In this document: positions 1-64,000 of the stretch, one piece after another
How the letters are laid out: each line of letters begins with the position of its first letter
Numbering within the stretch: position 1 is the first letter of the stretch
Notes under the pieces: generated by a model
The model's input: the letters and a program-made list of their open reading frames with translations, nothing else
What the model was told of the DNA's origin: nothing
Databases searched by the model: none
Position numbers and translations under genes: made by a program
Source of the DNA: Eledone cirrhosa
Lineage: Eukaryota
Reading direction: 5' to 3'
NCBI GenBank assembly: GCA_964016885.1
Contig: CAXHJY010000096.1
Coordinates: 558,001 to 622,000 of the forward strand
Length of the DNA: 64,000 bases

Positions 1-3000
1 AAAAAATCACTGGGATATTTGTAAAAAAAATCAGGGGGAGATAATTTGTAAAAAAAATCAAGGGGAGATAATTTCCAGCCGTCCAAAGAGAGATAATTTC
101 TAGCCGTCCAAGGGGAGATAATTTCCAGCCTTCCAAGGGGAGATAATTTTTTAAAAAATCAGGTGGAGATAATTTGTAAAAAAAATCAGTGGAAGATAAT
201 TTGTAAAAACAAAATCAAGGGCAGATAATTTCCAGCCGTCCAAGGGGAGATAATTTCCCGCCAGCCAAGGGAAGATAATATTTAAAAAAATCAGGCGGAG
301 ATAATTTGTAAAAAAAATCAGGGGGAGATAATTTGTAAAAAAATCAGGGGGAGATAATTTGTAAAAGAAAAATCAGGGGGAGATAATTTGTAAAAAAAAT
401 CAGGGGGAGATAATTTGTAAAAAAAATCAGGGGTAGATAATTTGTAAAAAAAAATCAGGGGGAGATAATTTGTAAAAAAAAATCAGGGGGAGATAATTTG
501 TAAAAAAAATCAAGGGGAGATAATTTGCAGCCGTCCAAGGGGAGATAATTTTCAGCCGTCCAAGGAGAGATAATTTCTAGCCGTCCAAGGGGAGATAATT
601 TCCAGCCGTCCAAGGGGAGATAATTTCCAGCCGTCCAAGGGGAGATAATTTTTTTTTAAAAATCAAGCGGAGATAATTTGTAAAAAAAAAATCAGGGGGA
701 GATAATTTGTAAAAAAAAATCAGGGGGAGATAATTTGTAAAAAAAAATCAGGGGGAGATAATTTGTAAAAAAAAATCAAGGGGAGATAATTTCCAGCCGT
801 CCAAGGGAAGATAATTTCCAGCCGTCCAAGGGAAGATAATTTCCAGCCCTTCAAGGGGCTATAATTTCCAGCGTCCAAGGGGAGATAATTTCCAGCCAGC
901 GAAGGGGAGATAATTTTTTTTTTAAAAATCAGGGGGAGATAATTTGTAAAAAAAATCAGGGGGAGATAATTTGTAAAAAAAAATCAGGGGGAGATAATTT
1001 GTAAAAAAAAATCAGGGGGAGATAATTTGTAAAAAAAATCAAGGGGAGATAATTTCAAGCCGTGCAAGGGGAGATAATTTCCAGCCGTCCAAGGGGAGAT
1101 AATTTACATCCTTCCAAGGGGAGATAATTTCCCGCCAGCCAAGGGAAGATAATTTTTAAAAAAATCAGGGGGAGATAATTTGTAAAAAAAAAATCAGGGG
1201 GAGATAATTTGTAAAAAAAAATCAAGGGGAGATAATTTGTAAAAAAAATCAGGGGGAGATAATTTGTAAAAAAAAAATCAGGGGGAGATAATTTGTAAAA
1301 AAAAATCAAGGGGAGATAATTTGTAAAAAAAATCAGGGGGAGATAATTTGTAAAAAAAATCAGGGGGAGATAATTTGTAAAAAAATCAGGGGGAGATAAT
1401 TTGTAAAAAAAAAATCAGGGGGAGATAATTTGTAAAAAAAATCAAGGGGAGATAATTTGTAAAAAAAAATCAGGGGGAGATAATTTGTAAAAAAAAATCA
1501 GGGGGAGATAATTTGTAAAAAAAATCAAGGGGAGATAATTTGCAGCCGTCCAAGGGGAGATAATTTTCAGCCGTCCAAGGAGAGATAATTTCTAGCCGTC
1601 CAAGGGGAGATAATTTCCAGCCGTCCAAGGGGAGATAATTTCCAGCCGTCCAAGGGGAGATAATTTTTTTTAAAAAATCAAGCGGAGATAATTTGTAAAA
1701 AAAAAATCAGGGGGAGATAATTTGTAAAAAAAAATCAGGGGGAGATAATTTGTAAAAAAAAATCAGGGGGAGATAATTTGTAAAAAAAATCAAGGGGAGA
1801 TAATTTCCAGCCGTCCAAGGGAAGATAATTTCCAGCCGTCCAAGGGAAGATAATTTCCAGCCCTCCAAGGGGCTATAATTTCCAGCGTCCAAGGGGAGAT
1901 AATTTCCAGCTAGCGAAGGGGAGATAATTTTTTTTTTTTAAATCAGGGGGAGATAATTTGTAAAAAAAATCAGGGGGAGATAATTTGTAAAAAAAAATCA
2001 GGGGGAGATAATTTGTAAAAAAAAATCAGGGGGAGATAATTTGTAAAAAAAATCAAAGGGAGATAATTTCCAGCCGTGCAAGGGGAGATAATTTCCAGCC
2101 GTCCAAGGGGAGATAATTTACATCCTTCCAAGGGGAGATAATTTCCAGCCGTCCAAGGGGAGATAATTTCCCGCCAGCCAAGGGAAGATAATTTTTAAAA
2201 AAATCAGGGGGAGATAATTTGTAAAAAATAAAAAAATCAAGGGGAGATAATTTGTAAAAAAAATCAGGGGGAGATAATTTGTAAAAAAAATCAGGGGGAG
2301 ATAATTTGTAAAAAAATCAGGGGGAGATAATTTGTAAAAAAAAAATCAGGGGGAGATAATTTGTAAAAAAAAATCAAGGGGAGATAATTTGTAAAAAAAA
2401 ATCAGGGGGAGATAATTTGTAAAAAAAATCAGGGGGAGATAATTTGTAAAAAAATCAGGGGGAGATAATTTGTAAAAAAAAATCAGGGGGAGATAATTTG
2501 TAAAAAAAAATCAGGGGGAGATAATTTGTAAAAAAAATCAGGGGGAGATAATTTGTAAAAAAAATCAGGGGGAGATAATTTGTAAAAAAAATCAAGGGGA
2601 GATAATTTGCAGCCGTCCAAGGGGAGATAATTTTCAGCCGTCCAAGGAGAGGTAATTTCTAGCCGTCCAAGGGGAGATAATTTCCAGCCGTCCAAGGGGA
2701 GATAATTTCCAGCCGTCCAAGGGGAGATAATTTTTTTTTAAAAATCAGGCGGAGATAATTTGTAAAAAAAAAAATCAGGGGGAGATAATTTGTAAAAAAA
2801 AATCAGGGGGAGATAATTTGTAAAAAAAAATCAGGGGGAGATAATTTGTAAAAAAAATCAAGGGGAGATAATTTCCAGCCGTCCAAGGGAAGATAATTTC
2901 CAGCCCTCCAAGGGGCTATAATTTCCAGCGTCCAAGGGGAGATAATTTCCAGCCAGCGAAGGGGAGATAATTTTTTTTTTAAAAATCATGCGGGGATAAT

Positions 3001-6000
3001 TTGTAAAAAAAATCAGGGGGAGATAATTTGTAAAAAAAATCAAGGGGAGATAATTTCCAGCCGTCCAAAGAGAGATAATTTCTAGCCGTCCAAGGGGAGA
3101 TAATTTCCAGCCGTCCAAGGGGAGATAATTTCCCGCCAGCCAAGGGAAGATAATTTTTTAAAAAATCAGGCGGAGATTGTAAAAAAAATCAGGGGGAGAT
3201 AATTTGTAAAAAAATCAGGGGGAGATAATTTGTAAAAAAAAAATCAGGGGGAGATAATTTGTAAAAAAAAATCAGAGGGAGGTAATTTGTAAAAAAAAAT
3301 CAGGGGGAGATAATTTGTAAAAAAAATCAGGGGTAGATAATTTGTAAAAAAAATCAGGGGGAGATAATTTGTAAAAAAAAATCAGGGGGAGATAATTTGT
3401 AAAAAAAATCAAGGGGAGATAATTTCCAGCCGTCCAAGGGAAGATAATTTCCAGCCGTCCAAGGGAAGATAATTTCCAGCCCTCCAAGGGGCTATAATTT
3501 CCAGCGTCCAAGGGGAGATAATTTCCAGCCAGCGAAGGGGAGATAATTTTTTTTTTAAAAATCAGGGGTAGATAATTTGTAAAAAAAATCAGGGGGAGAT
3601 AATTTGTAAAAAAAAATCAGGGGGAGATAATTTGTAAAAAAAATCAAGGGGAGATAATTTCCAGCCGTGCAAGGGGAGATAATTTCCAGCCGTCCAAGGG
3701 GAGATAATTTACATCCTTCCAAGGGGAGATAATTTCCAGCCGTCCAAGGGGAGATAATTTCCCGCCAGCCAAGGGAAGATAATTTTTAAAAAAATCAGGG
3801 GGAGATAATTTGTAAAAAAAATCAGGGGGAGATAATTTGTAAAAAAAATCAGGGGGAGATAATTTGTAAAAAAAATCAGGGGGAGATAATTTGTAAAAAA
3901 AAATCAGGGGGAGATAATTTGTAAAAAAAATCAGGGGGAGATAATTTGTAAAAAAAATCAGGGGGAGATAATTTGTAAAAAAAATCAAGGGGAGATAATT
4001 TGCAGCCGTCCAAGGGGAGATAATTTTCAGCCGTCCAAGGAGAGGTAATTTCTAGCCGTCCAAGGCGAGATAATTTCCAGCCGTCCAAGGGGAGATAATT
4101 TCCAGCCGTCCAAGGGGAGATAATTTTTTTAAAAAAATCAGGCGGAGATAATTTGTAAAAAAAAAATCAGGGGGAGATAATTTGTAAAAAAAAATCAGTG
4201 GGAGATAATTTGTAAAAAAAAATCAGGGGGAGATAATTTGTAAAAAAAATCAAGGGGAGATAATTTCCAGCCGTCCAAGGGAAGATAATTTCCAGCCCTC
4301 CAAGGGGCTATAATTTCCAGCGTCCAAGGGGAGATAATTTCCAGCCAGCGAAGGGGAGATAATTTTTTTTAAAAAAATCATGGGGGGATAATTTGTAAAA
4401 AAAAATCAGGGGGAGATAATTTGTAAAAAAAAATCAGGGGAGATAATTTGTAAAAAAAATCAGGGGGAGATAATTTGTAAAAAAAAATCAGGGGAAGATA
4501 ATTTGTAAAAAAAATCAAGCGGAGATAATTTGCAGCCGTCCAAGGGGAGATAATTTCCCGCCAGCCAAGGAGAGATAATATTTAAAAAAATCAGGCGGAG
4601 ATAATTTGTAAAAAAAATCAGGGGGAGATAATTTGTAAAAAAAATCAGGGGGAGATAATTTCCAGCCGTCCAAGGGGAGATAATTTTCAGCCGTCCAAGG
4701 AGAGGTAATTTCTAGCCGTCCAAGGGGAGATAATTTCCAGCCGTCCAAGGGAAGATAATTTCCAGCCCTCCAAGGGGCTATAATTTCCAGCGTCCAAGGG
4801 GAGATAATTTCCAGCCAGCGAAGGGGAGATAATTTTTTTTTTAAAAATCAGGGGGAGATAATTTGTAAAAAAAATCAGGGGGAGATAATTTGTAAAAAAA
4901 AATCAGGGGGAGATAATTTGTAAAAAAAAATCAGGGGGAGATAATTTGTAAAAAAAATCAAGGGGAGATAATTTCCAGCCGTGCAAGGGGAGATAATTTC
5001 CAGCCGTCCAAGGGGAGATAATTTACATCCTTCCAAGGGGAGATAATTTCCAGCCGTCCAAGGGGAGATAATTTCCCGCCAGCCAAGGGAAGATAATTTT
5101 TAAAAAAATCAGGGGGAGTTAATTTGTAAAAAAAAAATCAGGGGGAGATAATTTGTAAAAAAAAATCAAGGGGAGATAATTTGTAAAAAAAATCAGGGGG
5201 AGATAATTTGTAAAAAAAATCAGGGGGAGATAATTTGTAAAAAAATCAGGGGGAGATAATTTGTAAAAAAAAATCAGGGGGAGATAATTTGTAAAAAAAA
5301 ATCAAGGGGAGATAATTTGTAAAAAAAAATCAGGGGGAGATAATTTGTAAAAAAAAATCAGGGGGAGATAATTTGTAAAAAAAATCAAGGGGAGATAATT
5401 TGCAGCCGTCGAAGGGGAGATAATTTTCAGCCGTCCAAGGAGAGATAATTTCTAGCCGTCCAAGGGGAGATAATTTCCAGCCGTCCAAGGGGAGATAATT
5501 TCCAGCCGTCCAAGGGGAGATAATTTTTTTTAAAAAATCAAGCGGAGATAATTTGTAAAAAAAAAATCAGGGGGAGATAATTTGTAAAAAAAAATCAGGG
5601 GGAGATAATTTGTAAAAAAAAATCAGGGGGAGATAATTTGTAAAAAAAATCAAGGGGAGATAATTTCCAGCCGTCCAAGGGAAGATAATTTCCAGCCGTC
5701 CAAGGGAAGATAATTTCCAGCCCTCCAAGGGGCTATAATTTCCAGCGTCCAAGGGGAGATAATTTCCAGCCAGCGAAGGGGAGATAATTTTTTTTTATAA
5801 AATCAGGGGGAGATAATTTGTAAAAAAAATCAGGGGGAGATAATTTGTAAAAAAAAATCAGGGGGAGATAATTTGTAAAAAAAAATCAGGGGGAGATAAT
5901 TTGTAAAAAAAATCAAGGGGAGATTATTTCCAGCCGTGCAAGGGGAGATAATTTCCAGCCGTCCAAGGGGAGATAATTTACATCCTTCCAAGGGGAGATA

Positions 6001-7789
6001 ATTTCCAGCCGTCCAAGGGGAGATAATTTCCCGCCAGCCAAGGGAAGATAATTTTTAAAAAAATCAGGGGGAGATAATTTGTAAAAAAAAAATCAGGGGG
6101 AGATAATTTGTAAAAAAAAATCAAGGGGAGATAATTTGTAAAAAAAATCAGGGGGAGATAATTTGTAAAAAAAATCAGGGGGAGATAATTTGTAAAAAAA
6201 TCAGGGGGAGATAATTTGTAAAAAAAAAATCAGGGGGAGATAATTTGTAAAAAAAAATCAAGGGGAGATAATTTGTAAAAAAAAATCAGGGGGAGATAAT
6301 TTGTAAAAAAAATCAGGGGGAGATAATTTGTAAAAAAAATCAGGGGGAGATAATTTGTAAAAAAAAAATCAGGGGGAGATAATTTGTAAAAAAAAATCAG
6401 GGGGAGATAATTTGTAAAAAAAATCAGGGGGAGATAATTTGTAAAAAAAATCAGGGGGAGATAATTTGTAAAAAAAAATCAGGGGGAGATAATTTGTAAA
6501 AAAAATCAAGGGGAGATAATTTGCAGCCGTCCAAGGGGAGATAATTTTCAGCCGTCCAAGGAGAGATAATTTCTAGCCGTCCAAGGGGAGATAATTTCCA
6601 GCCGTCCAAGGGGAGATAATTTCCAGCCGTCCAAGGGGAGATAATTTTTTTTAAAAAATCAAGCGGAGATAATTTGTAAAAAAAAAATCAGGGGGAGATA
6701 ATTTGTAAAAAAAATCAAGGGGAGATAATTTCCAGCCGTCCAAGGGAAGATAATTTCCAGCCGTCCAAGGGAAGATAATTTCCAGCCCTCCAAGGGGCTA
6801 TAATTTCCAGCGTCCAAGGGGAGATAATTTCCAGCCAGCGAAGGGGAGATAATTTTTTTTTTTTAAATCAGGGGGAGATAATTTGTAAAAAAAATCAGGG
6901 GGAGATAATTTGTAAAAAAAATCAGGGGGAGATAATTTGTAAAAAAAATCAGGGGTAGATAATTTGTAAAAAAAATCAAGGGGAGATAATTTCCAGCCGT
7001 GCAAGGGGAGATAATTTCCAGCCGTCCAAGGGGAGATAATTTACATCCTTCCAAGGGGAGATAATTTCCAGCCGTCCAAGGGGAGATAATTTCCCGCCAG
7101 CCAAGGGAAGAAAATTTTTAAAAAAATCAGGGGGAGATAATTTGTAAAAAAAAAATCAGGGGGAGATAATTTGTAAAAAAAAATCAAGGGGAGATAATTT
7201 GTAAAAAAAATCAGGGGGAGATAATTTGTAAAAAAAATCAGGGGGAGATAATTTGTAAAAAAATCAGGGGGAGATAATTTGTAAAAAAAAAATCAGGGGG
7301 AGATAATTTGTAAAAAAAATCAAGGGGAGATAATTTGTAAAAAAAAATCAGGGGGAGATAATTTGTAAAAAAAATCAGGGGGAGATAATTTGTAAAAAAA
7401 TCAGGGGGAGATAATTTGTAAAAAAAAATCAGGGGGAGATAATTTGTAAAAAAAAATCAGGGGGAGATAATTTGTAAAAAAAATCAGGGGGAGATAATTT
7501 GTAAAAAAAATCAGGGGGAGATAATTTGTAAAAAAAATCAAGGGGAGATAATTTGCAGCCGTCCAAGGGGAGATAATTTTCAGCCGTCCAAGGAGAGGTA
7601 ATTTCTAGCCGTCCAAGGGGAGATAATTTCCAGCCGTCCAAGGGGAGATAATTTCCAGCCGTCCAAGGGGAGATAATTTTTTTTTAAAAATCAGGCGGAG
7701 ATAATTTGTAAAAAAAAAAATCAGGGGGAGATAATTTGTAAAAAAAAATCAGGGGGAGATAATTTGTAAAAAAAATCAAGGGGAGATAA

Positions 7790-9480
7790 TTTCCAGCCGT
7801 CCAAGGGAAGATAATTTCCAGCCCTCCAAGGGGCTATAATTTCCAGCGTCCAAGGGGAGATAATTTCCAGCCAGCGAAGGGGAGATAATTTTTTTTTAAA
7901 AAATCATGCGGGGATAATTTGTAAAAAAAATCAGGGGGAGATAATTTGTAAAAAAAATCAAGGGGAGATAATTTCCAGCCGTCCAAAGAGAGATAATTTC
8001 TAGCCGTCCAAGGGGAGATAATTTCCAGCCGTCCAAGGGGAGATAATTTCCCGCCAGCCAAGGGAAGATAATTTTTTAAAAAATCAGGCGGAGATTGTAA
8101 AAAAAATCAGGGGGAGATAATTTGTAAAAAAATCAGGGGGAGATAATTTGTAAAAAAAAAATCAGGGGGAGATAATTTGTAAAAAAAAATCAGAGGGAGA
8201 TAATTTGTAAAAAAAAATCAGGGGGAGATAATTTGTAAAAAAAATCAGGGGTAGATAATTTGTAAAAAAAATCAGGGGGAGATAATTTGTAAAAAAAAAT
8301 CAGGGGGAGATAATTTGTAAAAAAAATCAAGGGGAGATAATTTCCAGCCGTCCAAGGGAAGATAATTTCCAGCCGTCCAAGGGAAGATAATTTCCAGCCC
8401 TCCAAGGGGCTATAATTTCCAGCGTCCAAGGGGAGATAATTTCCAGCCAGCGAAGGGGAGATAATTTTTTTTTTAAAAATCAGGGGGAGATAATTTGTAA
8501 AAAAAATCAGGGGGAGATAATTTGTAAAAAAAAATCAGGGGGAGATAATTTGTAAAAAAAAATCAGGGGGAGATAATTTGTAAAAAAAATTAAGGGGAGA
8601 TAATTTTCAGCCGTCCAAGGGAAGATAATTTCCAGCCCTCCAAGGGGCTATAATTTCCAGCGTCCAAGGGGAGATAATTTCCAGCCAGCGAAGGGGAGAT
8701 AATTTTTTTTTTTTAAATCATGCGGGGATAATTTGTAAAAAAAATCAGGGGGAGATAATTTGTAAAAAAAATCAAGGGGAGATAATTTCCAGCCGTCCAA
8801 AGAGAGATAATTTCTAGCCGTCCAAGGGGAGATAATTTCCAGCCGTCCAAGGGGAGATAATTTCCCGCCAGCCAAAGGAAGATAATTTTTTAAAAAATCA
8901 GGCGGAGATTGTAAAAAAAATCAGGGGGAGATAATTTGTAAAAAAATCAGGGGGAGATAATTTGTAAAAAAAAAATCAGGGGGAGATAATTTGTAAAAAA
9001 AAATCAGAGGGAGATAATTTGTAAAAAAAAATCAGGGGGAGATAATTTGTAAAAAAAATCAGGGGTAGATAATTTGTAAAAAAAATCAGGGGGAGATAAT
9101 TTGTAAAAAAAAATCAGGGGGAGATAATTTGTAAAAAAAATCAAGGGGAGATAATTTCCAGCCGTCCAAGGGAAGATAATTTCCAGCCGTCCAAGGGAAG
9201 ATAATTTCCAGCCCTCCAAGGGGCTATAATTTCCAGCGTCCAAGGGGAGATAATTTCCAGCCAGCGAAGGGGAGATAATTTTTTTTTTAAAAATCATGCG
9301 GGGATAATTTGTAAAAAAAATCAGGGGGAGATAATTTGTAAAAAAAATCAAGGGGAGATAATTTCCAGCCGTCCAAAGAGAGATAATTTCTAGCCGTCCA
9401 AGGGGAGATAATTTCCAGCCGTCCAAGGGGAGATAATTTCCCGCCAGCCAAAGGAAGATAATTTTTTAAAAAATCAGGCG
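7790..9480 (+). repeat. Local ~814 bp sub-repeat built from W2 and W4 words
   Basis: ORF ends 7834/8648 and 8190/9004 are both offset by 814. Marker TCAGAGGGAGA occurs at ~8,190 and ~9,004. Confidence 0.75.
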
Positions 9481-9979
9481 GAGATTGTAAAAAAAATCAG
9501 GGGGAGATAATTTGTAAAAAAAATCAGGGGGAGATAATTTGTAAAAAAAATCAGGGGGAGATAATTTGTAAAAAAAATCAGGGGGAGATAATTTGTAAAA
9601 AAAAATCAGGGGGAGATAATTTGTAAAAAAAATCAGGGGGAGATAATTTGTAAAAAAAATCAGGGGGAGATAATTTGTAAAAAAAATCAAGGGGAGATAA
9701 TTTGCAGCCGTCCAAGGGGAGATAATTTTCAGCCGTCCAAGGAGAGGTAATTTCTAGCCGTCCAAGGGGAGATAATTTCCAGCCGTCCAAGGGGAGATAA
9801 TTTCCAGCCGTTCAAGGGGAGATAATTTTTTTAAAAAAATCAGGCGGAGATAATTTGTAAAAAAAAAATCAGGGGGAGATAATTTGTAAAAAAAAATCAG
9901 TGGGAGATAATTTGTAAAAAAAAATCAGGGGGAGATAATTTGTAAAAAAAAATCAGGGGGAGATAATTTGTAAAAAAAT

Positions 9980-11160
9980 CAAGGGGAGATAATTTCCAGC
10001 CGGCCAAGGGGAGATAATTTTCAGCCGTCCAAGGAGAGGTAATTTCTAGCCGTCCAAGGGGAGATAATTTCCAGCCGTCCAAGGGGAGATAATTTCCAGC
10101 CGTCCAAGGGGAGATAATTTCCAGCCGTCCAAGGAGACATATTTTCCAGCCGTCCAAGGAGAGGTAATTTCTAGCCGTCCTAGGGGAGATAAATTCCTGC
10201 CTCCAAGGGGAGATAATTTCCAGCCAGCCAAGGGGAGATAATTTGTAAAAAAATCAGGGGGAGATAATTTGTAAAAAAAATCAGGGGGAGATAATTTGTA
10301 AAAAAAAATCAGGGGGAGATAATTTGTAAAAAAAAATCAGGGGAGATAATTTGTAAAAAAAATCAGGGGAAGATAATTTGTAAAAAAAATCAAGGGGAGA
10401 TAATTTCCAGCCGTCCAAGGGGAGATAATTTTCAGCCGTCCAAGGAGAGGTAATTTCTAGCCGTCCAAGGAGAGATAATTTCCAGCCGTCCAAGGGGAGA
10501 TAATTTCCAGCCGTCCAAGGGGAGATGATTTTTTAAAAAAAATCAGGCGGAGATAAGTTGTTAAAAAAAATCAGGGGGAGATAATTTGTAAAAAAAAATC
10601 AGGGGGAGATAATTTGTAAAAAAAAATCAGGGGGAGATAATTTGTAAAAAAAATCAAGGGGAGATAATTTCCAGCCGTCCAAGGGAAGATAATTTCCAGC
10701 CCTCCAAGGGGCTATAATTTCCAGCGTCCAAGGGGAGATAATTTCCAGCCAGCGAAGGGGAGATAATTTTAAAAAAAAAATCACTGGGATATTTGTAAAA
10801 AAAATCAGGGGGAGATAATTTGTAAAAAAAATCAAGGGGAGATAATTTCCAGCCGTCCAAAGAGAGATAATTTCTAGCCGTCCAAGGGGAGATAATTTCC
10901 AGCCTTCCAAGGGGAGATAATTTTTTAAAAAATCAGGTGGAGATAATTTGTAAAAAAAATCAGTGGAAGATAATTTGTAAAAACAAAATCAAGGGCAGAT
11001 AATTTCCAGCCGTCCAAGGGGAGATAATTTCCCGCCAGCCAAGGGAAGATAATATTTAAAAAAATCAGGCGGAGATAATTTGTAAAAAAAATCAGGGGGA
11101 GATAATTTGTAAAAAAATCAGGGGGAGATAATTTGTAAAAGAAAAATCAGGGGGAGATAA
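9980..11160 (+). repeat. Divergent monomer island, copy 1 (includes a 10-monomer B block)
   Basis: Rare variants AAGGAGACATATTTTCC, AAATTCCTGCCTCC, GAGATGATT, GATAAGTTG, TCACTGGGATATTTG, TCAGTGGAAG and AAGGGCAGAT. Matches 42.25-43.4 kb at offset 32,263 (ORFs 10046/42309, 10281/42544, 10599/42862). Confidence 0.88.
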
Positions 11161-14100
11161 TTTGTAAAAAAAATCAGGGGGAGATAATTTGTAAAAAAAA
11201 TCAGGGGTAGATAATTTGTAAAAAAAAATCAGGGGGAGATAATTTGTAAAAAAAAATCAGGGGGAGATAATTTGTAAAAAAAATCAAGGGGAGATAATTT
11301 GCAGCCGTCCAAGGGGAGATAATTTTCAGCCGTCCAAGGAGAGATAATTTCTAGCCGTCCAAGGGGAGATAATTTCCAGCCGTCCAAGGGGAGATAATTT
11401 CCAGCCGTCCAAGGGGAGATAATTTTTTTTTAAAAATCAAGCGGAGATAATTTGTAAAAAAAAAATCAGGGGGAGATAATTTGTAAAAAAAAATCAGGGG
11501 GAGATAATTTGTAAAAAAAAATCAGGGGGAGATAATTTGTAAAAAAAAATCAAGGGGAGATAATTTCCAGCCGTCCAAGGGAAGATAATTTCCAGCCGTC
11601 CAAGGGAAGATAATTTCCAGCCCTTCAAGGGGCTATAATTTCCAGCGTCCAAGGGGAGATAATTTCCAGCCAGCGAAGGGGAGATAATTTTTTTTTTAAA
11701 AATCAGGGGGAGATAATTTGTAAAAAAAATCAGGGGGAGATAATTTGTAAAAAAAAATCAGGGGGAGATAATTTGTAAAAAAAAATCAGGGGGAGATAAT
11801 TTGTAAAAAAAATCAAGGGGAGATAATTTCAAGCCGTGCAAGGGGAGATAATTTCCAGCCGTCCAAGGGGAGATAATTTACATCCTTCCAAGGGGAGATA
11901 ATTTCCCGCCAGCCAAGGGAAGATAATTTTTAAAAAAATCAGGGGGAGATAATTTGTAAAAAAAAAATCAGGGGGAGATAATTTGTAAAAAAAAATCAAG
12001 GGGAGATAATTTGTAAAAAAAATCAGGGGGAGATAATTTGTAAAAAAAAAATCAGGGGGAGATAATTTGTAAAAAAAAATCAAGGGGAGATAATTTGTAA
12101 AAAAAATCAGGGGGAGATAATTTGTAAAAAAAATCAGGGGGAGATAATTTGTAAAAAAATCAGGGGGAGATAATTTGTAAAAAAAAAATCAGGGGGAGAT
12201 AATTTGTAAAAAAAATCAAGGGGAGATAATTTGTAAAAAAAAATCAGGGGGAGATAATTTGTAAAAAAAAATCAGGGGGAGATAATTTGTAAAAAAAATC
12301 AAGGGGAGATAATTTGCAGCCGTCCAAGGGGAGATAATTTTCAGCCGTCCAAGGAGAGATAATTTCTAGCCGTCCAAGGGGAGATAATTTCCAGCCGTCC
12401 AAGGGGAGATAATTTCCAGCCGTCCAAGGGGAGATAATTTTTTTTAAAAAATCAAGCGGAGATAATTTGTAAAAAAAAAATCAGGGGGAGATAATTTGTA
12501 AAAAAAAATCAGGGGGAGATAATTTGTAAAAAAAAATCAGGGGGAGATAATTTGTAAAAAAAATCAAGGGGAGATAATTTCCAGCCGTCCAAGGGAAGAT
12601 AATTTCCAGCCGTCCAAGGGAAGATAATTTCCAGCCCTCCAAGGGGCTATAATTTCCAGCGTCCAAGGGGAGATAATTTCCAGCTAGCGAAGGGGAGATA
12701 ATTTTTTTTTTTTAAATCAGGGGGAGATAATTTGTAAAAAAAATCAGGGGGAGATAATTTGTAAAAAAAAATCAGGGGGAGATAATTTGTAAAAAAAAAT
12801 CAGGGGGAGATAATTTGTAAAAAAAATCAAAGGGAGATAATTTCCAGCCGTGCAAGGGGAGATAATTTCCAGCCGTCCAAGGGGAGATAATTTACATCCT
12901 TCCAAGGGGAGATAATTTCCAGCCGTCCAAGGGGAGATAATTTCCCGCCAGCCAAGGGAAGATAATTTTTAAAAAAATCAGGGGGAGATAATTTGTAAAA
13001 AATAAAAAAATCAAGGGGAGATAATTTGTAAAAAAAATCAGGGGGAGATAATTTGTAAAAAAAATCAGGGGGAGATAATTTGTAAAAAAATCAGGGGGAG
13101 ATAATTTGTAAAAAAAAATCAGGGGGAGATAATTTGTAAAAAAAAATCAAGGGGAGATAATTTGTAAAAAAAAATCAGGGGGAGATAATTTGTAAAAAAA
13201 ATCAGGGGGAGATAATTTGTAAAAAAATCAGGGGGAGATAATTTGTAAAAAAAAATCAGGGGGAGATAATTTGTAAAAAAAAATCAGGGGGAGATAATTT
13301 GTAAAAAAAATCAGGGGGAGATAATTTGTAAAAAAAATCAGGGGGAGATAATTTGTAAAAAAAATCAAGGGGAGATAATTTGCAGCCGTCCAAGGGGAGA
13401 TAATTTTCAGCCGTCCAAGGAGAGGTAATTTCTAGCCGTCCAAGGGGAGATAATTTCCAGCCGTCCAAGGGGAGATAATTTCCAGCCGTCCAAGGGGAGA
13501 TAATTTTTTTTTAAAAATCAGGCGGAGATAATTTGTAAAAAAAAAAATCAGGGGGAGATAATTTGTAAAAAAAAATCAGGGGGAGATAATTTGTAAAAAA
13601 AAATCAGGGGGAGATAATTTGTAAAAAAAATCAAGGGGAGATAATTTCCAGCCGTCCAAGGGAAGATAATTTCCAGCCCTCCAAGGGGCTATAATTTCCA
13701 GCGTCCAAGGGGAGATAATTTCCAGCCAGCGAAGGGGAGATAATTTTTTTTTTAAAAATCATGCGGGGATAATTTGTAAAAAAAATCAGGGGGAGATAAT
13801 TTGTAAAAAAAATCAAGGGGAGATAATTTCCAGCCGTCCAAAGAGAGATAATTTCTAGCCGTCCAAGGGGAGATAATTTCCAGCCGTCCAAGGGGAGATA
13901 ATTTCCCGCCAGCCAAGGGAAGATAATTTTTTAAAAAATCAGGCGGAGATTGTAAAAAAAATCAGGGGGAGATAATTTGTAAAAAAATCAGGGGGAGATA
14001 ATTTGTAAAAAAAAAATCAGGGGGAGATAATTTGTAAAAAAAAATCAGAGGGAGGTAATTTGTAAAAAAAAATCAGGGGGAGATAATTTGTAAAAAAAAT

Positions 14101-17100
14101 CAGGGGTAGATAATTTGTAAAAAAAATCAGGGGGAGATAATTTGTAAAAAAAAATCAGGGGGAGATAATTTGTAAAAAAAATCAAGGGGAGATAATTTCC
14201 AGCCGTCCAAGGGAAGATAATTTCCAGCCGTCCAAGGGAAGATAATTTCCAGCCCTCCAAGGGGCTATAATTTCCAGCGTCCAAGGGGAGATAATTTCCA
14301 GCCAGCGAAGGGGAGATAATTTTTTTTTTAAAAATCAGGGGTAGATAATTTGTAAAAAAAATCAGGGGGAGATAATTTGTAAAAAAAAATCAGGGGGAGA
14401 TAATTTGTAAAAAAAATCAAGGGGAGATAATTTCCAGCCGTGCAAGGGGAGATAATTTCCAGCCGTCCAAGGGGAGATAATTTACATCCTTCCAAGGGGA
14501 GATAATTTCCAGCCGTCCAAGGGGAGATAATTTCCCGCCAGCCAAGGGAAGATAATTTTTAAAAAAATCAGGGGGAGATAATTTGTAAAAAAAATCAGGG
14601 GGAGATAATTTGTAAAAAAAATCAGGGGGAGATAATTTGTAAAAAAAATCAGGGGGAGATAATTTGTAAAAAAAAATCAGGGGGAGATAATTTGTAAAAA
14701 AAATCAGGGGGAGATAATTTGTAAAAAAAATCAGGGGGAGATAATTTGTAAAAAAAATCAAGGGGAGATAATTTGCAGCCGTCCAAGGGGAGATAATTTT
14801 CAGCCGTCCAAGGAGAGGTAATTTCTAGCCGTCCAAGGCGAGATAATTTCCAGCCGTCCAAGGGGAGATAATTTCCAGCCGTCCAAGGGGAGATAATTTT
14901 TTTAAAAAAATCAGGCGGAGATAATTTGTAAAAAAAAAATCAGGGGGAGATAATTTGTAAAAAAAAATCAGTGGGAGATAATTTGTAAAAAAAAATCAGG
15001 GGGAGATAATTTGTAAAAAAAATCAAGGGGAGATAATTTCCAGCCGTCCAAGGGAAGATAATTTCCAGCCCTCCAAGGGGCTATAATTTCCAGCGTCCAA
15101 GGGGAGATAATTTCCAGCCAGCGAAGGGGAGATAATTTTTTTTAAAAAAATCATGGGGGGATAATTTGTAAAAAAAAATCAGGGGGAGATAATTTGTAAA
15201 AAAAAATCAGGGGAGATAATTTGTAAAAAAAATCAGGGGGAGATAATTTGTAAAAAAAAATCAGGGGAAGATAATTTGTAAAAAAAATCAAGCGGAGATA
15301 ATTTGCAGCCGTCCAAGGGGAGATAATTTCCCGCCAGCCAAGGAGAGATAATATTTAAAAAAATCAGGCGGAGATAATTTGTAAAAAAAATCAGGGGGAG
15401 ATAATTTGTAAAAAAAATCAGGGGGAGATAATTTCCAGCCGTCCAAGGGGAGATAATTTTCAGCCGTCCAAGGAGAGGTAATTTCTAGCCGTCCAAGGGG
15501 AGATAATTTCCAGCCGTCCAAGGGAAGATAATTTCCAGCCCTCCAAGGGGCTATAATTTCCAGCGTCCAAGGGGAGATAATTTCCAGCCAGCGAAGGGGA
15601 GATAATTTTTTTTTTAAAAATCAGGGGGAGATAATTTGTAAAAAAAATCAGGGGGAGATAATTTGTAAAAAAAAATCAGGGGGAGATAATTTGTAAAAAA
15701 AAATCAGGGGGAGATAATTTGTAAAAAAAATCAAGGGGAGATAATTTCCAGCCGTGCAAGGGGAGATAATTTCCAGCCGTCCAAGGGGAGATAATTTACA
15801 TCCTTCCAAGGGGAGATAATTTCCAGCCGTCCAAGGGGAGATAATTTCCCGCCAGCCAAGGGAAGATAATTTTTAAAAAAATCAGGGGGAGTTAATTTGT
15901 AAAAAAAAAATCAGGGGGAGATAATTTGTAAAAAAAAATCAAGGGGAGATAATTTGTAAAAAAAATCAGGGGGAGATAATTTGTAAAAAAAATCAGGGGG
16001 AGATAATTTGTAAAAAAATCAGGGGGAGATAATTTGTAAAAAAAAATCAGGGGGAGATAATTTGTAAAAAAAAATCAAGGGGAGATAATTTGTAAAAAAA
16101 AATCAGGGGGAGATAATTTGTAAAAAAAAATCAGGGGGAGATAATTTGTAAAAAAAATCAAGGGGAGATAATTTGCAGCCGTCGAAGGGGAGATAATTTT
16201 CAGCCGTCCAAGGAGAGATAATTTCTAGCCGTCCAAGGGGAGATAATTTCCAGCCGTCCAAGGGGAGATAATTTCCAGCCGTCCAAGGGGAGATAATTTT
16301 TTTTAAAAAATCAAGCGGAGATAATTTGTAAAAAAAAAATCAGGGGGAGATAATTTGTAAAAAAAAATCAGGGGGAGATAATTTGTAAAAAAAAATCAGG
16401 GGGAGATAATTTGTAAAAAAAATCAAGGGGAGATAATTTCCAGCCGTCCAAGGGAAGATAATTTCCAGCCGTCCAAGGGAAGATAATTTCCAGCCCTCCA
16501 AGGGGCTATAATTTCCAGCGTCCAAGGGGAGATAATTTCCAGCCAGCGAAGGGGAGATAATTTTTTTTTATAAAATCAGGGGGAGATAATTTGTAAAAAA
16601 AATCAGGGGGAGATAATTTGTAAAAAAAAATCAGGGGGAGATAATTTGTAAAAAAAAATCAGGGGGAGATAATTTGTAAAAAAAATCAAGGGGAGATTAT
16701 TTCCAGCCGTGCAAGGGGAGATAATTTCCAGCCGTCCAAGGGGAGATAATTTACATCCTTCCAAGGGGAGATAATTTCCAGCCGTCCAAGGGGAGATAAT
16801 TTCCCGCCAGCCAAGGGAAGATAATTTTTAAAAAAATCAGGGGGAGATAATTTGTAAAAAAAAAATCAGGGGGAGATAATTTGTAAAAAAAAATCAAGGG
16901 GAGATAATTTGTAAAAAAAAATCAGGGGGAGATAATTTGTAAAAAAAATCAGGGGGAGATAATTTGTAAAAAAAATCAGGGGGAGATAATTTGTAAAAAA
17001 AAAATCAGGGGGAGATAATTTGTAAAAAAAAATCAGGGGGAGATAATTTGTAAAAAAAATCAGGGGGAGATAATTTGTAAAAAAAATCAGGGGGAGATAA

Positions 17101-20100
17101 TTTGTAAAAAAAAATCAGGGGGAGATAATTTGTAAAAAAAATCAAGGGGAGATAATTTGCAGCCGTCCAAGGGGAGATAATTTTCAGCCGTCCAAGGAGA
17201 GATAATTTCTAGCCGTCCAAGGGGAGATAATTTCCAGCCGTCCAAGGGGAGATAATTTCCAGCCGTCCAAGGGGAGATAATTTTTTTTAAAAAATCAAGC
17301 GGAGATAATTTGTAAAAAAAAAATCAGGGGGAGATAATTTGTAAAAAAAATCAAGGGGAGATAATTTCCAGCCGTCCAAGGGAAGATAATTTCCAGCCGT
17401 CCAAGGGAAGATAATTTCCAGCCCTCCAAGGGGCTATAATTTCCAGCGTCCAAGGGGAGATAATTTCCAGCCAGCGAAGGGGAGATAATTTTTTTTTTTT
17501 AAATCAGGGGGAGATAATTTGTAAAAAAAATCAGGGGGAGATAATTTGTAAAAAAAATCAGGGGGAGATAATTTGTAAAAAAAATCAGGGGTAGATAATT
17601 TGTAAAAAAAATCAAGGGGAGATAATTTCCAGCCGTGCAAGGGGAGATAATTTCCAGCCGTCCAAGGGGAGATAATTTACATCCTTCCAAGGGGAGATAA
17701 TTTCCAGCCGTCCAAGGGGAGATAATTTCCCGCCAGCCAAGGGAAGAAAATTTTTAAAAAAATCAGGGGGAGATAATTTGTAAAAAAAAAATCAGGGGGA
17801 GATAATTTGTAAAAAAAAATCAAGGGGAGATAATTTGTAAAAAAAATCAGGGGGAGATAATTTGTAAAAAAAATCAGGGGGAGATAATTTGTAAAAAAAT
17901 CAGGGGGAGATAATTTGTAAAAAAAAAATCAGGGGGAGATAATTTGTAAAAAAAATCAAGGGGAGATAATTTGTAAAAAAAAATCAGGGGGAGATAATTT
18001 GTAAAAAAAATCAGGGGGAGATAATTTGTAAAAAAATCAGGGGGAGATAATTTGTAAAAAAAAATCAGGGGGAGATAATTTGTAAAAAAAAATCAGGGGG
18101 AGATAATTTGTAAAAAAAATCAGGGGGAGATAATTTGTAAAAAAAATCAGGGGGAGATAATTTGTAAAAAAAATCAAGGGGAGATAATTTGCAGCCGTCC
18201 AAGGGGAGATAATTTTCAGCCGTCCAAGGAGAGGTAATTTCTAGCCGTCCAAGGGGAGATAATTTCCAGCCGTCCAAGGGGAGATAATTTCCAGCCGTCC
18301 AAGGGGAGATAATTTTTTTTTAAAAATCAGGCGGAGATAATTTGTAAAAAAAAAAATCAGGGGGAGATAATTTGTAAAAAAAAATCAGGGGGAGATAATT
18401 TGTAAAAAAAATCAAGGGGAGATAATTTCCAGCCGTCCAAGGGAAGATAATTTCCAGCCCTCCAAGGGGCTATAATTTCCAGCGTCCAAGGGGAGATAAT
18501 TTCCAGCCAGCGAAGGGGAGATAATTTTTTTTTAAAAAATCATGCGGGGATAATTTGTAAAAAAAATCAGGGGGAGATAATTTGTAAAAAAAATCAAGGG
18601 GAGATAATTTCCAGCCGTCCAAAGAGAGATAATTTCTAGCCGTCCAAGGGGAGATAATTTCCAGCCGTCCAAGGGGAGATAATTTCCCGCCAGCCAAGGG
18701 AAGATAATTTTTTAAAAAATCAGGCGGAGATTGTAAAAAAAATCAGGGGGAGATAATTTGTAAAAAAATCAGGGGGAGATAATTTGTAAAAAAAAAATCA
18801 GGGGGAGATAATTTGTAAAAAAAAATCAGAGGGAGATAATTTGTAAAAAAAAATCAGGGGGAGATAATTTGTAAAAAAAATCAGGGGTAGATAATTTGTA
18901 AAAAAAATCAGGGGGAGATAATTTGTAAAAAAAAATCAGGGGGAGATAATTTGTAAAAAAAATCAAGGGGAGATAATTTCCAGCCGTCCAAGGGAAGATA
19001 ATTTCCAGCCGTCCAAGGGAAGATAATTTCCAGCCCTCCAAGGGGCTATAATTTCCAGCGTCCAAGGGGAGATAATTTCCAGCCAGCGAAGGGGAGATAA
19101 TTTTTTTTTTAAAAATCAGGGGGAGATAATTTGTAAAAAAAATCAGGGGGAGATAATTTGTAAAAAAAAATCAGGGGGAGATAATTTGTAAAAAAAAATC
19201 AGGGGGAGATAATTTGTAAAAAAAATTAAGGGGAGATAATTTTCAGCCGTCCAAGGGAAGATAATTTCCAGCCCTCCAAGGGGCTATAATTTCCAGCGTC
19301 CAAGGGGAGATAATTTCCAGCCAGCGAAGGGGAGATAATTTTTTTTTTTTAAATCATGCGGGGATAATTTGTAAAAAAAATCAGGGGGAGATAATTTGTA
19401 AAAAAAATCAAGGGGAGATAATTTCCAGCCGTCCAAAGAGAGATAATTTCTAGCCGTCCAAGGGGAGATAATTTCCAGCCGTCCAAGGGGAGATAATTTC
19501 CCGCCAGCCAAAGGAAGATAATTTTTTAAAAAATCAGGCGGAGATTGTAAAAAAAATCAGGGGGAGATAATTTGTAAAAAAAATCAGGGGGAGATAATTT
19601 GTAAAAAAAATCAGGGGGAGATAATTTGTAAAAAAAATCAGGGGGAGATAATTTGTAAAAAAAATCAGGGGGAGATAATTTGTAAAAAAAATCAGGGGGA
19701 GATAATTTGTAAAAAAAATCAAGGGGAGATAATTTGCAGCCGTCCAAGGGGAGATAATTTTCAGCCGTCCAAGGAGAGGTAATTTCTAGCCGTCCAAGGC
19801 GAGATAATTTCCAGCCGTCCAAGGGGAGATAATTTCCAGCCGTCCAAGGGGAGATAATTTTTTTAAAAAAATCAGGCGGAGATAATTTGTAAAAAAAAAA
19901 TCAGGGGGAGATAATTTGTAAAAAAAAATCAGTGGGAGATAATTTGTAAAAAAAAATCAGGGGGAGATAATTTGTAAAAAAAATCAAGGGGAGATAATTT
20001 CCAGCCGTCCAAGGGAAGATAATTTCCAGCCCTCCAAGGGGCTATAATTTCCAGCGTCCAAGGGGAGATAATTTCCAGCCAGCGAAGGGGAGATAATTTT

Positions 20101-20309
20101 TTTTTAAAAAATCATGGGGGGATAATTTGTAAAAAAAAATCAGGGGGAGATAATTTGTAAAAAAAAATCAGGGGAGATAATTTGTAAAAAAAATCAGGGG
20201 GAGATAATTTGTAAAAAAAAATCAGGGGAAGATAATTTGTAAAAAAAATCAAGCGGAGATAATTTGCAGCCGTCCAAGGGGAGATAATTTCCCGCCAGCC
20301 AAGGAGAGA

Positions 20310-23300
20310 TAATATTTAAAAAAATCAGGCGGAGATAATTTGTAAAAAAAATCAGGGGGAGATAATTTCCAGCCGTCCAAGGGGAGATAATTTTCAGCCG
20401 TCCAAGGAGAGGTAATTTCTAGCCGTCCAAGGGGAGATAATTTCCAGCCGTCCAAGGGAAGATAATTTCCAGCCCTCCAAGGGGCTATAATTTCCAGCGT
20501 CCAAGGGGAGATAATTTCCAGCCAGCGAAGGGGAGATAATTTTTTTTTTTAAAATCAGGGGGAGATAATTTGTAAAAAAAATCAGGGGGAGATAATTTGT
20601 AAAAAAAAATCAGGGGGAGATAATTTGTAAAAAAAAATCAGGGGGAGATAATTTGTAAAAAAAATCAAGGGGAGATAATTTCCAGCCGTGCAAGGGGAGA
20701 TAATTTCCAGCCGTCCAAGGGGAGATAATTTACATCCTTCCAAGGGGAGATAATTTCCAGCCGTCCAAGGGGAGATAATTTCCCGCCAGCCAAGGGAAGA
20801 TAATTTTTAAAAAAATCAGGGGGAGATAATTTGTAAAAAAAAAATCAGGGGGAGATAATTTGTAAAAAAAAATCAAGGGGAGATAATTTGTAAAAAAAAT
20901 CAGGAGATAATTTGTAAAAAAAATCAGGGGGAGATAATTTGTAAAAAAATCAGGGGGAGATAATTTGTAAAAAAAAATCAGGGGGAGATAATTTGTAAAA
21001 AAAAATCAAGGGGAGATAATTTGTAAGAAAAAATCAGGGGGAGATAATTTGTAAAAAAAAATCAGGGGGAGATAATTTGTAAAAAAAATCAAGGGGAGAT
21101 AATTTGCAGCCGTCGAAGGGGAGATAATTTTCAGCCGTCCAAGGAGAGATAATTTCTAGCCGTCCAAGGGGAGATAATTTCCAGCCGTCCAAGGGGAGAT
21201 AATTTCCAGCCGTCCAAGGGGAGATAATTTTTTTTAAAAAATCAAGCGGAGATAATTTGTAAAAAAAAAATCAGGGGGAGATAATTTGTAAAAAAAAATC
21301 AGGGGGAGATAATTTGTAAAAAAAAATCAGGGGGAGATAATTTGTAAAAAAAATCAAGGGGAGATAATTTCCAGCCGTCCAAGGGAAGATAATTTCCAGC
21401 CGTCCAAGGGAAGATAATTTCCAGCCCTCCTAGGGGCTATAATTTCCAGCGTCCAAGGGGAGATAATTTCCAGCCAGCGAAGGGGAGATAATTTTTTTTT
21501 ATAAAATCAGGGGGAGATAATTTGTAAAAAAAAAATCAGGGGGAGATAATTTGTAAAAAAAAATCAAGGGGAGATAATTTGTAAAAAAAATCAGGGGGAG
21601 ATAATTTGTAAAAAAAATCAGGGGGAGATAATTTGTAAAAAAATCAGGGGGAGATAATTTGTAAAAAAAAAATCAGGGGGAGATAATTTGTAAAAAAAAA
21701 TCAAGGGGATATAATTTGTAAAAAAAAATCAGGGGGAGATAATTTGTAAAAAAAATCAGGGGGAGATAATTTGTAAAAAAAATCAGGGGGAGATAATTTG
21801 TAAAAAAAAAATCAGGGGGAGATAATTTGTAAAAAAAAATCAGGGGGAGATAATTTGTAAAAAAAATCAGGGGGAGATAATTTGTAAAAAAAATCAGGGG
21901 GAGATAATTTGTAAAAAAAAATCAGGGGGAGATAATTTGTAAAAAAAATCAAGGGGAGATAATTTGCAGCCGTCCAAGGGGAGATAATTTTCAGCCGTCC
22001 AAGGAGAGATAATTTCTAGCCGTCCAAGGGGAGATAATTTCCAGCCGTCCAAGGGGAGATAATTTCCAGCCGTCCAAGGGGAGATAATTTTTTTTAAAAA
22101 ATCAAGCGGAGATAATTTGTAAAAAAAAAATCAGGGGGAGATAATTTGTAAAAAAAATCAAGGGGAGATAATTTCCAGCCGTCCAAGGGAAGATAATTTC
22201 CAGCCGTCCAAGGGAAGATAATTTCCAGCCCTCCAAGGGGCTATAATTTCCAGCGTCCAAGGGGAGATAATTTCCAGCCAGCGAAGGGGAGATAATTTTT
22301 TTTTTTTAAATCAGGGGGAGATAATTTGTAAAAAAAATCAGGGGGAGATAATTTGTAAAAAAAAATCAGGGGGAGATAATTTGTAAAAAAAAATCAGGGG
22401 GAGATAATTTGTAAAAAAAATCAAGGGGAGATAATTTCCAGCCGTGCAAGGGGAGATAATTTCCAGCCGTCCAAGGGGAGATAATTTACATCCTTCCAAG
22501 GGGAGATAATTTCCAGCCGTCCAAGGGGAGATAATTTCCCGCCAGCCAAGGGAAGAAAATTTTTAAAAAAATCAGGGGGAGATAATTTGTAAAAAAAAAA
22601 TCAGGGGGAGATAATTTGTAAAAAAAAATCAAGGGGAGATAATTTGTAAAAAAAATCAGGGGGAGATAATTTGTAAAAAAAATCAGGGGGAGATAATTTG
22701 TAAAAAAATCAGGGGGAGATAATTTGTAAAAAAAAAATCAGGGGGAGATAATTTGTAAAAAAAAATCAAGGGGAGATAATTTGTAAAAAAAAATCAGGGG
22801 GAGATAATTTGTAAAAAAAATCAGGGGGAGATAATTTGTAAAAAAATCAGGGGGAGATAATTTGTAAAAAAAAATCAGGGGGAGATAATTTGTAAAAAAA
22901 AATCAGGGGGAGATAATTTGTAAAAAAAATCAGGGGGAGATAATTTGTAAAAAAAATCAGGGGGAGATAATTTGTAAAAAAAATCAAGGGGAGATAATTT
23001 GCAGCCGTCCAAGGGGAGATAATTTTCAGCCGTCCAAGGAGAGGTAATTTCTAGCCGTCCAAGGGGAGATAATTTCCAGCCGTCCAAGGGGAGATAATTT
23101 CGAGCCGTCCAAGGGGAGATAATTTTTTTTTAAAAATCAGGCGGAGATAATTTGTAAAAAAAAAAATCAGGGGGAGATAATTTGTAAAAAAAAATCAGGG
23201 GGAGATAATTTGTAAAAAAAAATCAGGGGGAGATAATTTGTAAAAAAAATCAAGGGGAGATAATTTCCAGCCGTCCAAGGGAAGATAATTTCCAGCCCTC

Positions 23301-26300
23301 CAAGGGGCTATAATTTCCAGCGTCCAAGGGGAGATAATTTCCAGCCAGCGAAGGGGAGATAATTTTTTTTTAAAAAATCATGCGGGGATAATTTGTAAAA
23401 AAAATCAGGGGGAGATAATTTGTAAAAAAAATCAAGGGGAGATAATTTCCAGCCGTCCAAAGAGAGATAATTTCTAGCCGTCCAAGGGGAGATAATTTCC
23501 AGCCGTCCAAGGGGAGATAATTTCCCGCCAGCCAAGGGAAGATAATTTTTTAAAAAATCAGGCGGAGATTGTAAAAAAAATCAGGGGGAGATAATTTGTA
23601 AAAAAATCAGGGGGAGATAATTTGTAAAAAAAAAATCAGGGGGAGATAATTTGTAAAAAAAAATCAGAGGGAGATAATTTGTAAAAAAAAATCAGGGGGA
23701 GATAATTTGTAAAAAAAATCAGGGGTAGATAATTTGTAAAAAAAATCAGGGGGAGATAATTTGTAAAAAAAAATCAGGGGGAGATAATTTGTAAAAAAAA
23801 TCAAGGGGAGATAATTTCCAGCCGTCCAAGGGAAGATAATTTCCAGCCGTCCAAGGGAAGATAATTTCCAGCCCTCCAAGGGGCTATAATTTCCAGCGTC
23901 CAAGGGGAGATAATTTCCAGCCAGCGAAGGGGAGATAATTTTTTTTTTAAAAATCAGGGGTAGATAATTTGTAAAAAAAATCAGGGGGAGATAATTTGTA
24001 AAAAAAAATCAGGGGGAGATAATTTGTAAAAAAAAATCAGGGGGAGATAATTTGTAAAAAAAATCAAGGGGAGATAATTTCCAGCCGTGCAAGGGGAGAT
24101 AATTTCCAGCCGTCCAAGGGGAGATAATTTACATCCTTCCAAGGGGAGATAATTTCCAGCCGTCCAAGGGGAGATAATTTCCCGCCAGCCAAGGGAAGAT
24201 AATTTTTAAAAAAATCAGGGGGAGATAATTTGTAAAAAAAAAATCAGGGGGAGATAATTTGTAAAAAAAAATCAAGGGGAGATAATTTGTAAAAAAAATC
24301 AGGGGGAGATAATTTGTAAAAAAAATCAGGGGGAGATAATTTGTAAAAAAATCAGGGGGAGATAATTTGTAAAAAAAAAATCAGGGGGAGATAATTTGTA
24401 AAAAAAATCAGGGGGAGATAATTTGTAAAAAAAAAATCAGGGGGAGATAATTTGTAAAAAAAAATCAAGGGGAGATAATTTGTAAAAAAAAATCAGGGGG
24501 AGATAATTTGTAAAAAAAATCAGGGGGAGATAATTTGTAAAAAAAATCAGGGGGAGATAATTTGTAAAAAAAAATCAGGGGGAGATAATTTGTAAAAAAA
24601 AATCAGGGGGAGATAATTTGTAAAAAAAATCAGGGGGAGATAATTTGTAAAAAAAATCAGGGGGAGATAATTTGTAAAAAAAATCAAGGGGAGATAATTT
24701 GCAGCCGTCCAAGGGGAGATAATTTTCAGCCGTCCAAGGAGAGGTAATTTCTAGCCGTCCAAGGGGAGATAATTTCCAGCCGTCCAAGGGGAGATAATTT
24801 CCAGCCGTCCAAGGGGAGATAATTTTTTTTTAAAAATCAGGCGGAGATAATTTGTAAAAAAAAAAATCAGGGGGAGATAATTTGTAAAAAAAAATCAGGG
24901 GGAGATAATTTGTAAAAAAAAATCAGGGGGAGATAATTTGTAAAAAAAATCAAGGGGAGATAATTTCCAGCCGTCCAAGGGAAGATAATTTCCAGCCGTC
25001 CAAGGGAAGATAATTTCCAGCCCTCCAAGGGGCTATAATTTCCAGCGTCCAAGGGGAGATAATTTCCAGCCAGCGAAGGGGAGATAATTTTTTTTTTAAA
25101 AATCAGGGGGAGATAATTTGTAAAAAAAATCAGGGGGAGATAATTTGTAAAAAAAAATCAGGGGGAGATAATTTGTAAAAAAAAATCAGGGGGAGATAAT
25201 TTGTAAAAAAAAATCAGGGGGAGATAATTTGTAAAAAAAATCAAGGGGAGATAATTTCCAGCCGTCCAAGGGAAGATAATTTCCAGCCGTCCAAGGGAAG
25301 ATAATTTCCAGCCCTCCAAGGGGCTATAATTTCCAGCGTCCAAGGGGAGATAATTTCCAGCCAGCGAAGGGGAGATAATTTTTTTTTTAAAAATCAGGGG
25401 GAGATAATTTGTAAAAAAAATCAGGGGGAGATAATTTGTAAAAAAAAATCAGGGGGAGATAATTTGTAAAAAAAAATCAGGGGGAGATAATTTGTAAAAA
25501 AAATCAAGGGGAGATAATTTCCAGCCGTGCAAGGGGAGATAATTTCCAGCCGTCCAAGGGGAGATAATTTACATCCTTCCAAGGGGAGATAATTTCCAGC
25601 CGTCCAAGGGGAGATAATTTCCCGCCAGCCAAGGGAAGATAATTTTTAAAAAAATCAGGGGGAGATAATTTGTAAAAAAAAAATCAGGGGGAGATAATTT
25701 GTAAAAAAAAATCAAGGGGAGATAATTTGTAAAAAAAATCAGGGGGAGATAATTTGTAAAAAAAATCAGGGGGAGATAATTTGTAAAAAAAATCAGGGGG
25801 AGATAATTTGTAAAAAAAAATCAGGGGGAGATAATTTGTAAAAAAAAATCAAGGGGAGATAATTTGTAAAAAAAAATCAGGGGGAGATAATTTGTAAAAA
25901 AAAATCAGGGGGAGATAATTTGTAAAAAAAATCAAGGGGAGATAATTTGCAGCCGTCGAAGGGGAGATAATTTTCAGCCGTCCAAGGAGAGATAATTTCT
26001 AGCCGTCCAAGGGGAGATAATTTCCAGCCGTCCAAGGGGAGATAATTTCCAGCCGTCCAAGGGGAGATAATTTTTTTTAAAAAATCAAGCGGAGATAATT
26101 TGTAAAAAAAAAATCAGGGGGAGATAATTTGTAAAAAAAAATCAGGGGGAGATAATTTGTAAAAAAAAATCAGGGGGAGATAATTTGTAAAAAAAATCAA
26201 GGGGAGATAATTTCCAGCCGTCCAAGGGAAGATAATTTCCAGCCGTCCAAGGGAAGATAATTTCCAGCCCTCCAAGGGGCTATAATTTCCAGCGTCCAAG

Positions 26301-29300
26301 GGGAGATAATTTCCAGCCAGCGAAGGGGAGATAATTTTTTTTTATAAAATCAGGGGGATATAATTTGTAAAAAAAATCAGGGGGAGATAATTTGTAAAAA
26401 AAAATCAGGGGGAGATAATTTGTAAAAAAAAATCAGGGGGAGATAATTTGTAAAAAAAATCAAGGGGAGATAATTTCCAGCCGTGCAAGGGGAGATAATT
26501 TCCAGCCGTCCAAGGGGAGATAATTTACATCCTTCCAAGGGGAGATAATTTCCAGCCGTCCAAGGGGAGATAATTTCCCGCCAGCCAAGGGAAGATAATT
26601 TTTAAAAAAATCAGGGGGAGATAATTTGTAAAAGAAAAATCAGGGGGAAATAATTTGTAAAAAAAAATCAAGGGGAGATAATTTGTAAAAAAAATCAGGG
26701 GGAGATAATTTGTAAAAAAAATCAGGGGGAGATAATTTGTAAAAAAATCAGGGGGAGATAATTTGTAAAAAAAAAATCAGGGGGAGATAATTTGTAAAAA
26801 AAAATCAAGGGGAGATAATTTGTAAAAAAAAATCAGGGGGAGATAATTTGTAAAAAAAAATCAGGGGGAGATAATTTGTAAAAAAAATCAGGGGGAGATA
26901 ATTTGTAAAAAAAAATCAGGGGGAGATAATTTGTAAAAAAAAATCAGGGGGAGATAATTTGTAAAAAAAATCAGGGGGAGATAATTTGTAAAAAAAATCA
27001 GGGGGAGATAATTTGTAAAAAAAATCAAGGGGAGATAATTTGCAGCCGTCCAAGGGGAGATAATTTTCAGCCGTCCAAGGAGAGGTAATTTCTAGCCGTC
27101 CAAGGGGAGATAATTTCCAGCCGTCCAAGGGGAGATAATTTCCAGCCGTCCAAGGGGAGATAATTTTTTTTTAAAAATCAGGCGGAGATAATTTGTAAAA
27201 AAAAAAATCAGGGGGAGATAATTTGTAAAAAAAAATCAGGGGGAGATAATTTGTAAAAAAAAATCAGGGGGAGATAATTTGTAAAAAAAATCAAGGGGAG
27301 ATAATTTCCAGCCGTCCAAGGGAAGATAATTTCCAGCCGTCCAAGGGAAGATAATTTCCAGCCCTCCAAGGGGCTATAATTTCCAGCGTCCAAGGGGAGA
27401 TAATTTCCAGCCAGCGAAGGGGAGATAATTTTTTTTTTTTAAATCAGGGGGAGATAATTTGTAAAAAAAATCAGGGGGAGATAATTTGTAAAAAAAAATC
27501 AGGGGGAGATAATTTGTAAAAAAAAATCAGGGGGAGATAATTTGTAAAAAAAATCAAGGGGAGATAATTTCCAGCAGTGCAAGGGGAGATAATTTCCAGC
27601 CGTCCAAGGGGAGATAATTTACATCCTTCCAAGGGGAGATAATTTCCAGCCGTCCAAGGGGAGATAATTTCCCGCCAGCCAAGGGAAGATAATTTTTAAA
27701 AAAATCAGGGGGAGATAATTTGTAAAAAAAAAATCAGGGGGAGATAATTTGTAAAAAAAAATCAAGGGGAGATAATTTGTAAAAAAAATCAGGGGGAGAT
27801 AATTTGTAAAAAAAAAATCAGGGGGAGATAATTTGTAAAAAAAAATCAAGGGGAGATAATTTGTAAAAAAAATCAGGGGGAGATAATTTGTAAAAAAAAT
27901 CAGGGGGAGATAATTTGTAAAAAAATCAGGGGGAGATAATTTGTAAAAAAAAAATCAGGGGGAGATAATTTGTAAAAAAAAATCAAGGGGAGATAATTTG
28001 TAAAAAAAAATCAGGGGGAGATAATTTGTAAAAAAAAATCAGGGGGAGATAATTTGTAAAAAAAATCAAGGGGAGATAATTTGCAGCCGTCCAAGGGGAG
28101 ATAATTTTCAGCCGTCCAAGGAGAGATAATTTCTAGCCGTCCAAGGGGAGATAATTTCCAGCCGCCCAAGGGGAGATAATTTCCAGCCGTCCAAGGGGAG
28201 ATAATTTCCCGCCAGCCAAGGGAAGATAATTTTTAAAAAAATCAGGGGGAGATAATTTGTAAAAAAAAAATCAGGGGGAGATAATTTGTAAAAAAAAATC
28301 AAGGGGAGATAATTTGTAAAAAAAATCAGGGGGAGATAATTTGTAAAAAAAATCAGGGGGAGATAATTTGTAAAAAAATCAGGGGGAGATAATTTGTAAA
28401 AAAAAAATCAGGGGGAGATAATTTGTAAAAAAAAATCAAGGGGAGATAATTTGTAAAAAAAAATCAGGGGGAGATAATTTGTAAAAAAAATCAGGGGGAG
28501 ATAATTTGTAAAAAAATCAGGGGGAGATAATTTGTAAAAAAAAATCAGGGGGAGATAATTTGTAAAAAAAAATCAGGGGGAGATAATTTGTAAAAAAAAT
28601 CAGGGGGAGATAATTTGTAAAAAAAATCAGGGGGAGATAATTTGTAAAAAAAATCAAGGGGAGATAATTTGCAGCCGTCCAAGGGGAGATAATCTTCAGC
28701 CGTCCAAGGAGAGGTAATTTCTAGCCGTCCAAGGGGAGATAATTTCCAGCCGTCCAAGGGGAGATAATTTCCAGCCGTCCAAGGGGAGATAATTTTTTTT
28801 AAAAATCAGGCGGAGATAATTTGTAAAAAAAAAAATCAGGGGGAGATAATTTGTAAAAAAAAATCAGGGGGAGATAATTTGTAAAAAAAAATCAGGGGGA
28901 GATAATTTGTAAAAAAAATCAAGGGGAGATAATTTCCAGCCGTCCAAGGGAAGATAATTTCCAGCCCTCCAAGGGGCTATAATTTCCAGCGTCCAAGGGG
29001 AGATAATTTCCAGCCAGCAAAGGGGAGATAATTTTTTTTTTAAAAATCATGCGGGGATAATTTGTAAAAAAAATCAGGGGGAGATAATTTGTAAAAAAAA
29101 TCAAGGGGAGATAATTTCCAGCCGTCCAAAGAGAGATAATTTCTAGCCGTCCAAGGGGAGATAATTTCCAGCCGTCCAAGGGGAGATAATTTCCCGCCAG
29201 CCAAGGGAAGATAATTTTTTAAAAAATCAGGCGGAGATTGTAAAAAAAATCAGGGGGAGATAATTTGTAAAAAAATCAGGGGGAGATAATTTGTAAAAAA

Positions 29301-32300
29301 AAAATCAGGGGGAGATAATTTGTAAAAAAAAATCAGAGGGAGATAATTTGTAAAAAAAAATCAGGGGGAGATAATTTGTAAAAAAAATCAGGGGTAGATA
29401 ATTTGTAAAAAAAATCAGGGGGAGATAATTTGTAAAAAAAATCAGGGGGAGATAATTTGTAAAAAAAATCAGGGGGAGATAATTTGTAAAAAAAATCAAG
29501 GGGAGATAATTTGCAGCCGTCCAAGGGGAGATAATTTTCAGCCGTCCAAGGAGAGGTAATTTCTAGCCGTCCAAGGGGAGATAATTTCCAGCCGTCCAAG
29601 GGGAGATAATTTCCAGCCGTCCAAGGGGAGATAATTTTTTTTTAAAAATCAGGCGGAGATAATTTGTAAAAAAAAAAATCAGGGGGAGATAATTTGTAAA
29701 AAAAAATCAGGGGGAGATAATTTGTAAAAAAAAATCAGGGGGAGATAATTTGTAAAAAAAATTAAGGGGAGATAATTTTCAGCCGTCCAAGGGAAGATAA
29801 TTTCCAGCCCTCCAAGGGGCTATAATTTCCAGCGTCCAAGGGGAGATAATTTCCAGCCAGCGAAGGGGAGATAATTTTTTTTTTTAAAATCATGCGGGGA
29901 TAATTTGTAAAAAAAATCAGGGGGAGATAATTTGTAAAAAAAATCAAGGGGAGATAATTTCCAGCCGTCCAAAGAGAGATAATTTCTAGCCGTCCAAGGG
30001 GAGATAATTTCCAGCCGTCCAAGGGGAGATAATTTCCCGCCAGCCAAAGGAAGATAATTTTTTAAAAAATCAGGCGGAGATTGTAAAAAAAATCAGGGGG
30101 AGATAATTTGTAAAAAAAATCAGGGGGAGATAATTTGTAAAAAAAATCAGGGGGAGATAATTTGTAAAAAAAATCAGGGGGAGATAATTTGTAAAAAAAT
30201 CAGGGGGAGATAATTTGTAAAAAAAAAATCAGGGGGAGATAATTTGTAAAAAAAAATCAAGGGGAGATAATTTGTAAAAAAAAATCAGGGGGAGATAATT
30301 TGTAAAAAAAATCAGGGGGAGATAATTTGTAAAAAAATCAGGGGGAGATAATTTGTAAAAAAAAATCAGGGGGAGATAATTTGTAAAAAAAAATCAGGGG
30401 GAGATAATTTGTAAAAAAAATCAGGGGGAGATAATTTGTAAAAAAAATCAGGGCGAGATAATTTGTAAAAAAAATCAAGGGGAGATAATTTGCAGCCGTC
30501 CAAGGGGAGATAATCTTCAGCCGTCCAAGGAGAGGTAATTTCTAGCCGTCCAAGGGGAGATAATTTCCAGCCGTCCAAGGGGAGATAATTTCCAGCCGTC
30601 CAAGGGGAGATAATTTTTTTTAAAAATCAGGCGGAGATAATTTGTAAAAAAAAAAATCAGGGGGAGATAATTTGTAAAAAAAAATCAGGGGGAGATAATT
30701 TGTAAAAAAAAATCAGGGGGAGATAATTTGTAAAAAAAATCAAGGGGAGATAATTTCCAGCCGTCCAAGGGAAGATAATTTCCAGCCCTCCAAGGGGCTA
30801 TAATTTCCAGCGTCCAAGGGGAGATAATTTCCAGCCAGCGAAGGGGAGATAATTTTTTTTTAAAAAATCATGCGGGGATAATTTGTAAAAAAAATCAGGG
30901 GGAGATAATTTGTAAAAAAAATCAAGGGGAGATAATTTCCAGCCGTCCAAAGAGAGATAATTTCTAGCCGTCCAAGGGGAGATAATTTCCAGCCGTCCAA
31001 GGGGAGATAATTTCCCGCCAGCCAAGGGAAGATAATTTTTTAAAAAATCAGGCGGAGATTGTAAAAAAAATCAGGGGGAGATAATTTGTAAAAAAATCAG
31101 GGGGAGATAATTTGTAAAAAAAAAATCAGGGGGAGATAATTTGTAAAAAAAAATCAGAGGGAGATAATTTGTAAAAAAAAATCAGGGGGAGATAATTTGT
31201 AAAAAAAATCAGGGGTAGATAATTTGTAAAAAAAATCAGGGGGAGATAATTTGTAAAAAAAATCAGGGGGAGATAATTTGTAAAAAAAATCAGGGGGAGA
31301 TAATTTGTAAAAAAAATCAAGGGGAGATAATTTGCAGCCGTCCAAGGGGAGATAATTTTCAGCCGTCCAAGGAGAGGTAATTTCTAGCCGTCCAAGGGGA
31401 GATAATTTCCAGCCGTCCAAGGGGAGATAATTTCCAGCCGTCCAAGGGGAGATAATTTTTTTTTAAAAATCAGGCGGAGATAATTTGTAAAAAAAAAAAT
31501 CAGGGGGAGATAATTTGTAAAAAAAAATCAGGGGGAGATAATTTGTAAAAAAAAATCAGGGGGAGATAATTTGTAAAAAAAATTAAGGGGAGATAATTTT
31601 CAGCCGTCCAAGGGAAGATAATTTCCAGCCCTCCAAGGGGCTATAATTTCCAGCGTCCAAGGGGAGATAATTTCCAGCCAGCGAAGGGGAGATAATTTTT
31701 TTTTTTAAAATCATGCGGGGATAATTTGTAAAAAAAATCAGGGGGAGATAATTTGTAAAAAAAATCAAGGGGAGATAATTTCCAGCCGTCCAAAGAGAGA
31801 TAATTTCTAGCCGTCCAAGGGGAGATAATTTCCAGCCGTCCAAGGGGAGATAATTTCCCGCCAGCCAAAGGAAGATAATTTTTTAAAAAATCAGGCGGAG
31901 ATTGTAAAAAAAATCAGGGGGAGATAATTTGTAAAAAAAATCAGGGGGAGATAATTTGTAAAAAAAATCAGGGGGAGATAATTTGTAAAAAAAATCAGGG
32001 GGAGATAATTTGTAAAAAAATCAGGGGGAGATAATTTGTAAAAAAAAAATCAGGGGGAGATAATTTGTAAAAAAAATCAAGGGGAGATAATTTCCAGCCG
32101 TCCAAGGGAAGATAATTTCCAGCCGTCCAAGGGAAGATAATTTCCAGCCCTCCAAGGGGCTATAATTTCCAGCGTCCAAGGGGAGATAATTTCCAGCCAG
32201 CGAAGGGGAGATAATTTTTTTTTTAAAAATCAGGGGGAGATAATTTGTAAAAAAAATCAGGGGGAGATAATTTGTAAAAAAAAATCAGGGGGAGATAATT

Positions 32301-32700
32301 TGTAAAAAAAAATCAGGGGGAGATAATTTGTAAAAAAAAATCAGGGGGAGATAATTTGTAAAAAAAATCAAGGGGAGATAATTTCCAGCCGTCCAAGGGA
32401 AGATAATTTCCAGCCGTCCAAGGGAAGATAATTTCCAGCCCTCCAAGGGGCTATAATTTCCAGCGTCCAAGGGGAGATAATTTCCAGCCAGCGAAGGGGA
32501 GATAATTTTTTTTTTAAAAATCAGGGGGAGATAATTTGTAAAAAAAATCAGGGGGAGATAATTTGTAAAAAAAAATCAGGGGGAGATAATTTGTAAAAAA
32601 AAATCAGGGGGAGATAATTTGTAAAAAAAATCAAGGGGAGATAATTTCCAGCCGTGCAAGGGGAGATAATTTCCAGCCGTCCAAGGGGAGATAATTTACA
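20310..32700 (+). repeat. First copy of a ~12 kb segment repeated ~31.3 kb downstream
   Basis: Markers CCTAGGGGCTA 21,431/52,762, CGAGCCGTCC 23,101/54,432 and CAGCAGTGC 27,572/58,901. ORF offsets are 31,331, 31,329 and 31,300. Confidence 0.88.
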
Positions 32701-35700
32701 TCCTTCCAAGGGGAGATAATTTCCAGCCGTCCAAGGGGAGATAATTTCCCGCCAGCCAAGGGAAGATAATTTTTAAAAAAATCAGGGGGAGATAATTTGT
32801 AAAAAAAAAATCAGGGGGAGATAATTTGTAAAAAAAAATCAAGGGGAGATAATTTGTAAAAAAAATCAGGGGGAGATAATTTGTAAAAAAAATCAGGGGG
32901 AGATAATTTGTAAAAAAAATCAGGGGGAGATAATTTGTAAAAAAAAATCAGGGGGAGATAATTTGTAAAAAAAAATCAAGGGGAGATAATTTGTAAAAAA
33001 AAATCAGGGGGAGATAATTTGTAAAAAAAAATCAGGGGGAGATAATTTGTAAAAAAAATCAAGGGGAGATAATTTGCAGCCGTCGAAGGGGAGATAATTT
33101 TCAGCCGTCCAAGGAGAGATAATTTCTAGCCGTCCAAGGGGAGATAATTTCCAGCCGTCCAAGGGGAGATAATTTCCAGCCGTCCAAGGGGAGATAATTT
33201 TTTTTAAAAAATCAAGCGGAGATAATTTGTAAAAAAAAAATCAGGGGGAGATAATTTGTAAAAAAAAATCAGGGGGAGATAATTTGTAAAAAAAAATCAG
33301 GGGGAGATAATTTGTAAAAAAAATCAAGGGGAGATAATTTCCAGCCGTCCAAGGGAAGATAATTTCCAGCCGTCCAAGGGAAGATAATTTCCAGCCCTCC
33401 AAGGGGCTATAATTTCCAGCGTCCAAGGGGAGATAATTTCCAGCCAGCGAAGGGGAGATAATTTTTTTTTATAAAATCAGGGGGAGATAATTTGTAAAAA
33501 AAATCAGGGGGAGATAATTTGTAAAAAAAAATCAGGGGGAGATAATTTGTAAAAAAAAATCAGGGGGAGATAATTTGTAAAAAAAATCAAGGGGAGATAA
33601 TTTCCAGCCGTGCAAGGGGAGATAATTTCCAGCCGTCCAAGGGGAGATAATTTACATCCTTCCAAGGGGAGATAATTTCCAGCCGTCCAAGGGGAGATAA
33701 TTTCCCGCCAGCCAAGGGAAGATAATTTTTAAAAAAATCAGGGGGAGATAATTTGTAAAAGAAAAATCAGGGGGAGATAATTTGTAAAAAAAAATCAAGG
33801 GGAGATAATTTGTAAAAAAAATCAGGGGGAGATAATTTGTAAAAAAAATCAGGGGGAGATAATTTGTAAAAAAATCAGGGGGAGATAATTTGTAAAAAAA
33901 AAATCAGGGGGAGATAATTTGTAAAAAAAAATCAAGGGGAGATAATTTGTAAAAAAAAATCAGGGGGAGATAATTTGTAAAAAAAAATCAGGGGGAGATA
34001 ATTTGTAAAAAAAATCAGGGGGAGATAATTTGTAAAAAAAAATCAGGGGGAGATAATTTGTAAAAAAAAATCAGGGGGAGATAATTTGTAAAAAAAATCA
34101 GGGGGAGATAATTTGTAAAAAAAATCAGGGGGAGATAATTTGTAAAAAAAATCAAGGGGAGATAATTTGCAGCCGTCCAAGGGGAGATAATTTTCAGCCG
34201 TCCAAGGAGAGGTAATTTCTAGCCGTCCAAGGGGAGATAATTTCCAGCCGTCCAAGGGGAGATAATTTCCAGCCGTCCAAGGGGAGATAATTTTTTTTTA
34301 AAAATCAGGCGGAGATAATTTGTAAAAAAAAAAATCAGGGGGAGATAATTTGTAAAAAAAAATCAGGGGGAGATAATTTGTAAAAAAAAATCAGGGGGAG
34401 ATAATTTGTAAAAAAAATCAAGGGGAGATAATTTCCAGCCGTCCAAGGGAAGATAATTTCCAGCCGTCCAAGGGAAGATAATTTCCAGCCCTCCAAGGGG
34501 CTATAATTTCCAGCGTCCAAGGGGAGATAATTTCCAGCCAGCGAAGGGGAGATAATTTTTTTTTTTTAAATCAGGGGGAGATAATTTGTAAAAAAAATCA
34601 GGGGGAGATAATTTGTAAAAAAAAATCAGGGGGAGATAATTTGTAAAAAAAAATCAGGGGGAGATAATTTGTAAAAAAAATCAAGGGGAGATAATTTCCA
34701 GCCGTGCAAGGGGAGATAATTTCCAGCCGTCCAAGGGGAGATAATTTACATCCTTCCAAGGGGAGATAATTTCCAGCCGTCCAAGGGGAGATAATTTCCC
34801 GCCAGCCAAGGGAAGATAATTTTTAAAAAAATCAGGGGGAGATAATTTGTAAAAAAAAAATCAGGGGGAGATAATTTGTAAAAAAAAATCAAGGGGAGAT
34901 AATTTGTAAAAAAAATCAGGGGGAGATAATTTGTAAAAAAAAAATCAGGGGGAGATAATTTGTAAAAAAAAATCAAGGGGAGATAATTTGTAAAAAAAAT
35001 CAGGGGGAGATAATTTGTAAAAAAAATCAGGGGGAGATAATTTGTAAAAAAATCAGGGGGAGATAATTTGTAAAAAAAAAATCAGGGGGAGATAATTTGT
35101 AAAAAAAAATCAAGGGGAGATAATTTGTAAAAAAAAATCAGGGGGAGATAATTTGTAAAAAAAAATCAGGGGGAGATAATTTGTAAAAAAAATCAAGGGG
35201 AGATAATTTGCAGCCGTCCAAGAGGAGATAATTTTCAGCCGTCCAAGGAGAGATAATTTCTAGCCGTCCAAGGGGAGATAATTTCCAGCCGTCCAAGGGG
35301 AGATAATTTCCAGCCGTCCAAGGGGAGATAATTTTTTTTAAAAAATCAAGCGGAGATAATTTGTAAAAAAAAAATCAGGGGGAGATAATTTGTAAAAAAA
35401 AATCAGGGGGAGATAATTTGTAAAAAAAAATCAGGGGGAGATAATTTGTAAAAAAAATCAAGGGGAGATAATTTCCAGCCGTCCAAGGGAAGATAATTTC
35501 CAGCCGTCCAAGGGAAGATAATTTCCAGCCCTCCAAGGGGCTATAATTTCCAGCGTCCAAGGGGAGATAATTTCCAGCCAGCGAAGGGGAGATAATTTTT
35601 TTTTTTTAAATCAGGGGGAGATAATTTGTAAAAAAAATCAGGGGGAGATAATTTGTAAAAAAAAATCAGGGGGAGATAATTTGTAAAAAAAAATCAGGGG

Positions 35701-38700
35701 GAGATAATTTGTAAAAAAAATCAAGGGGAGATAATTTCCAGCCGTGCAAGGGGAGATAATTTCCAGCCGTCCAAGGGGAGATAATTTACATCCTTCCAAG
35801 GGGAGATAATTTCCAGCCGTCCAAGGGGAGATAATTTCCCGCCAGCCAAGGGAAGATAATTTTTAAAAAAATCAGGGGGAGATAATTTGTAAAAAAAAAA
35901 TCAGGGGGAGATAATTTGTAAAAAAAAATCAAGGGGAGATAATTTGTAAAAAAAATCAGGGGGAGATAATTTGTAAAAAAAATCAGGGGGAGATAATTTG
36001 TAAAAAAATCAGGGGGAGATAATTTGTAAAAAAAAAATCAGGGGGAGATAATTTGTAAAAAAAAATCAAGGGGAGATAATTTGTAAAAAAAAATCAGGGG
36101 GAGATAATTTGTAAAAAAAATCAGGGGGAGATAATTTGTAAAAAAATCAGGGGGAGATAATTTGTAAAAAAAAATCAGGGGGAGATAATTTGTAAAAAAA
36201 AATCAGGGGGAGATAATTTGTAAAAAAAATCAGGGGGAGATAATTTGTAAAAAAAATCAGGGGGAGATAATTTGTAAAAAAAATCAGGGGGAGATAATTT
36301 GTAAAAAAAATCAAGGGGAGATAATTTGCAGCCGTCCAAGGGGAGATAATCTTCAGCCGTCCAAGGAGAGGTAATTTCTAGCCGTCCAAGGGGAGATAAT
36401 TTCCAGCCGTCCAAGGGGAGATAATTTCCAGCCGTCCAAGGGGAGATAATTTTTTTTAAAAATCAGGCGGAGATAATTTGTAAAAAAAAAAATCAGGGGG
36501 AGATAATTTGTAAAAAAAAATCAGGGGGAGATAATTTGTAAAAAAAAATCAGGGGGAGATAATTTGTAAAAAAAATCAAGGGGAGATAATTTCCAGCCGT
36601 CCAAGGGAAGATAATTTCCAGCCCTCCAAGGGGCTATAATTTCCAGCGTCCAAGGGGAGATAATTTCCAGCCAGCGAAGGGGAGATAATTTTTTTTTAAA
36701 AAATCATGCGGGGATAATTTGTAAAAAAAATCAGGGGGAGATAATTTGTAAAAAAAATCAAGGGGAGATAATTTCCAGCCGTCCAAAGAGAGATAATTTC
36801 TAGCCGTCCAAGGGGAGATAATTTCCAGCCGTCCAAGGGGAGATAATTTCCCGCCAGCCAAGGGAAGATAATTTTTTAAAAAATCAGGCGGAGATTGTAA
36901 AAAAAATCAGGGGGAGATAATTTGTAAAAAAATCAGGGGGAGATAATTTGTAAAAAAAAAATCAGGGGGAGATAATTTGTAAAAAAAAATCAGAGGGAGA
37001 TAATTTGTAAAAAAAAATCAGGGGGAGATAATTTGTAAAAAAAATCAGGGGTAGATAATTTGTAAAAAAAATCAGGGGGAGATAATTTGTAAAAAAAATC
37101 AGGGGGAGATAATTTGTAAAAAAAATCAGGGGGAGATAATTTGTAAAAAAAATCAAGGGGAGATAATTTGCAGCCGTCCAAGGGGAGATAATTTTCAGCC
37201 GTCCAAGGAGAGGTAATTTCTAGCCGTCCAAGGGGAGATAATTTCCAGCCGTCCAAGGGGAGATAATTTCCAGCCGTCCAAGGGGAGATAATTTTTTTTT
37301 AAAAATCAGGCGGCGATAATTTGTAAAAAAAAAAATCAGGGGGAGATAATTTGTAAAAAAAAATCAGGGGGAGATAATTTGTAAAAAAAAATCAGGGGGA
37401 GATAATTTGTAAAAAAAATTAAGGGGAGATAATTTTCAGCCGTCCAAGGGAAGATAATTTCCAGCCCTCCAAGGGGCTATAATTTCCAGCGTCCAAGGGG
37501 AGATAATTTCCAGCCAGCGAAGGGGAGATAATTTTTTTTTTTAAAATCATGCGGGGATAATTTGTAAAAAAAATCAGGGGGAGATAATTTGTAAAAAAAA
37601 TCAAGGGGAGATAATTTCCAGCCGTCCAAAGAGAGATAATTTCTAGCCGTCCAAGGGGAGATAATTTCCAGCCGTCCAAGGGGAGATAATTTCCCGCCAG
37701 CCAAAGGAAGATAATTTTTTAAAAAATCAGGCGGAGATTGTAAAAAAAATCAGGGGGAGATAATTTGTAAAAAAAATCAGGGGGAGATAATTTGTAAAAA
37801 AAATCAGGGGGAGATAATTTGTAAAAAAAATCAGGGGGAGATAATTTGTAAAAAAATCAGGGGGAGATAATTTGTAAAAAAAAAATCAGGGGGAGATAAT
37901 TTGTAAAAAAAAATCAAGGGGAGATAATTTGTAAAAAAAAATCAGGGGGAGATAATTTGTAAAAAAAATCAGGGGGAGATAATTTGTAAAAAAATCAGGG
38001 GGAGATAATTTGTAAAAAAAAATCAGGGGGAGATAATTTGTAAAAAAAAATCAGGGGGAGATAATTTGTAAAAAAAATCAGGGGGAGATAATTTGTAAAA
38101 AAAATCAGGGGGAGATAATTTGTAAAAAAAATCAAGGGGAGATAATTTGCAGCCGTCCAAGGGGAGATAATCTTCAGCCGTCCAAGGAGAGGTAATTTCT
38201 AGCCGTCCAAGGGGAGATAATTTCCAGCCGTCCAAGGGGAGATAATTTCCAGCCGTCCAAGGGGAGATAATTTTTTTTAAAAATCAGGCGGAGATAATTT
38301 GTAAAAAAAAAAATCAGGGGGAGATAATTTGTAAAAAAAAATCAGGGGGAGATAATTTGTAAAAAAAAATCAGGGGGAGATAATTTGTAAAAAAAATCAA
38401 GGGGAGATAATTTCCAGCCGTCCAAGGGAAGATAATTTCCAGCCCTCCAAGGGGCTATAATTTCCAGCGTCCAAGGGGAGATAATTTCCAGCCAGCGAAG
38501 GGGAGATAATTTTTTTTTAAAAAATCATGCGGGGATAATTTGTAAAAAAAATCAGGGGGAGATAATTTGTAAAAAAAATCAAGGGGAGATAATTTCCAGC
38601 CGTCCAAAGAGAGATAATTTCTAGCCGTCCAAGGGGAGATAATTTCCAGCCGTCCAAGGGGAGATAATTTCCCGCCAGCCAAGGGAAGATAATTTTTTAA

Positions 38701-39700
38701 AAAATCAGGCGGAGATTGTAAAAAAAATCAGGGGGAGATAATTTGTAAAAAAATCAGGGGGAGATAATTTGTAAAAAAAAAATCAGGGGGAGATAATTTG
38801 TAAAAAAAAATCAGAGGGAGATAATTTGTAAAAAAAAATCAGGGGGAGATAATTTGTAAAAAAAATCAGGGGTAGATAATTTGTAAAAAAAATCAGGGGG
38901 AGATAATTTGTAAAAAAAATCAGGGGGAGATAATTTGTAAAAAAAATCAGGGGGAGATAATTTGTAAAAAAAATCAAGGGGAGATAATTTGCAGCCGTCC
39001 AAGGGGAGATAATTTTCAGCCGTCCAAGGAGAGGTAATTTCTAGCCGTCCAAGGGGAGATAATTTCCAGCCGTCCAAGGGGAGATAATTTCCAGCCGTCC
39101 AAGGGGAGATAATTTTTTTTTAAAAATCAGGCGGAGATAATTTGTAAAAAAAAAAATCAGGGGGAGATAATTTGTAAAAAAAAATCAGGGGGAGATAATT
39201 TGTAAAAAAAAATCAGGGGGAGATAATTTGTAAAAAAAATTAAGGGGAGATAATTTTCAGCCGTCCAAGGGAAGATAATTTCCAGCCCTCCAAGGGGCTA
39301 TAATTTCCAGCGTCCAAGGGGAGATAATTTCCAGCCAGCGAAGGGGAGATAATTTTTTTTTTTTAAATCATGCGGGGATAATTTGTAAAAAAAATCAGGG
39401 GGAGATAATTTGTAAAAAAAATCAAGGGGAGATAATTTCCAGCCGTCCAAAGAGAGATAATTTCTAGCCGTCCAAGGGGAGATAATTTCCAGCCGTCCAA
39501 GGGGAGATAATTTCCCGCCAGCCAAAGGAAGATAATTTTTTAAAAAATCAGGCGGAGATTGTAAAAAAAATCAGGGGGAGATAATTTGTAAAAAAAATCA
39601 GGGGGAGATAATTTGTAAAAAAAATCAGGGGGAGATAATTTGTAAAAAAAATCAGGGGGAGATAATTTGTAAAAAAATCAGGGGGAGATAATTTGTAAAA
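24930..39700 (+). repeat. ~7.1-7.6 kb tandem higher-order repeat (two copies, junction near 32,060)
   Basis: ORFs 25158/32285, 26114/33241, 26916/34043, 27208/34335 and 27619/34746 are all offset by 7,127. ORFs 28545/36175 are offset by 7,630 after a ~503 bp indel. Confidence 0.85.
28300..32050 (+). repeat. 1,821 bp higher-order repeat, two copies
   Basis: ORFs 28545/30366, 29305/31126 and 29762/31583 are offset by 1,821. Marker GATAATCTTCAG occurs once per unit. Confidence 0.9.
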
Positions 39701-41450
39701 AAAAAATCAGGGGGAGATAATTTGTAAAAAAAAATCAAGGGGAGATAATTTGTAAAAAAAAATCAGGGGGAGATAATTTGTAAAAAAAATCAGGGGGAGA
39801 TAATTTGTAAAAAAATCAGGGGGAGATAATTTGTAAAAAAAAATCAGGGGGAGATAATTTGTAAAAAAAAATCAGGGGGAGATAATTTGTAAAAAAAATC
39901 AGGGGGAGATAATTTGTAAAAAAAATCAGGGGGAGATAATTTGTAAAAAAAATCAAGGGGAGATAATTTGCAGCCGTCCAAGGGGAGATAATCTTCAGCC
40001 GTCCAAGGAGAGGTAATTTCTAGCCGTCCAAGGGGAGATAATTTCCAGCCGTCCAAGGGGAGATAATTTCCAGCCGTCCAAGGGGAGATAATTTTTTTTA
40101 AAAATCAGGCGGAGATAATTTGTAAAAAAAAAAATCAGGGGGAGATAATTTGTAAAAAAAAATCAGGGGGAGATAATTTGTAAAAAAAAATCAGGGGGAG
40201 ATAATTTGTAAAAAAAATCAAGGGGAGATAATTTCCAGCCGTCCAAGGGAAGATAATTTCCAGCCCTCCAAGGGGCTATAATTTCCAGCGTCCAAGGGGA
40301 GATAATTTCCAGCCAGCGAAGGGGAGATAATTTTTTTTTAAAAAATCATGCGGGGATAATTTGTAAAAAAAATCAGGGGGAGATAATTTGTAAAAAAAAT
40401 CAAGGGGAGATAATTTCCAGCCGTCCAAAGAGAGATAATTTCTAGCCGTCCAAGGGGAGATAATTTCCAGCCGTCCAAGGGGAGATAATTTCCCGCCAGC
40501 CAAGGGAAGATAATTTTTTAAAAAATCAGGCGGAGATTGTAAAAAAAATCAGGGGGAGATAATTTGTAAAAAAATCAGGGGGAGATAATTTGTAAAAAAA
40601 AAATCAGGGGGAGATAATTTGTAAAAAAAAATCAGAGGGAGATAATTTGTAAAAAAAAATCAGGGGGAGATAATTTGTAAAAAAAATCAGGGGTAGATAA
40701 TTTGTAAAAAAAATCAGGGGGAGATAATTTGTAAAAAAAATCAGGGGGAGATAATTTGTAAAAAAAATCAGGGGGAGATAATTTGTAAAAAAAATCAAGG
40801 GGAGATAATTTGCAGCCGTCCAAGGGGAGATAATTTTCAGCCGTCCAAGGAGAGGTAATTTCTAGCCGTCCAAGGGGAGATAATTTCCAGCCGTCCAAGG
40901 GGAGATAATTTCCAGCCGTCCAAGGGGAGATAATTTTTTTTTAAAAATCAGGCGGAGATAATTTGTAAAAAAAAAAATCAGGGGGAGATAATTTGTAAAA
41001 AAAAATCAGGGGGAGATAATTTGTAAAAAAAAATCAGGGGGAGATAATTTGTAAAAAAAATTAAGGGGAGATAATTTTCAGCCGTCCAAGGGAAGATAAT
41101 TTCCAGCCCTCCAAGGGGCTATAATTTCCAGCGTCCAAGGGGAGATAATTTCCAGCCAGCGAAGGGGAGATAATTTTTTTTTTTTAAATCATGCGGGGAT
41201 AATTTGTAAAAAAAATCAGGGGGAGATAATTTGTAAAAAAAATCAAGGGGAGATAATTTCCAGCCGTCCAAAGAGAGATAATTTCTAGCCGTCCAAGGGG
41301 AGATAATTTCCAGCCGTCCAAGGGGAGATAATTTCCCGCCAGCCAAAGGAAGATAATTTTTTAAAAAATCAGGCGGAGATTGTAAAAAAAATCAGGGGGA
41401 GATAATTTGTAAAAAAAATCAGGGGGAGATAATTTGTAAAAAAAATCAGG
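35950..41450 (+). repeat. 1,821 bp higher-order repeat, three copies
   Basis: ORFs 36634/38455/40276, 36962/38783/40604 and 37477/39298/41119 are each offset by 1,821. Confidence 0.92.
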
Positions 41451-42249
41451 GGGAGATAATTTGTAAAAAAAATCAGGGGGAGATAATTTGTAAAAAAAAA
41501 TCAGGGGGAGATAATTTGTAAAAAAAATCAGGGGGAGATAATTTGTAAAAAAAATCAGGGGGAGATAATTTGTAAAAAAAATCAAGGGGAGATAATTTGC
41601 AGCCGTCCAAGGGGAGATAATTTTCAGCCGTCCAAGGAGAGGTAATTTCTAGCCGTCCAAGGCGAGATAATTTCCAGCCGTCCAAGGGGAGATAATTTCC
41701 AGCCGTCCAAGGGGAGATAATTTTTTTAAAAAAATCAGGCGGAGATAATTTGTAAAAAAAAAATCAGGGGGAGATAATTTGTAAAAAAAAATCAGTGGGA
41801 GATAATTTGTAAAAAAAAATCAGGGGGAGATAATTTGTAAAAAAAATCAAGGGGAGATAATTTCCAGCCGTCCAAGGGAAGATAATTTCCAGCCCTCCAA
41901 GGGGCTATAATTTCCAGCGTCCAAGGGGAGATAATTTCCAGCCAGCGAAGGGGAGATAATTTTTTTTTTAAAAATCATGGGGGGATAATTTGTAAAAAAA
42001 AATCAGGGGGAGATAATTTGTAAAAAAAAATCAGGGGAGATAATTTGTAAAAAAAATCAGGGGGAGATAATTTGTAAAAAAAAATCAGGGGAAGATAATT
42101 TGTAAAAAAAATCAAGCGGAGATAATTTGCAGCCGTCCAAGGGGAGATAATTTCCCGCCAGCCAAGGAGAGATAATATTTAAAAAAATCAGGCGGAGATA
42201 ATTTGTAAAAAAAATCAGGGGGAGATAATTTGTAAAAAAAATCAGGGGG

Positions 42250-44340
42250 AGATAATTTCCAGCCGTCCAAGGGGAGATAATTTTCAGCCGTCCAAGGAGA
42301 GGTAATTTCTAGCCGTCCAAGGGGAGATAATTTCCAGCCGTCCAAGGGGAGATAATTTCCAGCCGTCCAAGGGGAGATAATTTCCAGCCGTCCAAGGAGA
42401 CATATTTTCCAGCCGTCCAAGGAGAGGTAATTTCTAGCCGTCCAAGGGGAGATAAATTCCTGCCTCCAAGGGGAGATAATTTCCAGCCAGCCAAGGGGAG
42501 ATAATTTGTAAAAAAATCAGGGGGAGATAATTTGTAAAAAAAATCAGGGGGAGATAATTTGTAAAAAAAAATCAGGGGGAGATAATTTGTAAAAAAAAAT
42601 CAGGGGAGATAATTTGTAAAAAAAATCAGGTGGAGATAATTTGTAAAAAAAATCAAGGGGAGATAATTTCCAGCCGTCCAAGGGGAGATAATTTTCAATT
42701 GTCCAAGGAGAGGTAATTTCTAGCCGTCCAAGGAGAGATAATTTCCAGCCGTCCAAGGGGAGATAATTTCCAGCCGTCCAAGGGGAGATGATTTTTTAAA
42801 AAAAATCAGGCGGAGATAAGTTGTAAAAAAAAATCAGGGGGAGATAATTTGTAAAAAAAAATCAGGGGGAGATAATTTGTAAAAAAAAATCAGGGGGAGA
42901 TAATTTGTAAAAAAAATCAAGGGGAGATAATTTCCAGCCGTCCAAGGGAAGATAATTTCCAGCCCTCCAAGGGGCTATAATTTCCAGCGTCCAAGGGGAG
43001 ATAATTTCCAGCCAGCGAAGGGGAGATAATTTTTTTAAAAAAATCACTGGGATATTTGTAAAAAAAATCAGGGGGAGATAATTTGTAAAAAAAATCAAGG
43101 GGAGATAATTTACAGCCGTCCAAAGAGAGATAATTTCTAGCCGTCCAAGGGGAGATAATTTCCAGCCTTCCAAGGGGAGATAATTTTTTAAAAAATCAGG
43201 TGGAGATAATTTGTAAAAAAAATCAGTGGAAGATAATTTGTAAAAAGAAAATCAAGGGCAGATAATTTCCAGCCGTCCAAGGGGAGATAATTTCCCGCCA
43301 GCCAAGGGAAGATAATATTTAAAAAAATCAGGCGGAGATAATTTGTAAAAAAAATCAGGGGGAGATAATTTGTAAAAAAATCAGGGGGAGATAATTTGTA
43401 AAAGAAAAATCAGGGGGAGATAATTTGTAAAAAGAAAATCAAGGGGAGATAATTTCCAGCCGTCCAAGGGGAGATAATTTCCCGCCAGCCAAGGAGAGAT
43501 AATATTTAAAAAAATCAGGCGGAGATAATTTGTAAAAAAAATCAGGGGGAGATAATTTGTAAAAAAAATCAGGGGGAGATAATTTGTAAAAAAAATCAGG
43601 GGGAGATAATTTGTAAAAAAAAAATCAGGGGGAGATAATTTGTAAAAAAATCAAGGGGAGATAATTTCCAGCCGTCCAAGGGGAGATAATTTTCAGCCGT
43701 CCAAGGAGAGGTAATTTCTAGCCGTCCAAGGGGAGATAATTTCCAGCCGTCCAAGGGGAGATAATTTCCAGCCGTCCAACGGGAGATAATTTTAAAAAAA
43801 AAATCAGGCGGAGATAATTTGTAAACAAAAATCAGGGGGAGATAATTTGTAAAAAAAAATCAGGGGGAGATAATTTGTAAAAAAAAATCAGGGGGAGATA
43901 ATTTGTAAAAAAAATCAAGGGGAGATAATTTCCAGCCGTCCAAGGGGAGGTAATATCTAGCCATCCAAGGGGAGATAATTTCCAGCCGTCCAAGGGGAGA
44001 TAATTTCCAGCCGTCCAAGGGGAGATAATTTCCAGCCGTCCAAGGAGACATATTTTCCAGCCGTCCAAGGAGAGGTAATTTCTAGCCGTCCAAGGGGAGA
44101 TAAATTCCAGCCTCCAAGGGGAGATAATTTCCAGCCAGCCAAGGGGAGATAATTTGTAAAAAAATCAGGGGGAGATAATTTGTAAAAAAAATCAGGGGGA
44201 GATAATTTGTAACAAAAAATCAGGGGGAGATAATTTGTAAAAAAAAATCAGGGGGAGATAATTTGTAAAAAAAATCAGGGGGAGATAATTTGTAAAGAAA
44301 ATCAAGGGGAGTTAATTTCCAGCCGTCCAAGGGGAGATAA
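42250..44340 (+). repeat. Divergent monomer island, longest version (two long B blocks)
   Basis: Carries the same rare variants as 9,980-11,160, plus TTCAATTGTCC, GTAATATCTAGCCATCC, CCAACGGGAG, GTAAACAAAAA, GTAACAAAAAA and GTAAAGAAAA. Confidence 0.88.
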
Positions 44341-47300
44341 TTTTTTTTAAAAAATCAAGCGGAGATAATTTGTAAAAAAAAAATCAGGGGGAGATAATTT
44401 GTAAAAAAAAATCAGGGGGAGATAATTTGTAAAAAAAAATCAGGGGGAGATAATTTGTAAAAAAACATCAAGGGGAGATAATTTCCAGCCGTCCAAGGGA
44501 AGATAATTTCCAGCCGTCCAAGGGAAGATAATTTCCAGCCCTCCAAGGGGCTATAATTTCCAGCGTCCAAGGGGAGATAATTTCCAGCCAGCGAAGGGGA
44601 GATAATTTTTTTTTTAAAAATCAGGGGGAGATAATTTGTAAAAAAAATCAGGGGGAGATAATTTGTAAAAAAAAATCAGGGGGAGATAATTTGTAAAAAA
44701 AAATCAGGGGGAGATAATTTGTAAAAAAAATCAAGGGGAGATAATTTCCAGCCGTGCAAGGGGAGATAATTTCCAGCCGTCCAAGGGGAGATAATTTACA
44801 TCCTTCCAAGGGGAGATAATTTCCAGCCGTCCAAGGGGAGATAATTTCCCGCCAGCCAAGGGAAGATAATTTTTAAAAAAATCAGGGTGAGATAATTTGT
44901 AAAAAAAAAATCAGGGGGAGATAATTTGTAAAAAAAAATCAAGGGGAGATAATTTGTAAAAAAAATCAGGGGGAGATAATTTGTAAAAAAAATCAGGGGG
45001 AGATAATTTGTAAAAAAATCAGGGGGAGATAATTTGTAAAAAAAAATCAGGGGGAGATAATTTGTAAAAAAAAATCAAGGGGAGATAATTTGTAAAAAAA
45101 AATCAGGGGGAGATAATTTGTAAAAAAAATCAAGGGGAGATAATTTGCAGCCGTCGAAGGGGAGATAATTTTCAGCCGTCCAAGGAGAGATAATTTCTAG
45201 CCGTCCAAGGGGAGATAATTTCCAGCCGTCCAAGGGGAGATAATTTCCAGCCGTCCAAGGGGAGATAATTTTTTTTTAAAAATCAAGCGGAGATAATTTG
45301 TAAAAAAAAAATCAGGGGGAAATAATTTGTAAAAAAAAATCAGGGGGAGATAATTTGTAAAAAAAAATCAGGGGGAGATAATTTGTAAAAAAAATCAAGG
45401 GGAGATAATTTCCAGCCGTCCAAGGGAAGATAATTTCCAGCCGTCCAAGGGAAGATAATTTCCAGCCCTCCAAGGGGCTATAATTTCCAGCGTCCAAGGG
45501 GAGATAATTTCCAGCCAGCGAAGGGGAGATAATTTTTTTTTATAAAATCAGGGGGAGATAATTTGTAAAAAAAATCAGGGGGAGATAATTTGTAAAAAAA
45601 AATCAGGGGGAGATAATTTGTAAAAAAAAATCAGGGGGAGATAATTTGTAAAAAAAATCAAGGGGAGATAATTTCCAGCCGTGCAAGGGGAGATAATTTC
45701 CAGCCGTCCAAGGGGAGATAATTTACATCCTTCCAAGGGGAGATAATTTCCAGCCGTCCAAGGGGAGATAATTTCCCGCCAGCCAAGGGAAGATAATTTT
45801 TAAAAAAATCAGGGGGAGATAATTTGTAAAAAAAAAATCAGGGGGAGATAATTTGTAAAAAAAAATCAAGGGGAGATAATTTGTAAAAAAAATCAGGGGG
45901 AGATAATTTGTAAAAAAAATCAGGGGGAGATAATTTGTAAAAAAATCAGGGGGAGATAATTTGTAAAAAAAAAATCAGGGGGAGATAATTTGTAAAAAAA
46001 AATCAAGGGGAGATAATTTGTAAAAAAAAATCAGGGGGAGATAATTTGTAAAAAAAATCAGGGGGAGATAATTTGTAAAAAAAATCAGGGGGAGATAATT
46101 TGTAAAAAAAAATCAGGGGGAGATAATTTGTAAAAAAAAATCAGGGGGAGATAATTTGTAAAAAAAATCAGGGGGAGATAATTTGTAAAAAAAATCAGGG
46201 GGAGATAATTTGTAAAAAAAATCAAGGGGAGATAATTTGCAGCCGTCCAAGGGGAGATAATTTTCAGCCGTCCAAGGAGAGATAATATTTAAAAAAATCA
46301 GGCGGAGATAATTTGTAAAAAAAATCAGGGGGAGATAATTTGTAAAAAAAATCAGGGGGAGATAATTTCCAGCCGTCCAAGGGGAGATAATTTTCAGCCG
46401 TCCAAGGAGAGGTAATTTCTAGCCGTCCAAGGGGAGATAATTTCCAGCCGTCCAAGGGAAGATAATTTCCAGCCCTCCAAGGGGCTATAATTTCCAGCGT
46501 CCAAGGGGAGATAATTTCCAGCCAGCGAAGGGGAGATAATTTTTTTTTTAAAAATCAGGGGGAGATAATTTGTAAAAAAAATCAGGGGGAGATAATTTGT
46601 AAAAAAAAATCAGGGGGAGATAATTTGTAAAAAAAAATCAGGGGGAGATAATTTGTAAAAAAAATCAAGGGGAGATAATTTCCAGCCGTGCAAGGGGAGA
46701 TAATTTCCAGCCGTCCAAGGGGAGATAATTTACATCCTTCCAAGGGGAGATAATTTCCAGCCGTCCAAGGGGAGATAATTTCCCGCCAGCCAAGGGAAGA
46801 TAATTTTTAAAAAAATCAGGGGGAGATAATTTGTAAAAAAAAAATCAGGGGGAGATAATTTGTAAAAAAAAATCAAGGGGAGATAATTTGTAAAAAAAAT
46901 CAGGAGGAGATAATTTGTAAAAAAAATCAGGGGGAGATAATTTGTAAAAAAATCAGGGGGAGATAATTTGTAAAAAAAAATCAGGGGGAGATAATTTGTA
47001 AAAAAAAATCAAGGGGAGATAATTTGTAAGAAAAAATCAGGGGGAGATAATTTGTAAAAAAAAATCAGGGGGAGATAATTTGTAAAAAAAATCAAGGGGA
47101 GATAATTTGCAGCCGTCGAAGGGGAGATAATTTTCAGCCGTCCAAGGAGAGATAATTTCTAGCCGTCCAAGGGGAGATAATTTCCAGCCGTCCAAGGGGA
47201 GATAATTTCCAGCCGTCCAAGGGGAGATAATTTTTTTTAAAAAATCAAGCGGAGATAATTTGTAAAAAAAAAATCAGGGGGAGATAATTTGTAAAAAAAA

Positions 47301-50300
47301 ATCAGGGGGAGATAATTTGTAAAAAAAAATCAGGGGGAGATAATTTGTAAAAAAAATCAAGGGGAGATAATTTCCAGCCGTCCAAGGGAAGATAATTTCC
47401 AGCCGTCCAAGGGAAGATAATTTCCAGCCCTCCTAGGGGCTATAATTTCCAGCGTCCAAGGGGAGATAATTTCCAGCCAGCGAAGGGGAGATAATTTTTT
47501 TTTATAAAATCAGGGGGAGATAATTTGTAAAAAAAAAATCAGGGGGAGATAATTTGTAAAAAAAAATCAAGGGGAGATAATTTGTAAAAAAAATCAGGGG
47601 GAGATAATTTGTAAAAAAAATCAGGGGGAGATAATTTGTAAAAAAATCAGGGGGAGATAATTTGTAAAAAAAAAATCAGGGGGAGATAATTTGTAAAAAA
47701 AAATCAAGGGGATATAATTTGTAAAAAAAAATCAGGGGGAGATAATTTGTAAAAAAAATCAGGGGGAGATAATTTGTAAAAAAAATCAGGGGGAGATAAT
47801 TTGTAAAAAAAAAATCAGGGGGAGATAATTTGTAAAAAAAAATCAGGGGGAGATAATTTGTAAAAAAAATCAGGGGGAGATAATTTGTAAAAAAAATCAG
47901 GGGGAGATAATTTGTAAAAAAAAATCAGGGGGAGATAATTTGTAAAAAAAATCAAGGGGAGATAATTTGCAGCCGTCCAAGGGGAGATAATTTTCAGCCG
48001 TCCAAGGAGAGATAATTTCTAGCCGTCCAAGGGGAGATAATTTCCAGCCGTCCAAGGGGAGATAATTTCCAGCCGTCCAAGGGGAGATAATTTTTTTTAA
48101 AAAATCAAGCGGAGATAATTTGTAAAAAAAAAATCAGGGGGAGATAATTTGTAAAAAAAATCAAGGGGAGATAATTTCCAGCCGTCCAAGGGAAGATAAT
48201 TTCCAGCCGTCCAAGGGAAGATAATTTCCAGCCCTCCAAGGGGCTATAATTTCCAGCGTCCAAGGGGAGATAATTTCCAGCCAGCGAAGGGGAGATAATT
48301 TTTTTTTTTTAAATCAGGGGGAGATAATTTGTAAAAAAAATCAGGGGGAGATAATTTGTAAAAAAAAATCAGGGGGAGATAATTTGTAAAAAAAAATCAG
48401 GGGGAGATAATTTGTAAAAAAAATCAAGGGGAGATAATTTCCAGCCGTGCAAGGGGAGATAATTTCCAGCCGTCCAAGGGGAGATAATTTACATCCTTCC
48501 AAGGGGAGATAATATTTAAAAAAATCAGGCGGAGATAATTTGTAAAAAAAATCAGTGGAAGATAATTTGTAAAAAGAAAATCAAGGGCAGATAATTTCCA
48601 GCCGTCCAAGGGGAGATAATTTCCCGCCAGCCAAGGGAAGATAATATTTAAAAAAATCAGGCGGAGATAATTTGTAAAAAAAATCAGGGGGAGATAATTT
48701 GTAAAAAAATCAGGGGGAGATAATTTGTAAAAGAAAAATCAGGGGGAGATAATTTGTAAAAAGAAAATCAAGGGGAGATAATTTCCAGCCGTCCAAGGGG
48801 AGATAATTTCCCGCCAGCCAAGGAGAGATAATATTTAAAAAAATCAGGCGGAGATAATTTGTAAAAAAAATCAGGGGGAGATAATTTGTAAAAAAAATCA
48901 GGGGGAGATAATTTGTAAAAAAAATCAGGGGGAGATAATTTGTAAAAAAAAAATCAGGGGGAGATAATTTGTAAAAAAATCAAGGGGAGATAATTTCCAG
49001 CCGTCCAAGGGGAGATAATTTTCAGCCGTCCAAGGAGAGGTAATTTCTAGCCGTCCAAGGGGAGATAATTTCCAGCCGTCCAAGGGGAGATAATTTCCAG
49101 CCGTCCAACGGGAGATAATTTTAAAAAAAAAATCAGGCGGAGATAATTTGTAAACAAAAATCAGGGGGAGATAATTTGTAAAAAAAAATCAGGGGGAGAT
49201 AATTTGTAAAAAAAAATCAGGGGGAGATAATTTGTAAAAAAAATCAAGGGGAGATAATTTCCAGCCGTCCAAGGGGAGGTAATATCTAGCCATCCAAGGG
49301 GAGATAATTTCCAGCCGTCCAAGGGGAGATAATTTCCAGCCGTCCAAGGGGAGATAATTTCCAGCCGTCCAAGGAGACATATTTTCCAGCCGTCCAAGGA
49401 GAGGTAATTTCTAGCCGTCCAAGGGGAGATAAATTCCAGCCTCCAAGGGGAGATAATTTCCAGCCAGCCAAGGGGAGATAATTTGTAAAAAAATCAGGGG
49501 GAGATAATTTGTAAAAAAAATCAGGGGGAGATAATTTGTAACAAAAAATCAGGGGGAGATAATTTGTAAAAAAAAATCAGGGGGAGATAATTTGTAAAAA
49601 AAATCAGGGGGAGATAATTTGTAAAGAAAATCAAGGGGAGTTAATTTCCAGCCGTCCAAGGGGAGATAATTTTTTTTAAAAAATCAAGCGGAGATAATTT
49701 GTAAAAAAAAAATCAGGGGGAGATAATTTGTAAAAAAAAATCAGGGGGAGATAATTTGTAAAAAAAAATCAGGGGGAGATAATTTGTAAAAAAAATCAAG
49801 GGGAGATAATTTCCAGCCGTCCAAGGGAAGATAATTTCCAGCCGTCCAAGGGAAGATAATTTCCAGCCCTCCAAGGGGCTATAATTTCCAGCGTCCAAGG
49901 GGAGATAATTTCCAGCCAGCGAAGGGGAGATAATTTTTTTTTTAAAAATCAGGGGGAGATAATTTGTAAAAAAAATCAGGGGGAGATAATTTGTAAAAAA
50001 AAATCAGGGGGAGATAATTTGTAAAAAAAAATCAGGGGGAGATAATTTGTAAAAAAAATCAAGGGGAGATAATTTCCAGCCGTGCAAGGGGAGATAATTT
50101 CCAGCCGTCCAAGGGGAGATAATTTACATCCTTCCAAGGGGAGATAATTTCCAGCCGTCCAAGGGGAGATAATTTCCCGCCAGCCAAGGGAAGATAATTT
50201 TTAAAAAAATCAGGGTGAGATAATTTGTAAAAAAAAAATCAGGGGGAGATAATTTGTAAAAAAAAATCAAGGGGAGATAATTTGTAAAAAAAATCAGGGG

Positions 50301-53300
50301 GAGATAATTTGTAAAAAAAATCAGGGGGAGATAATTTGTAAAAAAATCAGGGGGAGATAATTTGTAAAAAAAAATCAGGGGGAGATAATTTGTAAAAAAA
50401 AATCAAGGGGAGATAATTTGTAAAAAAAAATCAGGGGGAGATAATTTGTAAAAAAAATCAAGGGGAGATAATTTGCAGCCGTCGAAGGGGAGATAATTTT
50501 CAGCCGTCCAAGGAGAGATAATTTCTAGCCGTCCAAGGGGAGATAATTTCCAGCCGTCCAAGGGGAGATAATTTCCAGCCGTCCAAGGGGAGATAATTTT
50601 TTTTTAAAAATCAAGCGGAGATAATTTGTAAAAAAAAAATCAGGGGGAGATAATTTGTAAAAAAAAATCAGGGGGAGATAATTTGTAAAAAAAAATCAGG
50701 GGGAGATAATTTGTAAAAAAAATCAAGGGGAGATAATTTCCAGCCGTCCAAGGGAAGATAATTTCCAGCCGTCCAAGGGAAGATAATTTCCAGCCCTCCA
50801 AGGGGCTATAATTTCCAGCGTCCAAGGGGAGATAATTTCCAGCCAGCGAAGGGGAGATAATTTTTTTTTATAAAATCAGGGGGAGATAATTTGTAAAAAA
50901 AATCAGGGGGAGATAATTTGTAAAAAAAAATCAGGGGGAGATAATTTGTAAAAAAAAATCAGGGGGAGATAATTTGTAAAAAAAATCAAGGGGAGATAAT
51001 TTCCAGCCGTGCAAGGGGAGATAATTTCCAGCCGTCCAAGGGGAGATAATTTACATCCTTCCAAGGGGAGATAATTTCCAGCCGTCCAAGGGGAGATAAT
51101 TTCCCGCCAGCCAAGGGAAGATAATTTTTAAAAAAATCAGGGGGAGATAATTTGTAAAAAAAAAATCAGGGGGAGATAATTTGTAAAAAAAAATCAAGGG
51201 GAGATAATTTGTAAAAAAAATCAGGGGGAGATAATTTGTAAAAAAAATCAGGGGGAGATAATTTGTAAAAAAATCAGGGGGAGATAATTTGTAAAAAAAA
51301 AATCAGGGGGAGATAATTTGTAAAAAAAAATCAAGGGGAGATAATTTGTAAAAAAAAATCAGGGGGAGATAATTTGTAAAAAAAATCAGGGGGAGATAAT
51401 TTGTAAAAAAAATCAGGGGGAGATAATTTGTAAAAAAAAATCAGGGGGAGATAATTTGTAAAAAAAAATCAGGGGGAGATAATTTGTAAAAAAAATCAGG
51501 GGGAGATAATTTGTAAAAAAAATCAGGGGGAGATAATTTGTAAAAAAAATCAAGGGGAGATAATTTGCAGCCGTCCAAGGGGAGATAATTTTCAGCCGTC
51601 CAAGGAGAGATAATATTTAAAAAAATCAGGCGGAGATAATTTGTAAAAAAAATCAGGGGGAGATAATTTGTAAAAAAAATCAGGGGGAGATAATTTCCAG
51701 CCGTCCAAGGGGAGATAATTTTCAGCCGTCCAAGGAGAGGTAATTTCTAGCCGTCCAAGGGGAGATAATTTCCAGCCGTCCAAGGGAAGATAATTTCCAG
51801 CCCTCCAAGGGGCTATAATTTCCAGCGTCCAAGGGGAGATAATTTCCAGCCAGCGAAGGGGAGATAATTTTTTTTTTAAAAATCAGGGGGAGATAATTTG
51901 TAAAAAAAATCAGGGGGAGATAATTTGTAAAAAAAAATCAGGGGGAGATAATTTGTAAAAAAAAATCAGGGGGAGATAATTTGTAAAAAAAATCAAGGGG
52001 AGATAATTTCCAGCCGTGCAAGGGGAGATAATTTCCAGCCGTCCAAGGGGAGATAATTTACATCCTTCCAAGGGGAGATAATTTCCAGCCGTCCAAGGGG
52101 AGATAATTTCCCGCCAGCCAAGGGAAGATAATTTTTAAAAAAATCAGGGGGAGATAATTTGTAAAAAAAAAATCAGGGGGAGATAATTTGTAAAAAAAAA
52201 TCAAGGGGAGATAATTTGTAAAAAAAATCAGGAGGAGATAATTTGTAAAAAAAATCAGGGGGAGATAATTTGTAAAAAAATCAGGGGGAGATAATTTGTA
52301 AAAAAAAATCAGGGGGAGATAATTTGTAAAAAAAAATCAAGGGGAGATAATTTGTAAGAAAAAATCAGGGGGAGATAATTTGTAAAAAAAAATCAGGGGG
52401 AGATAATTTGTAAAAAAAATCAAGGGGAGATAATTTGCAGCCGTCGAAGGGGAGATAATTTTCAGCCGTCCAAGGAGAGATAATTTCTAGCCGTCCAAGG
52501 GGAGATAATTTCCAGCCGTCCAAGGGGAGATAATTTCCAGCCGTCCAAGGGGAGATAATTTTTTTTAAAAAATCAAGCGGAGATAATTTGTAAAAAAAAA
52601 ATCAGGGGGAGATAATTTGTAAAAAAAAATCAGGGGGAGATAATTTGTAAAAAAAAATCAGGGGGAGATAATTTGTAAAAAAAATCAAGGGGAGATAATT
52701 TCCAGCCGTCCAAGGGAAGATAATTTCCAGCCGTCCAAGGGAAGATAATTTCCAGCCCTCCTAGGGGCTATAATTTCCAGCGTCCAAGGGGAGATAATTT
52801 CCAGCCAGCGAAGGGGAGATAATTTTTTTTTATAAAATCAGGGGGAGATAATTTGTAAAAAAAAAATCAGGGGGAGATAATTTGTAAAAAAAAATCAAGG
52901 GGAGATAATTTGTAAAAAAAATCAGGGGGAGATAATTTGTAAAAAAAATCAGGGGGAGATAATTTGTAAAAAAATCAGGGGGAGATAATTTGTAAAAAAA
53001 AAATCAGGGGGAGATAATTTGTAAAAAAAAATCAAGGGGATATAATTTGTAAAAAAAAATCAGGGGGAGATAATTTGTAAAAAAAATCAGGGGGAGATAA
53101 TTTGTAAAAAAAATCAGGGGGAGATAATTTGTAAAAAAAAAATCAGGGGGAGATAATTTGTAAAAAAAAATCAGGGGGAGATAATTTGTAAAAAAAATCA
53201 GGGGGAGATAATTTGTAAAAAAAATCAGGGGGAGATAATTTGTAAAAAAAAATCAGGGGGAGATAATTTGTAAAAAAAATCAAGGGGAGATAATTTGCAG

Positions 53301-53830
53301 CCGTCCAAGGGGAGATAATTTTCAGCCGTCCAAGGAGAGATAATTTCTAGCCGTCCAAGGGGAGATAATTTCCAGCCGTCCAAGGGGAGATAATTTCCAG
53401 CCGTCCAAGGGGAGATAATTTTTTTTAAAAAATCAAGCGGAGATAATTTGTAAAAAAAAAATCAGGGGGAGATAATTTGTAAAAAAAATCAAGGGGAGAT
53501 AATTTCCAGCCGTCCAAGGGAAGATAATTTCCAGCCGTCCAAGGGAAGATAATTTCCAGCCCTCCAAGGGGCTATAATTTCCAGCGTCCAAGGGGAGATA
53601 ATTTCCAGCCAGCGAAGGGGAGATAATTTTTTTTTTTTAAATCAGGGGGAGATAATTTGTAAAAAAAATCAGGGGGAGATAATTTGTAAAAAAAAATCAG
53701 GGGGAGATAATTTGTAAAAAAAAATCAGGGGGAGATAATTTGTAAAAAAAATCAAGGGGAGATAATTTCCAGCCGTGCAAGGGGAGATAATTTCCAGCCG
53801 TCCAAGGGGAGATAATTTACATCCTTCCAA
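43200..53830 (+). repeat. 5,328-5,329 bp tandem duplication (junction ~48,510)
   Basis: TCAGTGGAAG at 43,223/48,552 and CCTAGGGG at 47,434/52,762. ORFs 43832/49161, 45312/50640 and 46264/51592 match. Confidence 0.92.
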
Positions 53831-56800
53831 GGGGAGATAATTTCCAGCCGTCCAAGGGGAGATAATTTCCCGCCAGCCAAGGGAAGAAAATTTTTAAAAA
53901 AATCAGGGGGAGATAATTTGTAAAAAAAAAATCAGGGGGAGATAATTTGTAAAAAAAAATCAAGGGGAGATAATTTGTAAAAAAAATCAGGGGGAGATAA
54001 TTTGTAAAAAAAATCAGGGGGAGATAATTTGTAAAAAAATCAGGGGGAGATAATTTGTAAAAAAAAAATCAGGGGGAGATAATTTGTAAAAAAAAATCAA
54101 GGGGAGATAATTTGTAAAAAAAAATCAGGGGGAGATAATTTGTAAAAAAAATCAGGGGGAGATAATTTGTAAAAAAATCAGGGGGAGATAATTTGTAAAA
54201 AAAAATCAGGGGGAGATAATTTGTAAAAAAAAATCAGGGGGAGATAATTTGTAAAAAAAATCAGGGGGAGATAATTTGTAAAAAAAATCAGGGGGAGATA
54301 ATTTGTAAAAAAAATCAAGGGGAGATAATTTGCAGCCGTCCAAGGGGAGATAATTTTCAGCCGTCCAAGGAGAGGTAATTTCTAGCCGTCCAAGGGGAGA
54401 TAATTTCCAGCCGTCCAAGGGGAGATAATTTCGAGCCGTCCAAGGGGAGATAATTTTTTTTTAAAAATCAGGCGGAGATAATTTGTAAAAAAAAAAATCA
54501 GGGGGAGATAATTTGTAAAAAAAAATCAGGGGGAGATAATTTGTAAAAAAAAATCAGGGGGAGATAATTTGTAAAAAAAATCAAGGGGAGATAATTTCCA
54601 GCCGTCCAAGGGAAGATAATTTCCAGCCCTCCAAGGGGCTATAATTTCCAGCGTCCAAGGGGAGATAATTTCCAGCCAGCGAAGGGGAGATAATTTTTTT
54701 TTAAAAAATCATGCGGGGATAATTTGTAAAAAAAATCAGGGGGAGATAATTTGTAAAAAAAATCAAGGGGAGATAATTTCCAGCCGTCCAAAGAGAGATA
54801 ATTTCTAGCCGTCCAAGGGGAGATAATTTCCAGCCGTCCAAGGGGAGATAATTTCCCGCCAGCCAAGGGAAGATAATTTTTTAAAAAATCAGGCGGAGAT
54901 TGTAAAAAAAATCAGGGGGAGATAATTTGTAAAAAAATCAGGGGGAGATAATTTGTAAAAAAAAAATCAGGGGGAGATAATTTGTAAAAAAAAATCAGAG
55001 GGAGATAATTTGTAAAAAAAAATCAGGGGGAGATAATTTGTAAAAAAAATCAGGGGTAGATAATTTGTAAAAAAAATCAGGGGGAGATAATTTGTAAAAA
55101 AAAATCAGGGGGAGATAATTTGTAAAAAAAATCAAGGGGAGATAATTTCCAGCCGTCCAAGGGAAGATAATTTCCAGCCGTCCAAGGGAAGATAATTTCC
55201 AGCCCTCCAAGGGGCTATAATTTCCAGCGTCCAAGGGGAGATAATTTCCAGCCAGCGAAGGGGAGATAATTTTTTTTTTAAAAATCAGGGGTAGATAATT
55301 TGTAAAAAAAATCAGGGGGAGATAATTTGTAAAAAAAAATCAGGGGGAGATAATTTGTAAAAAAAAATCAGGGGGAGATAATTTGTAAAAAAAATCAAGG
55401 GGAGATAATTTCCAGCCGTGCAAGGGGAGATAATTTCCAGCCGTCCAAGGGGAGATAATTTACATCCTTCCAAGGGGAGATAATTTCCAGCCGTCCAAGG
55501 GGAGATAATTTCCCGCCAGCCAAGGGAAGATAATTTTTAAAAAAATCAGGGGGAGATAATTTGTAAAAAAAAAATCAGGGGGAGATAATTTGTAAAAAAA
55601 AATCAAGGGGAGATAATTTGTAAAAAAAATCAGGGGGAGATAATTTGTAAAAAAAATCAGGGGGAGATAATTTGTAAAAAAATCAGGGGGAGATAATTTG
55701 TAAAAAAAAAATCAGGGGGAGATAATTTGTAAAAAAAATCAGGGGGAGATAATTTGTAAAAAAAAAATCAGGGGGAGATAATTTGTAAAAAAAAATCAAG
55801 GGGAGATAATTTGTAAAAAAAAATCAGGGGGAGATAATTTGTAAAAAAAATCAGGGGGAGATAATTTGTAAAAAAAATCAGGGGGAGATAATTTGTAAAA
55901 AAAAATCAGGGGGAGATAATTTGTAAAAAAAAATCAGGGGGAGATAATTTGTAAAAAAAATCAGGGGGAGATAATTTGTAAAAAAAATCGGGGAGATAAT
56001 TTGTAAAAAAAATCAAGGGGAGATAATTTGCAGCCGTCCAAGGGGAGATAATTTTCAGCCGTCCAAGGAGAGGTAATTTCTAGCCGTCCAAGGGGAGATA
56101 ATTTCCAGCCGTCCAAGGGGAGATAATTTCCAGCCGTCCAAGGGGAGATAATTTTTTTTTAAAAATCAGGCGGAGATAATTTGTAAAAAAAAAAATCAGG
56201 GGGAGATAATTTGTAAAAAAAAATCAGGGGGAGATAATTTGTAAAAAAAAATCAGGGGGAGATAATTTGTAAAAAAAATCAAGGGGAGATAATTTCCAGC
56301 CGTCCAAGGGAAGATAATTTCCAGCCGTCCAAGGGAAGATAATTTCCAGCCCTCCAAGGGGCTATAATTTCCAGCGTCCAAGGGGAGATAATTTCCAGCC
56401 AGCGAAGGGGAGATAATTTTTTTTTTAAAAATCAGGGGGAGATAATTTGTAAAAAAAATCAGGGGGAGATAATTTGTAAAAAAAAATCAGGGGGAGATAA
56501 TTTGTAAAAAAAAATCAGGGGGAGATAATTTGTAAAAAAAAATCAGGGGGAGATAATTTGTAAAAAAAATCAAGGGGAGATAATTTCCAGCCGTCCAAGG
56601 GAAGATAATTTCCAGCCGTCCAAGGGAAGATAATTTCCAGCCCTCCAAGGGGCTATAATTTCCAGCGTCCAAGGGGAGATAATTTCCAGCCAGCGAAGGG
56701 GAGATAATTTTTTTTTTAAAAATCAGGGGGAGATAATTTGTAAAAAAAATCAGGGGGAGATAATTTGTAAAAAAAAATCAGGGGGAGATAATTTGTAAAA

Positions 56801-59800
56801 AAAAATCAGGGGGAGATAATTTGTAAAAAAAATCAAGGGGAGATAATTTCCAGCCGTGCAAGGGGAGATAATTTCCAGCCGTCCAAGGGGAGATAATTTA
56901 CATCCTTCCAAGGGGAGATAATTTCCAGCCGTCCAAGGGGAGATAATTTCCCGCCAGCCAAGGGAAGATAATTTTTAAAAAAATCAGGGGGAGATAATTT
57001 GTAAAAAAAAAATCAGGGGGAGATAATTTGTAAAAAAAAATCAAGGGGAGATAATTTGTAAAAAAAATCAGGGGGAGATAATTTGTAAAAAAAATCAGGG
57101 GGAGATAATTTGTAAAAAAAATCAGGGGGAGATAATTTGTAAAAAAAAATCAGGGGGAGATAATTTGTAAAAAAAAATCAAGGGGAGATAATTTGTAAAA
57201 AAAAATCAGGGGGAGATAATTTGTAAAAAAAAATCAGGGGGAGATAATTTGTAAAAAAAATCAAGGGGAGATAATTTGCAGCCGTCGAAGGGGAGATAAT
57301 TTTCAGCCGTCCAAGGAGAGATAATTTCTAGCCGTCCAAGGGGAGATAATTTCCAGCCGTCCAAGGGGAGATAATTTCCAGCCGTCCAAGGGGAGATAAT
57401 TTTTTTTAAAAAATCAAGCGGAGATAATTTGTAAAAAAAAAATCAGGGGGAGATAATTTGTAAAAAAAAATCAGGGGGAGATAATTTGTAAAAAAAAATC
57501 AGGGGGAGATAATTTGTAAAAAAAATCAAGGGGAGATAATTTCCAGCCGTCCAAGGGAAGATAATTTCCAGCCGTCCAAGGGAAGATAATTTCCAGCCCT
57601 CCAAGGGGCTATAATTTCCAGCGTCCAAGGGGAGATAATTTCCAGCCAGCGAAGGGGAGATAATTTTTTTTTATAAAATCAGGGGGAGATAATTTGTAAA
57701 AAAAATCAGGGGGAGATAATTTGTAAAAAAAAATCAGGGGGAGATAATTTGTAAAAAAAAATCAGGGGGAGATAATTTGTAAAAAAAATCAAGGGGAGAT
57801 AATTTCCAGCCGTGCAAGGGGAGATAATTTCCAGCCGTCCAAGGGGAGATAATTTACATCCTTCCAAGGGGAGATAATTTCCAGCCGTCCAAGGGGAGAT
57901 AATTTCCCGCCAGCCAAGGGAAGATAATTTTTAAAAAAATCAGGGGGAGATAATTTGTAAAAGAAAAATCAGGGGGAGATAATTTGTAAAAAAAAATCAA
58001 GGGGAGATAATTTGTAAAAAAAATCAGGGGGAGATAATTTGTAAAAAAAATCAGGGGGAGATAATTTGTAAAAAAATCAGGGGGAGATAATTTGTAAAAA
58101 AAAAATCAGGGGGAGATAATTTGTAAAAAAAAATCAAGGGGAGATAATTTGTAAAAAAAAATCAGGGGGAGATAATTTGTAAAAAAAAATCAGGGGGAGA
58201 TAATTTGTAAAAAAAATCAGGGGGAGATAATTTGTAAAAAAAAATCAGGGGGAGATAATTTGTAAAAAAAAATCAGGGGGAGATAATTTGTAAAAAAAAT
58301 CAGGGGGAGATAATTTGTAAAAAAAATCAGGGGGAGATAATTTGTAAAAAAAATCAAGGGGAGATAATTTGCAGCCGTCCAAGGGGAGATAATTTTCAGC
58401 CGTCCAAGGAGAGGTAATTTCTAGCCGTCCAAGGGGAGATAATTTCCAGCCGTCCAAGGGGAGATAATTTCCAGCCGTCCAAGGGGAGATAATTTTTTTT
58501 TAAAAATCAGGCGGAGATAATTTGTAAAAAAAAAAATCAGGGGGAGATAATTTGTAAAAAAAAATCAGGGGGAGATAATTTGTAAAAAAAAATCAGGGGG
58601 AGATAATTTGTAAAAAAAATCAAGGGGAGATAATTTCCAGCCGTCCAAGGGAAGATAATTTCCAGCCGTCCAAGGGAAGATAATTTCCAGCCCTCCAAGG
58701 GGCTATAATTTCCAGCGTCCAAGGGGAGATAATTTCCAGCCAGCGAAGGGGAGATAATTTTTTTTTTTTAAATCAGGGGGAGATAATTTGTAAAAAAAAT
58801 CAGGGGGAGATAATTTGTAAAAAAAAATCAGGGGGAGATAATTTGTAAAAAAAAATCAGGGGGAGATAATTTGTAAAAAAAATCAAGGGGAGATAATTTC
58901 CAGCAGTGCAAGGGGAGATAATTTCCAGCCGTCCAAGGGGAGATAATTTACATCCTTCCAAGGGGAGATAATTTCCAGCCGTCCAAGGGGAGATAATTTC
59001 CCGCCAGCCAAGGGAAGATAATTTTTAAAAAAATCAGGGGGAGATAATTTGTAAAAAAAAAATCAGGGGGAGATAATTTGTAAAAAAAAATCAAGGGGAG
59101 ATAATTTGTAAAAAAAATCAGGGGGAGATAATTTGTAAAAAAAAAATCAGGGGGAGATAATTTGTAAAAAAAAATCAAGGGGAGATAATTTGTAAAAAAA
59201 ATCAGGGGGAGATAATTTGTAAAAAAAATCAGGGGGAGATAATTTGTAAAAAAATCAGGGGGAGATAATTTGTAAAAAAAAAATCAGGGGGAGATAATTT
59301 GTAAAAAAAAATCAAGGGGAGATAATTTGTAAAAAAAAATCAGGGGGAGATAATTTGTAAAAAAAAATCAGGGGGAGATAATTTGTAAAAAAAATCAAGG
59401 GGAGATAATTTGCAGCCGTCCAAGGGGAGATAATTTTCAGCCGTCCAAGGAGAGATAATTTCTAGCCGTCCAAGGGGAGATAATTTCCAGCCGTCCAAGG
59501 GGAGATAATTTCCAGCCGTCCAAGGGGAGATAATTTTTTTTAAAAAATCAAGCGGAGATAATTTGTAAAAAAAAAATCAGGGGGAGATAATTTGTAAAAA
59601 AAAATCAGGGGGAGATAATTTGTAAAAAAAAATCAGGGGGAGATAATTTGTAAAAAAAATCAAGGGGAGATAATTTCCAGCCGTCCAAGGGAAGATAATT
59701 TCCAGCCGTCCAAGGGAAGATAATTTCCAGCCCTCCAAGGGGCTATAATTTCCAGCGTCCAAGGGGAGATAATTTCCAGCCAGCGAAGGGGAGATAATTT

Positions 59801-62800
59801 TTTTTTTTTAAATCAGGGGGAGATAATTTGTAAAAAAAATCAGGGGGAGATAATTTGTAAAAAAAAATCAGGGGGAGATAATTTGTAAAAAAAAATCAGG
59901 GGGAGATAATTTGTAAAAAAAATCAAGGGGAGATAATTTCCAGCCGTGCAAGGGGAGATAATTTCCAGCCGTCCAAGGGGAGATAATTTACATCCTTCCA
60001 AGGGGAGATAATTTCCAGCCGTCCAAGGGGAGATAATTTCCCGCCAGCCAAGGGAAGATAATTTTTAAAAAAATCAGGGGGAGATAATTTGTAAAAAAAA
60101 AATCAGGGGGAGATAATTTGTAAAAAAAAATCAAGGGGAGATAATTTGTAAAAAAAATCAGGGGGAGATAATTTGTAAAAAAAATCAGGGGGAGATAATT
60201 TGTAAAAAAATCAGGGGGAGATAATTTGTAAAAAAAAATCAGGGGGAGATAATTTGTAAAAAAAAATCAAGGGGAGATAATTTGTAAAAAAAAATCAGGG
60301 GGAGATAATTTGTAAAAAAAATCAGGGGGAGATAATTTGTAAAAAAATCAGGGGGAGATAATTTGTAAAAAAAAATCAGGGGGAGATAATTTGTAAAAAA
60401 AAATCAGGGGGAGATAATTTGTAAAAAAAATCAGGGGGAGATAATTTGTAAAAAAAATCAGGGGGAGATAATTTGTAAAAAAAATCAAGGGGAGATAATT
60501 TGCAGCCGTCCAAGGGGAGATAATCTTCAGCCGTCCAAGGAGAGGTAATTTCTAGCCGTCCAAGGGGAGATAATTTCCAGCCGTCCAAGGGGAGATAATT
60601 TCCAGCCGTCCAAGGGGAGATAATTTTTTTTAAAAATCAGGCGGAGATAATTTGTAAAAAAAAAATCAGGGGGAGATAATTTGTAAAAAAAAATCAGGGG
60701 GAGATAATTTGTAAAAAAAAATCAGGGGGAGATAATTTGTAAAAAAAATCAAGGGGAGATAATTTCCAGCCGTCCAAGGGAAGATAATTTCCAGCCCTCC
60801 AAGGGGCTATAATTTCCAGCGTCCAAGGGGAGATAATTTCCAGCCAGCGAAGGGGAGATAATTTTTTTTTAAAAAATCATGCGGGGATAATTTGTAAAAA
60901 AAATCAGGGGGAGATAATTTGTAAAAAAAATCAAGGGGAGATAATTTCCAGCCGTCCAAAGAGAGATAATTTCTAGCCGTCCAAGGGGAGATAATTTCCA
61001 GCCGTCCAAGGGGAGATAATTTCCCGCCAGCCAAGGGAAGATAATTTTTTAAAAAATCAGGCGGAGATTGTAAAAAAAATCAGGGGGAGATAATTTGTAA
61101 AAAAATCAGGGGGAGATAATTTGTAAAAAAAAAATCAGGGGGAGATAATTTGTAAAAAAAAATCAGAGGGAGATAATTTGTAAAAAAAAATCAGGGGGAG
61201 ATAATTTGTAAAAAAAATCAGGGGTAGATAATTTGTAAAAAAAATCAGGGGGAGATAATTTGTAAAAAAAATCAGGGGGAGATAATTTGTAAAAAAAATC
61301 AGGGGGAGATAATTTGTAAAAAAAATCAAGGGGAGATAATTTGCAGCCGTCCAAGGGGAGATAATTTTCAGCCGTCCAAGGAGAGGTAATTTCTAGCCGT
61401 CCAAGGGGAGATAATTTCCAGCCGTCCAAGGGGAGATAATTTCCAGCCGTCCAAGAGGAGATAATTTTTTTTTAAAAATCAGGCGGAGATAATTTGTAAA
61501 AAAAAAAATCAGGGGGAGATAATTTGTAAAAAAAAATCAGGGGGAGATAATTTGTAAAAAAAAATCAGGGGGAGATAATTTGTAAAAAAAATTAAGGGGA
61601 GATAATTTTCAGCCGTCCAAGGGAAGATAATTTCCAGCCCTCCAAGGGGCTATAATTTCCAGCGTCCAAGGGGAGATAATTTCCAGCCAGCGAAGGGGAG
61701 ATAATTTTTTTTTTTAAAATCATGCGGGGATAATTTGTAAAAAAAATCAGGGGGAGATAATTTGTAAAAAAAATCAAGGGGAGATAATTTCCAGCCGTCC
61801 AAAGAGAGATAATTTCTAGCCGTCCAAGGGGAGATAATTTCCAGCCGTCCAAGGGGAGATAATTTCCCGCCAGCCAAAGGAAGATAATTTTTTAAAAAAT
61901 CAGGCGGAGATTGTAAAAAAAATCAGGGGGAGATAATTTGTAAAAAAAATCAGGGGGAGATAATTTGTAAAAAAAATCAGGGGGAGATAATTTGTAAAAA
62001 AAATCAGGGGGAGATAATTTGTAAAAAAATCAGGGGGAGATAATTTGTAAAAAAAAAATCAGGGGGAGATAATTTGTAAAAAAAAATCAAGGGGAGATAA
62101 TTTGTAAAAAAAAATCAGGGGGAGATAATTTGTAAAAAAAATCAGGGGGAGATAATTTGTAAAAAAATCAGGGGGAGATAATTTGTAAAAAAAAATCAGG
62201 GGGAGATAATTTGTAAAAAAAATCAAGGGGAGATAATTTCCAGCCGTCCAAAGAGAGATAATTTCTAGCCGTCCAAGGGGAGATAATTTCCAGCCGTCCA
62301 ACGGGAGATAATTTCCCGCCAGCCAAGGGAAGATAATTTTTTAAAAAATCAGGCGGAGATTGTAAAAAAAATCAGGGGGAGATAATTTGTAAAAAAGTCA
62401 GGGGGAGATAATTTGTAAAAAAAAAATCAGGGGGAGATAATTTGTAAAAAAAAATCAGAGGGAGATAATTTGTAAAAAAAAATCAGGGGGAGATAATTTG
62501 TAAAAAAAATCAGGGGTAGATAATTTGTAAAAAAAATCAGGGGGAGATAATTTGTAAAAAAAATCAGGGGGAGATAATTTGTAAAAAAAATCAGGGGGAG
62601 ATAATTTGTAAAAAAAATCAAGGGGAGATAATTTGCAGCCGTCCAAGGGGAGATAATTTTCAGCCGTCCAAGGAGAGGTAATTTCTAGCCGTCCAAGGGG
62701 AGATAATTTCCAGCCGTCCAAGGGGAGATAATTTCCAGCCGTCCAAGGGGAGATAATTTTTTTTTAAGAATCAGGCGGAGATAATTTGTAAAAAAAAAAA

Positions 62801-64000
62801 TCAGGGGGAGATAATTTGTAAAAAAAAATCAGGGGGAGATAATTTGTAAAAAAAATCAGGGGGAGATAATTTGTAAAAAAAATTAAGGGGAGATAATTTT
62901 CAGCCGTCCAAGGGAAGATAATTTCCAGCCCTCCAAGGGGCTATAATTTCCAGCGTCCAAGGGGAGATAATTTCCAGCCAGCGAAGGGGAGATAATTTTT
63001 TTTTTTTAAATCATGCGGGGATAATTTGTAAAAAAAATCAGGGGGAGATAATTTGTAAAAAAAATCAAGGGGAGATAATTTCCAGCCGTCCAAAGAGAGA
63101 TAATTTCTAGCCGTCCAAGGGGAGATAATTTCCAGCCGTCCAAGGGGAGATAATTTCCCGCCAGCCAAAGGAAGATAATTTTTTAAAAAATCAGGCGGAG
63201 ATTGTAAAAAAAATCAGGGGGAGATAATTTGTAAAAAAAATCAGGGGGAGATAATTTGTAAAAAAAATCAGGGGGAGATAATTTGTAAAAAAAATCAGGG
63301 GGAGATAATTTGTAAAAAAATCAGGGGGAGATAATTTGTAAAAAAAAAATCAGGGGGAGATAATTTGTAAAAAAAATCAAGGGGAGATAATTTCCAGCCG
63401 TCCAAGGGAAGATAATTTCCAGCCGTCCAAGGGAAGATAATTTCCAGCCCTCCAAGGGGCTATAATTTCCAGCGTCCAAGGGGAGATAATTTCCAGCCAG
63501 CGAAGGGGAGATAATTTTTTTTTTAAAAATCAGGGGGAGATAATTTGTAAAAAAAATCAGGGGGAGATAATTTGTAAAAAAAAATCAGGGGGAGATAATT
63601 TGTAAAAAAAAATCAGGGGGAGATAATTTGTAAAAAAAAATCAGGGGGAGATAATTTGTAAAAAAAATCAAGGGGAGATAATTTCCAGCCGTCCAAGGGA
63701 AGATAATTTCCAGCCGTCCAAGGGAAGATAATTTCCAGCCCTCCAAGGGGCTATAATTTCCAGCGTCCAAGGGGAGATAATTTCCAGCCAGCGAAGGGGA
63801 GATAATTTTTTTTTTAAAAATCAGGGGGAGATAATTTGTAAAAAAAATCAGGGGGAGATAATTTGTAAAAAAAAATCAGGGGGAGATAATTTGTAAAAAA
63901 AAATCAGGGGGAGATAATTTGTAAAAAAAATCAAGGGGAGATAATTTCCAGCCGTGCAAGGGGAGATAATTTCCAGCCGTCCAAGGGGAGATAATTTACA
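51610..64000 (+). repeat. Second copy of the 31.3 kb-offset segment; contains ~1.7 units of the 1,821 bp repeat and the restart of the ~7.1 kb repeat
   Basis: ORFs 22875/54206, 24867/56196, 27619/58948, 31641/62941 and 32285/63585 match. ORFs 61135/62427 are offset by 1,292 and 56487/63585 by 7,098. Confidence 0.86.

Follow-up and report, generated by a model that had tools for sequence, protein, structure and literature searches.

Human alpha satellite occurs as A and B monomer types in layered arrays that have spread between chromosomes in waves (PMC9549924). Centromeric repeats of Meloidogyne contain a 19-bp box that overlaps CenH3 and that, even between divergent families and species, is 86% invariant (PMC13404089). 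An atlas of satellites assigns a monomer of less than 100 bp to 32 of its 263 families, and scores centromere candidates on long, homogeneous arrays found on multiple chromosomes (bioRxiv 10.64898/2026.09.17.752431). Finally, the Ebusat1/4 satellites of Eleutherine are interstitial and lie on the large chromosome pair only, while another family marks all centromeres (PMC6791338). These sources, and the comparisons with them below, are cited from portions of their text.

The satellite described here fills, end to end and on a single strand, a 64,000-nucleotide stretch of the Eledone cirrhosa genome (the window; positions 1..64000, + strand, split into monomers at a common core), which corresponds to C123:558001-622000 within the 2.92-Mb unplaced contig C123. 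It works like alpha satellite, yet is no member of it. The two share a pair of monomer types differing in one short region and following an inherited order, and chromosome-specific higher-order variants; an older relative at the array edge and a spread between chromosomes are further, putative parallels in Eledone. They differ in that the alpha satellite monomer measures 171 bp and the Eledone monomer 25-30 bp, with no sequence relation claimed; in that the differing part makes up 40% of the Eledone monomer, whose higher-order repeats are irregular; and in that the Eledone satellite is found on four of 28 chromosomes and has no known binding protein. Like the Meloidogyne repeats, it is short, combines a common stretch with differing remainders and forms higher-order arrays, but its core is as mutable as base composition predicts and exceeds the tail in variation in a sister layer. 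The Eledone satellite shows no box of the Meloidogyne kind whose conservation exceeds that of the remaining monomer, although constraint of up to about twofold is compatible with its variation. The atlas families resemble it in their sub-100-bp monomers, heterogeneous higher-order repeats and greater similarity within than between chromosomes, and in some genomes families are segregated on different chromosomes. The Eleutherine satellites are likewise limited to the large chromosomes of a karyotype with two size classes; they differ in belonging to a plant, in being interstitial and not centromeric, and in forming single-monomer families.

Literature searches by topic and with five sequence motifs returned no description of the satellite, with Dfam, Repbase and nt outside their scope, and the topic searches returned none of any cephalopod centromere repeat. 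The satellite is not described in the available portions of PMC12682272, PMC12988792, PMC9957312 and PMC5646656. In its available portions, the main text of the atlas (10.64898/2026.09.17.752431) mentions neither octopus, cephalopod nor mollusc, and its supplementary family table could bear on novelty. The interest of the satellite lies in its chromosomal location and in the preservation of its likely ancestor, not in a selected core.

Monomer forms and higher-order organization

Decomposition of the window yielded 2,418 cores and 2,417 monomers of 23-33 bp, mostly 25-30 bp, in line with an earlier, sequence-only reading that had counted about 2,400 copies of a conserved core followed by either an A-tract or a GC-rich tail. 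The exact 13-mer GGGGAGATAATTT occurs 1,836 times (76% of 2,418), against 0.005 occurrences expected from base composition, and the exact 9-bp core AGATAATTT 2,197 times (91%). The common core of that reading is real, but the stretch shared by both monomer forms extends to 16 bp (CARGGGGAGATAATTT, ~60% of the monomer) and not 13 bp. About 1,255 monomers carry the A tail, GT(A)7-11TCA, as in the 27-bp A8 monomer at 299..325 (+); runs of 7, 8, 9, 10 and 11 bases are represented 75, 483, 393, 115 and 22 times. The GC tail, CCAGCCGTCCA, is found in 962 monomers, the commonest of which is exemplified by the 25-bp monomer at 223..247 (+). The other 200 belong to a third type, the T-run form, in which the T run of the core is lengthened and which stands after GC blocks (168-203 monomers under other classifiers). 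Monomer decomposition and per-position variation, the check that the sequence-only reading had proposed, thus recovered its two dissimilar tails, arranged in blocks, and added the T-run form as a junction. The same satellite continues on the same strand in 23 of 23 further samples of C123, except for the first ~1.35 kb of the contig. The window is its most uniform portion, with an exact 9-bp core frequency of 0.91 compared to 0.74-0.93 in those samples. A homogeneous sub-array extends over about 450-620 kb of C123 and 251.3-251.7 Mb of C1.

The order of the monomers is fixed: an A-tail block is followed by a linker switch, a GC block, a terminal variant and the T-run form. Samples totalling 496 kb contain 18,893 monomers; in these, the T form is preceded by a GC monomer in 1,252 of 1,259 cases, an A monomer with a GC-type linker end is followed by a GC monomer in 1,373 of 1,563, and no interruption is longer than 53 bp. 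This order is inherited, not random. In an example unit at 784..1020 (+), a 124-bp cassette of five GC-tail monomers precedes a single T-run junction monomer and then A-tail monomers; this GC cassette occurs 34 times among the 208 blocks of the window. At 1122..1172 (+), a block-terminal GC monomer with AG at positions 16-17 stands before a T-run junction monomer; the same AG also marks the terminal monomer of the sister layer described below.

Three recent duplications are evident in the window. Positions 13..6101 (+) recur at 10787-16874 with one of 231 monomers different, 20333..28124 (+) recur at 51661-59453 with five of 294 different, and a tandem 5.3-kb duplication occupies 43204..53810 (+), with differences in two of 200 monomers. 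Because such near-identical 5-8 kb duplications reproduce the A-run lengths, these lengths are real and are copied. A regimented long-range period was not found in the window, where 40 distinct GC cassettes make up the 208 blocks and autocorrelation peaks only at the duplication offsets. The higher-order repeats are irregular and are turned over by kilobase duplications.

Four or five monomers form the GC block in 179 of the 208 window blocks. Since GC blocks run from 1 to 16 monomers outside the window, a nucleosome-sized GC block was rejected. The suggestion that the tails switch local DNA mechanics holds insofar as the blocks differ in GC and A-tract content; it fails in that GC-block length is variable and the A-tracts are not helically phased (AA/TT power of 0.15 of the mean at 10.3-10.7 bp, and of 0.08-0.15 across 10-11.2 bp). 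As the A-tracts are unphased, no bending effect is expected, and an intrinsically curved satellite with a 10-11-bp A-tract period was rejected. Poly-dA tracts disfavour nucleosomes, and a mechanical effect, if any, would be one of stiffness and nucleosome exclusion rather than bending. A ribozyme or structured-RNA satellite was also discarded, as Rfam gave no match for the four sequences searched and the window blocks have no stable fold (z between -0.8 and 0.8), with no hairpins in the two-tailed layer, hereafter the young layer. Sequences of the sister layer fold better than shuffles (z -2.4 and -4.4).

Chromosomal location

The 3.0-Gb genome has four giant chromosomes, C1-C4 (443, 416, 379 and 379 Mb), and 24 smaller ones, C5-C28; lengths were checked for 15 of these 28 chromosome-scale scaffolds, C28 measuring 136 Mb and the next scaffold, C29, 49 kb. 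Mollusc haemocyanin domains are present seven to a gene, which is the octopod pattern. Four fusions from a 30-chromosome ancestor were considered and rejected, as 28 chromosome-scale scaffolds misfit that sum.

The exact GC-tail and A8-tail patterns have 92,758 and 48,071 matches genome-wide, and control patterns none. Scaled by the 496 kb of samples, these counts correspond to a family of 14.2-17.7 Mb, or 0.5-0.6% of the genome. Location of the array in the assembly, also proposed earlier, identified, in addition to unplaced contigs, a zone around the middle of every giant chromosome. The arrays lie at 251.2-252.2 Mb and 279.16-279.3 Mb of 443 Mb on C1 (fraction 0.57; the two are 27 Mb apart), at 245.6-251.0 Mb of 416 Mb on C2 (0.60), at 162.7-169.1 Mb of 379 Mb on C3 (0.44) and at 205.6-206.4 Mb of 379 Mb on C4 (0.54), where 122 kb of satellite run without a break. 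Assuming continuity between samples, these spans of ~16 Mb would contain 82,400 GC-tail matches, or ~89% of the 92,758. Placement was based on rare-variant patterns and on sampling. The two complete match lists contain 69 matches, of which 49 fall on C1-C4 (2, 23, 11 and 13, respectively), 20 on four unplaced contigs and none on C5-C28; as the matches are clustered into ~20 independent groups, small chromosomes could still carry arrays measuring tens of kb. Two further rare-variant patterns have at least 100 matches each, of which the first 100 in chromosome order all precede C5.

The arrays are flanked by other satellites (13, 23, 33, 37, 59, 227 bp and more), among them a 227-bp satellite on C2 with 98% identical copies. 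Some satellites of these zones are CAA/ACC-rich, like ones at chromosome starts. None of the 14 chromosome starts sampled holds the Eledone satellite; the start of C10 is capped by the hexamer telomere repeat TTAGGG, and the arthropod pentamer telomere repeat has no match. With arrays that are interstitial in a 3-Gb animal genome, neither the telomere-like nor the iteron-like character that had been considered for the repeat was retained.

100-mers are shared mostly within a chromosome: for the window, the shared fraction is 0.42 with C1, compared to 0.08 or less with C2-C4. Variants form about five sets in all, with a separate set on every giant. Contig C123 matches C1, with 96% of the 100-mers of C1:279.2 Mb shared by its far end, while C898 and C1058 lean to C3. 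The 1.1-Mb contig C1499 is unlike the sets of all four giants (0.07 at most, counted from its own samples), and its source might be a fifth chromosome; one sample taken on C2 is similar to C4 (0.28). Of 11 array ends inspected, seven coincide with 200-N scaffold gaps. Joins without a gap were seen only on C1, C2 (two) and C123, those on C1 and C2 entering unique DNA, and none was seen on C3 or C4 among these ends. It is therefore scaffolding that places the arrays on C3 and C4 and that gives the orientation of every array. A minus-then-plus array polarity on C1-C3 was rejected as a sign of centric fusion, as the orientations meet gaps.

A sister layer on C1 and the origin of the A tail

A sister layer of 105 kb occupies 252.102-252.207 Mb, where the C1 array has its right edge, and is also interleaved with the young layer at 251.77-252.08 Mb. 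Its monomers are of the 25-bp GC-tail type and differ from the young layer at one position; A tails are absent. It passes gaplessly into unique C1 DNA, and in-register joins to the young layer were seen at two places. AT-rich spacers break the sister layer, 99 of them counted by one motif and 76 extracted (median 295 bp, 86% AT), each starting directly after one core and stopping directly before the next. All 41 genome-wide matches of the spacer motif fall in C1:251.77-252.21 Mb, and a dispersed transposon was rejected as its nature, with no copies outside this one locus. The monomer before the AT-rich part has the same two-base state in both layers: AG at positions 16-17 is found in 1,162 of 1,787 block-terminal versus 23 of 5,768 inner monomers of the young layer, and in 52 of 129 versus 96 of 2,256 in the sister layer, counts in which copies are not independent. 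Alignment of the A tail with the spacer is no better than with shuffles (p 0.26-0.61). Position and one shared variant support, without proving, descent of the A-tail block from the spacer, and the sister layer is likely the ancestor of the young layer, a direction that we infer.

On these grounds, a GC-tail-only array on C1 may have been the starting point. It would have gained an AT-rich spacer between two cores and then amplified; the spacer may have collapsed to the 12-15-bp A/T tail, giving a second monomer whose numbers would have grown through slippage and unequal exchange. From C1, the composite would then have spread to C2, C3 and C4 and acquired differences on each. If so, the sister layer has preserved a rarely seen stage in the emergence of a second monomer type inside a satellite.

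Variation within the core

The sequence-only reading held the core to be less variable than the tails. This applies to the GC-tail class of the young layer, in which the copy-weighted variation of the 9-bp core is 3.5-fold lower than that of the tail (2.6% versus 9.2%), but not to the A tail, which has no more substitutions than the core. Five core states, compared to 13 tail states, reach at least 1%, and the core variant A3G is present in 11.9% of GC monomers. Mutation events were counted on distinct monomers, core versus tail and split by base class, with the A run entered as 8.41 bases; the count excluded the T form altogether, as well as monomers with indels or numerous changes (1,139 of 8,717 in the GC class, 465 of 8,914 in the A class). 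Before the split, rare events per base in the core are 0.64 times those in the GC tail (p 0.005). A/T sites, however, mutate at 0.52 of the G/C rate, and eight of the nine core bases are A/T; the lower variation of the core vanishes when these rates are taken into account. In the GC class, the core/tail rare-event ratio is 0.74 at A/T sites (CI 0.42-1.34, p 0.30) and 1.02 at G/C sites (p 0.88), in the A class it is 1.03 (CI 0.77-1.37), and for the 13-bp core it is 0.97 (p 0.8). Pooled, 124 core events were observed and 127 expected.

A comparison of common with rare variants gave no significant core deficit (odds ratios 1.19 and 1.45; pooled 1.33, CI 0.82-2.17). A context-based count with fewer events and with base classes pooled yielded 0.76 for the core versus 1.12 for the tail in the GC class, and, in the same order, 1.10 versus 1.40-1.46 in the A class. 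Among 2,387 sister-layer monomers the core diverges more than the tail (8.2% versus 6.4%), while event counts lean the other way (9.0 versus 11.8 per base, p 0.065). We detected no core constraint, and constraint up to about twofold is compatible with the data. The common core likely reflects shared ancestry and not a selected protein-binding site: event rates of core and tail are equal within base class, the sister-layer core varies more than its tail, and the core, with ancestry corrected for as far as possible, is no more conserved than the tail, which is the outcome that the sequence-only reading had itself named as counting against a selected site. Ancestry and mutation bias can thus suffice to produce a common core in a two-form satellite.

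Possible role and alternative explanations

We favour the view that this 25-30-bp satellite, with its two forms sharing 16 bp likely by descent and its mid-chromosome arrays on four octopod-type giants, probably represents young (peri)centromeric DNA of these chromosomes. On the four chromosomes it has the features scored for centromere candidates, namely long arrays, homogeneity and greater similarity within than between chromosomes. The centromere-like character proposed earlier is plausible from genome position, the selected binding core attached to it being unsupported. An association with centromeres is probable; that the satellite is the actual CENP-A template is a more tentative proposal, and the template could instead be one of the adjacent satellites, for instance the 227-bp one on C2. 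Its role would be that of bulk centromeric or centromere-flanking heterochromatin DNA, exerted other than through a selected 13-bp site, and its A-tract blocks are predicted to disfavour nucleosomes. A pan-chromosomal centromere repeat is present on all chromosomes, whereas this one is shared by four of 28, with two sites on C1, and is unseen on the other 24 (none of the 69 listed matches on C5-C28).

This distribution would also fit interstitial heterochromatin without a centromere role, a selfish satellite grown in low-recombination zones of the giants, for example at old fusion points. The zones are, moreover, patchworks of many satellites, some of them CAA/ACC-rich like those of chromosome starts, and the Eleutherine satellites of the large pair provide a precedent (PMC6791338, cited in part). 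Yet each giant has one mid-zone (C1 two), homogeneous, uninterrupted and with chromosome-specific variants, as scored in the available text of bioRxiv 10.64898/2026.09.17.752431, and an interstitial telomere-like array on C1, the only one examined, is 33 Mb distant and, in all three samples that contain it, single-stranded; we consider this explanation somewhat unlikely. It would be more improbable still that confinement to four chromosomes is a scaffolding artefact, by which pure-satellite contigs of many chromosomes were placed into the giants. Array ends at gaps (seven of 11), the fifth variant set of C1499 and the C4-like piece of C2 would fit such misplacement, of which we see very little chance given gapless joins to unique DNA on C1 and C2, and given that samples across each giant share its own variant set, with about five sets in place of 28. 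A bolder version of the centromeric reading, which we deem unlikely, supposes two centromere classes, the C1-born satellite having taken over the centromeres of the four giants and the GC/AT block alternation, retained while its AT-rich part was replaced altogether, being selected as a nucleosome-patterning template and not as a binding motif.

Two alternatives concern the monomer itself. The core could be a selected protein-binding box around which tails were swapped, like the 19-bp box of Meloidogyne. It contains AGATAA, a match to the GATA-factor consensus, and three inserts (GC tail, A tail and spacer) lie between identical boundaries; its copy-weighted uniformity in the young layer and the few core states at 1% point the same way. 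This is nevertheless quite improbable, since the mutation rates agree within base class, the pooled core events match expectation, A3G has become common, and variation in the sister layer is greater in the core than in the tail, with 28.5% at one core position. The A tail, for its part, might have been captured from an adjoining 13-bp A-run satellite, or be the remnant of a retro-insertion with the core as target duplication. The 13-bp family adjoins the arrays on C2 and C3, both gapless C2 ends enter decayed 13-bp satellite, and 11 bases match exactly between it and the A tail. That match is no better than with shuffles (p 0.39-0.66), however, and an in-register hybrid junction, searched for in one direction, has no match genome-wide, so that capture was rejected; retro-insertion is opposed by the confinement of the spacer motif to one locus. 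We rate this pair of origins as very improbable.

Under the favoured centromeric reading, the giant and small chromosomes of one animal are predicted to use different centromere DNA, and the satellite is a concrete target for FISH and CENP-A experiments.

In public sequencing runs, 0.59-0.82 of the sampled satellite words were present in four runs of one organism, possibly the source itself and hence no independent evidence. Runs of three other organisms hold 0.23-0.33 of these words and others 0.05-0.17, which may reflect relatives or cross-contamination.

The far end of C123, the unplaced contig that holds the window, shares 96% of 100-mers with the giant chromosome C1 at 279.2 Mb (samples L057, L068 and L138), where the matching segment begins at a gap (C1:279.156 Mb), and the contig is probably part of C1. 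The satellite of a second unplaced contig, C1499 (L100, L101), forms a fifth variant set, and a piece at C2:251.0 Mb (L123) is similar to C4.

Across the window and all samples, the CpG of the GC tail is almost free of C-to-T decay, with one and no variants against 1,486 exact copies, which suggests a low level of germ-line methylation across the array. The sister layer is confined to one locus, C1:251.77–252.21 Mb (L164–L174, L224–L235). Its GC-tail monomers have self-complementary tails and are broken up by AT-rich spacers of ~300 bp, each with two ~35-bp direct repeats.

Further satellites closely surround the arrays (monomers of 33, 59, 9, 23, 7/28, 37, 92, ~9 and ~89 bp; L070, L099, L105, L113, L120, L121, L122, L215–L217, L021:1-1349). 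A 13-bp A-run satellite adjoins the arrays on C2 and C3 (L073:1-5923, L091, L117, L118, L139–L143); on C3 it was observed between 168.0 and 168.75 Mb, and a decayed form lies at both gapless ends of the C2 array. At C2:245.0 Mb, 0.6 Mb from that array, a 227-bp satellite (L072) with 98% identical copies returned no match in an Rfam search, and is a candidate alternative centromere to the window's family.

C1 also carries an interstitial array of degenerate telomere repeats in a single orientation, at least 240 kb long (217.84–218.08 Mb; L125–L127). Separately, five haemocyanin gene copies lie in two clusters of the assembly (G000), at C1:173.75–173.91 Mb and, as an inverted pair, at C26:21.93–22.02 Mb.
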